Shown here in pieces: positions 1-46,630 of a DNA stretch of 46,630 nucleotides. The stretch is from the NCBI GenBank assembly GCA_964421865.1, contig CAYQZH010000005.1, positions 1-46,630 on the forward strand, written 5' to 3'. This DNA comes from an uncultured Phycisphaera sp. GTDB taxonomy: Bacteria > Planctomycetota > Phycisphaerae > UBA1845. Under the pieces are notes generated by a model. The model had not been told where the DNA came from and made no database searches. It worked only from the letters and a program-made list of their open reading frames with translations. Made by a program: the position numbers and the translations under genes. Every line of letters starts with the position of its first letter. Position 1 is the first letter of the stretch.

Positions 1-328
1 ATCTCCGCGCTGACCGCCTCACCGCCCAATCCCACCTGCTCGTCATACGGCGCCGCAGACGTGCGACACCTCGAACACCGATAGTACGAACGCCGAACCG
101 TGACCCACCCCAGCGTGGTGGCCAAGGTCCGGGGTCGATGCTCTACGAATCGTTGCGTAGCTCCGCACCCGCACCGCCGGCTCGATCCTTCGTAGCCGTT
201 TTTTTCCCCGCTAAATGCTCCTCCATCGAAGCCGCTCCCACTTTTCGCACCCACGCGGCCACCGCACGCTCACACTGATTCAAATCCCCGGTGAGCGTCA
301 CTCCATCCTGGATCATCAACCGCAGCAC
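1..328 (-). CDS. ISKra4-family (Mutator-like DDE) transposase, N-terminal part, two frames joined by a -1 frameshift
   Basis: ORF 143..328 reads ...EEHLAGKK into GGGGAAAAAAAC (A7 at plus 199-205). The -1 frame continues NGYEGSSRRCGCGATQRFVEHRPRTLATTLGWVTVRRSYYRCSRCRTSAAPYDEQVGL, a zinc-finger-like pattern typical of ISKra4 transposases. Confidence 0.7.
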
Positions 329-451
329 TTCCCGCGCCAGTTCCGGCGAAACCTGGTCCCTAAAGCCCTCCCATGGCTAAAGACCTATCCTCTTGATCTC
401 CACGCCCATCCGTGGGCGTCGGAATTCTACCCACAAATCTGACACGCACCC
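1..451 (-). mobile_element. Left end of an ISKra4-like insertion sequence (runs off window)
   Basis: Transposase N-terminus on the minus strand. Candidate terminus GGGTGCGTGTCAGA starts at 451 on the minus strand; the partner IR is outside the window. Confidence 0.6.
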
Positions 452-522
452 GTCGGCATGGCTCTTTGTGAAGATCCTCCGCTCATGGCTCAAAAACGGC
501 TGAAGTCCACGGATTGACCCTT

Positions 523-559
523 GCGGGGGTAGCTCAATGGTAGAGCATCAGCCTTCCAA
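523..559 (+). repeat. tRNA-Gly 5'-half copy 1 (att-like direct repeat)
   Basis: 36/37 identical to 45444-45480 (C>G at 528); ends at anticodon loop CTTCCAA. Confidence 0.95.
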
Positions 560-740
560 AATGCCGCTGTACTACATCACATCCAAAAAAGCGTGTTTTT
601 GGACCAGAAAACGCGGTTTCAGGAGGGGTCACGGGTCGATGAATCGACCCAAGTAGTACCCAATCGACCCGTTATGTAGTACAAAGAACCTCTCAAACAA
701 TTTCCGAACATTCTGGCATCCTGCGATCATGGTCGCCCGC
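560..740 (+). other. Conserved cassette left arm (putative integrase arm-type sites)
   Basis: ACTACATCAC 571-580, AAGTAGT 651-657 and ATGTAGT 674-680; same boxes and spacing follow the other two tRNA halves. Confidence 0.75.
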
Positions 741-940
741 TTCTTGCTTGTCATGGGCCAGCCCAAGTTGCGCTTCGACACACGGCGAGGAGAGCATCCA
801 CGGAGCCGCGCAAGCGGTGACATCGCAAGCGGTTGCGATGACCTCGAAGCGTCCAAAGCGTTATTCGGGAGCAGGGGGGGCAAAACGTCGAACGCTCGTT
901 GCCCGTGACAGCTCTCCTCGGTGGGACGACGTCGCTTTGG

Positions 941-1030
941 CAAGCGCTGCCCCAAGTCACTTCGAGTTCGTGTTGTAAGGCCTGAACCAGCAACTGGTTT
1001 CGTAACATGTCCTGCGGTTTCATAAACCGC
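941..1030 (+). repeat. ~90-bp dispersed site, copy A (putative recombination site)
   Basis: Ungapped alignment to 12438-12527 and 19748-19837 (53/90 to the latter, counted by hand); ends in palindrome GCGGTTT-CAT-AAACCGC 1014-1030. Confidence 0.7.
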
Positions 1031-1710
1031 GGATTGTCGATCAGGATGTGCGCGCTGGCTGTTCGCGTTTTCCCGGCTAGACGAGCATTTTGTCAGGCTG
1101 ATGAAGGCACGCACGCGGGCCGTTTGGGGGGTTGAGTCTATCATGGTCCACCGGAGTAGGCGGCTGCCCTTCGCGTTGCTGCAAGCGCCGCCACAGGACG
1201 TCGAAATTGCCGCTGGCACCGCCGAGTGCTTTCTGTCATTCCGATCCGCAATTCGTCTGTCGGCGTGTCACCAGTCGCCATGTCGCCGCATGACCGGATC
1301 GCGGATCGTTTCGATTCGAGTTCGACCGCTGCGACCTGTGGCTCGGGTCGCGATCGGACCTCGCTCACCGGGATCGAACGCCGCGAGCCCGGCGACGGAC
1401 GACGGGGTAGGAAAAGGCGCTTGGAAAGGGCCGAAGGCACGATGGGGGTGCACCGCTGCACGGTCGCACTCTGCGGTGCGAGGCCCGAGTCGGCTACACT
1501 CAGTCGTGTAGCCCGGCCCGACCGACCGTCGGTGCGTTTATTCCTTCGTGGTGCAAGCGACAGTGTTCGCACTTTCCCAACAATGGGAAGGCCCCGTGTC
1601 CACCTCGCCGCGCTTCAATCACCCCGAGTGTTCGCGTCGGTCCTACGCAGACCAATGAAACCACCAGCCGTTCCTTAAGTAGTGCGGTGATGCGTCGGGG
1701 TCGTATCGGC

Positions 1711-4700
1711 CTATCGGCCGGTGAAGCTTGTTTGCAGAATCGCGATGTCGGCGAGGTCGACGTCGCCGTCCGTATCGAGGTCGGCGGCGACGATTCCTTC
1801 CTCATCGGGTACGAGGGTGCATCCGGCGGGAAGGCTCGCCGGATCGTACGGGAGGCCCGGGCCGGTCATGCAGTTCTCGATTAGAACCAAGTCATCGAGG
1901 TCAACATCGCCGTCGGTATCGAGGTCCGGCGAGGCCGTCGGAACGACCACGAGCGTGATGTCCATTGACGAGTAGACCACATCGAACCGAAGACCGGGAC
2001 CGATGTTCAGACCGACCACGCGGGAGAATCGCCCAATGCGTGAGCCGAAGGTCATGACTGTGAATGTTTGGCCCAGTGTCGGTGAGAAAGCAGGATCGAG
2101 CTCAAGTTGAAGCACCCCGTCGAGTTCAGCGGATCCGGTGATGTTCAGCACATCGTAGGCCGCGGCGGGTTCAGCACCATTCAGTTCTATCTCGAGTGCC
2201 GCCGATTGACGTTGCGTGTAGCTGCCCACGATACTCAGGATGCCGGCGCTTAGTCCGGGTCGGACTATGCCGCCGTTGTTCGACACGGAAACAGTTAGGG
2301 TCCCGGTTCCGGTCAGCACCCCCCCTTGCAGGTCCAGGCGCGCCGACCTTAGCTGTCCGCCATTCAGACGGGTCACGCCGGCATCCTGGGTATAGACGCG
2401 ATCCAGATACAACTGCTCCAAGGTTCCGGTTTGCAGTTCGACGGTTCCCGAGTTGTGAAACGCCACCTCGCATTGCAGAGTTCCCGCACCCCGTTTGAGA
2501 AAGGTCCCGGTGTTGGTGAATCGCGCGCTTCCTGACCCGCCAAACAAGCCGTCGCTTACGGCGTCAAACGTTCCAGCATTCTCAAACCCGCCCGTGCCGC
2601 TCATGTTGAGGGACGTGTTCTGCCCGGCGTATGACGCGGTCTGCAAACTTCGAACCGCGCGGCTGTCACGCAAACCGAGGGCCCCAGACATCGCAACGTC
2701 ATTCTCGAAGACCGTCCGACCAGCCCCGATCATCGTGGCGGCCGTCCACGTGGATGGTCCGCTCGCACGCACCTCATCCGCGCCCGAAAGGAAACCTCCG
2801 GTTTGATCCAGTTGACCGACCGTCACTGTCTGGCCGGTGTTAAAGTTCACCGTACCTCCCCTCAAACGGAACGTCTGCACGTCGATCGCCTCATCACAGT
2901 TCAAGTTGACCGTGCCGCCGCCAACTTCCAGCGAATCTCCCAGGCTCAACACTGTCGACGCCGGAGTGAAATTCATCGTGTTGCCGTTGAGGGTCGTCTG
3001 TCGGGCCACGTCGTAAATGCCGTTCACGTTGACAATGGACCCTGACTCCGTGGTGACGTTGCCCGCCCTGATGGTGGAGGCCGGATCGAAGTCGAAGGTC
3101 TCGCTAACAAAGTTGAGCGAGGCGACCTCATCTCCCTGGAAAACACCGGTATGTGGCGTACTCGTACCCCCGGAGAGTTTGAGGATACCGCGCACAATGT
3201 TTACGACGCCGTGGTTGTTGAACTTAACGCCGACGTTCATCGTGCCGGGGCCGAGCTTATTGAACGTGCCATAGTTATGGAACAGCCCGTTGCCGGACTG
3301 CAACAACGGACCGTCGGACTCTGCGTTGAAGATGCCCGTGTTGTTGAACTCGGACGTACCCGACATTGTCAACACGGCGTCCGCCCCGGTAAATGTTGCC
3401 GTCGCCGGATTCTCCAAGGTACGATCGTCGGCAAGCACACCGTGGCCGGTGATGGTCATCCCGCCTGCGGCGGTGATCTGACCGGGTCCGCGAATATACG
3501 CTCCCTGCCATCCGCCGGACCAAAGAAATGACTCACTCACATGGATGTCGTCACCGCCTTCGATTGCACCATACGACTGGGTGAGGTTACGAATGCTCAC
3601 AGGTTTGCCGGTGTTGAAGTACACGTCAGCCATGTAACCGTGTGTGTACGTATCCAGCACAATCGGTTCATCGTTGTTGAAATGGACCGTGACCGAGCTT
3701 CCTTGGTGCGCCACCGCAATGAGATCTCGTCCCAAACTTCGCAGACTTCCCGTCGTAGTAAAGGTGATGGTGCCGCCGGTCATCGTCGTGGTACCGGTCA
3801 CGTCGTAGTGGCCGTCGATGGTCGCCTCTCCGCCGCCCCAAGCGTTGAAGACAACGCTCTCAGCTTCCACGCGCGAGCCGGGCGAAAAGGAGTGTATTCC
3901 GCGACCGAATTCCACCACGGCACCCGGCGAGCCCAGGCAGCGGGCGGAATCCGAGTGCTCGCTGCCTCCTCGCAACACGACCCTGCCTCCGATAACGCTC
4001 AGGTCGCCGTGGTTGATAAAATCGACACTGATATCAAGCGTATCCGGACCGGTTTTGCTGACCGTGGCGTAATTGAAGAAACGCGGCGAACCGTTCCACC
4101 TCTCGATGAATCCACCGGTGGCCGCAAACACGTCCCAGTTGATGAAATAGGCATTGTCCAACATGCGCATCCACGGGAGCGCCCCACCAAAAGACGTCGG
4201 AGACTCGGCACTGATGGACCGCTGGTCATAGAGCGTAACGGCAGCATTATCAATCAGAAGTCCGCCATGGGTTTCAATCAGCCCGTCGCCGCGAAGGTCA
4301 GCCGCCTGTAGCGATAAGAGACCATCCACCTCCGTGCTCCCCGGACCGTCGAGTGTTGCATAGCTGATCGTGAAATTGCTCTCCATGCGCGACCGATCCG
4401 TGGTCCGAAGCGTGCCGCCCGAGAGCACAAACCGCTCGGCGGAGCGGATCCCGAGTACTTCCGAGCCGCCTTGGGAATGAGTCACGGTGGACACGGTCGG
4501 AACATCGATACAGATATGATCGGCCGGACCGGGAACGTCGGAATTGTCCCAGTTGATGGGCTGATGCCAGAAGCCGTCACTCCCAATCCACGAGACGAAG
4601 GTTCCGCCGTCGCACTCGTCGGGCACGCCGTTGAGGTCGCAGTCCTGGGAAACGCCCGCGATTTCGCAGTCGTCGGGTACTTCGTTGGCATTGCAATCGG

Positions 4701-6758
4701 CTGCAAACCCGCAGCCAGGGACGTTGCAGAACGCCCCGAGACTTCCGAAACAGTCCACTTCGCAAAGATCGACGATTCCATTGTCGTTGCACTCGATGAT
4801 TTCGTAGGGCCCGAACGAAGTCACTTCCTCCTGCCAGTTTCCGGAGCAGTCGCCCGCGCGGATGATGAAAAAGTGCCTTCCGAGTTCAAGTGGCAGACTG
4901 GTCAACGGCGTTCCGCTGAAACCCGGGTCGGCATTAAAGTCCGGGACGGTATTGGGGTCCGACGACCACTCGTAGCTGAAGATTTCCGCGCCGGAGCCCT
5001 CGTCCGCCGGTGCGGTCCAGACGACCACGATCTCCGGGCTCGTCCCGCCCACGCCAAAGGGATGCGTGGGGGATACGAGTTCTGTGACGCGAGAGGGGGG
5101 AGTCCCGTCCTGCCAAGTGTATTCCCACCTCACGTTGTTGGCCGTTCGCCAAAGAGCGTTTTCATGCTCCGGAAATCGCGCTCTGAAGGCGTTGATGAAT
5201 TGGAGCACTGTGATCGGTTGGTCATGCGTAACTACTTCGAAGATTTCGTCAACGCCAAGATCGAGGGCGTCCTTCGCGCAGACCGGCTGCCCATCGTCTA
5301 CACCGTTGTTGTCCTGGTCCTCCATCTCGTCTTCAATGTCTCGAAGCAGGGCCCCGATGAACCCTTCGGTCTTGAACGGATCAACCAGATCGGGGATCCC
5401 ATCATTGTCGAAGTCATCCGCGATCCCGTCGTTGTCCTGGTCACAAATCCCGGTTCGTTCCAGGCTTCGGCCGAAGAGCGAGGTAATCCCATAGTCAGCA
5501 GGATACGACCGTGTTACTACGTCGGCCAACCAGTTCGGCCATCCTTCGTTCCAGGCGTCATGGAAATTCTCCGGACACCACATGCAGTGTCCTGGATTGG
5601 GGCAGCCCGCGCCGCCGTCGCAAAAACCGTTGCAGTAATCGGGAACCTCAGTCTGCGAAAAGTTATGCAAGAAATGATGGCCATACTCATGGGTGATTGT
5701 ACTCTCCTGCCACTGCTTGGCCGAACTAAGGAAAATCTCGTCGTCCAGGTATTCTGCGTTGTTCCCGCCCCCGGCACTATCCTCCGGCCATTGAACGTCG
5801 ACCTCGGGTACGTCGATTCCGGTCCGCGTTTCGATAAAACGATGGGCCCGCATGATGCGATTGAAGATGTGCAGAGCGGGGTGGTCGCGGGAAGCGTTGG
5901 GGCTGAGTTCGCCGAAGTCGATCTCCGATCCGGTGAAGTTCGGGAAATACAGGTCGTCCTTGGTGTCCCAGCTATAGTCTTCCTCGAAAACGCCGAGCTT
6001 TGGACGTTGACGACGCCCGTATCGCACTCCCATCGGACGTAAATGTCCGGGTCGTCGCACCCGGTGATGTCCCAGTCATCCCAGTTGAGGGTCACGTCGA
6101 AATACCCGTCAGCATCAGTCCGTCCCGACCACATCTCCTCGTCGAAAAAGTCATCGTCGAGGTCCATGATCTGCACCCAGATGCCATCCACGCCCATCGT
6201 TTGCGCGGGGATGTCATTCACGCCGTCTCCGTCGAGGTCCCGCGCGATCCGGTTATAGATGATCCTTCCCTGGAAATGGATCGTGTTCCCTCCCGCAACA
6301 TGACCGTCGCCCGCGGAGATGCGAGCGCCCTGCCGGCTTTGCGCCGGGCGCGGCTTACCCACCTTCGCAAAATACCCTGGGCTAAGATCCAAACTTTTCG
6401 CGGTCATCCGTCCGTTGAAACGGACGCTTACGCGCAGGGGCTTCGAGGAGTCCCCGGGTCGGGCGCGGAACGGAACGTCAACGACCTCGCCCGAACGCAC
6501 CTCTTGGGGAGTTTGTAAACCGAGCGGCTGAAGGGTCCAACTGTCGCCTTCCAGGGCGATGAAGTCGACCGTCCCGTCTCGCAATACTTGCAATCGGATG
6601 ACGCCGTCGTATTCTCTACCGGACACCGCCGGGCGTGTGTCGGCGGGCATGTGTATCTTCATGGGCGGACCGACGTCCGCCCAAACCGTTGTGACGCTTG
6701 CCGCGAAGAGCGCGCCGCAGAGAAGGAGTCTCGCTCGCCGTCCCCGTACGCCTCTCAT
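1711..6758 (-). pseudogene. Large secreted HEXXH metalloprotease / beta-helix / dockerin-like protein (~1680 aa), split by a 1-bp frameshift near 5995 (pseudogene or sequencing error)
   Basis: Signal peptide and RBS at 6758. ORF 5517..6758 reads ...VVNVQSS and continues as GVFEEDYSW in ORF 1711..6060. Contains HEYGHHFLH, DCNxNxVPDxC repeats, N/G/T-rich passenger-like repeats and paired C-terminal DLDTDGDVDLxD motifs. Confidence 0.8.
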
Positions 6759-6919
6759 GTCACCTCTCCCCGCCGTCTCTCACACCGCCACCGATGGTAG
6801 TGCGGATTGTTTTGCCCGCGTAGGGCGGTGCCCATGACCAGCATACCACGCCGCAGTAGCGTTCAATGGTGAAGACCGGGTCGCGCCGGGTGCGCTGCTG
6901 ACGGGCATCGTGCCTCTCC

Positions 6920-8506
6920 CTAAGGACCGGTAAACGCGTGCTCGAAAGCCGCATAATCGAATAGATCCACGTCCCCGTCGTTGTCCACGTCGAAATCGAA
7001 CGCGCCTGCATCGCACTGCCCGACATCAAGAGAGACAAAGTATTCGGACTGGTGCACGTCGTCACAGTCGACGACGGATCGGTCCGTTACCAGCAGTCGA
7101 ATGGTGTAGCAGCAGGGGCGCAGGCCCCGCGTGTCCCACGTTCCCAGCAGGCCGTGGACAACTGGAGCGTTGCCGTGGGCGTCGGGAATGGGAACCCAGC
7201 CGTGCTCGTCGCCTCCCGTATACCAGAGCGACCACCCGGCAAGGTGTGCGTCCGTTGCCGTCCCGACGATGTCAACCAGGCCATTGACACAACCGCAGTT
7301 GGTCGGCGTTGTAATGACGGCGGTGGGCCAGGCGTTGTCAATCGTCACATCGCGCGTCACCGTGGCCGTGTGGTTACAGAAGTCCGTGCCCCGAATGCGA
7401 ACGCGGTAATCGCCATCCGGAACGGCGGCCGCCCCCACCGCCGTATTCCACGAGGCGAACGGATCGAACGTAACCCAAGGGGGGCTCACTGAGTTAACGG
7501 GCAGGAACGCCCCCCCGGCGGCCGGCTGGTAGTCCACCGTGAAGGTTCCCGAGCAAGAGTCCCAAACGGTGCCGTCAAAACAGACGGAGCCGCCTGCGAT
7601 CAACCCGTTCGTCGGTTGCCGGACAACAAGGCTATCGAACTGGGTGTCCACGAAGACCCGATTCCGGTCCTCCGTCGACACGCCACAGCCGTTGTAACTG
7701 GTCAGCTTGAGAATGTAGTCGTCCTGCACATTCGGCGGGTTCCAGGCCGCGAGCACGTTGTTGACGACCGCGGTGTCGTTGAGAGCGATCAGGTGGAACG
7801 GATCACTTCCGTCGTCGCGCTGATAATGCAGCGTGTACCCTCCGAACTCGCCGTCTACGTCCCGGGCCGTTCCGATGACGTTGGCGCTGGTCTCGCAGAT
7901 GCATGTCCTGTGGGCGGGTGTAGTGATCACGGCCTCGGGCGGCGTTGCGTCCGCTGTGAACGTAAGGTCGTCGATCAACTCGAACCGCTCCGCGCACAGC
8001 CCCCCGGCGCCGGCCTCGATCTCGATTCGGCGGAAGCCCGCGGCCCGCTCAATACGGACGAAGACAAGAACCCGCTCGACGAGGTCTCCGTTCACCGGCA
8101 CATTCCGAAGCCCGACGCGGACGTCGGCGGCGTCGTACCAGCGAACCTGAACCGTATCGGTGGAGTTGCACCCGACGCGGACGCCGAGGTTGAAGGTCAC
8201 CGCGGTCTGGTCGATGTCAAAGGCGAGCCGAAGAAACTCCGGGCTGAACTCGTTCAGACCGTCGCCCCGGGCGCTTAGACACTGCGGCTCTGAGGTCGTT
8301 CCACCCGAGGGGTTGTAAATGATCGGATTGACTCCGGAAGTGCCGTCGGGATCGCGTCCGCTGAATCGGACGCCGGCGTACTGGGTCGTGACCACCGTTC
8401 CGACGGGAAGACCGTCGAAGTCGATTGTGGGACATTGGCCCCACGCTTCAACCCCATAACCGACGATCACCGAGAGAACTCCTCCGCACTTGAATATGCC
8501 CTTCAT
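6920..8506 (-). CDS. Secreted protein with three Ig-like repeats and C-terminal dockerin-like EF-hand motif
   Basis: ATG 8506 with AGGAG RBS, signal peptide, repeated PxAVITTP...L..W.....Y.LRL modules, ends DVDNDGDVDLFDYAAFEHAFTGP. Confidence 0.85.
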   Translation of the reverse strand: MKGIFKCGGVLSVIVGYGVEAWGQCPTIDFDGLPVGTVVTTQYAGVRFSGRDPDGTSGVNPIIYNPSGGTTSEPQCLSARGDGLNEFSPEFLRLAFDIDQTAVTFNLGVRVGCNSTDTVQVRWYDAADVRVGLRNVPVNGDLVERVLVFVRIERAAGFRRIEIEAGAGGLCAERFELIDDLTFTADATPPEAVITTPAHRTCICETSANVIGTARDVDGEFGGYTLHYQRDDGSDPFHLIALNDTAVVNNVLAAWNPPNVQDDYILKLTSYNGCGVSTEDRNRVFVDTQFDSLVVRQPTNGLIAGGSVCFDGTVWDSCSGTFTVDYQPAAGGAFLPVNSVSPPWVTFDPFASWNTAVGAAAVPDGDYRVRIRGTDFCNHTATVTRDVTIDNAWPTAVITTPTNCGCVNGLVDIVGTATDAHLAGWSLWYTGGDEHGWVPIPDAHGNAPVVHGLLGTWDTRGLRPCCYTIRLLVTDRSVVDCDDVHQSEYFVSLDVGQCDAGAFDFDVDNDGDVDLFDYAAFEHAFTGP

Positions 8507-8628
8507 GGTGCCGAACTCCTGTTTGTACCCTACACCCAAGCCGCACCCCGCGGCCCGTTGGCTACTGCTAATAGGCGCGGGCTACGCGCCGTTGGACGGG
8601 ACCACCGCTTTTTTACAGGATCCCGGGC

Positions 8629-8655
8629 ACGGATGGCCGTTGGGGCGGCTTACGC
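8629..8655 (-). promoter_or_regulatory. Candidate ECF promoter GCGTAAG-N16-CCGT for leftward cargo operon
   Basis: Same bipartite motif at 12605-12631 upstream of the rightward cargo operon. Confidence 0.35.
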
Positions 8656-8772
8656 GGATTGCCATCCACGGCGCCAATCGAGTAGGATCAAGCCGTGACA
8701 ACAGATCGCGGGTCGAGCGCCACGCCGATGTTCCCGCGAGTCGAAGTCGACCCGGCATGAAGAGATCCATTC

Positions 8773-9372
8773 GTGGACGCGGACGTCACCCGGGCCTCCC
8801 TTCTCTCGCGAGTGCGCGACGCCTCGAACGACGCAGCCTGGCGTGAGTTCGACGCCCGCTACCGCGAGTTGATTCTACGCTACGCCTTGGCCCGCGGGCT
8901 TCAACACTCCGACGCCCAAGACGTGCACCAGATCGCGATGCTCAGCCTGTCGAAGTCGCTACGGAACTTCCATTATACGGCCCAGCGCGGTCGGTTTCGC
9001 GATTATCTCGGACAAGTCGTGCGCAGCGCCCTCAGTCGGCATTTTGCGAGTCCAAAACCGGCGTCGGCGGCGCTAGATAGTAGTGTCCTGGCAAGCGTAC
9101 CGGCGGAGGACGGCGCGGCAGCGGATTCCCTCTGGGAACAGGAATGGGTAAACCACCATTACCGAGTCGCTATGCGGGTGATCCGCGAGACCTTCGAGCC
9201 ACGAAGCGTGGCGATGTTCGAGCACCTGCTCGCCGGGGCGGGCGTCGAGGAGGTGGCCGCCGCGCACGGCACGACGACGCAGGCCGTTCATAAGGTGAAA
9301 CAGCGAATCCGTGAAAGGATGAAGGAGCTTATCGCCCTTCAGATTCACGAAGAGGATCAGCCGGATGCATAG
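8773..9372 (+). CDS. ECF-type RNA polymerase sigma-70 factor
   Basis: TRASLLSRVR...AWREFDARY, DAQDVHQ, GRFRDYL region 2 and C-terminal HTH; overlaps the downstream kinase start. Confidence 0.92.
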   Translation: MDADVTRASLLSRVRDASNDAAWREFDARYRELILRYALARGLQHSDAQDVHQIAMLSLSKSLRNFHYTAQRGRFRDYLGQVVRSALSRHFASPKPASAALDSSVLASVPAEDGAAADSLWEQEWVNHHYRVAMRVIRETFEPRSVAMFEHLLAGAGVEEVAAAHGTTTQAVHKVKQRIRERMKELIALQIHEEDQPDA

Positions 9373-11944
9373 ACGGATTCCGCAGGAGGCTTGGCCCGCT
9401 GCGGGCGACCCCGATTTGTCCAACTTCGGCTTCGATCGACCGGACGAGGAGTGGCTGAGCCGGGTTCGGGAAGTCGAGCGGCCCATCCTGGTTGGTACCA
9501 TCGGTTCCTTCGAGTTGGTGGAGGAGGTCAGCCGCGGCGCGCAGGGCGTGGTGTTCCGCGCGCGACAGCCGAACACCGGGCGCGCCGTCGCCCTCAAGCG
9601 TCTGCTGAGCGGGTCGTTCGCCACGGAGGCCATGCGTGCGCGCTTCCATCGCGAGATGGAAGCTGCCGTTGCCCTGCACCATCCGTCCATCGTCAGCGTG
9701 TACGGGATGGAAATCGTCGACGGGCAACCCGTGCTGGCCATGGAATGGATCGACGGGGAGCCGATCGACCGCTGGGCCGACAGGTCGGGAATGGGTCGAC
9801 GCCCATCGCCCGACCTGCTGGGTATGTTTCTCAAACTCTGCGACGCCGTCCAACATGCGCATCAGCGCGGCGTGATCCATCGCGATCTGAAACCATCTAA
9901 CATTCTGGTGGAGCCGTCGGGCGAGCCGCACGTCCTCGATTTCGGTCTGGCGAAACTGGTCGGCCCGGCGGACGGCGGTGCGGCGGAGTTGACCCGCACG
10001 CAGGATTTCCTGGGTACGCCCGCGTACGCCGCCCCGGAGCAGGTCCGCGGCGAACACGAAGCCGTCGACGTGCGGACCGACGTTTACGCCTTGGGCGTCA
10101 TTCTCTACCAGGTGTTGACGGGCCGCCGTCCGTTTAGCTGCACAACCAATCTTCCGCAACTCCTCGACTCCATCCAGCACACGGAAGCGGATCGGCCGTC
10201 GTCGATCGAACCGACCCTCGATGACGAGATCGACGCTATTGTTCTCAAAGCGATGGCCAAGGAACCGCAGCGACGTTACCAGACCGTCGACGCCTTCGCC
10301 GCCGATATACGCCGATATCTTGCCGGCGATCCGATCGACGCCCAACGCGGTCGCCGAGGATACGTGCTTCGAAAGACCTTGCAGCGCTACAAGTTTCTCG
10401 CCTTGGCGGTGGCGGGATTCATGGTCGTGCTTACGGCGTCGGCGATTGCGCTTTCGGTCATGTACGCACGGCAGAGCGGATTGCTCGGCGCGGTGACGCA
10501 GGCGCGCGATGCGGAGACGCGTGCCCGGCGGCACGCACAAAAGCAGCAAACCACGCTGCAGCACATTCTGACGGCTGTGTCGGAGATCGGAAAGGGAGCC
10601 GACCTTCCACTCCGTCGGGCGTTGCTCGACGACGCCGCAAGGGAGGTCCAAGCCGAGCTCGCCGACGAGCCGGAGGCCAAGGCGGCGGCGTTGGATGCGA
10701 TCGGGCGAACGTATCAGACCCTGGGAATCTACGATCAGGCGGAACCGTACCTGCGCTCGGCCCTGAGTATGCGGCAAGCCCTCTTCGGGGCTGAGCATCT
10801 CGACGTGGCCGCCAGCTTGAACAACCTGGGGGAGCTGCTTCTCGATACCACCAAGTTCCGCGAGAGCGAGCCGTTCCTGCGCGAGGCGCTGACCATCCGC
10901 CAACGACTCCTGGGCGGTGAGAATCGTGCCAGCGACGCGATCGCCGAAAGTCTGAACAACGTCGGGTTGGTCATGCAGGGAAAACATGACTACGAAGCCG
11001 CGGAGGCGCTGCATCGGGCCGCACTCGCACAATATCGTCAACTCCACGGGGCAGAGAGCCCCGGAATCGCGACCAGTCTAAACTGGGTCGGGTGTTCGCT
11101 CGCCAACCGAGGCGCGTTTCGTGAGGCTGAGCAGATTTTCCGGGACGTCCTCGCCATGCAGCGTCGCCTGCACGGCGATGCGCATCGCGAGACGGCGGAG
11201 AGCAAGATCGCCCTGGCCAAGGCGCTCCACCTCCGCGGAGACTATGCTGGCGCGGAACCGCTATTCCGCGAGGCGATCGCCACCTACCGCGAATTGTTGG
11301 GCGATGAGCATGACAACGTCGCATGGGGCCTGCACCGGCTGGGCGTGCTCCTGCACGCCCAGGGTCGATATGCCGAAGCGGAAAGCCATTTGCGTGCGTC
11401 GCTGGCGATCTATCGAAAGTGTCTCGGCGACAATGACCCTTATGTGTCGTTCGTTCTGGACAGCCTTGGAACCCTCCTGATGGATCAAGGGGACTTCGCC
11501 GGTGCTGAGCCGCTGTTCAACGAGTCCGTGGCGATCTGGCGGGCTCGACACGGGCCGGAGAGTGCCGCGGTCGCATGGAAGTTGAACCGACTGGGGGAGC
11601 TTCGTTGGGCTCAGGGTGATTTCGAGGCCGCCGAACCATTGCTCCGTGGTGCACTGACGAATCGCACCCTGTTCGCGGGGTTCGAACACGTCTATCTCAT
11701 CCGCAGTCTGCACGGCCTGGGGGCGCTGCTGACGAACAACGACGAGTACGTGGAGGCGGAAGGGTTTTACCGCGAGGCCCTGGAGTTGCAGCGTAGTCAG
11801 TTCGGGGCCAAACACCCGGATGTACGGAAAACGGTCCAGCGTCTGATCGATCTGTATGACGCCTGGGGCGACTCGCAGAAAGCCGATGAGTTTCGCACGA
11901 TGCAGGAGGCCATCGCGGTGCCGCCCGAAAACGAAACCCCGTAG
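9365..11944 (+). CDS. Membrane Ser/Thr protein kinase with C-terminal TPR repeats
   Basis: VALK, HRDLKPSN, DFG and APE motifs; one hydrophobic segment; ~42-aa TPR repeats. Confidence 0.95.
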   Translation: MHRRIPQEAWPAAGDPDLSNFGFDRPDEEWLSRVREVERPILVGTIGSFELVEEVSRGAQGVVFRARQPNTGRAVALKRLLSGSFATEAMRARFHREMEAAVALHHPSIVSVYGMEIVDGQPVLAMEWIDGEPIDRWADRSGMGRRPSPDLLGMFLKLCDAVQHAHQRGVIHRDLKPSNILVEPSGEPHVLDFGLAKLVGPADGGAAELTRTQDFLGTPAYAAPEQVRGEHEAVDVRTDVYALGVILYQVLTGRRPFSCTTNLPQLLDSIQHTEADRPSSIEPTLDDEIDAIVLKAMAKEPQRRYQTVDAFAADIRRYLAGDPIDAQRGRRGYVLRKTLQRYKFLALAVAGFMVVLTASAIALSVMYARQSGLLGAVTQARDAETRARRHAQKQQTTLQHILTAVSEIGKGADLPLRRALLDDAAREVQAELADEPEAKAAALDAIGRTYQTLGIYDQAEPYLRSALSMRQALFGAEHLDVAASLNNLGELLLDTTKFRESEPFLREALTIRQRLLGGENRASDAIAESLNNVGLVMQGKHDYEAAEALHRAALAQYRQLHGAESPGIATSLNWVGCSLANRGAFREAEQIFRDVLAMQRRLHGDAHRETAESKIALAKALHLRGDYAGAEPLFREAIATYRELLGDEHDNVAWGLHRLGVLLHAQGRYAEAESHLRASLAIYRKCLGDNDPYVSFVLDSLGTLLMDQGDFAGAEPLFNESVAIWRARHGPESAAVAWKLNRLGELRWAQGDFEAAEPLLRGALTNRTLFAGFEHVYLIRSLHGLGALLTNNDEYVEAEGFYREALELQRSQFGAKHPDVRKTVQRLIDLYDAWGDSQKADEFRTMQEAIAVPPENETP

Positions 11945-12437
11945 GGGCGAAGGTCGAGCAAGCGCTGCCGCACGCGCTGCGTCACGAGACCGATCGCCTG
12001 CGTCCGAAATGGTCGGCGCGGCGGCGCCGTCGGTCGCTTGACGATGAGGGCGCGGCGGATGGCGACAGCGACGCACGGAGCCCTCCTGCGGCCGCTGCCG
12101 TCCACGCCACGGTGTTGGGGATCGGCGGCGTTGACGTTCGGGTCGCCGGCCTGGCCGCGGAGGGAGGGCCAGACGAGCAAGAGGAATTCCCGTCCAGCTG
12201 CGCGGGGGTTCTTCCAGAGGCTTTTGGGGGGGAAGAACTGCATGGTCCATGTGCGGCCATGCGGTGGCGGGGGTGAGTTTCCAAGTCCGGGGGAGGGAAA
12301 CGGAGTCTTCGGCTGTTCCGCTTGGCCTCGAGGCGTGCGGAATGCAAACCCCGGGCCCTTTGGGGCCACCGAGGTGGCGAGCGAATCGGGGAACCGGGCG
12401 GATGTTCGCCCCGGGGCGATGGCGCCACCGACGCTGG

Positions 12438-12527
12438 CGAGCGTCGCTCCAAAACAATAGGGATGCGAAGCGTTAGGCTCGAAAGGGCGTAGATTTAGGC
12501 GTCGCGTTCAGCGCTTTCATAAACCGC
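12438..12527 (+). repeat. ~90-bp dispersed site, copy C
   Basis: CGAGCGTCGCTCCAAAAC...TCGAAA...GATTTA...GCGCTTTCATAAACCGC aligns without gaps to 941-1030 and 19748-19837. Confidence 0.7.
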
Positions 12528-12604
12528 TGATTTTAGGGTTAGACGGTTGATCATCTTCGCCAGGATTCGGGCGCTGACGGATGGGGTGGCAACTCCTTTC
12601 CGAT

Positions 12605-12631
12605 GCGTAAGAACATGCTGTTGATCACCGT
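12605..12631 (+). promoter_or_regulatory. Candidate ECF promoter GCGTAAG-N16-CCGT for rightward cargo operon
   Basis: Matches 8629-8655 (minus) in both boxes and spacing. Confidence 0.35.
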
Positions 12632-12902
12632 CCAGGGGCCGGGCAGGCGAAGGTCGAGGTAGGCCCGGAAGCGCCTGGAATGGTCGATTCCGTGGTCTGG
12701 GACCAGCGAAACGGGCCACCAGAGCCGCAGAATGACGACCCAGCGATCCGGGATCCTCACGGACGCTCTGGAATCGAAGAGGCTGAATCCGTATGATGGG
12801 GGTTCGATCGCTTGGGCACACGCCATTGGGGGATCTCGCCTTGGGCCGCATCGCCCAAGGCATGCCACGGAGGAGCCTCGTCGGCTCGACGGAGGGCGAA
12901 AC

Positions 12903-15900
12903 ATGCGCGTCGTCCGGCAACTAGTAACAACAATAATGCTATTGGCATGTGCCTTGTCTTGGACGCTTCCAGCGGCAGGCGGCCCGGTTCTCGGCGACTG
13001 GGATCAGGACGCCGACCGCGATCTGGCGGACTTTGCTCAACTGACGAACTGCCAGTCGATGGCACACCCATCGGATGCGCCGGCGTGTGGGGCATTCAAA
13101 TTCTCACCGGGCACGCAGATCAGCGCGCTTGACTTCCGGTTGTTCACCTGTGGCTTCAACGGGCCGGGCGTTCCCGTTAGCGCGGTCACGGTGGGCCCGC
13201 AGCCCTCGCCAACCACGGAGCTCAATGTGACGCTGACCGGGACGACCGCCGGCGCCATGCTCGTCCAAGTCACGGGTGGCGTGCAGTCCGTCACGGTCCC
13301 GACCAGCGGTTGCGACTATGCCGCGTTTGTACAGCTCCGACCCAACGTCGTGAACCACTTGTTCGTCACCGGCATCTTTGGCGACGGCATCGCGAGCGCG
13401 CCGATTCCGGCTTCGATCACGCACGACAAGCAAGCCCCCGGCCTGTTCATCGATTTTCCAGCAGCCAACGCCGAGATCACAGCCCCAACTACGGACGTAG
13501 CTGGGCGCGTCGGCGACACGCTGAGCGGGTTCGCCGGTCTGACCGTTACGGTCGCCGTGAACAACGGGCCGCCCGTACCCGCCGCCGTCGAGATCGGTAT
13601 CGGCACCAACGGGACCTTCTTCGTTCCGCAGTCGTCGCTCGATGTCGGTGCGAACACGATCACCGCGGTTGCCCGAGACGCGGTGGGGAACTCCGCACAA
13701 AGGCAGACCAGCGTCACGCGCGTCGAGATACCGCCCGACGCCGCGGTGATTGAGCTCCTTTCGGGAAACGGACAGTCTGCCCCGATCGACGCTCCGCTGC
13801 CCGATCCGATCGTGGTGCAGGTGACCAACATGAGGGGCGGGCCTCTCCAGGGCAAGCTGGTCAACTTCAACGTCATACGCAGTGACGGGCGCTTGGCGGC
13901 TAGTGCAGCCGAATTGACAGGTCACGGCAACAGGGTGCTGCAGGTCTTTACTGATGCGGAGGGCGTCGCGAAGGCGTTTTGGCGGGTCGGCAGTGATGCC
14001 GGATGCGGCAACAACCGCGTCGAGGTCACCTCGACCGACGTGGTCGGCACGACCTTCTTTTGCGCCTCGGCGACGCATGGCCCGGCGGCGCAGATCAACG
14101 TCGGGTCCGGCAACAACCAACATGCGGAGGCAGGCGGTGAAGCGCCCGAGCCGCTGATCGCCTGGGTCAACGACGCCTGCAACCCGGTAAGAGGAATCCC
14201 CGTCACGTTCACCGTGATTCAGGGTGGCGGGAAGGTCAACGGATCGGGCGCGGCAACGTTGGATACCGATCTTACCGGCCATGCCGAGGTCCGATTTACG
14301 CTTGGAGAAGTCAGCGGGAACAACGTCATCGAAGCCACTTTCCCCGGCAACCCCAATCCGTCCGCTATTTTCACGGTAGTCGGTTTGGTTCGCGACGAAA
14401 GCAGGCCCACGCGCTTCGCGGGGCTGGTACTCGACAACGCCGGCCAGCCCATCCAAGGAGCTACCTGTGCACTCAGCTTGGGCGAGATCACTTTGCCCGC
14501 CGTCCTCTCGGACCTGAACGGTCAGTTCCAGTTCGACGATGTGCCCGGCTCGGGTCCGGCGGATCTCCGCGTGAACGGCGCCACCGCGACACGTGTCGGT
14601 GGGGCAGGCGGGACCGTGGTTCCGGCCAACTCCTTCCCCTTCTTGCACTACACCACGTTGATCGTACCGCACGCCTCGAATTCGTTGCCGACGCCGGTTC
14701 TGCTGCCTCGTCTCGATCCCGCCAACGTTCGGTCCTACAGCCGGACTCAGGACACCGAGCTGACCGTTGCGGGCATCGCGGGCCTGAAGATGATCGTGAA
14801 GGCCGGGTCGATGAGCGGCCTCGTCGGCGGGCAGCTCGTGCCCGCGCCCGACGGCATTCCGATCTACCTCAACCAGGTGCACCATGATGACATTCCGATG
14901 CCGCTGCCCGACGGCGCCGCGCCGCCGTTCGCCTGGACGCTGCAGCCCGCCGGGGCGCATTTCGACCCGCCCGTGAAAATAATCTATCCGAACATGTCCG
15001 GCCTGCCCGCCGGAGCGATCGCCAACTTCCTGAGCTTCAACCACGACACCTTCCGGTTCGAGATCGTCGCCAGCGGACATGTCACCGATGACGGGCAGTG
15101 CATCGAAAGCGATCCCGGTGTGGGCATCACCACGGCCGGCTGGGGCTGCAACTGCCCGCCCTATGCCGTCACCGGTGATTGCTGCAAATGCAACGCACCT
15201 TGTCAACGGTGCCTGATTGGGGTGTGCGTGCCGACCGGAAACGGGAGTCCCTGCGGCGGCGGATGCTGCGCCGAGGGCCAATCCTGTTGCGAGGGAAACT
15301 GCATCGATGCGCGAAACATTTGCTGCGACAACGGGGTGGAATTCTTCCCCGGATTTCCACAGTGTTGCGGCGAGGGGTGTTGCATAGCGGACGGCGTATG
15401 CTGCGACGACGAATGTCAGCTTCCAGGCTCGACGTGTTGCTTTGCGGGTCTTGTTTGCAGCCCACCGACGCCGCAGTGCTGCGGACAGCGGTGCTGCGAC
15501 GCCGACGAAGTGTGCTGCGACGGGACCTGCTTTCTCGAGGGGAGTATATGTTGCGCTAGTGGCGGCGCGTGTCGGTCCCCGAACTCGGTTTGCTGCGGCG
15601 GCTTTTGTCTTCCTGCGGGGTCCGTGTGTTGTCCTGACGGTAGCTCTTGTCCAGCCACAAATCCGGTGTGCTGCGGCGACTTTTGTCTTCCTGCGGAGCT
15701 AGTGTGTTGTCCTGACGGTAGCTCTTGTCCAGCCACGAGGCCGGTGTGCTGCGGAGACGGCTGCTGCAGCGCCGGCAACGTGTGTTGCTACGGCATATGT
15801 CTTATTCCGGGCGCCATCTGTTGCCCCGGAGTTCTCCTCATTTGCCCCTACTTCGCCCCGCAGTGCTGCGGGAACAACTGCTGTTGCCGCTTGGGCGAAA

Positions 15901-15959
15901 TGTGTTGCATAGACGGAGAGGCCTGCTCGTGTGTGCCCACGGGTCAGCCTTGCCCTTGA
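12903..15959 (+). CDS. Secreted protein: N-terminal dockerin-like motif, Ig-like (SGNGQ/SGNNQ) and carboxypeptidase-regulatory-like domains, Cys-rich C-terminus
   Basis: GGAGG RBS before ATG 12903, signal peptide, DWDQDADRDLADF, and ~270-aa CC-repeat tail. Confidence 0.85.
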   Translation: MRVVRQLVTTIMLLACALSWTLPAAGGPVLGDWDQDADRDLADFAQLTNCQSMAHPSDAPACGAFKFSPGTQISALDFRLFTCGFNGPGVPVSAVTVGPQPSPTTELNVTLTGTTAGAMLVQVTGGVQSVTVPTSGCDYAAFVQLRPNVVNHLFVTGIFGDGIASAPIPASITHDKQAPGLFIDFPAANAEITAPTTDVAGRVGDTLSGFAGLTVTVAVNNGPPVPAAVEIGIGTNGTFFVPQSSLDVGANTITAVARDAVGNSAQRQTSVTRVEIPPDAAVIELLSGNGQSAPIDAPLPDPIVVQVTNMRGGPLQGKLVNFNVIRSDGRLAASAAELTGHGNRVLQVFTDAEGVAKAFWRVGSDAGCGNNRVEVTSTDVVGTTFFCASATHGPAAQINVGSGNNQHAEAGGEAPEPLIAWVNDACNPVRGIPVTFTVIQGGGKVNGSGAATLDTDLTGHAEVRFTLGEVSGNNVIEATFPGNPNPSAIFTVVGLVRDESRPTRFAGLVLDNAGQPIQGATCALSLGEITLPAVLSDLNGQFQFDDVPGSGPADLRVNGATATRVGGAGGTVVPANSFPFLHYTTLIVPHASNSLPTPVLLPRLDPANVRSYSRTQDTELTVAGIAGLKMIVKAGSMSGLVGGQLVPAPDGIPIYLNQVHHDDIPMPLPDGAAPPFAWTLQPAGAHFDPPVKIIYPNMSGLPAGAIANFLSFNHDTFRFEIVASGHVTDDGQCIESDPGVGITTAGWGCNCPPYAVTGDCCKCNAPCQRCLIGVCVPTGNGSPCGGGCCAEGQSCCEGNCIDARNICCDNGVEFFPGFPQCCGEGCCIADGVCCDDECQLPGSTCCFAGLVCSPPTPQCCGQRCCDADEVCCDGTCFLEGSICCASGGACRSPNSVCCGGFCLPAGSVCCPDGSSCPATNPVCCGDFCLPAELVCCPDGSSCPATRPVCCGDGCCSAGNVCCYGICLIPGAICCPGVLLICPYFAPQCCGNNCCCRLGEMCCIDGEACSCVPTGQPCP
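15591..15754 (+). repeat. 78-bp tandem repeat (2 copies plus start of a third) in Cys-rich tail
   Basis: Units start 15591, 15669 and 15747, encoding CCGxFCLPAxxVCCPDGSSCPATxPV. Confidence 0.9.
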
Positions 15960-15975
15960 TCTGGAAGCGACGACG

Positions 15976-18900
15976 ATGAAACCTGCTTGGACGATATGGG
16001 CGGTCATGTTGGTAGCCGCGGCGCGCGCCGATCGCGTGAATGCGCAGCAACTCAACGATTCCTGCACGGTGACGGTGAACGGGCAGACCGTGCAAGTCAA
16101 TTCCGACGGGACATTCGTGATCCCCAACGTCGCCGCGGCGGACCTGTTCGGACCCGGCGGACCGGGGACGGTACCCGATTTCCTGAGCGATGATTTTCTC
16201 CGCGTGGTGGGCACCTGCACCAGCGGCGGGCAGCCGGTGTATGTCACGAGCGAGTGTTTCCGCATTCGACGGGGCCAGTCCTTTCAGGTTGGTGAATTGA
16301 CGTTCAGTACCGTTCCGCCGCAGGGTCTGGCCGCCGTCCGCGCGGCCCCGGGTGAGCCCACGTTGACCACGGTCGGTCAACAGACACCCATCAACCTGAC
16401 CGGCTTCTACATCGACGGGTCAAGCGGGCCGCTCGATCCCAACCTGCACTGCCCGGCGACGTTCCGAACGAGCAATCCAAGGGTCGTGACGGTCGCGCCG
16501 GACCTGAACAACCCGCAGACGGGCGTGGCCACGGCTCGCGGCGCAGGCACGGCCCTCATCACCGCCTCCGTCGAGGGCGCCACGTCGGTGACCTCCATTA
16601 CCGTTTCCCTGGGCGATCCGCTCACCACCGTCACCGGGATCGTGCAAACGACGGACGGTGACCTAGTCGATGGGGCGGTCGTCCGCTTCCTGGTCAACGG
16701 GGTGGTGATCAGCGGAACCGCCGTTACCGGGGGGCCGGGTCAAGCGCCCGGACAATTCACCGCGACAGGTGTGGCCTCTCAACTTGGTCCCATCTCCGCC
16801 TACGCGGAGGCGACGGTGAGTGCGGTGCTACGGTCGGGCGTGAGCCTCTCAAAGATTCCCGTGCCCGGCGGATTCACCGACGCCGGATTGATCACCCTCG
16901 ACGACAGGGTCTTCTGGATTACGAACGCCAGCGGCCTCTGGCAGTCCGGCGCAAACTGGAGCGGCGGCGCTCCGCCGAGACCCACACAAACCGCCCTCAT
17001 CGACGTGCCCGCGGACATCACCGTCACACACTCGCTGCTCGGCACCAGCTCCATCGCCAGCCTGCGATCGGAGGAGAACTTCTCGCTGGTTCAGGGCACG
17101 CTCTCGCTGGCCGAGGCTTCCTTCGTCAACGGACGGTTCTCACAAAGCAACAGTTCCCTCGGAGGCGCTGGAACACTAGCGGTCAACGATCTCTACACCT
17201 GGACGAGCGGTACGATGGGGATTGGTGCGACAGGTGGCGGGACGACGCTGCTCAATAGCGGGATGACCCTCGCCGGAACCCTCACCAAGCAGTTGATCGG
17301 CCGCACGCTCACCAACGCCAACAACGGCGTGATCCGTTGGACTGCCGGGGTGCTGTTTTTCAGTCAGGGCTCGGTGTTCAACAATGAAACCGGGTCGACG
17401 TTCGACATTCAGACCGACGCCGGGACCGGCGCTTCCGGCACGATCTCTACGTTCAACAACGCCGGGACCGTTCGCAAGTCCGCGGGAAGCGGCGTGGCCA
17501 TTCTCAGCGGCATCAACTTCAACAACAGCGGCACGGTCGCGGTCGAGACCGGAACCCTTCGGGTCGGCGGCGGAAGCAGTTCGGGCAGCTTCACGGTCTC
17601 TCCCGGCGCGACGATGGAGTTTTCACCCTTCAACAATTTGCCGCACGCGATCACGGGCCAGGTCACGATTCCGGTCGGCGCCACCCTGCGCTTCGCCGGC
17701 TTCACCACCAACGTCAACGGCCCGACGGCAATCGCCGGGGCGATCGTGGCGACCGAAGGCGCAGTGGCGAACTTCAACGCCGTTGCCTCCGCGGGCGTGT
17801 CGGCGTCATCGATTTCGCTTAACGGCGTAGTGGCCCCCACCGTCACCTTCGCCGCACCCGTGACCACCGCCGCCGTTACGCAAAGTTCGGGCGTCCTCGG
17901 CGGCGCTGGTACGTTGACGGTCAGTGGTCCTTATAACTGGACGGGCGGCACGATGGGCGTCGGCGCCAACGGCGGCGGCACGACGCTCTTGAATGGCGGC
18001 ATGACCCTCGCCGGAACGCTCACCAAGCAGTTGACCGCGCGAACGCTGACCAACACCAACAACGGCGTGATCCGGTGGACTGCCGGGGTGCTGTCCTTCA
18101 GTCAAGGCTCGGTGCTAGACAATCAAACGGGATCGACATTCGACATTCAGACCGACGCCGGGACCGGCGCTTCCGGCACGATCTCTACGTTCAACAACGC
18201 CGGGACCGTTCGCAAGTCCGCGGGAAGCGGCGTGGCCATTCTCAGCGGCGTCAACTTCAACAATAGCGGGACGGTCGCGGTTGAGACCGGATCATTGCGG
18301 ATCGGAAACGGAAGCAGTTCGGGAAGTTTCGTGGTCTCTCCGGGTGCGACAATCGACGTATCGCCCTCCGGTGGTGCGGGTCACACGATTACGGGGGACG
18401 TGACGATTCCACTCGGCGCTACGCTGAGGTTCGCCGGTTTCGGTTCAACCACCAACGTCAACGGCCCGACCACAGTCGCGGGTGCGATCGTGGCCACCGG
18501 CGGCGCGACTGTGAACTTCAACGCTGGCGCTTCCGCGGGTGTCTTGGCATCATCGATCCTGCTTTCCGACCTAAACCCCCCCGCGGGCACAAACTTGAAC
18601 GCCGCCGGCGCCGTCACCACCACCGCCTTCACCCAGAGCGCCGGAACTCTCGGCGGACCCGGGACGCTCACCGTCAACGGTCCCTACACCTGGACGGGCG
18701 GCACGATGGGGGTCGCTGCTTCAGGCGGGACCACGCTGCTCAACGGTGGAATGACCCTCGCCGGAACGCTCACCAAGCAGTTGACCGCGCGAACGCTGAC
18801 CAACACCAACAACGGCGTGATCCGGTGGACTGCCGGGGTGCTGTCCTTCAGTCAAGGCTCGGTGTTAAACAATGAAACCGGGGCGACGTTCGACATACAG

Positions 18901-19563
18901 ACCGACGCGGACACAATCGGTTCCGGTGCCGTCTCGACGTTCAACAACTCGGGCACCCTCCGCAAGTCCGCCGGAAGCGCCACGACCTCGCTGGCCGGTG
19001 CGAACTTCATCAATTCCGGCGTCGTCGAAGTCATGACCGGTACACTGGATTTTCCGAACGTGACCTACACGCAATCGTCGGGCGACACAATCCTCTTGGG
19101 TGGTGCAGTCAGCAAAACCGGCAGCGTCATACAGATCAATGGCGGAACGATCGGACTCGGTGCTGCCACGTCGTCGGGTACGATTACCGGCAGCGTCACG
19201 TGTGGCGGCTCCCCGGGCGGGACCGTTACGCCGCGCCCAGGCGCTGCCGGCACGCTGACGATTTCGGGGACCTACACACAGAACGCCGGCGGCACGCTGG
19301 ACATCGAGCTGGGCGGCACGTCGCCAGGCAGCAGCTATGACCAACTGGTCGTCGGTACGGCCGCACTCGGCGGCACGCTCCAGCTCACACTGATCAACGC
19401 CTTCACCCCGACCGTCGGGCAGCAGTTCACGATCCTGACGGCTGGCAGCCTCAGCGGGACGTTCTCAACGGTCACGCTGACCAACTTCCCGGCCAACCGC
19501 GGCGTCAATGTAAGCTACAACAGCCCAACCGGCACCGTGACCGTCATGATCACCGGGCCGTGA
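15976..19563 (+). CDS. Secreted Ig-like + beta-helix (autotransporter-passenger-like) repeat protein without beta-barrel
   Basis: Signal peptide MKPAWTIWAVMLVAAARA, QQLNDSCTVTVNG N-domain, Big-2-like segment, three ~245-aa G/T/N-rich repeats. Confidence 0.85.
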   Translation: MKPAWTIWAVMLVAAARADRVNAQQLNDSCTVTVNGQTVQVNSDGTFVIPNVAAADLFGPGGPGTVPDFLSDDFLRVVGTCTSGGQPVYVTSECFRIRRGQSFQVGELTFSTVPPQGLAAVRAAPGEPTLTTVGQQTPINLTGFYIDGSSGPLDPNLHCPATFRTSNPRVVTVAPDLNNPQTGVATARGAGTALITASVEGATSVTSITVSLGDPLTTVTGIVQTTDGDLVDGAVVRFLVNGVVISGTAVTGGPGQAPGQFTATGVASQLGPISAYAEATVSAVLRSGVSLSKIPVPGGFTDAGLITLDDRVFWITNASGLWQSGANWSGGAPPRPTQTALIDVPADITVTHSLLGTSSIASLRSEENFSLVQGTLSLAEASFVNGRFSQSNSSLGGAGTLAVNDLYTWTSGTMGIGATGGGTTLLNSGMTLAGTLTKQLIGRTLTNANNGVIRWTAGVLFFSQGSVFNNETGSTFDIQTDAGTGASGTISTFNNAGTVRKSAGSGVAILSGINFNNSGTVAVETGTLRVGGGSSSGSFTVSPGATMEFSPFNNLPHAITGQVTIPVGATLRFAGFTTNVNGPTAIAGAIVATEGAVANFNAVASAGVSASSISLNGVVAPTVTFAAPVTTAAVTQSSGVLGGAGTLTVSGPYNWTGGTMGVGANGGGTTLLNGGMTLAGTLTKQLTARTLTNTNNGVIRWTAGVLSFSQGSVLDNQTGSTFDIQTDAGTGASGTISTFNNAGTVRKSAGSGVAILSGVNFNNSGTVAVETGSLRIGNGSSSGSFVVSPGATIDVSPSGGAGHTITGDVTIPLGATLRFAGFGSTTNVNGPTTVAGAIVATGGATVNFNAGASAGVLASSILLSDLNPPAGTNLNAAGAVTTTAFTQSAGTLGGPGTLTVNGPYTWTGGTMGVAASGGTTLLNGGMTLAGTLTKQLTARTLTNTNNGVIRWTAGVLSFSQGSVLNNETGATFDIQTDADTIGSGAVSTFNNSGTLRKSAGSATTSLAGANFINSGVVEVMTGTLDFPNVTYTQSSGDTILLGGAVSKTGSVIQINGGTIGLGAATSSGTITGSVTCGGSPGGTVTPRPGAAGTLTISGTYTQNAGGTLDIELGGTSPGSSYDQLVVGTAALGGTLQLTLINAFTPTVGQQFTILTAGSLSGTFSTVTLTNFPANRGVNVSYNSPTGTVTVMITGP
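17150..19030 (+). repeat. Three internal ~740-750-bp repeats in beta-helix gene
   Basis: ATGACCCTCGCCGGAAC blocks at 17263, 18001 and 18751; 18001-18114 is identical to 18751-18864. Confidence 0.9.
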
Positions 19564-19747
19564 GAACAGCGACCAGTCGTCAGTGACTGGGGCCTGTCTG
19601 ACGAATCGTTTTGGGGCATCGTGCTGGCATTTCAGGGCATCGGAGACTCGAAGCAATCAGGATGAAGGTCTCACCCGTGTCGGCGCGGAATGTTTCGCCA
19701 AGTCCGTGCAAGTCTCAGGAGTTGCGCCAGGGTCTCCTGAGAATACG

Positions 19748-19837
19748 CAAGCGCCGCCCCAAGACGCTTGTTGTCCGGTTCCTAGAATTCGAAATGACAT
19801 TGATTTACGCAATCCGGTCTACGGTTTTGTAAACAGC
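19748..19837 (+). repeat. ~90-bp dispersed site, copy B
   Basis: CAAGCGCCGCCCCAAGAC...CTACGGTTTTGTAAACAGC, ungapped with the copies at 941 and 12438. Confidence 0.7.
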
Positions 19838-19899
19838 CAGGTTCGGCCTCGCTGGTCCAAATTCCGATCGTTGTCCAACATCACCGAAGAGTTGGCTCG

Positions 19900-20060
19900 A
19901 AGAGCGTTCAGCGTTTCGAGTTGAATGCCAGACAAGAACGGCCCTGGCTGCGTCAGAATGATTGACGACCCCGGGCGTTTTCGCGATAAGTAGTACAAAT
20001 GGACAAACGGGGACGACGAATCGACCCTATTCGTCCGAAATGTAGTAGAAAACCGCGTTT
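19900..20060 (+). other. Cassette 1 right arm
   Basis: Hairpin 19904-19928 shared with 45263-45290; AAGTAGT 19988-19994 and ATGTAGT 20040-20046. Confidence 0.6.
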
Positions 20061-20098
20061 GCGGGCGTAGCTCAATGGTAGAGCATCAGCCTTCCAAG
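20061..20098 (+). repeat. tRNA-Gly 5'-half copy 2
   Basis: 38/38 identical to 45444-45481. Confidence 0.95.
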
Positions 20099-20280
20099 AT
20101 AACCGGGCACTACATCACAAATCGCAGAACGGCCTTGGCGCTATCAAAAATGCTGTTTTACGGGCTCGATCCAGGTCGATGAATCATCCCAAGTAGTGCA
20201 GGATCGACCCGAAATGTAGTGTAAGGATTTCTTTTGGGCAAATGCCCAACATCATGCGCTTCCGCGGTAATGTTGGTCCT
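20099..20280 (+). other. Cassette 2 left arm
   Basis: ACTACATCAC 20109-20118, AAGTAGT 20191-20197, ATGTAGT 20214-20220. Confidence 0.75.
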
Positions 20281-20417
20281 GTTTTGCTCTCTGCCGTGTC
20301 CGCAATGATCAGGCGCCGATTGAGGTTCTCGTGCGGACCGAGCGACAACTGGGGCCACTGGTCCGAACCACTCCGAGCCTCGCAACGAGACTCGATCCGC
20401 ACCGACCGGCTGGATCG

Positions 20418-21113
20418 CTAATCACTTACGAAATGGTTTTGGATAAACGCGTAATCGCGAAGGTCGGCATCGCCGTCCTGGTCATAGTCCGCTGCGGCGA
20501 AGAACTCCGGACTACAGATGCCGCCGGGTGACCCGCCGTCGGGGCCGGCCAGGCAGCGCTGAAAGTCGCGGTAGGCGAAGCGATTGAGGATGCTCAGGGC
20601 GATGTTCCGGATCTTGCCGCGCTCATCGACCCGCAGGTCGCGGACGAACTTCTCCGGGCCGCCGGCGACCGCCATGAGAACGCGGACCACGGATGGGTTG
20701 GACGGGTTCAACACAGCAGCCTTCCCGCTCGGCTCGAGACCGTCCGGCGTGGACTCGGTACGGGCCTTGAGGACATACAGATGTCCGGGGCAATCGTCGA
20801 GCAATCCGTCTGCCGGAGAGATGTCGCGCGCCGTTCCGCAACCGCTGACGCCGGAACAGCCCGGGGCGGCGCAACTCAATTCGCAAGCGTCGCGTACGCC
20901 GTCGGCGTTGCAATCGCCGAAGTCGAAGCGACCGATCTCCTGGCCGCCGGGCAATCGGGTGACCAACACGACGGCGCCTCGCTGCTGGACGGCGACGCCG
21001 TTCACAAACGCCGGACCGTAGAGCACCGCGTCGGGTTCGGGAATGGCCCCAATGACCATGACCGACACTAGACTGAGATTGATGACGACCCATGTTCCAA
21101 TTGACGTTGACAT
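20418..21113 (-). CDS. Secreted accessory protein (IPEPxxxLYG N-terminus) with dockerin-like C-terminus
   Basis: ATG 21113 after GAGAGG, hydrophobic leader, DCNADGVRDAC repeat, ends DYDQDGDADLRDYAFIQNHF. Confidence 0.8.
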   Translation of the reverse strand: MSTSIGTWVVINLSLVSVMVIGAIPEPDAVLYGPAFVNGVAVQQRGAVVLVTRLPGGQEIGRFDFGDCNADGVRDACELSCAAPGCSGVSGCGTARDISPADGLLDDCPGHLYVLKARTESTPDGLEPSGKAAVLNPSNPSVVRVLMAVAGGPEKFVRDLRVDERGKIRNIALSILNRFAYRDFQRCLAGPDGGSPGGICSPEFFAAADYDQDGDADLRDYAFIQNHFVSD

Positions 21114-21233
21114 CGCACACCTCTCAAGAAGTAATCGTTGCTTTGATTGAACAGGCCGTGTCGCAACCGCGGCGTTCGACCGATCCTCGCGGACCATCGC
21201 TGTCCGAATGATCGCCATAGCCTGCCATCGCGT

Positions 21234-24200
21234 TCATTCTTTGGGGACGTATTCATACTCTCTCATCGCCGTTCTAAATGCGTTGTTGTTGAACTCCCAC
21301 TCTTGAACGGACTGCGCGGGTCGCGAAGGCGCGATTCGTTTCCCGTATTCCAATACCGATTCGCCAGGCAACACCTTGGGAGCTTTGTAGATTGTCTTCG
21401 CGGCATTGGCACCGATGCCAGGAATGGTCTGGGCGCGGGCCGCGGTTTTCACCGCCGCGGATGCGGCCGCTGCGGCCTCCGCCTTGGCGGCAGCGCCTGC
21501 CACTTTCGCGGTTGTGGAAAACGCATTCGCAACCGCGCCGGGCAGCTTCGTCATTCCCTTGCCGACCGCCTTGATCGCGGCGCCGGCGCCGCCCCCGACC
21601 CCGAGTCCAGCGAGAATGTCGCCAACGTCCCCGGCCGTTTCGCTACCGGTCACACCGGTAATGGCCCGGGCCGTGTAGGTTCGGTCATTGTCCGCAGCGG
21701 CCGTAACCAGCAGGTCGACGCCATGCGCGGCCATGACGCAGCCACCCCCCACTGTCGGTCCACAAGCCAGCGCGCCTACCGCGAGCTCGACGGAGCCTTG
21801 CCCGACCTTCAGCGATCGACCTGTGTCGTAATCCTCGATATCGTCCTTGCCCAGAATAAACATGTTGTCGTCGAGATAACCGAGGTTACTCTTGGTGCCC
21901 TCGACGATTAGTTCACCCACACCAAGCGGATCCCAAGGGTTCAAGCCCGTGGGATCAACGAATCTTATGGGATTGTTGCGTGAGTAGGCGTACAAGTTGA
22001 GATCCTGCGGTTGGGCCAAGTACGCGGCCAACCTGTCCGGCGCGAGCAAATCGGGACTTGCATATTTGGGGTCCACAGACACGAATCGTCCGAGACGGCC
22101 GGCCAAGTAACGCTCCCCGAAATAGTGCAGGCCGGATTCCGCATCCTGCTCCTTGCCCGTGTATCCGTAAGGCTGACGGAACAGGACGCCGGGCTCATGG
22201 GAGTGTCGCACCTCGCCGAATGGGAAGTACGCGACTTCCTGGATGAGCGTACCGTTCTGATCGGTCATGACACCGGACGATCCCAGGTGATCGCCATGGA
22301 AGAACATCGTGCCTCGGTTGTCGTTCGCGGCCGGTGTCAATTGAGACTGCGCCGGGAGCGTCAACCACACCGCGCCCGCGGCGCTGAACGACTTCAACGA
22401 ATCGGCCACGTTCGTCGGCAACAACGGGTCCGTCAGGAGCCAATGCGGTCGTTGGGGATCATGCGCATGAATCCTGGCATCGGCGGTCAAGAGGTGTTCG
22501 CTCGGAACCAGGGGTTCGAGGCGCGGCCACGCAAGCAACGTCTGCCCAGATGGGATGACCACGGCATCGGCCGAGGGCTGGTACATTCCTAGGGCCACCG
22601 CGATTCGTGGGCTGGTCACTTCAACCCAGAGCGGCCTAGCGACGGGGAGCAAAGCATTCTCGGCGACTTCACGAAACTCCTTGCCGGTCCATTCGTAGAC
22701 GCTTGAGCCCGGACCGAACAGTTCGGCTGGGGACTGGAGCGTCTGCACGGCCACCGTTAGGAGATTCCATCCTTCAGACAACCAGATCCGTTGCAGGCGC
22801 GGCCGCTGCGGATCCAGCGTATCCGTGACCTGAGCCAGCCGAGTTGTTCCACCGAAAACGTACTTGATCGGAGCGCGATTGGGGCGATACTCGAAGTACC
22901 TATTGACGTAGAGCGTCTGATCCGTTTGACCTTGCTCGGTGATCCGCTTGGAGATGCGGTGGTTCGCGTAATCGTACGCGTATTGGGCCTCCGCGCCGTT
23001 TCGTTGATAGCCAACCATGCGATCCTTGAAATCCCAGGTCAACGTCGCGCCGTCGATTTTGGTCATGTTGCCATTGGCGTCGTAGTCATAGGCGCCTCCG
23101 GTGCTCGTGCCGGTCAGGGCATGAGGCCCGGGAGGATCCCCGGGTGCGCGGCCGAGGCGACTGGAGCGCCCGCCCGCGTAGTTCATATCGCCAAGATGGG
23201 CTTTCGGGTTGTCGGAGATCTGACCGAGCATGTTGCCGATGGCGTCATAGGCAAAGCTGATGGTCCCCAGGCTCGCATCCGCCTCGGACACCGGTGTGTA
23301 GCGCACGCGCTTGAGACGATACAAGTCGTCGTATTCGAATCGTTGCGTATTTCGCCGTTGGGATTCGGCGGACACGCCGTTGGGACCACTCGTCGGGCGC
23401 AGATCATCGATTCGAGTGATATTGGAGACGGGATCGTATCCGTAGGAATAATGGAGCAGATCACCCGAGGTCGGAGAGCTAGTTCGGAGGCTGGTGAGGC
23501 GCTCACGGTTGTCGTATTCGTTCGAAGTGATGACCCCATTCCCCAATGTGATCCGGGTGAGTTTTCCCGAAGGTTCATACGCGGCCTCGGAAGCGATGAC
23601 TCGTCCGACCGGTCCGCCGTCAATGCGTTCCGGAAGCGACGCGGAGTTGTAGATGTAACGACAATGGTCGTTATCCGGGTAATACACGTCGACCAATCGA
23701 TCCATCACATCGTAGGTGAATCCGGTTCTGTACGACGAGAGGATCCCCAGCAATGGGTCGCGGATTCGCTTGACGGTCCATTGCGAATTTCCGCGCGGGT
23801 CATAGGAGAAGTGCTCTTCTCCCGAAGCGTCAAATACGGCGGCGAGGCGCCCGCCGGTGAAGGCGGCTGTGCCCGAGGCGCCGTCGCCAAAGTCCACGTC
23901 CTCGCTGGGGAGGTCGTAAACCAATCGGACATCAATGGGGTCTTGCGGTCCCCCACCGTGGTCTAGGTAGTTCTCGGCGATGAGCCGGTTTGCGAAATCG
24001 TAGCTGAAGACCGTAGTCTGGCCTCGCGCATCCGTGGCACTCAGGAGATTGCCGACGTCGTCATATTGGAAGGTCGCGATGCCACGATCCGGGTCATTCA
24101 TCGAGACTTTTCGGCGGAGCGAATCATAGACCAGGCTCTTCCTGTTTCCCTGTGAATCCAGAGTTGCAAGAAGGTCCCCCAAGGTGTTCCATGCATAGCG

Positions 24201-27200
24201 CGTGTGATATTCCTCCGGCCCGTTCCGTTCGACGACCTCCACAAGGCGGTCGAGTCCATCCGATCGCTCGCTGGTCGGAGTTGCCGCGCCCCCGGTGTCC
24301 ATTTCGTCAAACCGATGCTGGACCAACGGATCGTAAACGATCCGCGATTCAGTAGCGTCCGGATTGGTGGTTCGAATGGGGCGACCCTGGATGTCGTAGA
24401 AGATCGCGTAGCGCGACTTGCCGAAATCCGGGGTCTCGAAATCCGGGGTCGGAGTGAAGTAGGACATCCAGCGATTTCGCTCCAACCTGCGGCCGTTGAA
24501 GGCCACCGCGCCGGTGAAGCGCCATTGGCCGTCCTCGGCCTCCAATTTCGATCCTAGTTTGCGCCCGAACCCATCGAAATAGTCGTGTGAATCAAGCGTG
24601 TCATTGCCCGCCAGGCTTTCTCGGGCCCGCGTGGCGATGTGGCTTATCGGATTGCCGAAATCGTATTGATAGTTGGCCCGGGCCCCGTTCGGTCGCCGAA
24701 ATTCGATCAATCGTCCGAGACTGTCGTACTGGTACTCGGAGAGCGCTCCGGCGAAGTCCACGCTGGAAACGGGAGTTCCGAGAGCCAAGTCGTAGGCCGC
24801 CGCCATCGACAAGTCGTAGGATTTCAAGTGTATGATTTCGGAGACGGGGAACGTGTTCAGAACATCATCGAAAACGACCGACCGACTGTGACCGTTGGCG
24901 TCGGTCATGCGGACCACGTTGCCGAATGCGTCGTATTCGTTGCGAATCGCGAGGACGAAGCGATCGCCGATATTCAACCAGCGGTGGTGCTCCAATAGGT
25001 TGCCGCGCAGATCATAAGTAAACAGATCCTCCGCGACTCGCTCGCCGTTGCGATCACGGATGGTGGAGCGCGCCATTCGATCCATGCGCCAATTCGTCGG
25101 ATCATAGGCAAATGCCCTTTCGACGAGCTGCTCATCCCCATCCGCGTCCGCAACGCCCAGCATGTTTTCCCGCACCATGTTGCCGAAGTCGTCGAATTGG
25201 AACTCGCCGCGGATGTGTACGGGGTTGCTGGTCTGCTCAAAAACGAAAGTGTCCACGGCTTGATTGAACGCGAAGCAGACGTGCCTGCCGTCCGGCGAAT
25301 CCTCGATCAATCGGTGGCTCACCGAGTTTTCGACTCGATCGAACCGTGTGCCGGCGGAATCGGTTGTCTCCTGACTGAGCACCATTCCCTTGCGGCAGCC
25401 GGCCAACACACCGGTGTCAAAGGTGCTCTCCGTGACTTTCGTCGGCGCGGAATCGTCTCCAACCTCTCTGACTTCAGCTTGGGTGAACCCGCGAAATTCC
25501 TGTTTATCCGCATCGAAGTGCGGGTTCCGGTAGGTGAAGTCCCGGACGAAGTCGTTTCCGCGGCTATCGGATTCGACAATCCGAGCGACCACCGGCACCG
25601 AGATGGGCATGGTCGACTCCCATGGCCTGCCGGCGTCGCGTGCCTTGATCATTTGCTCGACGGAGGTCTCGTAGTGCAGCGTCGTCACCAGTCCAAGCCC
25701 GTTGTCGATCCGGGTGAGCAGGTTGGGGCGGATGCCCGGGACGAAGTCGAGGAACTGTTCCCTGGTTCCCGCCGGGCGAGCGCTGTTGGAAATCAGGAAA
25801 TCGACCGAACCGTTGCCGTTCATATCCGCGCAGCGTGTGGCGTCGCCGGCTTGCACGGACGGCAGTCCCAGGATCGTCCGACGAGAGGCGAACCCGGCCA
25901 GGCCGCGATTGACGAAGTATTGAATTCCGTTCGGCGAGGCGACCGGACGAACAATGACTAAGTCGGCAAGCCCGTCGCCGTTGATATCCGCAAGGTCCAC
26001 ACGGGGAATCTCGGACGCCAGCAGTGAACCGGAGAGCGGCAGGAAGATCGGCCCGTCAAAAACACCGCGGCCGCAACTTGCCCAGTAAACCACCCGCGTG
26101 CTCTGCACCCAGGCCAAATCGCTAATGCGATCACCGTTGACATCCGCGATGCGCGCGCCCGGATCCTCAAATCGAAAGGCTTGTGTGCCGTCCGACAGCA
26201 CCGGCAACGACACTTGGCGACCGTATCTTCCGCCGGGCATCAGCATCCATAGGCGATAACTGTTGTCGCCAGTGAAAAGAATGTCGTTCAGGCGGTTGTG
26301 ATCTGTGTCGAGCGTGCGGCTGCCGGCGTTCTCAAAGGGCCAAATGGGCCAGGTGTCCGTGTTGCCGAGGTTGGCAGGATTTTGCCACGCATTCTGTCCG
26401 CTATTGAGAAAACACTGAAAGGTAGAATCATTGACCTTGTGAATGAGATCGGACTCGCCGTCCGCACTGTGATCGGCCAAATGAACGGAGGGCAATCCCA
26501 AGTTCAGTCCGGGAGCGTTGCCGACCAACGTTCCGACGGTGTCCCATGCCAAACGACCAGCCTCGTTCATTCCGAGATTCAGGTGGATTCTGTGGAAATT
26601 CTGCGTGGCGTTCAGAAGATCGGGCAAGCCGTCCTGATTCATGTCGATCAACTCGACATCATTGGAATCGAGCGCGGCCACCGGATCGCCGGTGCTGCGC
26701 GTAAACGAGGAGGCCACATTGTCGGGTGGTGTCCAATTGGTGTATTGGAAGCTGATGGAGGGGAGCGAGGTCACGCCGTCCGCGCCGCGTAGAGTCACCC
26801 TGCTTAGCCGCGAGACGAGTGCATTGGGCTCATACTCCAGTTCGTAACGGCGGATCAACGAATCGGGCAGGCCGTCACCGTTGAAATCACCGACGAGCGC
26901 TGTCGGCGACGGCGGAACACCCTGGGCGATCACGTCGATTCGCGCCAGCCGCATTCCGGTGCGAATCTCGAAGCCGCTTCGGAAGTCAGCGTACACATCG
27001 GGCCTAGAAGAATCATAGGTCAGTACCGTCGCGTAGAAGGCTCCGGGGCGCGCCCAACGGACTTCGCGCAGGTATTTTTGACCAGGTGAGCCCGCGTCAC
27101 CGATGTACCTGTAATCCGCCGCGTTTCCGTTGACGTCCGTGGTTCGTTGGAGCAACCACGCGAACATTCGGCCGTTGCTTTCAAGTCGTGGCGCCCCCGT

Positions 27201-27761
27201 GGTCCCGAACTCCTGCAAAACGCCGCTTTTCTGCTGGCCGGTCCAGCCATCGCCCACCCGTCGATAGCGAGCGAAGCTGCTTTCGTTTTCACTACGCAGC
27301 GATCCGTCGGCCAGGGGCACCAACTCCTCTAGGTTCACACCGGAAAAGCGGTCGATTTCTCCCGGGTTGTCTATTGTGCCGTCGAAGTCGTCATCGACGC
27401 CGTTGGGCCCGTCGATGTAGAACGGCAATCCATGATCCATGTTGCGCGAGACCATGGTCGGCCCGGACAGTTTCCAGCCGATTCCTACGATTCCGTTGCC
27501 TTGTCCCGTGTGATAGTCAATGGACAGCGCGGGCGCGAATCCCGTCGGGCCCGAGGGCAGTTGTATGGGCACCGAGAACGTCCCGCTCCCGCTGTTGAGC
27601 TGAGGTTGGAATGACTCTCCCAATCCTTGAATGGAGCCCGGTCCCGAAGGTAATGAAATCACTTGCGGCGAGACGCCATTCTTGTCGGCTGCTCGAGCAT
27701 CGCCGCTCGTCAAGTGCAATAGGGCGGCGGAAACTAGGGCTGTAGCAAGTCTCTGGCTCAT
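21234..27761 (-). CDS. SpvB/TcB-like N-terminus + FG-GAP + YD/RHS repeat-associated core protein (TcB-TcC-type fusion) with signal peptide
   Basis: ISLPSGPGSIQGLGESF (SpvB-like), DxNGDG FG-GAP repeats, EFRGF, YD repeats, HGDHLGS, YTGKEQDAESGLHYFGERY, PIRFVDPTG. Confidence 0.92.
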   Translation of the reverse strand: MSQRLATALVSAALLHLTSGDARAADKNGVSPQVISLPSGPGSIQGLGESFQPQLNSGSGTFSVPIQLPSGPTGFAPALSIDYHTGQGNGIVGIGWKLSGPTMVSRNMDHGLPFYIDGPNGVDDDFDGTIDNPGEIDRFSGVNLEELVPLADGSLRSENESSFARYRRVGDGWTGQQKSGVLQEFGTTGAPRLESNGRMFAWLLQRTTDVNGNAADYRYIGDAGSPGQKYLREVRWARPGAFYATVLTYDSSRPDVYADFRSGFEIRTGMRLARIDVIAQGVPPSPTALVGDFNGDGLPDSLIRRYELEYEPNALVSRLSRVTLRGADGVTSLPSISFQYTNWTPPDNVASSFTRSTGDPVAALDSNDVELIDMNQDGLPDLLNATQNFHRIHLNLGMNEAGRLAWDTVGTLVGNAPGLNLGLPSVHLADHSADGESDLIHKVNDSTFQCFLNSGQNAWQNPANLGNTDTWPIWPFENAGSRTLDTDHNRLNDILFTGDNSYRLWMLMPGGRYGRQVSLPVLSDGTQAFRFEDPGARIADVNGDRISDLAWVQSTRVVYWASCGRGVFDGPIFLPLSGSLLASEIPRVDLADINGDGLADLVIVRPVASPNGIQYFVNRGLAGFASRRTILGLPSVQAGDATRCADMNGNGSVDFLISNSARPAGTREQFLDFVPGIRPNLLTRIDNGLGLVTTLHYETSVEQMIKARDAGRPWESTMPISVPVVARIVESDSRGNDFVRDFTYRNPHFDADKQEFRGFTQAEVREVGDDSAPTKVTESTFDTGVLAGCRKGMVLSQETTDSAGTRFDRVENSVSHRLIEDSPDGRHVCFAFNQAVDTFVFEQTSNPVHIRGEFQFDDFGNMVRENMLGVADADGDEQLVERAFAYDPTNWRMDRMARSTIRDRNGERVAEDLFTYDLRGNLLEHHRWLNIGDRFVLAIRNEYDAFGNVVRMTDANGHSRSVVFDDVLNTFPVSEIIHLKSYDLSMAAAYDLALGTPVSSVDFAGALSEYQYDSLGRLIEFRRPNGARANYQYDFGNPISHIATRARESLAGNDTLDSHDYFDGFGRKLGSKLEAEDGQWRFTGAVAFNGRRLERNRWMSYFTPTPDFETPDFGKSRYAIFYDIQGRPIRTTNPDATESRIVYDPLVQHRFDEMDTGGAATPTSERSDGLDRLVEVVERNGPEEYHTRYAWNTLGDLLATLDSQGNRKSLVYDSLRRKVSMNDPDRGIATFQYDDVGNLLSATDARGQTTVFSYDFANRLIAENYLDHGGGPQDPIDVRLVYDLPSEDVDFGDGASGTAAFTGGRLAAVFDASGEEHFSYDPRGNSQWTVKRIRDPLLGILSSYRTGFTYDVMDRLVDVYYPDNDHCRYIYNSASLPERIDGGPVGRVIASEAAYEPSGKLTRITLGNGVITSNEYDNRERLTSLRTSSPTSGDLLHYSYGYDPVSNITRIDDLRPTSGPNGVSAESQRRNTQRFEYDDLYRLKRVRYTPVSEADASLGTISFAYDAIGNMLGQISDNPKAHLGDMNYAGGRSSRLGRAPGDPPGPHALTGTSTGGAYDYDANGNMTKIDGATLTWDFKDRMVGYQRNGAEAQYAYDYANHRISKRITEQGQTDQTLYVNRYFEYRPNRAPIKYVFGGTTRLAQVTDTLDPQRPRLQRIWLSEGWNLLTVAVQTLQSPAELFGPGSSVYEWTGKEFREVAENALLPVARPLWVEVTSPRIAVALGMYQPSADAVVIPSGQTLLAWPRLEPLVPSEHLLTADARIHAHDPQRPHWLLTDPLLPTNVADSLKSFSAAGAVWLTLPAQSQLTPAANDNRGTMFFHGDHLGSSGVMTDQNGTLIQEVAYFPFGEVRHSHEPGVLFRQPYGYTGKEQDAESGLHYFGERYLAGRLGRFVSVDPKYASPDLLAPDRLAAYLAQPQDLNLYAYSRNNPIRFVDPTGLNPWDPLGVGELIVEGTKSNLGYLDDNMFILGKDDIEDYDTGRSLKVGQGSVELAVGALACGPTVGGGCVMAAHGVDLLVTAAADNDRTYTARAITGVTGSETAGDVGDILAGLGVGGGAGAAIKAVGKGMTKLPGAVANAFSTTAKVAGAAAKAEAAAAASAAVKTAARAQTIPGIGANAAKTIYKAPKVLPGESVLEYGKRIAPSRPAQSVQEWEFNNNAFRTAMREYEYVPKE

Positions 27762-27772
27762 TGCCGTTCCTC

Positions 27773-30700
27773 TCAAGAGGGTTTGCCGTAGGCCTTGATC
27801 CGTAGCTTGATGTCGTCGATTCCCAGATTCGCGTTGGGGTTTCGCGGATTCCCATTTTCATCCGCGTCGAAGATCAGAATGAGAAGCTTGCGGCGGACGA
27901 CCGCGGCATCATCATTGGGATCCGCGAACTGACGGCCTGGAATCGCCAGCAGCCACTGCGTGTTCCACGCCGACCAACCGGCCAGGTCGTCCTGGAACAC
28001 GGGGTCCTCGGTGTTACGAATTTGCGCTTGGGTAACGGGAAAACGGTTGATGACGTCCAATTCCGGCGAGGTGGCCAAACGCGGAATGTCGAATGAATCA
28101 AGGATCGCCCCGCCCGCGTCACGATAGACCGCGGAAACACCGGGGATTCTCTGGTCCACGACCGCCCAGGTGCGGACCGCCCGGAGCGAACAATTGCCCC
28201 CCTCGGGAGACCGCAACATGCTTGAACCCACGGGAAGGAAATGAGCAAAGATAAGCTGACTGTCCACGCCGATCGCTCCCGGATTGTCCACGCCCTCCAG
28301 CAGAATGGCGAACTCGAACACTTTCGGATTCGAGCAGGTGTCGAAGTTCGCGGGGGCGCCGAAGGTGGTTCCCCGGCGCTGACCAAAAAAGGTTCGCCCG
28401 GCAACCTCCGTCGGAATGCTAAGCACCAGCGCGGGACCGGCATCGCGGTCACTGTCGAAGCTGGCGAACTGGCGGAACGCGGGGACATCGAGCAGGTCCT
28501 GAACGACATGAGACTCCAGGAAGGCGCGAAATGCCTTGTTCTTCTCGAGCTGCTGCTGATCCGTGTCCTCCGACGGGTTGATCGCCAGGCCCAGGAGGTT
28601 CTTTCGCAAACTGAATTCGTCGCCGCCGTGATCAAAAAGCGAAAGTTTCTGCAACCGCGCGACGAAGTCGCTCTCCTGGCGCTTCTGATCCAGGCGGGCG
28701 ATGATGCTCTCCAGACCTTGATCGGCCGCCGATTCCGTTCCCAAGAGCCGTTCGTGATGCAGGCGTTGCATCTGCGCGCTCACCTCATCGCGCTCGTTGT
28801 ACTCGTAAGCGAAGGCTCGCGCCGCGAGCATGACATAGCGGCCGGCCAGATCGAAAAACGCGCCGTACTGCTCAAGCGCCTGATTGCGGAACGTTCGGAA
28901 TGCCATGTCACGGAAGCGGAATTGTTGTAGCTTGTCCGACTGCACGCGGCGATTGCGATCACGCTCGTCGAGCAGTCGCTTCCCCTCCTGGAAGCCCTTA
29001 CGCACCACCGCGAACGCCTGACGGGCTTGCGTCTCCGCGACCGCAAGTTCCAGGATGCCCTGGGGAGTTCTGCGGATCAGGTCTTCCAGTTCGATTTCCA
29101 ACGCTCGAATCTGCTGATCGTTGGAGATCCTGGTGAGCGACGCCGTCTGCCAACAATTGATTCGCAATTCCTCGCGTTCGATGTCGAACTGATCGCCGAT
29201 TTCGGAGGACGCACTGCTTCCTGAAAACTCGTTTCCGAGGGCTTCGCCCAAGAGACCAAGGCCGCTGTTGATCGCTGGTTCGCAGCCGACTGCGTTAGAA
29301 GCGGCGCAAACCGCGACCTGAGAAATGAGCCCCGCCACGCGACTGAATATGCCGCGATTCTCCCGAGCCTCGGCCAACTCCTTTTTGCGATCGATCACGC
29401 TGAACCGCTCCGAACATGCACTCGCCTGGATTTGCAACTGTTCGATCGCCTCGTCGCGAACGAGGGCGACGTTCTCGGCCTTGTCTTGGATCAGCGCTTC
29501 AAGATTGGACAACGCCTGCTCGGCAATTTGCGCACGGAGGGTCGCCGCGCGCAACTCGAACATCGCCAACTGCACCTGTCCGACGGCCGCGCGGTCGACC
29601 CAGCCCAATGCGTCCAGAGTCTCGGAATCCACGAGGAAGTTCACCAGGTCGGGGCTGCCGGCGCATTCCCCGTCGCAACCAGCCTCGATGAAGTCGTCGC
29701 CCGGATCGTTCAACCCGCCGATCAACTGCACGCCGTCACCGTCGTTGTCCTCGGAGTCGTTGTCCGCTCGATCGGAAGGCGAGGGCAATCCGAAGATTTC
29801 GATGAGCCGATCGTTGAAACCGACGTCGGTGGCACGAACCTGATTCTCGAAGTCGGTGAAGGTCTCTTCATTTCCGCGCAATCGGTTGGAGGCCAGGTTG
29901 GCGCGCTTCAGGATCCCTCGCGCGTTCTTGATCGCCTCGATCGCCGCGCTGCGAACGATGCCGTAGTGCGATTGTCCACTGCTGGCTCCGCCTTCAAGGA
30001 AGTCCAAGAGTTGACCCGGTTGAATGATGCGGAACGGGACCACATTGGCGACCAGACCCAGCGGATTCAGTCCGGAGCCCGCCGCGTCGACGCGCTCCTG
30101 CATCTCGTCCACCGCGGACGCGAGGATGCGAACCTCCTCCATGCGCCGGCGGTGAATCTCGGTGATGGCGTCGCCGGTGCCGGCCTGCGGGACGGGCAAC
30201 AGATGGTTAAGCACGGCCCAATCGAGATACGCACCGACGCCTCCGCGTCGCGCCCAGTCCGCCGTACCCCAGTCCCTCGCCGTGTCGGTGTCGGTCAATC
30301 GCGTGTCGGCGTCCTCGCGATAGTCACGACGGAAGGTCAAATCGACGATACGGTTCGCGGCCCGCGCCTTGGCCGCCATGGCCGCCGCCATGTTCCGCAC
30401 CGAATGAAACCCGACCGCGTGGGTGATCCCTTCGTCATCGACGATCGACTCACAATCGAAGTCGCCGCAGTCCGCGCCGCCCTCGGGCGTTCGCAGCGAC
30501 TCCACCATGTTCTGCGAGAAGCCCGGCGGGACCGGCTCGTCCTTCGCCGCACCGAACGCGTCAAGGTAGGTGGTGGTCGCAGTGAGGTAATACCCATAGG
30601 CGTCTCCGTGGCCTTGCGGGAACGCTTCCGAAGCCGTAGCGTTACTGGGAGTGTTGGAAAAGCCATAGTTCGAGCGATACCCCACCGAGCCGATGGCGTC

Positions 30701-33460
30701 GACCGCGTTGGGGCGGAGGCGATTGTAGATGGCCGCTCGATCCGCCGCACCAAACTGTGGGTAATTCCCATTGGCGTTGGCGGCGGGATCATCGTTCAGG
30801 GGAGTGTCGGAAGACGCCGGTAATACGATCTCACGTCCGCGCAGAAGGGCCAGTTCCTCCTCGATAAGCGAGGTAATTCCCGGTAGTCCGGCGAATGCGA
30901 AGATGCCGGGAACCTGCTCCAGTGAAATGGAGTCCGGGGGTATCCCTTCCCCCACGGTCGGGTCCATGGCGTCGGCGAACGCCTCGTTGCCCAGGAGCAT
31001 CTCGAAAGCGGAGAGTTCGTTGAGAATCCTTTGCACCACGTCGATCGGGATGCAGGATGGATCCTTGATCAGTGTTCGAAGTCGCTCGGCCGGATCGCGT
31101 GTCGTCCCTGTTCCCGCCGGGGGAACGCAGCTTCCTCCCGGACAAGGGGTTCCCACACCACAGTTCAGGCCGTCTCGAGTTCCGCCCGCACACACGCCGT
31201 CGCCCGGAGTCTGCCCGGTCCCAGGTTTCCATGGACGCCCGTAGCGCTGGATCATTGTGCCGAATGTCGTCGGACTAATCGGGTCATCGCGCTCTAGGCG
31301 GAAGACCTCTGTCGCGGCCTTGTCTTGGTCCAAGAGCTCGGCCAGCGCGTCCTGTGCGTCGCACTCATCAGGCCGGCCGTTCCCATCATTGTCGCAACTG
31401 CTCGCGTCGCGAACGTCGCACTCGTCCGGGATGCCATTGTGGTTGCAGTCGATGTCGCAGGCGTCCGGAATATTGTTGTGGTTGCAGTCCGCGCCGACTG
31501 TCGGACGAGGTCCGCCCGCCGCCACGGTCAGGGGATTGGATCCGACCGCGTCGGTGAGGATGTTCCCGCTCGTCTCGTCCATCCGCCACGACGCTGCCAG
31601 TCCGGCCGTGTCCGCCGGGTTTGAGGTGAACATCGCCCCGTGGATTTCATCCCTCGTGCGCGCGATGTTCCAGACTCTCACATCGGCGATGTAACCGTCG
31701 AATGGGCGATCCGGGGACGTTCCTTCCCCTTGGCCGATCCGCAGCCGACCGGCCAAGCCGCCCGCAGGGGCGCCCGTCACCGTGAACGTCAGTGGCTCGC
31801 GGTTATCAACTTGAACGACATATTCGATCGACGACGGCGAGAGTGTCTTCCGAGTCACAGCGACGTGATACCACAAACCCGTATGTAGGTTCGTATCTGC
31901 AACCACCGTGGCGTCGCTGAGATCGGCACGCTCATGAGTGATGCGCAGATCGCCATTCGCGTCCACCTCGATGGAATAGAGAATGTTGGACGGCAGACTC
32001 TCCCCCGCATCGCCCATCGTGATCACCGACTGGGTGACGCCGAGTCGATGGAGGAGGATCCAGGCTTCAAGCGTCAGATCGCCGGTGATCCGCAGGTCCG
32101 CCGTGGGAGTGGCGAGTTCGACAAGATCATCCGCGCCGTCGAGCTCCAGAATTGTCCGCGTCGTGCGGGTCGACGGGATCGGCGCTTCCAACCCGTCCCA
32201 GCGGCCGTTGCCGTTGCAATCGGGCAGCGTAAAGAACCAGCCCTCGTTGTTCCCGGCAGGGTTCCGTCCCCCTCCCGCGATGGCCAGTCCGTCCGTGGAG
32301 ACGGCGTTGGCCGATCGTAGCGTCCAGCCCTCGAGCCCGGTCGCACCATAGTCCTGTACGAGCAATTCACGCAGATTGCGCATTCCCAGGTCGGCGCGCC
32401 ACAGGAAGGCCTCGTCTCCCGCCGCAGACGTACCCGCACCAACGACGATCGAGCCGTCACCCGAAATGCCGAGCGCCGTGGCAAAGGTGCTCCCGCCCGG
32501 CAGATCGCCAAGCGCGATCTGAGAGCCCGGTCCCGGATTCCCGAATTGGGTTCCGGGGATCCACATGAACGCTTCTCGACCCGCCGCACTCGTACCGTAG
32601 CCAACGGCCCTTCCCCCGTTCGTCACCGCGAACATCTGACTGCCCACGATTCCGCCGGGCAGATCACCCGTCCCTTGAGGGAGGCATGGAGGCCTAAGAC
32701 AGATCGTGTTGGGCCGGGGAAAAACGTACCCATCTTGATTGAGCGAAGAACCTGAATTCTGGTCGCTGCCGGCGACGAAGAAACCACTTGGAGACACAGT
32801 GTTAATGGTGATGTTGGAGGTAATGCCGTTTAGGTCCGGCAGGGCGGTGCTTGCGCCCGATTGCTGCGTCCATCGGAACCCGCCGGTGAACCCGCCCGCT
32901 GCGTTGAATTCGCCAACGACGGTCATGCCGTCGTCTGAAATCGAGGTCGCACGCACGGCAAGCGTCCCGGAAGGCCCGGGGATGATCTGCGCCGGGACCA
33001 GCTCATTTCCCGACTGGACGGCCCGCATCGCCCCGCCGGAGGCGACGCCGCACACGAACGTCTGCGTGCCGACCAACGCGACGTCCGTGGCTGTGCCGAA
33101 GGCCAGCGGCGGTTGCGCGTTGATGATACGGTGAAGGCTTCCATCCGCATACTTGCACGGCTCGTTGCGGAGTGAGGACGCTTCTGATTCCGCGGATCGG
33201 GACTCCCCCACGACCACGGTCACGCCGTTGACGTGAGCCACGCCTTTCGCGTCGCTGCCAATACGTCCTCCTTCCAGGTCGCCAATGCCCTGGAAGCACA
33301 CCTGGAGCAAAGGATCACATCCTTCCCCCGCTTTCGCCCCTCGCGCCCCGACGAGGACGGCCCCGACGATCACGCAAGTCAGCGTCAAGTCCCATCTGCG
33401 CCTATTGGCACGATTGCTTGGATGCCTACCGATCGTTCGAATGTGTTGCATCTGGATCAT
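27773..33460 (-). CDS. Large secreted protein: HAF-type repeats, LamG-like domain, Cys/Asp repeats, long helical C-terminal region (putative TcA-like)
   Basis: GDLPGG...A..ISxDGxxVVG repeats; LTLEAWI/WYHVAV/FDGYIADVRVWN LamG motifs; coiled-coil region then FDLAGRYVMLAARAFAYE. Start uncertain (33511/33460/33451). Confidence 0.8.
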   Translation of the reverse strand: MIQMQHIRTIGRHPSNRANRRRWDLTLTCVIVGAVLVGARGAKAGEGCDPLLQVCFQGIGDLEGGRIGSDAKGVAHVNGVTVVVGESRSAESEASSLRNEPCKYADGSLHRIINAQPPLAFGTATDVALVGTQTFVCGVASGGAMRAVQSGNELVPAQIIPGPSGTLAVRATSISDDGMTVVGEFNAAGGFTGGFRWTQQSGASTALPDLNGITSNITINTVSPSGFFVAGSDQNSGSSLNQDGYVFPRPNTICLRPPCLPQGTGDLPGGIVGSQMFAVTNGGRAVGYGTSAAGREAFMWIPGTQFGNPGPGSQIALGDLPGGSTFATALGISGDGSIVVGAGTSAAGDEAFLWRADLGMRNLRELLVQDYGATGLEGWTLRSANAVSTDGLAIAGGGRNPAGNNEGWFFTLPDCNGNGRWDGLEAPIPSTRTTRTILELDGADDLVELATPTADLRITGDLTLEAWILLHRLGVTQSVITMGDAGESLPSNILYSIEVDANGDLRITHERADLSDATVVADTNLHTGLWYHVAVTRKTLSPSSIEYVVQVDNREPLTFTVTGAPAGGLAGRLRIGQGEGTSPDRPFDGYIADVRVWNIARTRDEIHGAMFTSNPADTAGLAASWRMDETSGNILTDAVGSNPLTVAAGGPRPTVGADCNHNNIPDACDIDCNHNGIPDECDVRDASSCDNDGNGRPDECDAQDALAELLDQDKAATEVFRLERDDPISPTTFGTMIQRYGRPWKPGTGQTPGDGVCAGGTRDGLNCGVGTPCPGGSCVPPAGTGTTRDPAERLRTLIKDPSCIPIDVVQRILNELSAFEMLLGNEAFADAMDPTVGEGIPPDSISLEQVPGIFAFAGLPGITSLIEEELALLRGREIVLPASSDTPLNDDPAANANGNYPQFGAADRAAIYNRLRPNAVDAIGSVGYRSNYGFSNTPSNATASEAFPQGHGDAYGYYLTATTTYLDAFGAAKDEPVPPGFSQNMVESLRTPEGGADCGDFDCESIVDDEGITHAVGFHSVRNMAAAMAAKARAANRIVDLTFRRDYREDADTRLTDTDTARDWGTADWARRGGVGAYLDWAVLNHLLPVPQAGTGDAITEIHRRRMEEVRILASAVDEMQERVDAAGSGLNPLGLVANVVPFRIIQPGQLLDFLEGGASSGQSHYGIVRSAAIEAIKNARGILKRANLASNRLRGNEETFTDFENQVRATDVGFNDRLIEIFGLPSPSDRADNDSEDNDGDGVQLIGGLNDPGDDFIEAGCDGECAGSPDLVNFLVDSETLDALGWVDRAAVGQVQLAMFELRAATLRAQIAEQALSNLEALIQDKAENVALVRDEAIEQLQIQASACSERFSVIDRKKELAEARENRGIFSRVAGLISQVAVCAASNAVGCEPAINSGLGLLGEALGNEFSGSSASSEIGDQFDIEREELRINCWQTASLTRISNDQQIRALEIELEDLIRRTPQGILELAVAETQARQAFAVVRKGFQEGKRLLDERDRNRRVQSDKLQQFRFRDMAFRTFRNQALEQYGAFFDLAGRYVMLAARAFAYEYNERDEVSAQMQRLHHERLLGTESAADQGLESIIARLDQKRQESDFVARLQKLSLFDHGGDEFSLRKNLLGLAINPSEDTDQQQLEKNKAFRAFLESHVVQDLLDVPAFRQFASFDSDRDAGPALVLSIPTEVAGRTFFGQRRGTTFGAPANFDTCSNPKVFEFAILLEGVDNPGAIGVDSQLIFAHFLPVGSSMLRSPEGGNCSLRAVRTWAVVDQRIPGVSAVYRDAGGAILDSFDIPRLATSPELDVINRFPVTQAQIRNTEDPVFQDDLAGWSAWNTQWLLAIPGRQFADPNDDAAVVRRKLLILIFDADENGNPRNPNANLGIDDIKLRIKAYGKPS

Positions 33461-33494
33461 CCCGTCGTCCGGCTTGGCCGTCCCGTCGCATCCA

Positions 33495-35150
33495 TTACTG
33501 CGAACCCGCATCGTCGCTCAACCGCTCCAACCGGAAGTTCCCGCGCACCGTGATCGGCAGCGCCGTGACCCCGGTGATCACTTCGGTGTATTGTCCGGTC
33601 AGTCGATGGGGACCAAAGGTTCCATCCAGGCCTGCCAACTCGTCCGACAATGAGTCTGCTTGGTTTTCGATTTTGATTGTGATCTCACGAGTGATGTCAT
33701 ATCCCTTACGGTGTTCAGGATGGTATCGGTGGCGATAGGGGTTCAACGGATCATTCGGTTGGATATGAAGGGTACCCCGTAGCGTTCCACTCGACCCGAA
33801 TGGGTCCAGCACGTCGGACGCATCCACCGTTAAGTTCACTGGGCGGTCCAGGAGGATGGAGTTGAAGCTCCGAGTGATGGCGCGACCGTCGCGGAACCCC
33901 AGGATGTTGACCGAGTCCAGAAGTCGCGGCCCGGCTGCGCCGGACGAAGGATCCGGTAGATCCAAGATTAGCGTCATCGTCAATGGCGGGGCTTCCGCCT
34001 GCTGGAGCGGGAGATCTTGTACGATGGGGTGGGTGCTGACCTGAGTGAGGGTGGCCCGTCCAATCCAACGACCGAAGATCGGTTCGACGGCGACCTCCGA
34101 AGCGATGACGCTCCGAGAACCCTGCTGATCGGACACATCGATGACCGCCGGGAACGTCTGATTCGCCCCCGCCACGCTGCGCGATCGCGCCGCCGCCTCC
34201 AGCCCCGATCGCCGCGCTCGAAGTTGCACTTCAACCCGCGTCGCACCGGCGGGAACGACCACGTCGAGTCCGTCGGCCAACGAGTGCCAGACCGCTACAC
34301 CGGGTTTCGTCGCATCACGATACTCGAGCCACCGGGCGGCTTCTTCGACTCCGGAACATTCCCCGTCCGCCGAGAGAACCGCGCAGGGACGCGCCTCCAA
34401 CCTCACAGTCCTGGCGCTTTGCGACGACGGCACCTCGAGGCTGAGCGTTCGCAGTGCCGTGGTCCGACCAAAGGACAGTCCATTGATGTCAGCCGAGGCG
34501 TCCAGCGGACCCAAGTAATCGAAGTCCTGTACGACATTCAGCCAATAGGCGGCATTCGGCTGGATCGGGTCCGTGATGGATCGCCTTAAAATGCTGTCCC
34601 CTAAGGCGAAGATGTCATGCTTAACTGGCGAACCCGACGCACGGATCTTGCCCCTCACGCTGGGATGTGAGAAAAACTCTTCGAACGACAACGGGCCCGA
34701 GGTTGGATCCGACAACGCCCCGAAGGGGTTGCTGACCCGGCTCGTGAATCGCGTGCTTCGGATAAGGGGCCGACCCTCCAGGCGCAACCGTCCCGCAGAG
34801 CGCATTCTAATCAGATAGGCTCGGTGTCCCTGCAACGTGCGCAAGGTCGTCAACGCAGGCGGGACATTCTTGTCATGAAAAAGCCACCGCCCCGGTGGTT
34901 GGCCGGGCGAGAGGTCGGAAACCGTGCGGTTCGCGTCGAACGTCCAAATGGCCTGGTAGTCCAGCGGCGTGGATTGCCGGGCAAGAATCTGTTCCAGATC
35001 GTTCGGCTCCGGCTCGAGATTCACCCAAACGGCGTTCCAACCGCTTTGGAGCTGAATCTCCTCGGTTACCAGCTGCGCCTCGGCGATCCCTGAAACACAG
35101 ACCCACGCCGCCACGCAGGCCATCGACGGGATTCGCATTCCGCACCTCAT
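33495..35150 (-). CDS. Secreted hypothetical protein, first gene of RHS/Tc-like operon
   Basis: Signal peptide ending IAEAQ, LQSGWNAVWVNLEP N-motif, NPYRHRYHPEH C-motif. Confidence 0.8.
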   Translation of the reverse strand: MRCGMRIPSMACVAAWVCVSGIAEAQLVTEEIQLQSGWNAVWVNLEPEPNDLEQILARQSTPLDYQAIWTFDANRTVSDLSPGQPPGRWLFHDKNVPPALTTLRTLQGHRAYLIRMRSAGRLRLEGRPLIRSTRFTSRVSNPFGALSDPTSGPLSFEEFFSHPSVRGKIRASGSPVKHDIFALGDSILRRSITDPIQPNAAYWLNVVQDFDYLGPLDASADINGLSFGRTTALRTLSLEVPSSQSARTVRLEARPCAVLSADGECSGVEEAARWLEYRDATKPGVAVWHSLADGLDVVVPAGATRVEVQLRARRSGLEAAARSRSVAGANQTFPAVIDVSDQQGSRSVIASEVAVEPIFGRWIGRATLTQVSTHPIVQDLPLQQAEAPPLTMTLILDLPDPSSGAAGPRLLDSVNILGFRDGRAITRSFNSILLDRPVNLTVDASDVLDPFGSSGTLRGTLHIQPNDPLNPYRHRYHPEHRKGYDITREITIKIENQADSLSDELAGLDGTFGPHRLTGQYTEVITGVTALPITVRGNFRLERLSDDAGSQ

Positions 35151-35260
35151 CTGTTGAGCCCCGGCCACCCATGGTCGCGGCGGAACGCCGCTTCGGAGGT
35201 CGGAGTCACCGTTCGTTCCCTCAGTGGCCGGTCATCGTCGAGCTCCCCGAACCCCTTACA

Positions 35261-35290
35261 AATGCGTAAATCGCCCGCCCGGGGCGTCAC
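35261..35290 (-). promoter_or_regulatory. Putative ECF promoter GTGACG-N18-CGCATT driving the cargo operon
   Basis: Identical boxes and spacing to 35381-35410 on the opposite strand. Confidence 0.65.
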
Positions 35291-35380
35291 CCAATCGAAG
35301 AAAATCGTTAGAATGTTGCTGCGAGCCTGAAGGGCTGGGTACGATGGACCGGCGAAACAACGACGTTTCCCTTGTCGCTC

Positions 35381-35410
35381 GTGACGCTTGTTCCGGTGTT
35401 TTTTCGCATT
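35381..35410 (+). promoter_or_regulatory. Putative autoregulatory ECF promoter GTGACG-N18-CGCATT
   Basis: Directly upstream of the ECF gene; twin of 35261-35290. Confidence 0.65.
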
Positions 35411-35459
35411 AGGTCGTTAGATGGGTTCGATGAGGGATCAGGAGTCAAGGCGGCCGAAC

Positions 35460-36047
35460 ATGGACGAAGCAGGCGGTCCGGTGACGCGATTGCTCGCCGA
35501 CGCGGCGGCGGGGAGACCCGACGCCGCCCGGGACCTTCTGCCGCTCGTCTACCGGTCCCTTCGCGATCTGGCCAGTCGGCAATTCGCTTCCGAGCGAACC
35601 GAGCACACGTTGCAGGCGACCGCCCTGGTGCACGAGGCCTATCTGCGACTGGTCGGGACGAGTGACCTCGGATGGGACAGCCGCGCCCACTTCTACGGCG
35701 CCGCCGCGGAGGCCATGCGCCGCATCCTGATCGAACACGCTCGGCGAGTCGGGGCCAAAAAGCGCGGCGGGGACCGCAAACGCGAGATCGCTTGCGTCGC
35801 CGATCTGGCTCACGAAGATACCGTCAGCGACGCGCCGGAAATTGACGCGGCCATCGAGGCCCTTCGGGCGGATGATCCGCGGGCAGCGAGCGTTATCCAC
35901 CTGCGGTTTTACACCGGCCTGTCGATCGACGAGACCGCTGCGGCGCTGAACATCGCCCCGAGCACCGTGGAGCGCGAGTGGCGCTATGCCCGGGCCTGGC
36001 TCCTGCGGCACCTGCAGAACGGCGATCGCGCGGAGACGCGACCTTGA
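35460..36047 (+). CDS. ECF-type sigma factor (TIGR02999-like planctomycete family)
   Basis: VTRLL, LLPLVY, HTLQATALVHEAYLRL, AAAEAMRRILI, KRGG, W.YARAWL. Alternative starts 35421/35430. Confidence 0.93.
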   Translation: MDEAGGPVTRLLADAAAGRPDAARDLLPLVYRSLRDLASRQFASERTEHTLQATALVHEAYLRLVGTSDLGWDSRAHFYGAAAEAMRRILIEHARRVGAKKRGGDRKREIACVADLAHEDTVSDAPEIDAAIEALRADDPRAASVIHLRFYTGLSIDETAAALNIAPSTVEREWRYARAWLLRHLQNGDRAETRP

Positions 36048-39000
36048 GTCCGGCGGATCGTGAACGCGTCAAAGGATTGCTCGCTCACGCCGCAGGTCTG
36101 CCTCCTCAGCAGCGCAGGGCGTTCATCGAATCCGCGGCCGCCGACCTCCCTGAAATCGCTACGGAAGCTCTCGACCTACTATCTACTCTCGACGACTCCG
36201 GCTTCATGAGCAAGCCCACCGGCGCGGGCTTTTCGGCAGAATCGGTTCCAACGACGGTTCCCCGCGAGCAACCCGGCGCCCGGGTCGGACGATACAAGTT
36301 GCTGCAACTCATCGGGGAAGGTGGATTCGGCTCGGTGTTCATGGCCGAGCAGACCGAGCCCGTCCATCGCCGTGTGGCCCTGAAGATCATCAAGGCGGGC
36401 ATGGACACCAAGCAGGTGATTGCCCGCTTCGAAGCCGAGCGCCAGGCTCTCGCGATGATGGATCACTCCAACATCGCTCGGGTCCTGGATGCCGGAGCCA
36501 CGGAGAGCGGCCGCCCGTACTTCGTGATGGAGCTGGTTCGCGGTGAGCCGATGACTCGGTACTGCGATCAAGAGCGGTTGCCGATTCACCGGCGACTCGA
36601 ATTGTTCCGCGACGTTTGCAACGCCGTTCAACACGCTCATCAGAAGGGGGTCATCCACCGTGACCTCAAGCCTTCCAATGTGCTCGTGACCGTCGCTGAC
36701 GGGGAACCGCTCCCCAAGGTGATCGACTTCGGCATCGCCAAGGCCGTTTCCGGCCGTCTGACCGACCGGACGCTTTTCACCGAGATGCATCAACTGATCG
36801 GCACGCCGGAGTACATGAGTCCCGAACAAGCCGAAGTGTCGGGCGTCGACATCGACACCCGCAGCGACATTTATTCGTTAGGAGTGATGCTTTACGAACT
36901 GTTGGTCGGGAGCACGCCGATCGATGGTGAACGACTGCGCTCCACGCCGCTCGCGGAGATCCAGCGGCTCATCTGTGAGGAAGAACCGCAAAGACCGAGC
37001 CTGCGCCTTGCAACGCTGGAATCATCGTCCGGGGCGCAGCTCTGGACGCCGCCGCAGGCGGCCGGCGATTCCGCCGAATCCTCCGCGATTGAGATCGCGC
37101 GGCGACGGCAGTCGGAGCCCATGCCTTTGACCCGCACCCTACGCGGCGACCTCGACTGGATCGTCATGAAGTGCCTGGAGAAGGATCGATCGCGCCGCTA
37201 TGCGACCGCCAGCGCCCTGGCAGAGGATGTGGCGCGCTATCTGTCGGACCAGCCGGTCCTCGCCACGCCCCCCAGCGCGCGCTACAAACTTCGCAAGTTC
37301 GTACACCGGAATCGAACCTTGGTGCTCGCCGGCGCCGCTGTCGCCGTTGTCCTTGTGTTGGGCGTCATCGGAACCACCCTCGGACTCGTTTGGGCCATGC
37401 GCGAACGGGGTCGGACCCACGAACAGAGGATCATCGCCGAGGCGAACGCCATCACGGCCCGCAGGGAGGCCGAGAGAGCCAACCGCGAGGCGGATCAGGC
37501 TCACGCTGTGGCGGATTTTCAAGCGCAGATGTTTGCGGACGTTAATCCGCAGACCATGGGGATCAAGTTGCGAGCGGATCTGTTGACCAAGGCGCGGGCG
37601 GCAGCGAAGCGATCGGGACGCAACACGGAAGAAATCGACACGCACGTCGAGGAACTCGCAAAGCTCATCGCCGGTATCGATCTCACCGGGATGGCCCTAA
37701 CGACACTCGACGAGAACGTTTTCCAAAGGGCCTTGGCCGTCATTGAAAGACAGTTCGCCGACCAGCCCTTAGTCAAGGCGCGGTTGCTGCAGACCATGGC
37801 CAGCACACTCCGCGAACTGGGTTTGCTCGATGCCGCGATTCGGCCGCAGGAACAGGCACTGGAGATCCGCCGCCAGGTGATTGGCAGCGAACACCCCGAC
37901 GCGCTCGCCTCGATCAGCGAGATGGGCCGACTGCGCCTTGCTCAGGGCAAGCTGACGGACGCTGAGCCGTACCTCCGCGAGGCCGTGCAGGGTCTCAGAC
38001 ATGTGCTGGGCGACGAGCATCCCGACACACTCAGATCGATCGTCAATCTCGGCCATCTGCTCCACGACCAGGGCAAGCTGGCGGAGGCCGAAGCTTTCTA
38101 TCGCGAAGCGATGGAGGAACTCCGCCGCGTGCTGGGTGATGACCACCCCGACACCCTCATTTCGATCGCAATCCTAGGCCAACTGCTTCAGGAAGAGAAT
38201 AGGCTCTCAGAAGCCGAACCGTACTTATATGAGGCGCTGGACAAGCGCCGCCGCGTGCTGGGCGACGAGCACCGTGACACGCTTGAGTCCATGAACAACG
38301 TGGCTATTCTGCTCCTCGCTCAGGGCAAGCTCAAAGAAGCCGAAGCGTACTTCCGCGAGTCCCTGGAGAAACATCGCCGCGTACTGGGCGACGAGCACCC
38401 CAATACGCTCAGCGCAATCAGCAACATGGGCATTGTGCTACGCGCCCAGGGCAGGCTTGCGGAAGTTGAACCGTATTACCACGAGGCGTTAGAGAAACGG
38501 CGCCGCCTGTTGGGCGACGAGCACCCCGACACGCTTACGTCGATCCACAACATGGGCTTCCTGCTCCAGGCGCAGGGCAAGCTCGCGGAGGCCGAGCCGT
38601 ATTGCCGCGAAGCGATGGAAAAGTGGCGCCGGCTGCTCGGCGACGAACACCCCGACACTCTGATAGCGATCAATAATATGGGCGTTGTGCTCCTGACCCA
38701 AGGGAGGCTGTCCGAAGCAGAGCCCTTCTGCCGCGAGGCGATGGAGAAACGCCGCCGTGTGCGCGGCGAAGAGCACTTGGACACGCTCATTTCGATTAGT
38801 AACATGGGGAATCTTCTTCAGGCACAAAGCAAACCCGCGGAGGCCATTGGACTAATGGCCCCGGTAGAGCCTGCGGCTCGCCAGGCATTCGCCGGCAATC
38901 CGGTGCGCCTGGGCCGCTTCCTGACCGCACTCGGACGTGCGCGCGTGTCTACCAAAGAGTTCGACGCCGCAGTGGCCAACCTGAGCGAGGCCCATGCCAT

Positions 39001-39166
39001 CTTGAGCGAGGCAAAGGGCGCAACGGACCGGGACCGCATTGACGTTTTGAGCGGCCTGGTGAAACTCTACGAGGTTTGGCATTCCGCCGAGCCGGATCGA
39101 GGCTACGACACCAAGATGGCCGAATGGCGCGTCAAGCTCATCGAATCGCAAGCAGGGCAAGACTAG
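36044..39166 (+). CDS. Membrane Ser/Thr protein kinase with TPR repeats
   Basis: TTG start overlapping ECF stop (TTGA); GEGGFG, HRDLKPSN, DFG, SPE; one TM segment; many 42-aa LGDEHPDTL repeats. Confidence 0.95.
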   Translation: MSPADRERVKGLLAHAAGLPPQQRRAFIESAAADLPEIATEALDLLSTLDDSGFMSKPTGAGFSAESVPTTVPREQPGARVGRYKLLQLIGEGGFGSVFMAEQTEPVHRRVALKIIKAGMDTKQVIARFEAERQALAMMDHSNIARVLDAGATESGRPYFVMELVRGEPMTRYCDQERLPIHRRLELFRDVCNAVQHAHQKGVIHRDLKPSNVLVTVADGEPLPKVIDFGIAKAVSGRLTDRTLFTEMHQLIGTPEYMSPEQAEVSGVDIDTRSDIYSLGVMLYELLVGSTPIDGERLRSTPLAEIQRLICEEEPQRPSLRLATLESSSGAQLWTPPQAAGDSAESSAIEIARRRQSEPMPLTRTLRGDLDWIVMKCLEKDRSRRYATASALAEDVARYLSDQPVLATPPSARYKLRKFVHRNRTLVLAGAAVAVVLVLGVIGTTLGLVWAMRERGRTHEQRIIAEANAITARREAERANREADQAHAVADFQAQMFADVNPQTMGIKLRADLLTKARAAAKRSGRNTEEIDTHVEELAKLIAGIDLTGMALTTLDENVFQRALAVIERQFADQPLVKARLLQTMASTLRELGLLDAAIRPQEQALEIRRQVIGSEHPDALASISEMGRLRLAQGKLTDAEPYLREAVQGLRHVLGDEHPDTLRSIVNLGHLLHDQGKLAEAEAFYREAMEELRRVLGDDHPDTLISIAILGQLLQEENRLSEAEPYLYEALDKRRRVLGDEHRDTLESMNNVAILLLAQGKLKEAEAYFRESLEKHRRVLGDEHPNTLSAISNMGIVLRAQGRLAEVEPYYHEALEKRRRLLGDEHPDTLTSIHNMGFLLQAQGKLAEAEPYCREAMEKWRRLLGDEHPDTLIAINNMGVVLLTQGRLSEAEPFCREAMEKRRRVRGEEHLDTLISISNMGNLLQAQSKPAEAIGLMAPVEPAARQAFAGNPVRLGRFLTALGRARVSTKEFDAAVANLSEAHAILSEAKGATDRDRIDVLSGLVKLYEVWHSAEPDRGYDTKMAEWRVKLIESQAGQD

Positions 39167-39339
39167 CCTGAGACTGTGACCCAAGGCCCTGTACCTCCTG
39201 AGACTTGAGTTTCGATACTCGCCAGGGGCGTTCTCCCGCCGAATCTCGAATTGCTCGGCCTCGATCGGACGCGGCCGAGTCGCTGCTGGTGTCGGCCCAG
39301 CCACACGTCTCCGACAATTTCTTCCCTCCCGCCCGGTAA

Positions 39340-39468
39340 AGGGGGCGGACCCTCGAATCGCTGATTCAACTCCATGAAGCGCGCCACGCGGACATGCCCG
39401 TCAACGGCTTCGATGCAAAGGCCACCGAATGGCGAGCCCGCCTCGCGCAACGCAGGTCAGACCCTTAA
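39340..39468 (+). pseudogene. Relic 3' end of another kinase-TPR gene
   Basis: Translates TLESLIQLHEARHADMPVNGFDAKATEWRARLAQRRSDP*, matching the C-termini of the neighbouring kinases (VLSGLVKLYEVWHSAEPDRGYDTKMAEWRVKL). Confidence 0.75.
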
Positions 39469-39672
39469 CCATGCGCCGGTTCCGCAATCAGATTACGTTC
39501 CGAAGCGCATCGCGAGGCCTATCCGGAGATGGCGTTTGGAGCTCGTGCGTGACTTGTTGGACACCGCAATTCAGGTATCTTCAGCTGTTATGTAGTATGG
39601 AGGTGGGTTGGACGATGCGGCGCAGAAGGACGCCGGGAGGATACGTAAACTACCGTAAATTAAAAGGTTAAT

Positions 39673-39708
39673 GCGGGCGTAGCTCAATGGTAGAGCATCA
39701 GCCTTCCA
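39673..39708 (+). repeat. tRNA-Gly 5'-half copy 3
   Basis: 36/36 identical to 45444-45479, then a 1-nt insertion relative to copy 2. Confidence 0.95.
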
Positions 39709-39885
39709 GAGATAACCGAGCACTACATCACGGGTCGAAAAACGGCCTTGGCGCTGTCGAAATCGCGGTTTTTGGGGATTGATCCGGCTCGATGGTTCGA
39801 CCCAAGTAGTATCAGTTCGACCGGAAATGTAGTGCGAGAAATTTTCGCGGAATGGCATCGGAAACCGCGGTCAGGTTGGTATCCG
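39709..39885 (+). other. Cassette 3 left arm
   Basis: ACTACATCAC 39722-39731, AAGTAGT 39804-39810, ATGTAGT 39827-39833; clearly similar to 20099-20280. Confidence 0.75.
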
Positions 39886-40050
39886 CCTCGCTTGCAGAAC
39901 GGGTCAATCGAGCCTCACTCGTGGGTCTACGATCGAACAACGTCATACGACCATTGCGATTCTCAGTTCTGTTGCGCTGCCGCAGGAGCCCGTGTTGGTG
40001 TCAATGCCTCAATTGACGCAGGACCGGTCGTTCGGCCCGTTCATGGCAAT

Positions 40051-41644
40051 CTACTGGCCGGTGAAGGAAACGCTCATTTTGGCGAAGTCGGCGAGGTCCA
40101 CGGTTCCACGGGCGTTGATGTCGAAGCAGCGGCAATCCAGCTCGACGGCCTCTGCCGGACCCGTCAGACAACTCTCAAAAAGCCCGTGGTCGAATAGATC
40201 CACGTCGCCGTCGTCCTGACAGTCGCCCGGTGGGATTTCAAACCAGAAACCACCTGTCCGTTCGAAGTCGCCGCCGCTCAGGCGTCCGGCGTCGGCCTGT
40301 CCGATGGTGCCGGAGAGTTCGAACGCACCTCCGTTGCTTCGCACCACGCCCCCACCGTCAACTGTGTTCCAGGGCAAGTCGAGTTTGGTGGTCGGAGCGG
40401 TCGTGCCGATACCGACGTTTCCCGAAACTGGATTCAAGGAGAGATTCTGCCAGGCTGTTTGCGTCGCATCGTGGCCGCCGAGCGTCGCGACCCCGTTCAC
40501 TTCTCCGAGCACAACCGACGCGGCCTCGCCTCCTGCGGGGATTCCACCCTCCCAACTGGATCCAATTCCCTTGACCTGAAGCGCAAAGTGGGTGTGCGGC
40601 GTCGCGGTGCCAATGCCTGTCCGGCCCTGGACGATCAGGCCGTCGGTAGGGGCCGCATTGAGACCCGAATAGCTGGAGCCGATGGCCGCGGCGCCCTCGA
40701 CGTCCAACCGATTCGCCGGCACGCCGGTGCCGATTCCAACGTTGCCGTTGCCCTTGATGCGCAAGCTCGATAAATGAACTACTGGAACCGGCGCCGAAGG
40801 CGATGTCCGTGAGGACTCCGTCCGAATGCATCTGCAAGAGGCCCGGCTGAATTCCGAATCCGTAGTGGTTACTCGACTGCCCGTAAAGGCTGATCTTGTC
40901 GCCCCCGGTATCGGCGAACGAGAGTGGGAATCCTGGTGTCGTCGTCCCGACCCCGATGGACCCGCCAAAGTAGCTTTTTCCGTCGTCGAAATAGCCGGCG
41001 AACCCGTTGTTGGCCGCACTGCCGTAAACGCCGATGTCTTTTGTCGAGTCATAGAAGGAGAGCGCCGCAATCCCTGCGCGGCTTAGACTCACCACGCCCC
41101 AGGTCGCACTCGTGGAAGCAGACTGGTTCCCAAACGCCGCCAAGCCACCGCCGGAAATCGCCGCGCCATCGACGGCATCAACGGTAAGTACGGATCCCAG
41201 GATTCCCTGCGACGGCGCCCCTTTGATGACTGCCCCCGGACTGAGCATTAATGCGTGCGGTGTCGCGGTCAACGGCTGGCGCGGACTCAGCGTCGTGCCG
41301 TCCACCTCGATCTGCAGCCAACGGGCGCCGCCATCGAAGGCGCCAAGTCCGAATTCATCATGCGCCTTGACCGTCACGGTGAACAAGCCGTTCACGACCT
41401 CGACGCCGTTGATCGATTGTTCACTCCCGATCTGCGCGCCGCCGGTCGGCGGATCGCCCACGCCCGGTGAGTCGAAGAGCGTAAAGAGGAAATCCACGGT
41501 TCCATTCATGGGAAGACCGGCATCCTTGAGCTGTCCTTGGTAGGTGAACGAACCGGCCCAAGCCGGCGTTGTCAGGCAGGCCAAAAGAATTCCAAGTGTC
41601 AGGCAAGTTGCATGACACGAACCGTTCTGTCGGTCTCTTTCCAT
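40051..41644 (-). pseudogene. Secreted FTYQGxL / GNVGIGT fibre-like protein, frameshifted near 40765 and apparently fused to a WxTxDGGG-dockerin module
   Basis: GAGGAG RBS and ATG 41644, signal peptide, FTYQGQL. Frame switches from SSSFIE to LRIKGNGNVGIGT. Ends with DCQDDGDVDLFD...VDLADF..FTGQ. Confidence 0.75.
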
Positions 41645-41839
41645 CGACAATCTCCTCAACCATTCGAAGCGCCATCGAGTTCGTAGGCATCCTGCGACCA
41701 CGTCATCGCGTTGCGGTAGCCCACGTCCCGGCGCTTCCACCCTCATCCACACGATCTGGGCCCGGAACGGTCGGAAAAAGGCAAGATCGATGGGCAACGT
41801 CTGCTAACCGCCGCAACATGGCCGCTTCGGCCGTTCTTT

Positions 41840-41867
41840 TTGAGGCGGCAACCCCGAGCGATATAAT
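41840..41867 (+). promoter_or_regulatory. Sigma70-like promoter TTGAGG-N16-TATAAT for ECF gene
   Basis: Perfect -10 at 41862-41867, 35 nt upstream of TTG start. Confidence 0.5.
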
Positions 41868-41902
41868 GAAGTACCCCTGGGAACGCCCCACGGAGTCGCG
41901 CC

Positions 41903-42703
41903 TTGGAACAGCAAGCTGGAAATGTAACAGTCTTCCTAGCCCGACTCTCGGCGGGCGAGACCGGCGCGGCCGAACGCCTGCTTCCGGTAGTCTATGAGGA
42001 GCTCCGCGCATTGGCAGGCCATTACTTCAAGAAGCAGCGGTCGGACCACACTCTTCAGCCCACGGCTCTGGTCCACGAGGCTTACCTGAAGCTGATCGGT
42101 CAGGAGCGCCCTGAGTGGCAGAGTCGGGCGCATTTCCTGGCCGTGGCCGCGACCGCCATGCGCCAAATCCTGGTCAACCATGCTCGGGACCGAAAAGCGG
42201 TAAAACGCGGCGGAAGTGATCGACACCGGATCACCCTCGACCGGGCGCTCGCGGCCGTGGAGTCCGATGTCGTGGATGTCATCGACCTCGATGACTCGCT
42301 TTGCAGGCTGGCGGCGTTCAGCGAGCGGCAGGCGCGCGTGGTCGAACTACGAGCATTCGGCGGTCTGACCATCGAGGAGGCGGCGCACGTTTTGGGCGTC
42401 GGGCAGACCACAATCAAATCGGATTGGCAGTTCGCTAAGGCCTGGCTCAAGCGCGAACTGGCCGCGACCAACGGATGGACGCGGCTAGGCATGAGCGTAT
42501 CGTCGACATTTTTGTGCGCGCCAAGGCGTTGCCGTCGGAGCAGCGTCGCGGGCTTATCGATGAGGCCTGCGCCGAGGACCTCGGGCTGCGCGCCGAAATC
42601 GAGTCGCTTCTCGCTGCTGACGAACGCGAGGTCTCGTTTCTCGATGCTCCCCGAGAGGGTGGGGTCGTCGCGGTCATTGCTGGTCACGACGACGATGCGC
42701 TGA
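41903..42703 (+). CDS. ECF-type sigma factor (TIGR02999-like); sigma-like sequence ends ~42478, apparent stop-loss extension
   Basis: LLPVVYEELR, HTLQPTALVHEAYLKL, KRGG, WQFAKAWL. TGG at 42476-42478 sits where an ATGA overlap stop would be expected. Confidence 0.88.
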   Translation: MEQQAGNVTVFLARLSAGETGAAERLLPVVYEELRALAGHYFKKQRSDHTLQPTALVHEAYLKLIGQERPEWQSRAHFLAVAATAMRQILVNHARDRKAVKRGGSDRHRITLDRALAAVESDVVDVIDLDDSLCRLAAFSERQARVVELRAFGGLTIEEAAHVLGVGQTTIKSDWQFAKAWLKRELAATNGWTRLGMSVSSTFLCAPRRCRRSSVAGLSMRPAPRTSGCAPKSSRFSLLTNARSRFSMLPERVGSSRSLLVTTTMR

Positions 42704-45000
42704 TCGGGACACGCGTCGGTCCCTACGAGCTCCGGCGATTGGTGGCGACCGGGGGGATGGGCGTCGTCTACGAGGCTATGCAGCAACATCCGCACCGAAT
42801 CGTCGCCCTAAAGCTCATGCGCCACGGCTTCAGTTCAGCAAGCACGCTTCGTCGATTCCAGCTCGAAGCCGAAATGCTCGGGCGCTTGCAGCATGTCGGC
42901 ATCGCACAGGTTTACGACGCGGGGATTCACAAGTCGCCCACGGGCATGCAGATCCCGTACTTCGCAATGGAACTCATTCACGGCACCGCGCTTACGGAGT
43001 ACGCACAACAGCAGAGGCTTGGCACGCGTGATCGATTGGCCCTCCTAGCCAGCGTGTGCGACGCCGTAGAGCACGCCCATCAAAAAGGCGTCATTCATCG
43101 CGACTTGAAACCCGCCAATGTCCTGGTTGACGCCGGCGGGCAGCCTAAGGTTCTCGACTTCGGCATCGCCCGCGTGACGGACGCCGACCTCGGCACGACC
43201 ACCATGCCCACTTCCGTGGGACAGCTCTTGGGCACACTTCCCTACATGAGTCCTGAACAGACAAGCGGCAATCCTGCGGACTTGGATACCCGGTCGGACG
43301 TGTACTCGCTCGGCGTTATCCTCTACGAGTTGCTGACGGACCGTCTTCCCTATGATCTGAGTCAGCACTCGATCGCCGGCGCTGTACGCGTCATCCAGGA
43401 AACCGAACCGATTCGCTTGTCATCGATCAATCGCGTGTTACGCGGTGATCTCGAGACGCTCGCGGCTAAGGCGTTGGAGAAAGATAAGGAACACCGCTAC
43501 GGTTCGGCGGCCGCATTGGCGGCCGACATTCTTCGATATCTCATGGATCTGCCCCTGTCCGCGCGCCCGGCAAGCACGTTCTATCAACCCCGTAAGTTCG
43601 CAAAACGCAATCGCGGCCTGGTCGCAGCGGCGAGCCTGTGCTTGCTCCTGCTCGTCGGCGGAGTCACCGGAACGACTATGGGATGGGTCTCCTCGAATCG
43701 CGCCAACCGAAAGCTCGCCGAGGCCGTCGTCGAGGCTACCACGCAGCGCGACCGCGCCCGCGACAGCGAAGCTAAGGCTACGACGGAAGAAGCTAAGGCT
43801 ACGACGGAACTCGCCCGCAGCCAAGAAATCGCGGAGTTCATGCGGTCCATGCTACAGTCGGTGAACCCGGCGGTCGCCCGCGAGCGAGACACGACGCTGC
43901 TACGCGAAATCTTGGAGCGTGCGGTCAAAAAGATCGAGTCCGGCGAACTATCCGATCAATCGGTAGTCGAGGCGGAGATGCGATCAACGATCTCGGAGAC
44001 GTACGCCAGCATCGGCGACAACGCTGCTGCACTACGCGTGATTGAGCCGGCCATACAGATGGCACGCGCCGCTCCGGTTGACCAGGCAGCGTCGTTCCTC
44101 CATGCGAGGATTCTCTACGCGACCACGTTGGTCGTGTGGGGTCGATACGCCGACGCAAGGGCCGAATTCGAGCAGGCCGTGGCGATTCACCAAGGCGCGG
44201 GTCTCCCGGAGGATGAGCAAGCGGGCGTGCTCTACTCCAACTTTGGAGGAGTTCAGTCCCATCTCGGGAATGCGGAGTAAGCGCTGCAACTACATCAGCG
44301 TGCACTCGAAATCCGTAAACGCCTTCGGGGGGAGAAGTCGGGCGATGTCGCTGCCGCGATGGGAAACATCGCCGGTGTTCTACAGAACCTGGAGCGTTAC
44401 GACGAGGCGCTCCCGATGTTGCAGGATGCACTTGCGATCTACCGTGGCGCGGACCCGCCGCGCCTGCTGCACATCACCATCGTTGAAAACAACATGGCCG
44501 AGGTGCTTCTGCTGATGAACCGTCCGATTGACGCTGAGCAATTCGCACGAGACGCGCTCGAGATCTGTGTACGGGTTTTCAAGCCCGATCACCAGCAGAT
44601 TGGGTTTGCGACACATACTCTGGGCCTCGCCCTGCGTGTCCAGGACCGTCACGTTGAAGCCGTCGAGCAGTTCGCCAAGGCGGCGCAGATCGTCAGGAGC
44701 GCGTTTGCCGACAGCCATGAGTTTGTTGCGACGGCGCGGATGGACTTGGGCGTTGCGCTGGTCGCCACTGGCCGATACGCCGAGGCTGAACCAGAACTGC
44801 TCTCGGCCTGCAAGGCATTCGATGAGCGGGATGGCGGGCCGGAAACGTCGATCGAATGCATCCGCGCCGTGGTGGACTTGTACCGGGCCTGGGACAAAGG
44901 CGAGTTTGCCAACCGACATGACGCGGAATTGCTACGCTGGAGGGCCCGGCTCCACGAGCTCGACTCGCAGGCTCCATCCCAAACCCCAGGCGGGGATTAG
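42475..45000 (+). pseudogene. Ser/Thr kinase-TPR gene interrupted by in-frame TAA at 44278-44280
   Basis: HRDLKPAN, DFG, SPE; the same frame resumes ALQLHQRALEIRKRLRGE and continues through ORF 44359..45000. Confidence 0.88.
43768..43809 (+). repeat. Perfect 21-bp tandem duplication (EAKATTE x2)
   Basis: GAAGCTAAGGCTACGACGGAA twice. Confidence 0.95.
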
Positions 45001-45254
45001 GCCTGCGGCAGCTCCGAGTCCGTTGGCCTCAAAGCATAGCAAGCCGACCAGACGCTCATGTGGCGAAAAGCGTGGACGGTCGGTGCACGCTGGTCGCATG
45101 TCCCTGCTGGTCTAACGGGACCGGTCCTAATCCAGGGCCACCTGCCACACAGGTCGTTCGGCTGTGCGATGATCATGTCAGCGGGAAATGACCATTCCCC
45201 GGCATCCCTACTGCGGAGCCGAGGCAGTAACCCGCCGGCCTTCATCTCTATCCT

Positions 45255-45443
45255 GGCTTCGAGAGCATTCAGCTTTTCGAGCTGATGCTCAAATCGAGAA
45301 TCGGCGTTTTGGGGCCGCTAGGGCTTGTTTTGGCTGCCGATTCGAGTATCTTTGACGATTATGTAGTGCAAAGCGGCTTGTTCGAAATGTAGTGCAGAGA
45401 TCGGCGATAATGTAGCGTAAGTCATTGTCGTTGCGGTAGTTAC
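45255..45443 (+). other. Cassette 3 right arm
   Basis: Hairpin 45263-45290; ATGTAGT 45361 and 45387, ATGTAGC 45410, CGGTAGT 45434. Confidence 0.65.
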
Positions 45444-45515
45444 GCGGGCGTAGCTCAATGGTAGAGCATCAGCCTTCCAAGCTGAACGTTGACGGTTCGA
45501 GTCCGTTCGCCCGCT
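45444..45515 (+). tRNA. tRNA-Gly (anticodon TCC), CCA not encoded
   Basis: Cloverleaf: GCGGGCG/CGCCCGC acceptor, GCTC/GAGC D-stem, TCAGC-CTTCCAA-GCTGA anticodon arm, GACGG-TTCGAGT-CCGTT T-arm. Confidence 0.97.
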
Positions 45516-45592
45516 AGTGACGTAAAACAGGCTGAATTGCAGGGTTTTCTGCAATACCCGCGGTGACGCGGAGCGGCCATTACCAAGGCGGA

Positions 45593-45614
45593 TTCCGGGT
45601 AGGACTACCCGGAA
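45593..45614. promoter_or_regulatory. Perfect 10-bp inverted repeat upstream of integrase
   Basis: TTCCGGGTAG-GA-CTACCCGGAA, just before the GGAGG RBS. Confidence 0.5.
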
Positions 45615-45634
45615 CCCTTTTGGAGGCTGCTACC

Positions 45635-46630
45635 GTGCCAAGAAAACCCCCGGACGTACCCCCCTACAAGCTCCACAAGGTCACCCAACAAGGCTACGCC
45701 ATTTTCGACGGGCGGCGAAAGTACTTCGGGCGGCACGAACTGCCCAAGTCGCTAGCCAAGTACGATCAATACGTCGCCGAATGGCTGGCCGCCGGGCGGC
45801 GCGTCCCCGTCAAGGCGTCCGAGTTGACGATCGTCGAGTTGGTCAACGCCTTCCGTCGCCATTGTGAGGCCGACGCCTTGGACAAGCGCGGGCTGGCGGT
45901 CCACAAGTCGGCATGGACCGCGGTCGTCGAGTTGTACAGCGAGACGCCGGCGGCGGAGTTCGGACCCCTGAAGCTGAAGGCCGTCCGCGAGCGCTTGATC
46001 GTTGCGGGCAAGCGGCCCCGGTCCCGCCAGTACGTCAACAAGATGGTGAAGTCGGTACGGACCATTTTCAAAAGGAGCGTTGGTGAAGAGTTGGTCCCCG
46101 TGGCCGTCTACGAATCGCTGCGGACCGTGGACGGTTTGAAACACGGCAAGACGACCGCCCCGGAGTCCGAGCCGGTGAAGCCCGTCCCCCAAGAGCACGT
46201 TGACGCGATCCGGCCCTACCTGTCCCGCCAAGTCGCGGCCCTGATCGACCTGCAATTGTTGACCGCGGCGAGGCCGGGCGAGCTGGTCATCATGCGACCC
46301 GTGGACCTGGACACGACCGGCAAGGTATGGACCTACACCCCGGCGACGCACAAGACGGCCTACCGCGGCCACAAGCGGGCGATCTATCTCGGACCCAAGG
46401 CTCAAGAGGCCGTGCGTCCGTTCCTGGCAGGCCGTCCCGTGGAAGCGTTCCTATTCTCGCCCGCTGAGGCCGTGGCCGAGCAACGCGAGGATCGGCACGC
46501 CGCGCGGGTGACGCCGCTGAGTTGCGGCAACAAGCCGGGTAGCAACGTCAAGCGGCGCCCCCGGAAGCAACCCGGCGATCGCTACGACAGCCGGGCCTAC
46601 TATGGAGCGGTCCAGTACGCTTGCCAGCGG
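45635..46630 (+). CDS. Tyrosine recombinase / phage-type integrase (3' end outside window; not in ORF track)
   Basis: GTG 45635 after GGAGG; open frame MPRKPPDVPPYKLHK...EFGPLKLKAVR...LQLLTAARPGEL (catalytic Arg box)...HKTAYRG..R.IYLGPKAQ; 120 bp after the tRNA. Confidence 0.92.
   Translation, partial: MPRKPPDVPPYKLHKVTQQGYAIFDGRRKYFGRHELPKSLAKYDQYVAEWLAAGRRVPVKASELTIVELVNAFRRHCEADALDKRGLAVHKSAWTAVVELYSETPAAEFGPLKLKAVRERLIVAGKRPRSRQYVNKMVKSVRTIFKRSVGEELVPVAVYESLRTVDGLKHGKTTAPESEPVKPVPQEHVDAIRPYLSRQVAALIDLQLLTAARPGELVIMRPVDLDTTGKVWTYTPATHKTAYRGHKRAIYLGPKAQEAVRPFLAGRPVEAFLFSPAEAVAEQREDRHAARVTPLSCGNKPGSNVKRRPRKQPGDRYDSRAYYGAVQYACQR

Follow-up and report, generated by a model that had tools for sequence, protein, structure and literature searches.

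A probable tandem array of three integrase-deleted islands at the anticodon loop of a tRNA-Gly gene in an uncultured Phycisphaera

The window, by which we mean the whole stretch of 46,630 nt analysed here, most probably holds a tandem array of three islands of the 5'-fragment type that belong to one family, use the anticodon loop of a tRNA-Gly gene as their attachment site and have had their integrase genes deleted. We put the probability of this reading at roughly 70%. The array is a decayed case of a known route of island building and not a new system.

tRNA halves and attachment-site arms

ARAGORN and Rfam identified a single tRNA in the window, tRNA-Gly(TCC) (Table 1). With at most one mismatch allowed, the forward strand contains four occurrences of a 31-nt stretch from the 5' part of this tRNA; 0 matches were expected from dinucleotide shuffles and 0 of 100 shuffles reached four. 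The original prediction, that three copies of the tRNA 5' half precede the intact gene and break at CTTCCAA, was confirmed: identity with the gene spans 36-37 nt and ends at the anticodon loop in every copy, as it would with a crossover there, and the three fragments lie upstream of the intact tDNA in its own orientation, the arrangement that defines a 5'-fragment island. Copy 1 represents the left att junction of unit 1. The 3' tRNA fragment of a neighbouring classical island begins at tRNA position 29, so that the 5' and 3' kinds of fragment overlap on the loop. The 5' half of the intact tRNA is derived from unit 3 and its 3' half is of the downstream-island type; a weak promoter-like site for this gene lies at 45382-45411.

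Each tRNA half is flanked by a structured att site, consisting of an upstream X arm and a downstream Y arm of ~165 nt, and both arms in the window carry a common short repeat, (A/T)(A/T)GTAGT(A/G). All three Y junctions contain an inverted repeat, AAACGCGGTTTT, a GGTCGATGRATCG core and two direct arm repeats, and they align with five junctions from other genomes (eight aligned in all). For the X arm we looked for two to three direct repeats within ~85 nt upstream of the half, and judged the arm to be present at X2 (two repeats), X4 (three) and X3 (only one). The window has 12 ATGTAGT sites, ten of them within ~130 nt of a junction, and clusters of at least three arm repeats were found in the whole genome only at the junctions of this contig.

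Table 1. Positions of the features discussed in the text, with the basis or detail of each assignment
Feature	Position	Strand	Basis or detail
Left flank of copy 1	3-518	-	5' part of IS transposase gene (UPF0236 family); continues on contig C49
tRNA-Gly 5' half, copy 1	523-559	+	36/37 identical to gene; C6G; ends in loop CTTCCAA
Y arm, unit 1	560-690	+	Inverted arm repeat 570-577; AAACGCGGTTTC 609-620; GGTCGATGAATCGACCC core 634-650; direct arm repeats 651-658, 674-681
Cargo, unit 1	629-19924	both	Pfam, GC3 frame analysis
Large secreted-type proteins, unit 1	1711-6060, 6920-8539	-	
Sigma-70-like gene, unit 1	8773-9372	+	
Ser/Thr kinase with TPR repeats, unit 1	9365-11944	+	
Ig-like giant proteins, unit 1	12732-15959, 15931-19563	+	
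X arm, right end of unit 1 (X2)	19985-20060	+	Arm repeats 19988-19995, 20040-20047; AAAACCGCGTTT 20049-20060
tRNA-Gly 5' half, copy 2	20061-20097	+	37/37 identical to gene
Y arm, unit 2	20098-20230	+	Inverted repeat 20108-20115; core 20174-20190; direct repeats 20191-20198, 20214-20221
Cargo, unit 2	20418-39166	both	Pfam
266-aa gene, LamG protein (1912 aa) and 557-aa gene, unit 2		-	Pfam
Rhs/Tc-toxin-like gene (2180 aa), unit 2		-	SpvB, TcdB_toxin_midN, FG-GAP, RHS repeats (Pfam)
ECF sigma factor, unit 2	35421-36047	+	
Ser/Thr kinase with TPR repeats, unit 2	35978-39166	+	
X arm, right end of unit 2 (X3)	39590-39672	+	One clear arm repeat, 39590-39597; weakest X arm
tRNA-Gly 5' half, copy 3	39673-39709	+	36/37 identical; last loop base A to G, giving CTTCCAG
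Y arm, unit 3	39710-39843	+	Inverted repeat 39721-39728; core 39787-39803; direct repeats 39804-39811, 39827-39834
Cargo, unit 3 (decayed)	40051-45000		
ECF sigma factor, unit 3	41903-42703		
Ser/Thr kinase-TPR gene, unit 3	42475-45000		Broken by in-frame stop at 44278-44280
X arm, right end of unit 3 (X4)	45361-45443	+	Three arm repeats, at 45361, 45387 and 45410
Intact tRNA-Gly(TCC)	45444-45515	+	ARAGORN, Rfam
P' arm of classical (3'-side) island	45516-45634	+	Palindrome CCGGGTAGGACTACCCGG at 45595-45612
IntR, tyrosine integrase of classical island	45635-46630	+	Cut by contig end; full length 391 aa

A search of Planctomycetota for tRNA-Gly 5' halves followed by the arm, which had been proposed as a check, recovered the same architecture: the layout of X arm, half, loop and Y arm recurs in other genomes of the phylum at tRNA-Gly(TCC) and tRNA-Gly(CCC), and the Y arm matches 23 of the 46 tRNA-Gly(CCC) half-junctions in our genome collection (nhmmer, E <= 1e-3; one of the 23 is a training sequence). 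The arms pair within units. In the complete chromosome of G063, Y_a and X_b have the motif GTAGAGC, and Y_b and X_c have GTTGTG; similar pairing occurs in G001 (GTTGTGC) and G029 (GTAGAGC), and it is in these three genomes that it is clearest. In the window, the X arms of the units have the motif of the units' own Y arms. We define this family here as the IntX-type tRNA-Gly elements of Planctomycetota.

Contents and surroundings of the three units

The units range from 5.7 to 19.6 kb and carry four to eight genes each, with their own sigma-kinase regulators. The minus-strand ORFs of unit 3 at 40051-41797 have no coding GC3 signal. The sigma-kinase pair adjoins the X arm in the same way in units 2 and 3 and in the locus G047:C8, all of them integrase-less and representing two families, and only six PF07638 sigma genes are found in this genome, two of which are inside these units. 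Of ten ORFs searched in PHROGs, nine had no match and one a weak match of repeat type; no relaxase or phage families were identified among the ORFs searched with Pfam and PHROGs.

The left flank of the array is an IS. The ORF at 3-254 (minus strand) is open at its end and its continuation on contig C49 matches PF06782 (E 1.5e-07), the UPF0236 family, which we take to be an ISLre2-type transposase. The ~60-nt repeated end at 452-518 recurs on contigs C376, C248, C183 and C115 at 95-98% identity. This transposase abutting copy 1 had been overlooked previously, as had the conserved arms with their repeated motifs and the integrase gene after the tRNA.

That integrase gene, for IntR, starts 120 nt after the tRNA and belongs to a separate classical island. 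Contig C196 holds the last 24 aa of IntR and a 44-nt 3' tRNA fragment that bounds this island 7.9 kb downstream. IntR has 1176 homologues at E <= 0.001, with PF00589 present in most of the 120 matches listed; P0002, which is 100% identical to IntR, matches PF00589 at E 2.9e-15. The P and P' arms of the classical island use CTACCCG, unlike the arm motif of the units.

IntX and the assembly of the array

The claim that the units encode no recombinase holds for the searches performed. Scanning all six frames of the genome with PF00589 and PF00239 produced no match on this contig (the PF00589 scan is insensitive alone, having missed both the truncated integrase in the window and IntX in relatives), tblastn with IntR matched only 45635-46630 on this contig, and PHROGs was in agreement. 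IntX, the integrase of related elements, was sought by tblastn and HMM and nothing was found at E <= 0.01 at X2, X3 or X4, or in the whole assembly; the latter is 89.55% complete and could be missing an IntX gene that the organism has. By these searches each of the three units is without a tyrosine integrase of its own, and no intX gene starts in X2, X3 or X4. As no pseudogene remnant of IntX could be demonstrated in the window, we infer its deletion rather than see it.

In relatives, the IntX gene has its start within the X arm and points away from the tRNA half. Among 19 X-arm sites, IntX is full length at eight, a remnant at four and absent from seven, the latter including the three units of the window. 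G063 has two full copies with 66% mutual identity, beside X_b and X_c, and a remnant beside X_a; the other full copies are in G029 (two), G001 (two), G035 and G018. Source annotations call IntX a "site-specific integrase", and it is a divergent lambda-like tyrosine recombinase in which K271, R345, H369 and Y379 are invariant. A Foldseek search with the IntX model returned 50 matches at E <= 0.001, the best of them to lambda Int, XerA, Tn1549 Int and Cre, and the model aligns over its full length with lambda Int (1z1b_B, 400 columns, E 2.6e-07) at 16% identity. The N-terminal domain, modelled as three strands plus a helix, varies together with the arm motif: one pattern (...LGWHVAFRD...PRKH) is common to the three copies whose arms have GTAGAGC, and another (...GWHV(S/A)YRD...RHRFGI) to the two whose arms have GTTGTG. 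In the attP of the family, as in that of lambda, repeated arm motifs flank the core on either side, and one of them is inverted. The family differs from lambda in its target, the tRNA anticodon loop, and in having the integrase gene on the 5'-half side of attP; sites for Xis, IHF and Fis were not identified. We found no description of the IntX family and its arm layout among the papers that our literature searches listed.

These features suggest how the array was built. The attP would run from X arm through tRNA 5' half and loop to Y arm. When an island integrates, the 5' half already present in the chromosome would stay at the island's left end, followed by the Y arm, and the X arm and 5' half brought by the island would be joined to the chromosomal 3' half and rebuild the tRNA gene. 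Since the right end of a unit carries the 5' half, presumably along with the tRNA promoter, each integration would restore the gene, and repeated integration would stack islands upstream of it. That units restore the tRNA 5' end and pile up in this way had been predicted and is supported; the units are also discrete, with att sites at the anticodon loop as their bounds. IntX is encoded by autonomous members of the family, and the repeated arm motif is presumably what its N-terminal domain binds. The islands of the window probably entered by recombination of the IntX type; they would then have lost IntX, which seems to have been deleted rather than never present. They retain their arms and a cargo of sigma factor, Ser/Thr kinase and giant secreted or Rhs/Tc-like proteins, and unit 3 is more decayed than the others. 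The units are presumably now fixed. Signs of decay are the stop in the unit 3 kinase gene, the loop substitution of copy 3, the stem substitution of copy 1 and the IS beside copy 1.

One arrangement is left unexplained by simple stacking: in the congener G001, homologues of unit 2 genes directly follow the intact tRNA and not a half with its Y arm. We found no close relative that has conserved flanks around an empty site, and the flanks here did not align with those of relatives.

Alternative readings and known systems

It is feasible, but we consider it rather unlikely, that the units are active non-autonomous satellites similar to CIMEs, an integrase-less lineage moved by a matching TGTAGT-type IntX supplied by an autonomous relative. 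In all three units the X and Y arms are both still complete and the 5' halves almost perfect, and their one arm motif means that a single IntX could serve them; such a specificity does exist, as an IntX copy in G029 lies beside X(111124) with TGTAGTA arms. The seven X-arm sites wholly missing IntX, and the layout of sigma factor, kinase and X arm without IntX in G047, a member of another family, are also consistent with satellites. Against this reading are the failure to find IntX anywhere in this genome, the loop change of copy 3, which would hinder exchange with its neighbours, and the broken kinase gene of unit 3. The L-type junction was not found in viral contigs, and Logan contigs have even depth across units 2, 3 and the integrase with no att joints, although this last point is weak as the contigs break at the repeat. 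CIMEs themselves are integrase-less, att-bounded elements in tandem with integrase-bearing elements, are thought to be deletion derivatives of autonomous elements, and are known from streptococcal ICE families, where the targets are others. Judged by sequence, the units would qualify as CIME-like: they are bounded by att arms, the recombinase searches found nothing in them, and no relaxase or phage family turned up in the ORFs searched with Pfam and PHROGs. They differ in that no helper integrase was found in the 89.55%-complete genome, conjugation genes were not found among those ORFs and mobilisation is only putative.

The original prediction of an integron-like and undescribed platform is not supported, and we regard as very improbable an integron-like reading in which the resident integrase at 45635-46630 would capture cassettes and stack them at the tRNA as primary site. 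As in integrons, recombination sites separate the units and a tyrosine recombinase gene lies at one end, adjoining the intact tRNA where a new unit would land. However, IntR belongs to its own mobile island with its own arm motif, in 10 of 11 related loci members of its family form ordinary tRNA-int islands behind a wide range of tRNAs, and it is absent from G029:C9, G047:C8 and G063, all of which bear arrays of such units. An IntI-type platform, with resident intI and attI, is missing, and the units are not single promoterless ORFs with attC but multi-gene islands with their own regulators. Homologous units in relatives normally carry IntX as their own integrase, an outcome that had been named beforehand as one that would refute the prediction.

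That the repeats are not att sites, and arose instead through misassembly or by local duplication of the tRNA promoter region with the 5' half, is scarcely credible: although the source is a metagenome bin of 408 contigs and Logan contigs break at every tRNA half, the 37-nt repeat is shorter than the 55-nt overlaps of contig ends in this assembly, the copies have differing flanks and one architecture that other genomes, among them a 4.24-Mb contig, have conserved, and the two arms of a unit have matching motifs. Units 2 and 3 and the integrase are also present, at 0 differences, in Logan contigs from a second study's run; the unit order is not independently confirmed by them, as they break at the halves.

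The preferred reading, that of integrase-deleted islands, places the array among systems already on record. A 5' tDNA fragment is listed for 159 of 3919 islands, a known minority, in Table 1 of the Islander survey, which also gives 2083 islands with an anticodon-centred site, 125 tandems of at least two islands and four of at least three (PMC4383910). The 5'-fragment islands, as outlined there, resemble the window in having an intact tDNA with fragments in the same orientation, a crossover in the anticodon loop and an island that supplies the displaced part of the gene, whereas members of an Islander array, by the survey's outline, require their own integrase and the three units have none. The tycheposons of Prochlorococcus, as described in a preprint, are likewise stacked beside a tRNA with only partial tRNA copies between them, newcomers push older elements deeper into the island, and degenerate remnants and partial tRNAs are scattered through it (bioRxiv 10.1101/2020.12.28.424599). 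The stacking at a tRNA with partial copies between units is similar in the window, and the phylum and the integrase family differ from those of the tycheposons.

The almost intact arms and 5' halves argue against the units being long-dead relics. Mobilisation of the units in trans is conceivable, and the recurrence of the sigma-kinase pair beside an X arm without integrase could mean that the integrase-less form propagates as such.

Partial tRNA-Gly copies and the units between them

The window is one entire contig (C5) of the source genome, an assembly of 408 contigs that is 89.55% complete, and its sole tRNA gene is tRNA-Gly(TCC). A 31-nt piece from the 5' part of this gene occurs four times on the plus strand, where shuffled sequences are expected to hold none, and each partial copy stops in the anticodon loop; the original prediction of three 5' partial copies and one intact gene was therefore correct. 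On another contig of the same genome (G000:C11:22835-22939), 88 nt ahead of tRNA-Asn, lies a duplicate of a 17-nt D-arm match, which may be another partial tRNA copy.

Coordinates of the tRNA-Gly copies, units and associated genes in the window
Feature	Position	Strand	Remarks
UPF0236-family transposase gene beside half 1	3-518		continues on source-genome contig C49 (locus L300)
tRNA half 1	523	+	36/37 identical to the gene; ends in anticodon loop CTTCCAA
Unit 1	560-20060
tRNA half 2	20061	+	37/37 identical; ends in CTTCCAA
Unit 2	20098-39672
Rhs/Tc-toxin-like gene, unit 2	within 21234-33511	-	2180 aa; SpvB, TcdB_toxin_midN, FG-GAP and RHS domains
LamG protein gene, unit 2	within 21234-33511	-	1912 aa; adjoins the Rhs/Tc-like gene
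tRNA half 3	39673	+	36/37 identical; ends in the loop variant CTTCCAG
Unit 3	39710-45443
tRNA-Gly(TCC), intact	45444-45515	+
IntR tyrosine integrase ORF	45635-46630		overlooked in the original prediction

In each of the three units a gene for a Ser/Thr kinase with TPR repeats comes after a sigma factor gene, both on the plus strand, and units 1 and 2 additionally have very large secreted-type genes. The paralogs shared between units are just 30-46% identical, leading us to conclude that the units are separate acquisitions rather than recent duplications. Unit 3 is decayed; its kinase-TPR gene is split by an in-frame stop (44278-44280), past which TPR repeats resume in the same frame, and its minus strand ORFs have no coding GC3 signal. 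Internal repetition was observed in the kinase gene of unit 2, which has seven tandem 126-nt TPR-coding repeats (37878-38797), and in a 1210-aa ORF of unit 1, which has three repeats of ~740 nt (17157-18944).

No recombinase was found in units 1-3 in searches with PF00589, PF00239, IntR (the tyrosine integrase just after the intact tRNA gene) and IntX (a separate, lambda-like tyrosine integrase of related elements). Similarly, a PHROGs scan of 10 ORFs identified no phage family, save for one weak match of the repeat type. As far as they reach, these searches bear out the earlier statement that no unit encodes a recombinase.

Architecture of the att site

The repeat in the window is a structured att site and comprises more than a tRNA half. 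Every half is followed by a conserved Y arm of ~165 nt, made up in order of a spacer (11-12 nt), a short motif in inverted orientation (ACTACAT), an A-rich tract with the terminal sequence AAACGCGGTTTT, a core GGTCGATGAATCGACCC, and two direct copies of (A/T)(A/T)GTAGT(A/G) spaced ~23 nt apart. Halves 2 and 3 and the intact gene are each preceded by an X arm with one to three direct copies of the Y-arm motif, and the X arm of half 2 continues beyond these copies into AAAACCGCGTTT, the inverted counterpart of the Y-arm sequence. The window has 12 ATGTAGT sites, ten of them within ~130 nt of a junction, and throughout the source genome clusters of at least three motif copies occur only at the window's junctions. 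The arms had no match in Rfam.

The first copy has no X arm and is adjoined by the UPF0236 transposase gene and a repeated IS end. Because this IS inserted beside half 1, the original left neighbor of the array is hidden. The IS end sequence (~60 nt, 452-518) has copies that are 95-98% identical on four other contigs.

Integration of circular elements into the anticodon loop, with an attP of X - 5' half - loop - Y, would be expected to give the observed layout. Under such a mechanism the leftmost junction would be B-loop-Y, the inner junctions would resemble attP, and the rightmost junction, X - 5' half - loop - 3' half, would be a working tRNA gene.

The element family and its integrase

Units of the same type were identified in other genomes of the collection. 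Halves of tRNA-Gly(TCC) with the same Y arm are present in G001 (the congener), G003, G029 and the MAG locus L040, and halves of tRNA-Gly(CCC) with this arm in G002 (two on one contig), G029, G047, G018 and G063. Among the 46 tRNA-Gly(CCC) half-junctions in the collection the Y-arm model matches 23 (including one training sequence), and a further 15 have a different repeat that is typical of Acidobacteriota records. The latter junctions (among L252-L295) form a second 5'-half family with GYGTTC repeats, and one of them (L267, 456-2784) is followed by ParA-like and RepA genes, which suggests that these elements are integrative and plasmid-like.

A full array is present on a 4.24-Mb contig of G063, in which a junction, 26 kb, a second junction and 28.5 kb precede the intact gene. 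The motif of each Y arm in this array is also that of the next X arm (GTAGAGC, then GTTGTG), and so the arms belong to the units. In the congener, the intact tRNA-Gly is followed immediately by homologs of unit-2 genes (57-78% identical; L035:3245-11995, contig G001:C260), an order that simple stacking does not explain. The array flanks gave no alignment at E < 1e-10 with G001-G004, G006 or G029; one left-flank gene has a 69% homolog in G029, 2.3 kb downstream of the tRNA. Cargo homologous to that of the G029 tRNA-Gly(CCC) unit is found elsewhere in G040 and G044, and comparison with these two genomes yielded no clean empty site for that unit. Viral contigs contained no matches to three junction or arm patterns. 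Logan contigs from four runs over 26631-46630 break at the tRNA halves and include no att-site joint, the listed joints being in the kinase/TPR paralogs.

The G063 elements encode IntX in genes of 413-431 codons that start ~95-110 nt upstream of each tRNA piece, begin inside the X arm and read away from the tRNA piece, with the two copies being 66% identical. Full-length homologs are likewise positioned in G029 (both X arms of contig C9), G001 (contigs C260 and C345), G035 and G018, that of G018 having one stop. Of the 19 X-arm sites for which 1.4 kb or more is available upstream, eight have a full-length IntX, four have remnants (25-291 aa) and seven, including all three in the window, have none.

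Pfam matched one of three IntX copies, at 21.3 bits versus a cut-off of 27.1, and a profile search of the PDB gave no relevant match. IntX has 429 database relatives (source annotation, site-specific integrase), and residues K271, R345, H369 and Y379 are invariant. The structure predicted for it (mean pLDDT 70.7) has matches to lambda Int (400 columns), XerA, Tn1549 Int and Cre, and the fold search returned 50 matches at E <= 0.001; of the tests of IntX identity only this search, made with a predicted model, is decisive. Variation in the first 40 residues of IntX tracks the arm motif, three genes on the GTAGAGC side having one pattern and two on the GTTGTG side another, and judged from these sequences the N-terminus would fit an arm-binding domain.

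A different integrase, beside the Y arm in G003 (G003:C286; L032, 2147-3151), was considered as the elements' own and rejected as an ordinary nested-island integrase, since its metagenome relatives (L172-L174) follow tRNA-Pro(GGG) or its 3' part. Within the G003 unit it lies behind tRNA-Pro(GGG), an island nested in an island. Another integrase family is convergent with tRNA-Gly(CCC) in G063 (C1:4231900-4232586, L299) and G029 (C41:143503-144179, L160/L161). The open frame of the G063 gene extends into the tRNA gene and through its anticodon loop; the end of the integrase gene thus overlaps the att site, a situation like the Mx8 case mentioned in the Islander paper (PMC4383910).

Units 1-3 are best read as members of an integrase-bearing, 5'-side family of tRNA-Gly elements that have probably lost their integrase. 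Searches of the assembled source genome by tblastn and with an HMM built from nine IntX sequences found no IntX (best HMM E = 0.018), and because no remnant of it can be seen in the window, its loss is something we infer. The integrase-less units would have built up one behind another beside classical islands. The original prediction of an undescribed, integron-like platform did not survive the census, as the units of relatives normally carry an integrase, either full length or as a remnant.

A less likely explanation is that the units represent an integrase-less satellite lineage, with its sigma-kinase pair set against the X arm, that propagates itself via a borrowed IntX of matching arm specificity. 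Such a lineage would, improbably in our view, retain nothing but the att arms and the tRNA 5' half with its promoter while moving between Planctomycetota. An IntX of the type with TGTAGT arms, the kind relevant to the units, lies beside G029:C9:111124. In G047, as in units 2 and 3, the sigma-kinase pair abuts the X arm, and the source genome has only six PF07638 ECF sigma genes (E <= 1e-5), of which units 2 and 3 hold two and contig C126 two; this recurrent layout and the scarcity of sigma genes make a lineage moved in trans possible. If it exists, tRNA-Gly would be a shared landing pad that collects and exchanges modules of regulators with giant surface proteins or toxins.

The 3'-side island and known systems

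IntR has 1176 homologs (E <= 0.001), with PF00589 in most of the 120 listed, and the full-length protein (P0002, 391 aa) matches PF00589 at E 2.9e-15; in hhalign its probability of relationship to IntX was 3%. Contig C196 holds the final 24 aa of IntR and, ~7.9 kb further on, a 44-nt copy of tRNA positions 29-72, which identifies a classical island in the order tRNA - int - cargo - 3' fragment. This island spans ~9.3 kb (window 45635-46630 plus C196, locus L301) and its cargo includes a 787-aa Toprim/DUF3987 protein. Beyond the 44-nt fragment are a second arm of the same kind as in the IntR island (whose arms are called P and P') and the start of another integrase; therefore, there is a tandem array on the 3' side also. 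Members of the IntR family lie 120-200 nt behind some tRNA in 10 of 11 related loci, and paralogs in the source genome are found behind tRNA-Met and tRNA-Arg, with 3' fragments from position 33 on other contigs. In G029, four ~44-nt 3' fragments of tRNA-Gly(CCC) 80-103 kb downstream of the intact gene (C41:223171-246578) suggest that classical islands form a long 3'-side array there.

The arms of the IntR island have a motif unlike that of the units, a palindrome of the GGGTAG..CTACCC type. With islands on both sides, tRNA-Gly is thus a hotspot where two att systems, unrelated to each other, share one loop as their crossover site. IntR and its paralogs (C80, C11) were judged unlikely helpers for the units, as their arm palindromes (GGGTAG..., CGTATC...) differ from the units' motif. 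A nested composite model, with one element carrying the whole tRNA and an attP of P-loop-Y, was rejected because the motifs pair X with Y and P with P', not P with Y.

Islands with 5' tDNA fragments (159 of 3919) and tandem arrays (125) are both reported in the Islander paper (PMC4383910), and the window units share these features. The tycheposon preprint (bioRxiv 10.1101/2020.12.28.424599) describes elements stacked with partial tRNAs between them, along with degenerate remnants, and the units have the same stacking and partial-tRNA separators. The striking repeat pattern is explained in ordinary terms and does not call for pursuit as a new recombination system. Both IntX and the units will escape island finders that demand an integrase or depend on PF00589.

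These findings document a coherent family of integrative elements in the little-studied Planctomycetota (Phycisphaerae-type MAGs), in the less common 5'-side configuration at tRNA-Gly, whose attP layout is defined and whose integrase is divergent and mostly missed by Pfam. They also show a probable route of decay, from such elements to islands that lack an integrase but encode ECF sigma/kinase regulators along with giant proteins of the secreted or Rhs/Tc-like kind.

Follow-up and report, generated by a model that had tools for sequence, protein, structure and literature searches.

The A(A/T)GTAGT boxes at the ends of three tandem cassettes inside a tRNA-Gly(TCC) gene are putative arm-type recognition sites of an attP-like module that belongs to an integrative-element family of Phycisphaerae, with a divergent tyrosine integrase, Int5, as the proposed recombinase (probability roughly 0.75). 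The evidence for this reading comes from the conservation of the boxes, their geometry, the joint change of their cores between elements, their linkage to Int5 and the predicted fold of this protein. The earlier note had interpreted the boxes as arm sites of a lambda-like heterobivalent integrase under selection; the same evidence supports the first part of that claim, whereas what was described as selection may here be recent ancestry and not current use, because no Int5 was present in the cassettes or found in the assembly.

The window, i.e. the whole 46,630-nt stretch that was analysed, contained an array of cassettes A, B and C (19.5, 19.6 and 5.7 kb; Table 1). Each cassette comprised the 5' half of the tRNA, ending at the anticodon loop, together with a P arm (about 150 bp) and a P' arm (about 165 bp). 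The tRNA 5' part was present in four copies whose identity stopped at the anticodon loop, and at all three junctions 36–38 nt of identity to tRNA-Gly(TCC) ended in this loop, so that the core shares identity with the target. The 5' half of the intact tRNA was delivered by cassette C, and the junction is of the attR type (P arm, core, host 3' half). In line with the view of the earlier note that copy 1 marks the host-side boundary, positions 1–570 were free of boxes, and copy 1 is therefore the outer, attL-type boundary. Integrase, relaxase and conjugation genes were not detected in cassettes A–C with Pfam (24 cassette ORFs among 27 scanned), and the window held no functional neighbour of the same type as the cassettes. 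The host of the array was a sediment bacterium.

Table 1. Coordinates of the tRNA copies, arms, cargo genes and integrase in the window.
Feature	Cassette	Position	Strand	Details
tRNA 5' half, copy 1 (displaced)		523-559	+	ends in anticodon loop; G not C at tRNA position 6; attL-type
P' (left) arm	A	560-680	+	inverted box 571-577, AAGTAGT 651-657, ATGTAGT 674-680
P' arm, second motif	A	634-640; 643-649; 663-669	+	GGTCGAT; ATCGACC; ATCGACC
Cargo	A	681-19987	.	giant secreted proteins (dockerin, Ig-like matches); no integrase
ECF-type sigma factor	A	8773-9372		
Ser/Thr kinase with TPR repeats	A	9365-11944		
P (right) arm	A	19988-20060	+	AAGTAGT 19988-19994, ATGTAGT 20040-20046 (21 nt before tRNA start)
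tRNA 5' half, copy 2	A/B	20061-20098	+	attP-like junction: P arm of A, core, P' arm of B
P' arm	B	20099-20220	+	inverted box 20109-20115, GGTCGAT 20174-20180, AAGTAGT 20191-20197, ATGTAGT 20214-20220
Cargo	B	20221-39589	.	no integrase
2180-aa SpvB/TcdB-mid/FG-GAP/RHS protein	B	21234-27776	minus	
1912-aa LamG protein	B	27773-33511	minus	
ECF sigma factor	B	35421-36047		
Kinase with TPR repeats	B	35978-39166		
P arm	B	39590-39672	+	single box ATGTAGT 39590-39596, 83 bp before tRNA start
tRNA 5' half, copy 3	B/C	39673-39708	+	junction of cassettes B and C
P' arm	C	39709-39833	+	inverted box 39722-39728, GCTCGAT 39787-39793, AAGTAGT 39804-39810, ATGTAGT 39827-39833
Cargo	C	39834-45289	.	no integrase
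479-aa ORF	C	40358-41797	minus	no assigned function
ECF sigma factor	C	41903-42703		
Kinase	C	42475-44280		followed by separate TPR ORF, 44359-45000
P arm	C	45290-45443	+	boxes 45361-45367, 45387-45393, 45410-45416 (ATGTAGC); 83, 57 and 34 bp before tRNA start
tRNA-Gly(TCC), intact		45444-45515	+	ARAGORN; Rfam RF00005, 73.5 bits
Tyrosine integrase, P0001 family, 5' part		45635-46630	+	cut by contig end; likely start GTG 45635 after GGAGG

A chance origin of the boxes is excluded: the window contained 18 A(A/T)GTAGT matches compared with 1.55 ± 1.18 expected, and at least 18 were obtained in 0 of 100 shuffles. Fourteen of the 18 were located at the four tRNA-Gly(TCC) junctions. Box density was 0.39 per kb on this contig versus 0.087 per kb genome-wide, and the arrangement AAGTAGT-N14-18-ATGTAGT occurred three times in the 4.26 Mb genome, each time in this window. 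The layout comprised an inverted box 12–13 nt past the CCA, a direct pair 23 bp apart and one to three direct boxes per P arm. The inverted box ACTACATCAC after the tRNA halves (571, 20109, 39722) and the AAGTAGT/ATGTAGT pairs (651/674, 20191/20214, 39804/39827; spacing exactly 23 bp in each) lie where the earlier note had placed them, as do the boxes at 39590 and 45361, each 83 bp before tRNA sequence (starts 39673 and 45444). Its list of right-end boxes held for the heptamers at 19988, 20040, 39590, 45361 and 45387, but position 45410 carries ATGTAGC, a 6-of-7 variant. The DNA between the paired boxes had been called diverged; the spacers in fact keep an (A/T)TCGACC element. Two motifs had been missed: GGTCGAT (634–640 and 20174–20180; variant GCTCGAT at 39787–39793), which is as conserved as the boxes, and its inverse ATCGACC, which directly precedes direct boxes. 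In the P arm of cassette A, ATGTAGT (20040–20046) is followed by AAAACCGCGTTT, as in Int5-linked arms.

The same architecture was found at tRNA-Gly(CCC) in the genomes G093, G071, G080 and G083 and on two further MAG contigs, and the box geometry was kept at two tRNA-Gly isoacceptors and in several genera. A set of junctions was collected blind to the boxes, using as pattern a tRNA-Gly 5' half without a 3' half after it; this gave 21 matches in 15 of the 101 genomes of the bacterial family, of which 19 were kept and two, being variant intact tRNAs, were dropped. Fourteen of these 19 junctions showed an inverted box 12/13 nt past the CCA and a direct pair with 23 bp spacing, the three boxes of each arm sharing one GTNG core (GTAGT in 8 junctions, GTAGA in 3, GTTG in 2 and GTCG in 1), so that the core switches jointly between elements; the other five were without the full three-box pattern. 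One element in G080:C32 carried GTAGA in its P' arm as well as in its P arm, whereas the arm of the next element had GTAGT; in G090, GTTGT was found both in the P arm linked to Int5 (C260) and at the 5'-half junction (C37). Judged from these sequences, the box type belongs to the element, not to the junction. When arms were aligned across genomes, as the earlier note had proposed, the boxes stood above flanking DNA: conservation in 12 aligned arms was 0.91 for the boxes, 0.64 for other arm columns and 0.47 for the next 60 columns beyond the arm, a statistic that is partly circular, unlike the 19-junction set, given that 7 of the 12 arms were found via patterns containing two boxes. Only 1 of 20,000 random triples of 7-column windows matched the box value. 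GGTCGAT reached 0.95 in this alignment, as high as the boxes, so that conservation alone does not single out the Int-binding element and a second protein probably binds the arms as well.

In 9 of 11 loci, the Int5 gene and tRNA-Gly are divergently oriented, and in a wider set Int5 lies beside tRNA-Gly in 35 of the 52 loci having upstream DNA. Two boxes separate the integrase start from the tRNA gene. Boxes of the form ..GT[AT]G. were located exactly at –44 and –21 in 21 of 34 tRNA-Gly-adjacent Int5 loci. The residues W-R-x-L before the GWH motif of Int5 were present in 7/7 GTAGA-box loci versus 0/14 GTAGT/GTTG-box loci, an association that follows clades and could reflect shared ancestry. The Int5 family scored below the Pfam cut-off for PF00589 (21.2 versus 27.1 bits) and had no match among PDB sequences. 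Its structural model (pLDDT 82.8) comprises strands 12–15, 21–27 and 34–38 and a helix (44–61), followed by a linker and by helical and catalytic domains, and its best Foldseek match was full-length lambda Int (1z1b_B, E 3e-7 over 392 columns); the fold is predicted to be lambda-Int-like with an N-terminal domain of the arm-binding type. In this assembly (G000, 89.55% complete) no Int5 was found with an N-terminal query or by tblastn with two full-length Int5 proteins (E ≤ 1e-3), which at this completeness does not prove its absence, and tblastn revealed no Int5 remnant within the window even at E ≤ 10. Since the cassettes are devoid of integrase genes and the searches of the assembly gave no Int5, the cassettes are non-autonomous (CIME-like) or fossil; from this analysis, they could move only with Int5 supplied in trans.

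The attP site of phage lambda carries the Int arm-type sites P1, P2 and P'1–3. As in lambda, the two arms around the core hold repeats of a short motif that differs from the core sequence, the whole site measures about 350 bp, and the Int5 model, like lambda Int (PDB 1z1b), has separate three-strand-plus-helix N-terminal, core-binding and catalytic domains. Unlike in lambda, the core is the tRNA-Gly anticodon stem-loop, the 5' half of this tRNA gene is part of the element, different element lineages have different box cores, the cassettes are without an int gene, and Int5 is too divergent for the Pfam cut-off or a PDB sequence search. Among the features that define arm-type sites, a repeated non-core motif in both arms, identity of the core to the target, and conservation with co-variation were observed; a linked integrase with a predicted N-terminal domain of the arm-binding type occurred in relatives and not in the window, and a cognate integrase was found neither in cassettes A–C nor in G000 (at 89.55% completeness). 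We infer that the integrase binds the boxes, which would make them arm-type sites of an already known kind, borne by cassettes that are non-autonomous or fossil.

A rather unlikely alternative is that an accessory protein (an excisionase/directionality factor or a nucleoid protein of the host) binds the boxes and that the integrase contacts the core only. The strong conservation of GGTCGAT/ATCGACC (0.95) makes more than one arm-binding protein probable, and AAAACGCGGTTTT-like palindromes recur in the arms. However, the box type switches with the adjoining Int5 clade, as seen in the W-R-x-L residues, Int5 itself has the predicted N-domain, no conserved small gene was found beside the left or right arms that could encode a co-varying candidate, and a host factor would not explain four box types in one bacterial family. 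That the boxes are transcription signals, i.e. a promoter or operator serving the rebuilt tRNA or cassette genes that the ECF sigma factor of the cassette would transcribe, we consider very improbable, although any element substituting the 5' half of the tRNA has to supply a promoter and a promoter-like TCGAAA-18-GATAAT (45382–45411) overlaps two boxes in the P arm of cassette C. The 16-nt gap of the paired boxes also resembles a –35/–10 spacing, and in Int5 loci the boxes are situated between int and the tRNA, downstream of a TAYAAT element, where binding of Int5 could also regulate transcription. The same boxes, however, are present in the P' arm with nothing conserved after them and, in inverted orientation, beside the core. 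Promoters do not take the form of direct repeats, nor would a promoter be expected to show three boxes that co-vary across the two arms, and boxes flank a histidine-kinase cassette without an ECF sigma factor (G080:C149).

The only integrase at the locus is that of the P0001 family downstream of the tRNA, whose longest frame begins at 45563, and it might recognise the boxes and move the cassettes, the locus then being an integron-like platform with a resident integrase. This family uses the same anticodon stem-loop (3' halves starting from tRNA positions 20–29, followed by family members), and a tRNA-Gly(TCC) 3' half is present on G000:C196. Such a role is nevertheless scarcely probable: the family adjoins many different tRNAs (24 of 29 loci; 13 of 13 larger loci), and in a control with 24 tRNAs beside P0001-family integrases at least two upstream boxes were found at a tRNA-Gly(CCC) only (1/24). 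Its arms carry a different motif at both element ends, the palindrome CCGGGTA(G/A)-N2-CTACCCG(G), seen on G000:C196 and in the window as CCGGGTAGGACTACCCGG (45595–45612), and the boxed array in G080:C149 has an unrelated, convergent integrase downstream of the tRNA. The P0001 integrase is thus not a cassette gene but part of another element, one bearing the 3' half of the tRNA. Least credible of all is a tandem segmental duplication of the tRNA region with inherited, functionless boxes. The cassette arms are indeed mutually homologous (73–83% alike over about 160 bp), but the cargo between them is unrelated, the identity ends exactly within the anticodon loop, other genera and another isoacceptor have the same arms around different cargo, and the boxes are conserved far above neighbouring arm columns.

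If the boxes are arm-type sites, the attP-like module would consist of the P arm (about 150 bp), the tRNA-Gly 5' half to the anticodon loop and the P' arm (about 165 bp), and recombination of the elements would take place within the anticodon loop of tRNA-Gly. In contrast to most islands, the elements would bring the tRNA 5' half together with a promoter-bearing P arm, and therefore each insertion would rebuild the gene and push the previous 5' half upstream. Repeated insertion of this kind may have built the array, with A as the oldest and C as the newest cassette. The recombinase would be Int5, encoded in autonomous relatives divergently from tRNA-Gly with two boxes in between; if it acts as lambda Int does, the boxes would be contacted by its N-domain and the anticodon stem-loop core by its other domains, and GGTCGAT/ATCGACC would probably be bound by a second factor. 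Public contigs of two studies, which are interrupted at the 36-nt core, showed neither an attB nor a circle junction.

A cassette of an integron is in most cases one promoterless gene that ends in attC, and such cassettes lie next to intI and attI. The present array resembles them in being a row of int-less units, each ending in a recombination site, beside a fixed site with an integrase gene. In contrast to integron cassettes, the units are 5.7–19.6 kb long and multigenic with their own regulators (sigma factor, kinase), their sites are double-stranded attP-like modules with arms, and the neighbouring integrase is of an ordinary tRNA-island family with a different arm motif of its own. According to the Islander description, islands are recognised by an intact tDNA with displaced fragments in the same orientation, 5' fragments upstream being accepted, and each island must contain an integrase; crossovers centre on the anticodon, 5'-fragment islands are a minority (159/3919) and arrays of at least three are rare (4) (PMC4383910). 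The window has the intact tDNA and upstream 5' fragments in the same orientation, but as cassettes A–C are without the required integrase, the Islander filter would reject all three. CIMEs related to ICESt1 have kept attL/attR, lost the genes for integration and transfer and accumulated in tandem at a tRNA gene by repeated site-specific insertion; a CIME descends from an ICE or IME that has decayed, and a functional element next to it mobilises it in cis (PMC5704250). Both arms and the core were likewise found at each cassette end, with no integrase, relaxase or conjugation genes (Pfam). The cassettes differ from CIMEs in that no conjugation or relaxase relics were seen in them, that they target the 5' side of the tRNA, and that one int-less arm type recurs in three genera with different cargo.

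This arm type, with boxes at –83, –57 and –34, thus resembles a lineage more than the outcome of independent decay. The four genomes with arrays ending in it contained Int5 stubs only or none; Int5 stubs were present at the equivalent place in G093:C20 and G083:C66. More speculatively, and in our view with the odds against it, such arms might mark a lineage of int-less 'attP-only' cassettes that spreads between Phycisphaerae genera via Int5 borrowed from transient helpers, with tRNA-Gly as a two-sided capture platform and the box cores as a specificity code. If true, a recombination site of about 350 bp would wrap arbitrary cargo (giant surface/RHS-type proteins with an ECF sigma factor and a kinase, or histidine kinases), Int5 elements would stack 5' and a second integrase family 3' of the same tRNA-Gly anticodon loop, and GTAGT, GTAGA, GTTG and GTCG would form a natural code by which the Int5 N-domain and its arm sites are matched. 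In cassette C, the P arm, which is of the –83/–57/–34 type, was homologous over about 150 bp to an arm in G093:C102.

The window, which spans an entire contig (C5 of its genome, G000), contains one intact tRNA-Gly(TCC) gene, the first 36 nt of which are repeated three times upstream; in these copies the identity to the tRNA ends in the anticodon loop. The three intervals separating the tRNA copies (cassettes A, B and C; 19.5, 19.6 and 5.7 kb) carry cargo that is unrelated at the DNA level, and the first ~160 bp of the cassettes are 73-83% alike. Each cassette codes for an ECF-type sigma factor, a Ser/Thr kinase with TPR repeats and very large secreted proteins. No integrase was found in cassettes A-C in a Pfam search, and the tRNA was the sole match in an Rfam search.

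Positions of the features discussed in the text
Feature	Position (nt)	Strand	Remark
Copies of the tRNA-Gly(TCC) 5' half	523, 20061, 39673		first 36 nt; one mismatch, in copy 1
Intact tRNA-Gly(TCC)	45444-45515	+	
Partial tyrosine integrase, P0001 family	45563/45635 (start) to 46630	+	N-terminal three quarters; runs to contig end
P0001 element end, palindrome	45595-45612		CCGGGTA(G/A)-N2-CTACCCG(G)
GGTCGAT	634, 20174, 39787		GCTCGAT at 39787
A(A/T)GTAGT away from junctions	1677, 5231, 7713, 44289		
Promoter-like site	45382-45411		overlaps two boxes
Internal repeats, long	17157-18979		in ORF 15931-19563; ~80% identity, units offset ~740 nt
Internal repeats, long	37854-38845		TPR region of cassette B kinase
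SpvB/TcdB-mid/FG-GAP/RHS protein (2180 aa) and LamG-domain protein (1912 aa)	21234-33511	-	cassette B; LamG-domain protein overlaps start of the other
Kinase gene and separate TPR ORF	42475-45000	+	cassette C; kinase stops at 44280, TPR ORF 44359-45000

The cassette ends carry the heptamer A(A/T)GTAGT (the box), which the earlier note had interpreted as an arm-type site of a lambda-like integrase. Arm-type sites and three-domain integrases are textbook features of phage lambda. The heptamer occurs 18 times in the window against 1.55 expected, a number reached by none of 100 shuffles; 14 of the 18 sit at the junctions, exactly where they had been placed, and the other four look like background. 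The box listed at 45410 is correctly positioned but reads ATGTAGC instead of A(A/T)GTAGT. Per kb, the heptamer is 4.5-fold rarer in the whole genome than in this contig, and within the genome its paired form is confined to this contig. Two motifs had been overlooked, namely GGTCGAT and its inverse, ATCGACC, which directly precedes each direct box. The lack of a box before copy 1 recurs in relatives: outermost copies without an upstream AWGTAGT are those at window 523, at 27181 in genome G093 and in loci L083 and L097, which fits a host-side boundary.

The paired pattern with a 16-nt gap was also present in the related genomes G093 (twice), G071, G080 and G083, and a scan of genomes from ~186,000 species added two further MAG contigs. 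Pairs with any gap of 14-18 nt gave 13 matches and the reversed pattern likewise 13, so that only the 16-nt class stands out. In all of these box pairs outside the window, a tRNA-Gly(CCC) 5' half begins 128 nt earlier; this tRNA is another isoacceptor. As a check, the earlier note had proposed aligning the arms across genomes: among 12 aligned arms, the three boxes were better conserved (0.91) than the other arm columns (0.64), with values of 0.95 for GGTCGAT and 0.47 for the 60 columns past the last box. Among 20000 triples of 7-column windows drawn at random, a single one reached the box value, a statistic that is partly circular because 7 of the 12 arms were found with patterns containing two of the boxes.

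A box-independent set was obtained by searching 101 genomes of the family for a tRNA 5' half without a following 3' half. This gave 21 matches in 15 genomes, and after removal of two variant intact tRNAs 19 junctions were kept, three of them in the window. Fourteen showed an inverted box 12-13 nt past the CCA and a direct pair 23 bp apart, with one core common to all three boxes (GTAGT in 8, GTAGA in 3, GTTG in 2 and GTCG in 1). The inverted box varied with the direct ones (ACTAC, TCTAC, ACAAC and ACGAC), and the five exceptional junctions each had one degenerate or mixed box. Box type is a property of the element and not of the junction: in G080 (C32), one element has GTAGA in both arms and the arm of the next element has GTAGT, and in an element of G090 the boxes are GTTGT in the P arm (right end, before the tRNA half; C260) and in the P' arm (left end, after the tRNA half; C37) alike. 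This last element encodes an integrase of the Int5 family.

Int5, a divergent lambda-Int-like tyrosine integrase family (~410-430 aa; 21 of 101 genomes), was traced from a small ORF upstream of an intact tRNA-Gly(CCC) in G093 and G083. In 9 of 11 loci the gene is divergent from a tRNA-Gly (TCC, CCC or GCC), and the interval between its start and the tRNA contains a TAYAAT element, a box pair with 23-bp spacing and AAAACCGCGTTT. Within a wider set of 52 Int5 N-termini with upstream DNA, 35 face tRNA-Gly and 5 other tRNAs, with no tRNA found for 12. One contig (G041:C9) harbors two tandem Int5-bearing elements with the same junction anatomy as the window. A W-R-x-L motif preceding the GWH motif of Int5 was present in all 7 loci with GTAGA boxes versus none of 14 with GTAGT or GTTG boxes, an association that is suggestive only because it follows clades. 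In G093 (contig C20, locus L090, 120-371, minus strand) and G083 (contig C66, L093, 1583-1870), ORFs of ~60-84 aa that are 64% alike and comprise only the Int5 N-terminal domain lie next to the intact tRNA-Gly(CCC), where Int5 is normally encoded; they represent decayed integrases or else arm-binding proteins that stand alone.

Int5 scored 21.2 bits against PF00589, under the cut-off of 27.1, and the second of two members gave no match; comparison of the Int5 profile with PDB sequences returned nothing meaningful. The 267 database relatives (E <= 1e-10) mostly lack a Pfam call, and those with names are annotated as site-specific integrase or hypothetical protein. In an AlphaFold2 model built from 39 sequences (pLDDT 82.8), residues 12-61 form three strands and one helix; then come a disordered linker and, after it, a helical and a catalytic domain. 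In Foldseek the model matched full-length lambda Int best (1z1b_B; 392 columns at E 3e-7), with Xer, Cre and Tn1549 integrases ranking next. At alignment residues ~247-254 of the first sequence, an invariant G-x-G-x-G-x-x-D stands where canonical tyrosine recombinases have the first catalytic arginine (G-L-R-x-x-E); judging from this motif and a weak 57-column hhalign match to a canonical integrase, Int5 appears to have a glycine in place of that arginine. Further on, the K, R-H, H and Y positions seem to be in place.

The boxes of the P arm are direct repeats without exception and follow two recurrent layouts. In one, boxes lie 44 and 21 nt before the tRNA and are followed by AAAACCGCGTTT; in the other, boxes lie at -83, -57 and -34 (cassette C of the window, G093:C102, G080:C149 and G083:C49). 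The P arm of cassette B has kept the -83 box alone. Right ends from different genomes are homologous over the last ~150 bp only, and no excisionase-like conserved small gene was found by the arms, since tblastx of the 1.3 kb inside each end returned only TPR/C-terminal repeats and the arms themselves. The three other genomes with the -83/-57/-34 layout have only Int5 stubs (frames of 100-170 aa). Int5 was not found by an N-terminal search or by tblastn with two full-length members in the genome of the window (4.26 Mb in 408 contigs, 63% G+C, 89.55% complete), and no remnant was visible in the window.

The integrase gene downstream of the window tRNA belongs to another family, P0001, with relatives in 66 of 101 genomes. 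In 24 of 29 loci and in 13 of 13 larger loci the gene comes immediately after a tRNA and reads in its direction, and the tRNAs involved are of many kinds. In G083, tRNA-Gly 3' halves starting at positions 27-29 are each followed by a P0001-family integrase, and on contig C196 of the window's genome (reverse strand, ~720-770) a tRNA-Gly(TCC) 3' half precedes another P0001 N-terminus. The arms of the P0001 element have a motif other than the box, namely the palindrome CCGGGTA(G/A)-N2-CTACCCG(G), present at both element ends (window 45595-45612 and ahead of the 3' half on C196). The family therefore belongs to conventional elements, which bring along the 3' half and accumulate at the same anticodon loop from its other side, so that stacked elements flank the tRNA on both sides. 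Among 24 tRNAs beside P0001 genes, only one, a tRNA-Gly, had at least two boxes upstream, and a blastn-short search (E < 0.05) of the +/-20 kb around 13 of the P0001 loci detected no partial tRNA copies. Yet another type of element, the third, is found at a tRNA-Gly(CCC) gene in G080 (L079, contig C149), where a convergent canonical PF00589 integrase (10288-11652, E 7e-32) lies downstream, separated from the tRNA by three GTGGGTCAG repeats.

An attP-like module of ~350 bp around the tRNA 5' half is conserved and co-varies, and in relatives it is physically linked to a lambda-like integrase. Conservation, co-variation and this link support the arm-type site interpretation, and the boxes of the window are probably Int5 arm sites (probability about 0.75). 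The Int5 N-terminal domain would bind the boxes, and the core-binding and catalytic domains would act on the anticodon stem-loop, with crossover in the 7-nt loop; GGTCGAT/ATCGACC is probably bound by a second factor. Insertion by insertion, the tRNA would be rebuilt from the 5' half and the promoter-bearing P arm of the incoming element, making A the oldest and C the newest cassette. Copy 1 alone is altered at a base of the acceptor stem: its tRNA position 6 (window 528) is G, in contrast to the C of the functional gene. This G would form a mismatch with position 67 of the 3' half now in place, in keeping with copy 1 being the oldest fragment and free of selection.

The label that best fits cassettes A-C is CIME-like, non-autonomous or fossil. 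Logan contigs (four runs, two studies) covered cassettes B and C with long, difference-free pieces and broke at the repeated 36-nt core (39679, 45473); none had an att-site joint, and the joints listed lie in kinase/TPR paralogues with short sides, which speaks neither for nor against excision. Window 1-522 had no match in four same-genus genomes, leaving no empty-site comparison. The region upstream of tRNA-Gly(TCC) in G092, considered as an empty site, was rejected as a rearranged neighbourhood, as it matches other contigs (C91 and C278) of the window's genome; G092 has a displaced tRNA 5' half on C286.

Planctomycetota have few genetic tools, and an Int5/attP pair targeting the conserved tRNA-Gly could become an integration tool. 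The core, arms and box code provide a worked, testable site definition for an uncharacterised tyrosine integrase family, and the four co-varying box types are a natural experiment on DNA reading by arm-binding domains. Large accessory blocks (RHS/Tc-like proteins, sigma-kinase modules) become mappable as discrete insertions even without an integrase; island finders that require one would overlook them. No description of such elements in Phycisphaerae was found in the literature searched. In Islander, islands with a displaced 5' fragment are a minority (159 of 3919), each island must contain an integrase, and arrays of at least three islands number only four (PMC4383910); CIMEs are described as elements without an integrase that retain both att sites, with tandem accretion also mentioned (PMC5704250). 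Less usual here are the 5'-half strategy, the natural series of box specificities, the integrase-less arm lineage recurring across genera and the use of one anticodon loop from opposite sides by two integrase families.

Box-like motifs were also seen elsewhere. A Lacipirellulaceae MAG contig from another class of Planctomycetota (L088, ~1985-2060 of the reversed locus) has three boxes (AAGTAGT, AAGTAGT and ATGTAGT) with ATCGACCC-type prefixes, with no tRNA half upstream of them and no integrase nearby in the contig. In L138 (G046:C2), two AGTTGTGCAA repeats and one AAATCGCGTTTTTT element lie 3' of an intact tRNA-Gly(CCC), so arms on the opposite side of the tRNA have box-like motifs as well. 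Regarding the cargo, the large protein pair of cassette B resembles a toxin of the Tc/RHS type, or a surface module of that type, from an environmental bacterium, and the split kinase/TPR of cassette C, which corresponds to a single gene in A and B, is possibly a broken gene. In G092 (L057, contig C117), stretches of 55-93 nt at 4529-4603 and 5838-5940 match at least six different contigs of the window's genome with 84-98% identity; they represent a dispersed repeat of small size or, alternatively, a conserved motif in coding sequence.

Follow-up and report, generated by a model that had tools for sequence, protein, structure and literature searches.

Three diverged 90-bp direct repeats lie in the window, the 46,630-nt stretch of DNA analysed here, and we put at roughly 0.7 the probability that each is the relic of the attR-side junction of an island whose attachment core was the anticodon arm of tRNA-Thr(UGU). 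Under this proposal, the catalytic body of the island integrase would lie on one side of attP, the frame would read antisense through the tRNA-derived core, and it would end past the core in a conserved tail of about 70-115 residues, the tRNA-derived part included. Since such a gene runs across its own attP, integration would part it: one island end would keep the body, beside the restored tRNA, and the far end would be left with the tail together with the core. The three scars, of separate origin and in direct order between modules, would have accumulated through serial insertions (accretion), after which the integrase bodies were lost, and all would now be carried within one unit of a tRNA-Gly array. 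The first-pass annotation of this DNA had also ascribed the repeats to site-specific recombination, and that part of its interpretation is retained here, with an integrase tail and a tRNA-Thr anticodon arm as their source.

The repeats and their family

Copies A (941-1030), B (12438-12527), and C (19748-19837) align without gaps, and 38 of 90 columns are invariant among them. Pairwise identity over the 90 columns is 52 for A-B, 53 for A-C, and 54 for B-C, and all three copies are found on the plus strand between large genes. The gap-free alignment, intergenic location, and common orientation had been described correctly in the first-pass annotation; its count of 53/90 matches between A and B is amended to 52. 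Scanning the window with a profile of 19 rows from 15 other genomes, which holds no own copies and whose rows were initially selected by a model trained on own copies, returned C at 78.0 bits (E 9.2e-24), A at 50.4 bits (E 3.5e-15), and B at 22.2 bits (E 1.9e-6), with the rest of the window at 3.9 bits or less. The top score of this profile on shuffled windows (n = 50) was 10.1 bits, so that all three copies withstand the shuffling test that had been suggested.

A profile scan of the genome and its relatives, likewise suggested earlier, reveals a family with at least seven copies in this genome. An nhmmer profile made from A, B, and C only matched the same genome at C77:3674-3761 (E 4.7e-16), C126:1409-1321 (E 2.2e-13), and C37:20275-20189 (E 2.6e-6), to which one iteration added C88:11930-11837 (E 1e-7). 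Matches are present in 27 of 101 genomes of the same bacterial family, covering 20 of 54 genera, the repeat being detected in these relatives by covariance model only; BLAST of positions 900-1400 against 40 relatives gave no match. Identity to copies on other contigs is 59 for A-C77, 71 for C-C77, and 66 for C-C126. The window copies are thus mutually no closer (52-54/90) than they are to copies elsewhere, which indicates that they are not local duplicates and is what would be expected for scars of different islands.

Copy A consists of a minus-strand remnant of integrase-tail coding sequence and a core at 1014-1030, which is a perfect 7+3+7 palindrome with CAT where the anticodon sits in the loop; its tail frame contains two TGA stops (read by eye). 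Behind it, on the plus strand, lies an extension (1031-1371) that is common to the C126 and C349 copies (1269-1366 is 77% identical to C126, E 2.4e-11) and that also resembles the flank behind a tRNA-Thr 3′ fragment at C106:13171. This extension occupies the expected place of the tRNA 3′ half and following flank, the tRNA part being no longer recognisable. A decayed integrase within these 340 nt was considered and rejected: two integrases used as tblastn queries gave no match there or on C126 and C349, save the tail region of C126. Copy B is the most decayed, with a CAT loop and one stem mismatch in its core (12511-12527); it is positioned 494 nt past a kinase gene and 205 nt ahead of a gene for a 1075-residue protein. 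Copy C, with its upstream extension, spans 19674-19880, where the minus-strand tail remnant is present as two open pieces (19785-19880 and 19674-19781) with one in-frame stop between them; its core (19821-19837) carries a TGT loop and one mutated base in the 3′ stem.

The tRNA-derived core and the minus-strand frame

The right-hand palindrome is, as judged by sequence comparison, the anticodon stem-loop of tRNA-Thr(UGU). The core of the repeat corresponds to positions 27-43 of the genome's own tRNA-Thr(TGT) gene (C106:4332-4404), and five of the 12 strongest foreign copies (G024, G110, G072:C7, G108, and G014) continue directly into tRNA-Thr 27/28-72/73 with 87-100% identity. Among eight own copies, similarity to the tRNA 3′ part is significant for C349 only; behind A, B, and C this half is undetectable, the observed scores being reached by 1589, 759, and 250 of 2000 shuffles, respectively. 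ARAGORN called a whole tRNA at the copy in none of 19 scanned loci. A search of the island side of 10 foreign copies, over the 5-19 kb available per locus, gave no whole tRNA-Thr, and 18 oriented contexts (11 foreign, seven own), covered for up to 8 kb, yielded no tRNA-Thr 5′ half. No complete island of the repeat's own family was seen in the searched contexts. An intron in a tRNA-Thr gene was discarded as an explanation on account of the lack of an upstream 5′ half in those 18 contexts and of any tRNA call at the copies. The CAT-loop subtype (A, B, and the C37 and C88 copies) matches no tRNA of this bacterial family; the exact CAT palindrome is found at five places in three of 101 genomes, always within repeat copies.

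The remainder of the repeat, read on the minus strand, is by its coding pattern the C-terminal tail of a frame that crosses the tRNA piece in the antisense direction. Of 16 aligned copies, 12 keep this frame free of stops over ~143 nt, and the five alternative frames usually hold one to four. The final ~25 residues, with a motif of the W-P-x-L-P type, keep their amino-acid character despite variation in the DNA. The left block of the repeat represents the codons of an R-L-G-A-A-L-A stretch and the central block those of a V-N-Q-C-Y-F stretch. In the left block even the third codon positions do not vary, and variability by codon position (0.69, 0.54, and 0.78 bits) shows a small difference; a constraint at the DNA level, e.g. 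from arm-type binding sites, may act on top of the coding constraint. A protein profile of the tail matched copy C (E 3.9e-10 and 2.5e-6, split by one stop) and found neither A (E ≤ 10) nor B, so that the latter two are assigned to the family on DNA profiles alone.

One contiguous integrase-to-tail case is available in G072:C7, where an ORF with a Phage_integrase domain (E 2.2e-14) extends through the tRNA 3′ part and the repeat copy; it enters the tail frame via a 1-nt deletion relative to the consensus. A region search of the protein collection with its tail gave no matches, and a profile search for longer proteins gave three small ORFs of 214-231 residues and no integrase with this tail, an absence that constitutes weak evidence.

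These results bear directly on the earlier proposal of multi-subsite, res-like recombination sites, taken here to cover res-like sites of a serine recombinase as well as attC-like sites acted on by an integron-type integrase. The copies do possess three conserved blocks at fixed spacing, one of them palindromic, and at ~100 bp with three blocks they resemble the res sites of the Tn3 family. However, two of these blocks lack an inverted-repeat structure and represent conserved minus-strand codons, and the third is the tRNA anticodon arm; unlike Tn3-family res, only the right block is palindromic, inverted repeats for dimer binding and a resolvase gene are lacking, and the repeat derives from coding sequence plus a tRNA arm. 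Pfam revealed no recombinase of any kind among 25 window ORFs, intI-like genes included, and no serine recombinase or IntI near the copies in 34 neighbouring proteins scanned (from 62 listed ORFs). Folding does not yield the stable hairpin of an integron attC: RNAalifold on seven own copies gave a weak consensus of two short helices, at -7.9 kcal/mol on the plus strand and -6.1 kcal/mol on the minus strand. The enzymes linked to this architecture elsewhere are tyrosine integrases. We therefore regard a res-like or attC-like site as highly improbable.

The same folds and the neighbourhood of the copies are pertinent to another explanation, in which the repeat would be a functional non-coding element of ECF-sigma/kinase cassettes, either a promoter plus operator or a small RNA, and the tRNA-like arm and open frame would be incidental. 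Five of the seven strong own copies are on contigs that carry the same type of ECF/kinase pair, a kinase-like gene lies near the G024 copy with similar ORF pieces near the G108 copy, and the left block is invariant in DNA. Hairpins in the upstream extension also change on both sides between subtypes (an eye reading of the alignment, uncounted). Against this, the weak folds are accompanied by a lack of Rfam support: at the gathering score Rfam 15 matched only tRNA-Gly in the whole window, and nothing meaningful at 400-1800 with E ≤ 5. There is no consistent downstream gene on either strand of the repeat, and the genes beside it in other genera have unrelated functions (Fic, hydrogenase, fasciclin, and two-component genes by Pfam, for 34 of 62 listed neighbouring ORFs). 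A non-coding element would also leave unexplained the direct run into the tRNA 3′ half in five genomes, and the homologue of the 1075-residue protein gene in G002, a genome of the same genus, has no B-like copy ahead of it. This explanation consequently appears improbable. Two related candidates were dismissed. Promoter readings (sigma-70-like and ECF-like, both strands, by eye) had spacings off by 2-3 nt and were unconserved, and clustering of flanking ORFs for a conserved protein gene beside the copies produced an overlapping ORF, kinase paralogues, and secreted-protein paralogues only.

Complete islands with split integrase genes

For three islands of this genome, both ends are contained in a single contig: C106 (tRNA-Thr TGT), C59 (tRNA-Thr CGT), and C75 (tRNA-Lys). 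In each, the integrase adjoins an intact tRNA, and a displaced tRNA 3′ fragment of 32-52 nt (C106:13121-13171, C59:15272-15303, and C75:2191-2242) is located 8-11 kb from the integrase body. A tail frame of similar type reads out of each fragment. When the ends were joined in silico, the integrase frame was continuous in all three cases, with 580, 593, and 569 residues open for C106, C59, and C75, respectively; in the integrated state, 19 residues follow the junction in C59. In these islands, as in phage Mx8, attP falls within the tyrosine integrase gene itself. Seven contigs of the genome besides the one that holds the window encode integrases of this broad type.

The target of Mx8 is a tRNA-Asp gene. 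The attP of this phage is situated within the int gene, which acquires a different 3′ end upon integration, intP becoming intX, according to the Mx8 account in PMC6070905. The three islands share with Mx8, and with Mx9 and the integrases of SSV-type archaeal viruses, an attP within the integrase gene, the islands having a tRNA-derived core; as in Mx8, the original C-terminal coding part is moved to the other junction upon integration (PMC6070905; PMC4383910). They differ in being islands of an uncultured sediment bacterium rather than a phage, and in that a conserved tail of about 80-120 residues, the tRNA-derived stretch counted in, is what becomes separated, this tail following the catalytic domain; the window, moreover, has decayed tails only and no integrase bodies.

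The Islander description (PMC4383910) permits tDNA fragments that overlap integrase ORFs, a rule adopted there on the grounds that attP is crossed by the integrases of Mx8 and SSV. Among its 3919 islands it reports 125 tandem arrays with at least two members, four with at least three, and a rarer class of 159 islands with a 5′ tDNA fragment (PMC4383910). The repeats here resemble the anticodon-centred attP class of Islander and Williams in having a crossover at the anticodon loop, a displaced direct 3′ fragment, and tyrosine integrases. Unlike Islander islands, the window is without an intact tRNA-Thr or integrase, both being absent from the 46.6-kb contig; the fragments behind the core are decayed, and the scars are nested in an array built on tRNA-Gly 5′ halves. 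The window copies thus fall outside the Islander junction definition (intact tDNA plus integrase plus cognate fragment): they are scars, not bounded islands.

Cargo modules and the state of the copies

The A-B module (1711-11944, mixed strands) consists of three minus-strand ORFs of secreted or surface type (1711-6060, 5517-6758, and 6920-8539; 1449, 413, and 539 residues), followed by a divergent ECF sigma gene (8773-9372) and a gene for a Ser/Thr kinase with TPR repeats (9365-11944). The B-C module (12732-19563, plus strand) holds two large ORFs (12732-15959 and 15931-19563), which encode the 1075-residue protein, with Ig-like domains, and a 1210-residue protein whose gene has internal repeats of ~740-750 nt. 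The first-pass annotation had given the B-C pair correctly, and the ECF sigma and kinase of the A-B module as well; the cargo ORFs of the latter number three, on the minus strand, rather than two. The copies do stand between cargo modules. In G002, homologues of the 539-residue protein gene, the ECF sigma, and the kinase are together on contig C4 without other module genes, and relatives of the B-C genes are on contigs C77 and C62, apart from them; in G072:C45, from another genus, two copies 3.7 kb apart flank a single homologous secreted-protein gene.

The outer tier is distinct in specificity, as had been claimed, being composed of tRNA-Gly repeats rather than a tRNA-Thr anticodon arm. Its unit at 521-690 (plus strand) comprises a tRNA-Gly(TCC) 5′ half (523-559) and a ~130-nt extension; further units are found at 20059-20230 and 39671-39843, and the intact tRNA-Gly at 45444-45515. 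The order of Gly fragment plus extension, ~200 nt, and a CAT-type copy recurs in G002:C102.

Whether the copies still recombine is a separate matter. If they were live attachment sites, an integrase from elsewhere in the genome would recombine A, B, and C and move the integrase-less modules in a cis-mobilisable-like fashion. Direct orientation at module borders, 13 identical core bases in A and B, the variable module content among species of the genus, the single gene flanked in G072:C45, and the integrases of the same broad type on seven other contigs all speak for this. It is opposed by stop codons in the tail frames of the window copies, by their differing cores (CAT in A, CAT with a stem mismatch in B, and TGT with a stem mismatch in C), and by arms that have diverged by 41-42%; we also know of no integrase with CAT-type specificity. 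Window DNA is present in eight public runs from two sediment studies, with no RNA runs listed. The contigs of four of these runs, from two studies, keep the window order, bridging A (X1), B (X1, X2, and X4), and C (X1 and X2), and contain no copy-to-copy joints, a result that is weak because contigs drop rare forms. The joints that do appear lie in internal gene repeats, along with two low-depth odd joins in X3 away from the copies. Live sites are therefore unlikely, and the present activity implied earlier is not upheld. In keeping with the relic reading, we infer that A, B, and C stem from insertions at these very places and are now inactive.

In Streptococcus thermophilus, integrative elements undergo accretion with integrase-less cis-mobilisable elements (CIMEs). 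The window resembles these in having recombinase-less cargo modules separated by att-type direct repeats; unlike CIMEs, its repeats are strongly diverged, and its modules are known from sequence.

The repeats are most probably scars of genomic-island insertions of a known kind, not a new type of recombination site, and the proposed site class gives way to a concrete, checkable origin in an integrase-gene tail and a tRNA anticodon arm. At least three islands of this uncultured sediment bacterium conform to the Mx8-type layout. The scars account for small conserved "hypothetical" ORFs that run antisense through tRNA fragments, and in annotation they flag old island borders within arrays of large cargo genes. 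It is conceivable, if doubtful, that the tRNA-targeting integrases of the whole bacterial family are Mx8-type split genes whose portable tail-plus-core units serve as secondary landing pads, on which integrase-less modules (ECF sigma, kinase, and giant secreted proteins) are stacked and swapped in trans, nested in islands of the rare 5′-half tRNA mode. If true, cassettes would here be organised at two levels, with no resident recombinase.

The 90-bp repeat within and beyond the window

Copies A (941-1030), B (12438-12527) and C (19748-19837), all on the plus strand, align without gaps and agree at 52 (A-B), 53 (A-C) and 54 (B-C) of 90 positions, with 38 invariant columns; the repeat described in the first-pass annotation is real. 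The window is one whole 46.6-kb contig (C5) of a 4.26-Mb assembly of 408 contigs. A profile made from A, B and C only located further copies in this assembly on contigs C77, C126 and C37, and on C88 after iteration; weaker matches lie on C349, C2 and C106. Scanning with a profile derived solely from relatives (19 rows, 15 other genomes) recovered C (78.0 bits), A (50.4 bits) and B (22.2 bits), a control which is not fully independent since its rows had been picked by a model trained on the copies of this genome. Nothing else in the window exceeded 3.9 bits, and the best of 50 shuffled windows reached 10.1 bits, as against 22.2-78.0 for the copies. A covariance model of seven copies from this genome matches 27 of the 101 genomes of the family (E ≤ 0.01, own genome included), representing 20 of 54 genera; many genomes have one copy, and two have at least seven matches. 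Plain BLAST of window positions 900-1400 against 40 relatives gave no match.

A tRNA-Thr arm and a coding tail

The right-hand block of the repeat is a palindrome, here termed the core. Alignment of the 12 best copies from relatives, together with their flanks, reveals that in five (G110:C73, G072:C7, G024:C248, G108:C285 and G014:C71; genome and contig) the palindrome is directly followed by tRNA sequence (variable loop, T arm and acceptor strand). The tRNA-Thr(TGT) gene of the window's own genome (C106:4332-4404) matches these five places over positions 27/28-72/73 at 87-100%, which identifies the palindrome as the anticodon stem-loop of tRNA-Thr(UGU). ARAGORN found no whole tRNA at any repeat copy in 19 loci. 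An interrupted tRNA gene is excluded, since in 18 contexts the upstream sequence, up to 8 kb, contains no tRNA-Thr 5′ half. Copies A, B and those on C37 and C88 have the loop CAT instead of TGT. The exact CAT palindrome occurs at only five places in three of 101 genomes, each inside a repeat copy; this type is a sub-lineage of the repeat, with no second tRNA target identifiable.

The left and central blocks belong to a minus-strand reading frame. Over approximately 143 nt, comprising the 90-bp copy and an upstream extension common to C, C77, C126 and most copies in relatives, this frame is free of stops in 12 of 16 aligned copies, and the other five frames mostly contain one to four stops. The peptide begins in the anticodon arm; V-N-Q-C-Y-F represents the central block and R-L-G-A-A-L-A-H the left block, followed within 25-35 residues by a W-P-x-L-P type motif, a short helix-like stretch and the stop. 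In the last part of this tail the residues are similar while the DNA varies, as evidence of coding. Codon positions differ little (0.69, 0.54 and 0.78 bits), and even third positions are invariant in the left block, where constraint at the DNA level probably adds to that of coding.

Split integrase genes at tRNA islands

An ORF in G072:C7 whose product matches Phage_integrase (E 2.2e-14) continues across the 3′ part of the tRNA and on through the repeat, entering the tail frame only via a 1-nt deletion. In the window's own genome, which gives the clearer evidence, tblastn located integrase genes on seven contigs. The tail-peptide profile, applied to all six frames of this genome, matched repeat copies and, weakly (E 0.003-0.02), sites outside them on C56, C59, C106 and C75. 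On the last three the match lies in an open frame leading out of a displaced 3′ tRNA fragment, with the cognate tRNA and an integrase 8-11 kb away. These are complete islands at tRNA-Thr(TGT) (C106:4332-13171), tRNA-Thr(CGT) (C59:4057-15303) and tRNA-Lys (C75:2191-10466). Joining their ends in silico gave, in all three, one unbroken integrase frame through the tRNA-derived core, of 580 (C106), 593 (C59) and 569 (C75) residues with closely similar tails at the end; with C59 integrated, the frame ends 19 residues beyond the junction. Integration has parted each of these integrase genes, and the conserved C-terminal tail is found at the far junction. The islands share this layout with phage Mx8, in which, according to a passage in PMC6070905, attP lies within int and the gene gains a new 3′ end after integration; the authors of Islander state likewise for the Mx8 and SSV integrases (in a section of PMC4383910). 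Among the literature matches listed, we found no treatment of this layout in planctomycete-like bacteria. For the repeat family itself, the loci examined included no complete island whose other end carries an intact tRNA-Thr and an integrase, and the protein collection searched yielded no integrase bearing the repeat's tail.

Mirror-type islands at tRNA-Thr(TGT), with a 5′ fragment (positions 1-46 or 1-38) upstream of the intact gene, are present in relatives at G014:C6:4688-22983 and G072:C30:37655-40043; both island modes therefore occur in the family. In the former the integrase adjoins the intact tRNA and reads toward its 5′ end; in the latter a partial integrase match adjoins the tRNA, and the fuller one lies upstream of the 5′ fragment. 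On C77 an inverted tRNA-Thr(TGT) 5′ fragment (positions 1-40; 3974-4013, minus strand) follows the repeat copy by about 210 nt, and tRNA-Gln (4661-4736) and an integrase are located some 650 nt beyond it, an arrangement suggestive of inversion or nested insertion.

Probable scars inside the tRNA-Gly array

The window comprises three units of large minus-strand genes of secreted or surface type and, divergently on the plus strand, an ECF sigma factor and a TPR-containing Ser/Thr kinase. The family of the sigma factor, PF07638, suggests that the organism is a planctomycete. The units are set apart by 5′ fragments of tRNA-Gly(TCC) (first 36-38 nt), each with about 130 nt of conserved extension, at 521-690, 20059-20230 and 39671-39843; the intact gene (45444-45515) lies downstream of all three, the successive spacings being 19,538, 19,612 and 5,771 nt. 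Islands with such 5′-half fragments are the less common type, 159 of the 3919 in the Islander data (PMC4383910). A 3′ fragment of the same tRNA (positions 29-72, 100% identity) at C196:726-769 indicates that it has also served in the ordinary 3′ mode. The 25 window ORFs contain no recombinase domain (Pfam), and tblastn found no integrase gene on C5.

Several other features of the contig were recorded. The 59-67 nt directly before the first fragment (452-518) recur at 95-98% identity on C376, C248, C183 and C115 and are a separate short repeat; contigs from public runs likewise end at 452. Positions 1-55 equal the first 55 nt of C49 in reverse complement, probably an assembly overlap through which the locus carries on into C49. 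The 2180-aa ORF at 21234-27776 (minus strand), with SpvB, TcdB middle/N-terminal, FG-GAP and RHS-repeat domains, is an Rhs/Tc-type polymorphic toxin shell, and adjoins a 1912-aa protein with a laminin-G domain. The 1210-aa gene has internal repeats of 738-750 nt (17157-18944), and contigs of two runs differ there by one unit; the seven 126-nt repeats of a kinase gene (37878-38797) correspond to TPR units.

Given the tail frame, the tRNA arm and the islands elsewhere in the genome, each window copy is best read as the end, tail plus core, of a tRNA-Thr-type island, viewed from the plus strand. Copy C is best kept: one in-frame stop divides it into two pieces, which match the tail profile at E 3.9e-10 and 2.5e-6. 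A and B were found at the DNA level only; read by eye, their tail frame contains TGA stops, one of them made by the CAT loop. Behind the core, no tRNA 3′ half is recognizable in A, B or C. The 340 nt after A are homologous to C126 and to the sequence that on C349 and C106 follows clear tRNA-Thr 3′ fragments.

The copies had been proposed to bracket cargo modules exactly; they mark module borders in part. A-B holds the 1449-, 413- and 539-aa ORFs, sigma factor and kinase, and B-C the 1075- and 1210-aa ORFs. The modules are indeed apart in G002, a relative of the same genus, where the 539-aa gene, ECF and kinase are together on its contig C4 and relatives of the 1075- and 1210-aa genes are on its C77 and C62. 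The bracket is not exact, however, because the G002 module lacks the 1449- and 413-aa genes; no B-like copy precedes the 1075-aa homologue there or is present in the roughly 1.9 kb that follow the kinase. In favour of module borders, a single gene related to the window's 1210- and 1449-aa proteins is flanked in G072:C45 by two copies at a distance of 3.7 kb.

Public contigs (four runs, two sediment studies) span A, B and C in window order and reveal no joint between copies; as rare forms are lost from contigs, this is weak evidence on present activity. A, B and C are no more alike than each is to copies on other contigs, which argues for different islands and not one duplication. In the simplest history, elements would have inserted serially at a tRNA-Thr-type site, their integrase bodies would then have been lost, and the whole stack would later have been carried inside one tRNA-Gly array unit. 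The order of Gly fragment with extension, about 200 nt and a CAT-type copy recurs in another species of the genus (G002:C102), which makes the A junction, at least, an old one. The repeats thus derive from site-specific recombination, as first suggested, with a decayed integrase tail and tRNA arm in place of the res-like site then envisaged; they are the decayed remains of an already described type of element, the Mx8-type split integrase of tRNA-gene islands.

Follow-up and report, generated by a model that had tools for sequence, protein, structure and literature searches.

Organization of the tRNA-Gly(UCC) locus

The stretch of DNA analyzed here (46,630 nt, hereafter the window) contained three consecutive units at a single tRNA-Gly gene: U1 (560-20060), U2 (20099-39672), and U3 (39709-45443). 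Each unit began directly after a copy of the 5' half of tRNA-Gly(UCC), with a conserved left arm, and the same order was common to all of them: genes on the minus strand whose products have signal peptides, then a divergent gap, a plus-strand ECF sigma factor gene, and a coupled plus-strand gene encoding a kinase, a transmembrane (TM) segment, and TPRs. A preliminary description had proposed three units of this kind, with the same polarity and an overlapping kinase gene in each, and this was confirmed by both the domains and the coordinates.

The 5' half was present in four direct plus-strand copies, including the intact tRNA-Gly(UCC) gene (45444-45515), and their identity extended as far as the 3' border of the anticodon loop. 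The half copies were repeats of 36-38 nt, two of them exact (38 nt at 20061-20098 and 36 nt at 39673-39708) and one, the outer attL core (523-559), with a single mismatch at tRNA position 6. In sequence comparisons the arms, all in plus orientation, were homologous to one another. Arm repeats were found at 570-577 (minus), 651-658, and 674-681 (both plus) in the U1 left arm (560-700), at 20108 (minus), 20191, and 20214 (both plus) in the U2 left arm (20099-20230), and at 39721 (minus), 39804, and 39827 (both plus) in the U3 left arm (39709-39843), which was 77% identical to that of U2. The right arms carried repeats at 19988 and 20040 (U1; 19890-20060, with a hairpin), at 39590 (U2; 39580-39672), and at 45361, 45387, and 45410 (U3; 45260-45443, with a hairpin, abutting the upstream side of the intact tRNA). 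The arm 8-mer ATGTAGTR occurred 10 times, compared to 0.38 occurrences expected and a maximum of two in 100 shuffles. Within the window it was confined to the four junctions, with none upstream of the outermost half and none downstream of the intact tRNA.

This distribution is as expected for an attL, two attP-like junctions, and an attR, and since the contents of the units are mutually unrelated, the array is not a duplication. One alternative, which we consider possible but unlikely, is that these are ordinary long-resident chromosomal loci of sigma factor, kinase, and cargo genes, that the tRNA halves were left by ancient recombination at a hot spot, that the units have lost, or never had, the ability to move as such, and that the pairs reflect how common they are in the lineage. 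Homologous arms and a junction-specific 8-mer in three consecutive units, repeats placed exactly as in attL, attP-like, and attR sites, and unrelated unit contents all argue against it.

Gene content of the units

On the minus strand of U1, a large secreted protein was encoded by two ORFs (1711-6758), the first part with a signal peptide (5517-6758) and the second with two C-terminal dockerin-like motifs (1711-6060), with a frame change near 5900-5960. Next to it was a minus-strand gene for a 539-aa secreted protein (6920-8539), also with a C-terminal dockerin-like motif. Across the divergent intergenic region (8540-8772) were plus-strand genes for the sigma factor ECF1 (8773-9372) and the Hanks kinase STK1 (9365-11944), which has one TM segment at approximately residues 345-365 and a TPR array; the STK1 ATG and the ECF1 stop lie in an 8-nt overlap. 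Two large signal-peptide genes were encoded on the plus strand 3' of STK1, an exception to the minus-strand layout: one (12732-15959) had weak Big_1 and adhesin-repeat matches and a signal-like segment at ORF residues 64-75, and the other (15931-19563; 1210 aa) had internal repeats of about 740 nt.

The minus-strand genes of U2 encoded a small membrane or secreted protein (20418-21218), a 2180-aa protein (21234-27776), a 1912-aa protein with a Laminin_G_3 domain and a HAF repeat (27773-33511), and, as the first gene of the divergent operon, a 557-aa protein without a Pfam family (33495-35168). The C-terminus of the small protein gave weak dockerin- and FG-GAP-like matches (E 0.05 and 0.006, below cut-offs), and the dockerin-like motif pattern had no match in it. 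The 2180-aa protein, which has SpvB, TcdB_toxin_midN, FG-GAP, and RHS repeat matches and a signal-like N-terminus, is predicted to be a TcB/TcC-like Rhs protein. Beyond the divergent intergenic region (35169-35459), ECF2 (35421-36047, plus strand, likely start 35460) was followed by STK2 (36044-39166, plus strand), a protein of about 1040 residues with an N-terminal extension of 84 aa, a kinase domain, one TM segment, and a TPR array. The TTG start of STK2 overlaps the TGA of ECF2 (TTGA).

In U3 there was one minus-strand secreted-protein gene, now two overlapping ORFs (40051-41797) with a frame change near 40700-40760, a signal-like N-terminus, and a weak dockerin-like C-terminus (E 0.09). 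After the divergent intergenic region (41798-41902) came plus-strand ECF3 (41903-42703), in which the sigma domain stops near 42460 and another 80 codons of open frame extend into the kinase gene; the genes for ECF3 and STK3 overlap by 229 nt. STK3 (42475-45000, plus strand) was interrupted within a TPR repeat by an in-frame TAA (44278-44280), which leaves the kinase domain and TM segment at 42475-44280 and the remaining TPR domain, in the same frame, at 44359-45000. With this stop and the frameshifted cargo gene, U3 is decayed, and because STK3 is truncated U3 cannot work in the way proposed below; the idea that every cassette is a self-contained switch therefore fails for this unit. Decay in U3 and in part of U1 would also fit long-resident loci.

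Across the units, 9 of the 10 cargo ORFs had an N-terminal hydrophobic signal-like segment, and the tenth was the 3' half of a gene split by a frameshift.

Sigma factors and kinases

The G-loop, VALK, HRDLKPxN, and DFG motifs were intact in the Pkinase domain of all three kinases, and in each a single hydrophobic segment C-terminal to this domain preceded Pfam TPR_10/TPR_12 arrays. The extension before the kinase domain was about 84 aa in both STK2 and STK3. ECF2 and ECF3 matched PF07638 and scored 195.7 and 207.7 bits, respectively, against TIGR02999 (cut-off 126.15 bits). At the place of the canonical acidic motif in region 2.2 they have LQATAL (QATA, ECF2) and LQPTAL (QPTA, ECF3). By these characters both appear to be ECF43-like sigma factors with a QxTA threonine. 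ECF1, which is not of the PF07638 type, passed only the general ECF model TIGR02937 in the NCBIfam search and keeps an acidic DAQD in region 2.2.

ECF2 and ECF3 were 47% identical (87 of 186 positions), pairwise comparison of ECF1 with either gave no significant match, and the kinases were 32-37% identical. ECF1 is an ECF sigma factor unrelated to the other two, and the three pairs, given also the nearer relatives of ECF2 and STK2 described below, are not recent duplicates, in agreement with the preliminary description, which had noted non-identical pairs and two ECF types.

Promoter-motif searches of the divergent gaps found no ECF-type promoter and no shared bipartite motif. A sigma-70-like TTGAGG-16-TATAAT was present ahead of ECF3 only (41840-41867), in a scan that yielded no more promoters than shuffled sequences did.

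Homologs in other genomes

Relatives of ECF2 were numerous. All 8000 of the 8000 scored candidates had E ≤ 1e-10, and at least 120 clusters were 71-92% identical to ECF2, all nearer to it than ECF3 is. The threonine was kept in 120 of the 120 ECF2 homologs listed (117 with QATA, one with QDTA, and two with S or G first). Similarly, at least 150 cluster representatives were nearer to STK2 than STK1 or STK3 is, nearly all of them 55-75% identical. The ECF2 subfamily appears to be very widespread and highly conserved, which could fit a spreading cassette and a locus conserved since long ago equally well, so these counts for both ECF2 and STK2 lend some support to long residence.

The same numbers bear on the idea of a single ancestral cassette for all three units, already equipped with a sigma-kinase pair, in which case the pair in every unit would reflect inheritance rather than repeated recruitment or selection. 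Homologous arms, identical gene order and polarity, and a kinase-TM-TPR plan in all of the kinases are consistent with this, but ECF1 is not significantly similar to either of the other ECFs, the 47% identity of ECF3 to ECF2 and the 32-37% identity of STK1 and STK3 to STK2 are below those of the homologs elsewhere, and no relationship links the cargo genes of one unit to those of another, which makes a single ancestor improbable.

To score co-location, contigs of identical size were matched between homolog sets. Among 37 homologs of the 557-aa protein, 10 were on contigs size-matched exactly to those of the 119 listed ECF2 homologs compared, where 0.18 were expected, and three of these shared contigs were 5.2 kb or shorter. 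The linkage between ECF2 and the first gene of its divergent operon is therefore conserved, with homologs of both found together on at least 10 contigs besides this one. The claim that the switches are wired to secreted cargo gains indirect support from this in U2 only, with the promoter-motif searches empty. Persistence of the pairing is also what long-resident loci would show. The switches could instead be real and act on targets other than the adjacent exported proteins, either a dispersed regulon or maintenance and excision of the unit. The lack of a shared promoter motif in the divergent gaps fits this, as do the variable neighbors of plasmid ECF-kinase pairs (only one of four had a divergent giant surface protein) and, in the accessible text of PMC13147305, the statement that Hanks kinases commonly have several substrates. 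We nonetheless regard other targets as a minor possibility, given that ECF2-type sigma factors and the 557-aa family occur together on at least 10 contigs, three of them no longer than 5.2 kb, and that the ECF43 and ECF217 contexts described in the accessible literature are T6SS genes or dockerin-type extracellular proteins.

Possible mobility and the neighboring integrase

No recombinase, excisionase, or transfer genes were found inside U1, U2, or U3 in Pfam and NCBIfam searches, among others. Att-flanked elements without recombination genes are known as cis-mobilizable elements (CIMEs). A plus-strand tyrosine integrase gene (45635-46630, the first 332 of 391 residues) lies outside U1-U3, separated from the 3' end of the tRNA by 119 nt. 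In islands of this integrase's family the crossover likewise falls in the anticodon loop, and a 3'-half copy starting at tRNA position 30-33 was found in 7 of the 27 family loci with at least 8 kb downstream, while an upstream 5' half was found in one of the 46 with at least 8 kb upstream. The family normally yields islands bounded by 3' halves, not 5' halves.

None of the 80 loci of this family had a match to the three ECFs, and a kinase match was found in one of the 80. In tblastn searches with the three ECFs there were no matches in 1,121,719 bp of comparison loci and three in this 45-kb array, which weighs against long-resident loci. The absence of a recombinase from the units favors that explanation, as does the sharing of size-matched contigs between integrase and ECF2 matches, which was at chance level (2 compared to 0.99 expected). 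Only two analogous units were found elsewhere, one of 2.4 kb with a TPR-DUF1579 protein (L017) and one visible over its last 10 kb only (L037), and neither had an ECF or a kinase in the visible part, which weakens the expectation of ECF-kinase pairs in homologous cassettes.

Of the earlier view that the units are mobile, the att-like boundaries and the excess of ATGTAGTR at them stand and suggest past or present mobility; the missing unit recombinase and the integrase loci without these ECFs count against it. The further suggestion that such units explain the expansion of ECF-kinase pairs is unsupported, and the accessible text of PMC11032199 ascribes planctomycete kinase expansion to lineage-specific duplication.

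Relation to known systems and proposed function

Pairing of an ECF with a Hanks kinase, as already recognized in the preliminary description, is a published kind of module (accessible text of PMC7826278 and PMC13147305). As described there, ECF43-type sigma factors have at position +1 a kinase with one TM segment and extracytoplasmic TPRs, and a threonine at the region 2.2 motif is phosphorylated (also PMC8999054). EcfK-PknS of Xanthomonas citri and EcfP-PknT of Vibrio parahaemolyticus share with the pairs here this kinase arrangement, the Sigma70_ECF domain, and an S/T replacement of the acidic motif in region 2.2, and PknS resembles STK2 and STK3 in having some 83 aa N-terminal to its kinase domain. 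The reported output of EcfK-PknS is a contact weapon, the T6SS, and PknS versions without the periplasmic domain failed to complement a deletion mutant (PMC13147305), which bears on the truncated STK3 of U3. Unlike these systems, the pairs here are in a planctomycete, have much longer TPR arrays, neighbor Sec-type exported giants rather than T6SS or resistance genes, and lie inside units bounded by tRNA halves.

Among planctomycete groups, the accessible descriptions of ECF59, ECF61, ECF62, and ECF217 place a kinase at +1, as in U1-U3, and the ECF217s1 context (Dockerin_1, extracellular planctomycete proteins, TPR; PMC7826278) resembles the dockerin-ended proteins of U1, although ECF1 passes only the general model TIGR02937. 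A replicon of Pseudoalteromonas xiamenensis (NZ_CP072135.1), a gammaproteobacterium, has the layout seen here: a giant Ig-like protein is divergent from an ECF-type sigma factor, 32.5% identical to ECF2, and a Ser/Thr kinase whose genes overlap by 8 nt.

For a sigma island consisting of a sigma factor, its regulators, and a contiguous regulon, transfer of the whole as one unit has been proposed (10.1101/247056, accessible text). U1-U3 are similar in this respect, but they have kinases, tRNA-half boundaries, and exported proteins, three in tandem, where that island has anti-sigma factors, transposase boundaries, and metabolic cargo. Tycheposon arrays, as far as described in 10.1101/2020.12.28.424599, also have partial tRNA copies between elements after successive integrations at one tRNA. 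Unlike in those arrays, it is the 5' half that is repeated here, no unit has an integrase, and the family of the adjacent integrase leaves 3' halves; because the 5' half is repeated, each unit must supply the upstream region of the tRNA.

The reading that we favor, with moderate confidence, is that of three integrative units without integrases, arrayed in tandem at tRNA-Gly(UCC), each with an ECF and receptor-kinase switch and exported cargo. The units would have entered the anticodon loop by site-specific recombination, every one bringing a new tRNA 5' half. In each, the ECF gene would be translationally coupled to that of a Hanks-type receptor kinase (a cytoplasmic kinase, one membrane span, and a predicted periplasmic TPR array) and accompanied by cargo of one to six genes whose large products are exported. 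In U1 these are putatively dockerin proteins resembling adhesins, and in U2 a TcB/TcC-like Rhs protein and its partners. In U2, and in U3 before its decay, the TPR domain may sense a periplasmic or contact cue, upon which the kinase would phosphorylate the QxTA threonine in a region 2.2 without the usual acidic residues, which would allow the sigma factor to associate with core RNA polymerase and direct transcription of the divergent operon. Control of ECF1 by STK1 is less clear, as ECF1 is a different ECF; since it retains DAQD, U1 may not follow this phosphorylation-switch scheme. The locus is a sigma-kinase switch of a known kind in an unusual, mobile-looking package.

Unit boundaries and recombination sites

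The only tRNA found in the window by ARAGORN and Rfam was tRNA-Gly(UCC) at 45444-45515, and its first 36-38 nt were repeated on the same strand at 523, 20061, and 39673. Identity among the four copies broke off where the anticodon loop has its 3' edge, at position 36-38 of the tRNA. These 5' halves delimit three tandem units, U1 (560-20060), U2 (20099-39672), and U3 (39709-45443), with half-to-half sizes of 19,538, 19,612, and 5,771 nt. The near-equal size of the first two, despite their unrelated contents, may be a coincidence or a size constraint.

Each tRNA half was followed by a conserved arm of ~130-170 nt. The 8-mer ATGTAGTR occurred 10 times, at the junctions only, against 0.38 expected (the largest count in a shuffle was 2). 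Direct copies were located 20-85 nt upstream of the second and third halves and of the intact tRNA, and each left arm contained an inverted copy at ~49 nt and a direct copy at ~+153, with copies carrying one mismatch supplying a third site per arm. In a scan of the window, the 8-mer was absent upstream of the first half and downstream of the intact tRNA. As read from the sequence, the layout is that of a putative attL, two attP-like junctions, and an attR, as expected of three tandem elements that each supplied a 5' half.

Islands of the tyrosine recombinase type that target tRNA genes are flanked on either side by a directly repeated piece of the tRNA that terminates in the crossover region, and the units share this feature. 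Such islands also have an integrase inside the element; here the sole integrase begins at 45635, beyond the intact tRNA. No recombinase, excisionase, or transfer protein was matched among the ORFs in 560-45443 (PF00589 included), and nine small ORFs inside the units had no Pfam match at E ≤ 0.1. In having a putative att site on either flank, a tandem arrangement with related elements, and no genes for recombination or transfer, the units resemble CIMEs, the cis-mobilizable, integrase-less att-flanked elements. Outside the array, an ORF running off the left end of the window (3-254, minus strand) had weak RYYR-CCHC and UPF0236 matches (E 0.02-0.04); a transposase-like gene may begin there.

The neighboring integrase

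The ORF after the intact tRNA (45635-46630) starts 119 nt past it and covers residues 1-332 of a tyrosine integrase that is 391 residues long. Against Pfam this ORF scored under threshold (E 0.023), and it had 1187 homologs, with PF00589 in most of the 120 listed. A profile built from an alignment of 40 members of this family was scanned against genome contigs and yielded 80 loci, the best match to the window integrase being 73%. In 62 of the 80 loci, or 62 of the 69 whose upstream sequence exceeded 400 nt, a tRNA was found 113-210 nt upstream on the same strand; 12 amino-acid specificities were represented, among them Arg (12), Met (8), Val (8), Gly (8), Ala (7), and Asn (6). An integron, which would have an IntI-type integrase, attI, and promoterless cassettes with terminal attC hairpins, was considered for this locus and rejected on account of this tRNA adjacency and of the units themselves, which are 5.8-19.6 kb, have their own regulators, and are bounded by tRNA halves and arms.

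By its sequence and surroundings, the integrase belongs to a broad family in Planctomycetota predicted to target the anticodon loop. Of the 27 loci with 8 kb or more of downstream sequence, 7 had a copy of the 3' part of the tRNA, starting from position 30-33, at a distance of 7-11 kb downstream, which indicates that the family makes what appear to be ordinary islands, with the crossover in the anticodon loop and the 3' half carried. Among the 46 loci that had 8 kb or more of upstream sequence, an upstream 5' half was found at only one, L017, and thus the array in the window is the mirror image of the usual product of the neighboring integrase family. On the simplest reading, a separate island of the canonical kind would begin with the window integrase at its left end and extend past the window. 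Since 5'-half repeats lie upstream of the functional tRNA-Gly here and 3'-part repeats lie downstream in the islands of the adjacent integrase family, this tRNA may be built of element-derived DNA on both sides.

At the exceptional locus L017, the first 30 nt of tRNA-Gly(CCC) (gene at 9800-9871) were copied at 7390-7424, 2.4 kb upstream, and the 2.4-kb unit enclosed one gene, for a TPR-DUF1579 protein. Similarity to the left arms beyond the tRNA itself was found in none of the 80 loci. Matches to the three sigma factors of the window were likewise absent from all 80, and a kinase match was found in one. A paired 8-mer upstream of tRNA-Gly was present in only one of the 80 loci, L037 (9727-9759; 9807-9879), in which ATGTAGTG occurs twice, 55 and 80 nt upstream of tRNA-Gly(CCC). 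This locus also has a hairpin resembling the right arms in the window and a same-family integrase downstream. It is possibly a related unit in another genome. The last 10 kb of this candidate unit encoded a methyltransferase, an NYN protein, and a HEAT-repeat giant, and contained no ECF or kinase gene.

Sigma factors and kinases

In the ORF listing and in Pfam and NCBIfam searches, each unit contained a plus-strand ECF sigma factor gene paired with a gene for a kinase with a transmembrane segment and TPRs: ECF1 (8773-9372) with STK1 (9365-11944), ECF2 (35421-36047, with a likely start at 35460 from alignment to ECF3) with STK2 (36044-39166), and ECF3 (41903-42703) with STK3 (42475-45000). In all three units minus-strand genes lie to the left of the pair, as the preliminary description had noted for polarity. 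The genes overlap in each pair: the STK1 ATG is 8 nt before the sigma TAG, STK2 has a TTG start on the sigma TGA, and the ECF3 frame extends 229 nt into the kinase gene. No anti-sigma factor family was matched by Pfam or NCBIfam among the window ORFs scanned.

PF07638 (Sigma70_ECF) spanned the entire sigma factor in ECF2 and ECF3 (E 1.7e-55 and 1.5e-54), and both scored above the TIGR02999 cut-off of 126.15 bits (195.7 and 207.7). Where canonical sigma factors have an acidic DAED-type motif, region 2.2 reads LQATAL in ECF2 and LQPTAL in ECF3, and the Thr of this QATA/QPTA motif was retained in all 120 of the ECF2 homologs listed. The consensus of ECF43 at this position is given as QTTA (PMC13147305). 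The supplement of PMC7826278 describes ECF43 as having a Sigma70_ECF domain, a +1 kinase that has a single transmembrane helix (87.8%) and TPRs outside the cytoplasm, and a phosphosite in which S/T replaces DAED. ECF2 and ECF3 share the PF07638 domain, the replacement of the acidic motif by a conserved Thr, and the kinase at +1, and on the basis of domain, motif, and context they are provisionally classed as ECF43-type. Their host is a planctomycete, and ECF43 proper is proteobacterial only in the 2021 reclassification (PMC7826278 supplement).

ECF1 differs from this type in lacking PF07638 and in retaining an acidic DAQD in region 2.2. Its only matches were to Sigma70_r2 (E 1.9e-5) and, at 45.3 bits where the cut-off is 42.9, to TIGR02937, the model for ECF sigma factors in general. 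It is a kinase-linked ECF sigma factor of a group other than ECF43. According to PMC8999054, such groups retain acidic residues and may work differently, and ECF1 would be a case of this. The dockerin-ended proteins around it in U1 recall the context of ECF217s1 (PMC7826278 supplement).

A preliminary description of the window had recognized two ECF subtypes and no recent duplicates, and the comparisons bear this out. ECF2 and ECF3 were 47% identical, ECF1 had no significant similarity to either, and the three kinases were 32-37% identical in pairwise comparisons. Closer relatives were found elsewhere: ECF2 had them in at least 120 clusters at 71-92% identity, and no fewer than 150 cluster representatives matched the N-terminal 459 residues of STK2, with identities of 55-75% in nearly every case. 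These identities, together with the closer relatives elsewhere, indicate that the three pairs come from different, old lineages and are not duplicates of one another, nor closest kin.

All three kinases contained a complete Pkinase domain (E 4.5e-42 to 2.6e-44) with an intact G-loop, VALK lysine, HRDLKPxN, DFG, and P+1 PE motif. In each, a single strongly hydrophobic 19-mer directly followed the kinase domain, and long TPR_10/TPR_12 arrays were present. From the single transmembrane segment, we infer that the TPR domains lie outside the cytoplasm. The predicted extracytoplasmic sensor region was whole in STK1 and STK2, and in STK3 was interrupted by an in-frame TAA at 44278-44280. STK2 also contained seven repeats of 126 nt (42-aa TPR units), 69-75% identical, within 37878-38797.

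In published work, the TM-TPR kinase PknS phosphorylates the sigma factor EcfK directly, and the deletion was not complemented by PknS that lacked the periplasmic part (PMC13147305). The 83-aa N-terminal extension reported for PknS (PMC13147305) is comparable to the ~84 aa that precede the kinase domain of both STK2 and STK3. Because U2 has an ECF43-type sigma factor with the Thr kept, and because of the published work on ECF43 and PknS, U2 is likely to encode a phospho-activated sigma switch in which STK2 would phosphorylate the Thr in region 2.2 of ECF2 and the sigma factor would thereby be activated. U3 was likely the same kind of switch and has since decayed. The earlier proposal that every cassette is a self-contained switch therefore stands as far as each unit has a sigma-kinase pair, and fails for U3, which is broken by the kinase TAA and a cargo frameshift.

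Cargo genes and frame breaks

An N-terminal signal-like segment was found in nine of the ten cargo ORFs, the tenth being the downstream half of a frameshifted gene. A dockerin-like D.D.DGDVD..D motif was present at the end of 1711-6060 (twice) and of 6920-8539, and weak dockerin matches were found at the ends of 20418-21218 and 40051-41070. The 2180-aa U2 protein (21234-27776) matched SpvB, TcdB mid/N, FG-GAP, and RHS repeats, as in a TcB/TcC-like fusion; its last 300 residues had no Pfam match. Domain searches matched no TcA-type family in the neighboring 1912-aa LamG protein (27773-33511) or in the 557-aa protein (33495-35168, minus strand) that is first in the U2 divergent operon, and 21234-27776 is best called an Rhs/TcB-TcC-like protein with predicted export. 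In an atlas comparison the 557-aa protein fell among unnamed families of ~550-600 aa (score 0.98), and the product of 6920-8539 had no look-alike at ≥0.8. The 1210-aa U1 protein was encoded by a gene with three repeats of ~740 nt, 70-84% identical, within 17157-18944.

Besides the TAA in STK3, frame changes were found in two cargo genes, near 40700-40760 in U3 and near 5900-5960 in U1, and the ECF3 frame continued 80 codons beyond the sigma domain (42461-42703). The frame breaks reflect either assembly errors or genuine decay, which would be concentrated in U3.

Two features of U1 lie outside the annotated genes. Third-position GC was still 0.82-0.84 for ~250 nt beyond the STK1 stop (11945-12200), which suggests a small unannotated gene, 12038-12460 (+) or 11797-12369 (-); neither candidate ORF had a Pfam match. 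A 27-nt near-palindrome was repeated at 1009-1035 and 12506-12532, 85% identical, in two non-coding stretches, and could be an operator or a terminator; no longer homology surrounds either copy, so that a piece of a larger homologous or coding region was rejected as its source.

Linkage of the sigma factors to neighboring genes

The generic ECF-like promoter patterns GAAC-N15-18-CGT and AAC-N16-17-GTC had no match in any divergent gap of U1-U3. Bipartite motifs shared between the U2 and U3 gaps, or among four U1 upstream regions, were low-complexity GC-rich pairs only. The promoter motif given for ECF43, GTC at -35 and CAG at -10 (PMC7826278 supplement), is too short for a test. A sigma-70-like promoter was found before ECF3, and the number of such sites in the scan was not above that in shuffles.

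The divergent gap of U2 (35169-35459) separates ECF2 from the gene for the 557-aa protein. This protein had 37 homologs, of which 31 were at least 51% identical to it. When the 119 listed ECF2 homologs with a recorded contig size were compared with these 37, ten of the 37 were on a contig equal in nucleotides to one with an ECF2 homolog, against 0.18 expected. Three of these contigs were only 2,981, 3,528, and 5,147 nt long, so an ECF2-type sigma factor and a 557-aa-type gene must be neighbors there. As a control, integrase homologs and ECF2 homologs gave two matches of contig size (0.99 expected), and integrase and cargo homologs gave none. The co-occurring proteins had diverged, to 53-67% identity for the cargo and 72-91% for the sigma factor, and conserved adjacency across diverged proteins is the usual comparative argument for a link between a sigma factor and its target. 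The pairing on at least ten contigs is indirect evidence that ECF2 is linked to the divergent 557-aa gene. To this extent the proposed divergent wiring to secreted cargo is favored in U2; the promoter motif searches of the gaps lent it nothing.

Mobility and spread

The boundaries argue for three separate integrations, and to that degree the proposal of a mobile plug-in module is favored. Against it, no recombinase was found in any unit, these ECFs were in none of the 80 integrase loci, the last 10 kb of L037 had neither ECF nor kinase, and several lesions count against current mobility: the nonsense codon, frameshifted cargo, and late sigma stop of U3, and the frameshifted cargo of U1. The broad and high conservation of ECF2 relatives fits vertical inheritance as well as it fits spread.

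Among 72,556 plasmid records, eight had an ECF2-type sigma factor, and none matched ECF1 or the 557-aa protein. In the four plasmid ECF-kinase loci inspected, the kinase directly followed the sigma factor in every case, and a divergent giant surface protein and a downstream repeat protein were each found in one. A locus on a Pseudoalteromonas replicon had a giant Ig-like protein in a layout like that of the window units. On Paludisphaera borealis plasmid PALBO1 (L081), consecutive genes encode an ECF2-like sigma factor with 47% identity, a kinase, and a protein with SBBP repeats, and a tyrosine recombinase lies 1.5 kb upstream. This planctomycete locus indicates that sigma-kinase pairs do occur on extrachromosomal DNA.

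It was considered whether the locus is an integron-like capture platform for integrase-less 5'-half cassettes with private sigma-kinase pairs. The resident tyrosine integrase beside tRNA-Gly would recombine in trans cassettes that would carry a tRNA 5' half and arm sites, have no integrase, and each bring its own pair. We regard this as improbable; if it were true, a newly captured adhesin or toxin operon would bring along both a sensor and an orthogonal promoter specificity and would not depend on the host network.

No support was found here for the further suggestion that sigma-kinase pairs expanded in part through such units. As far as the sources go, planctomycete kinase expansion is ascribed to lineage-specific duplication or recombination (PMC11032199), and for planctomycete ECFs duplication was found, with island-borne cases mentioned, by citation, only as rare (PMC7671368).

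An island with a self-contained ECF regulon (10.1101/247056) and tandem arrays with partial tRNAs (10.1101/2020.12.28.424599) have been described, and a sigma factor switched by a Hanks kinase is of an already known kind. Three features are new within the literature searched: integrase-less units occur here as a set of three, the tRNA halves that bound them are 5' and not 3' halves, and each unit has a different sigma-kinase pair with exported giants. If this reading is true, these units would represent a family of integrase-less, tRNA-5'-half-bounded elements, each packaging a switch with exported weapons or adhesins. They would provide a concrete means by which entire sensor-to-output circuits pass from one planctomycete to another, and natural examples of orthogonal regulation traveling with its cargo. 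The mirrored 5'-half att layout beside an integrase family that normally leaves 3' halves is a recombination puzzle in its own right. To our knowledge, almost no ECF regulon is known in Planctomycetota, and the pairing of ECF2 with the 557-aa gene provides a directly testable candidate sigma-target pair.
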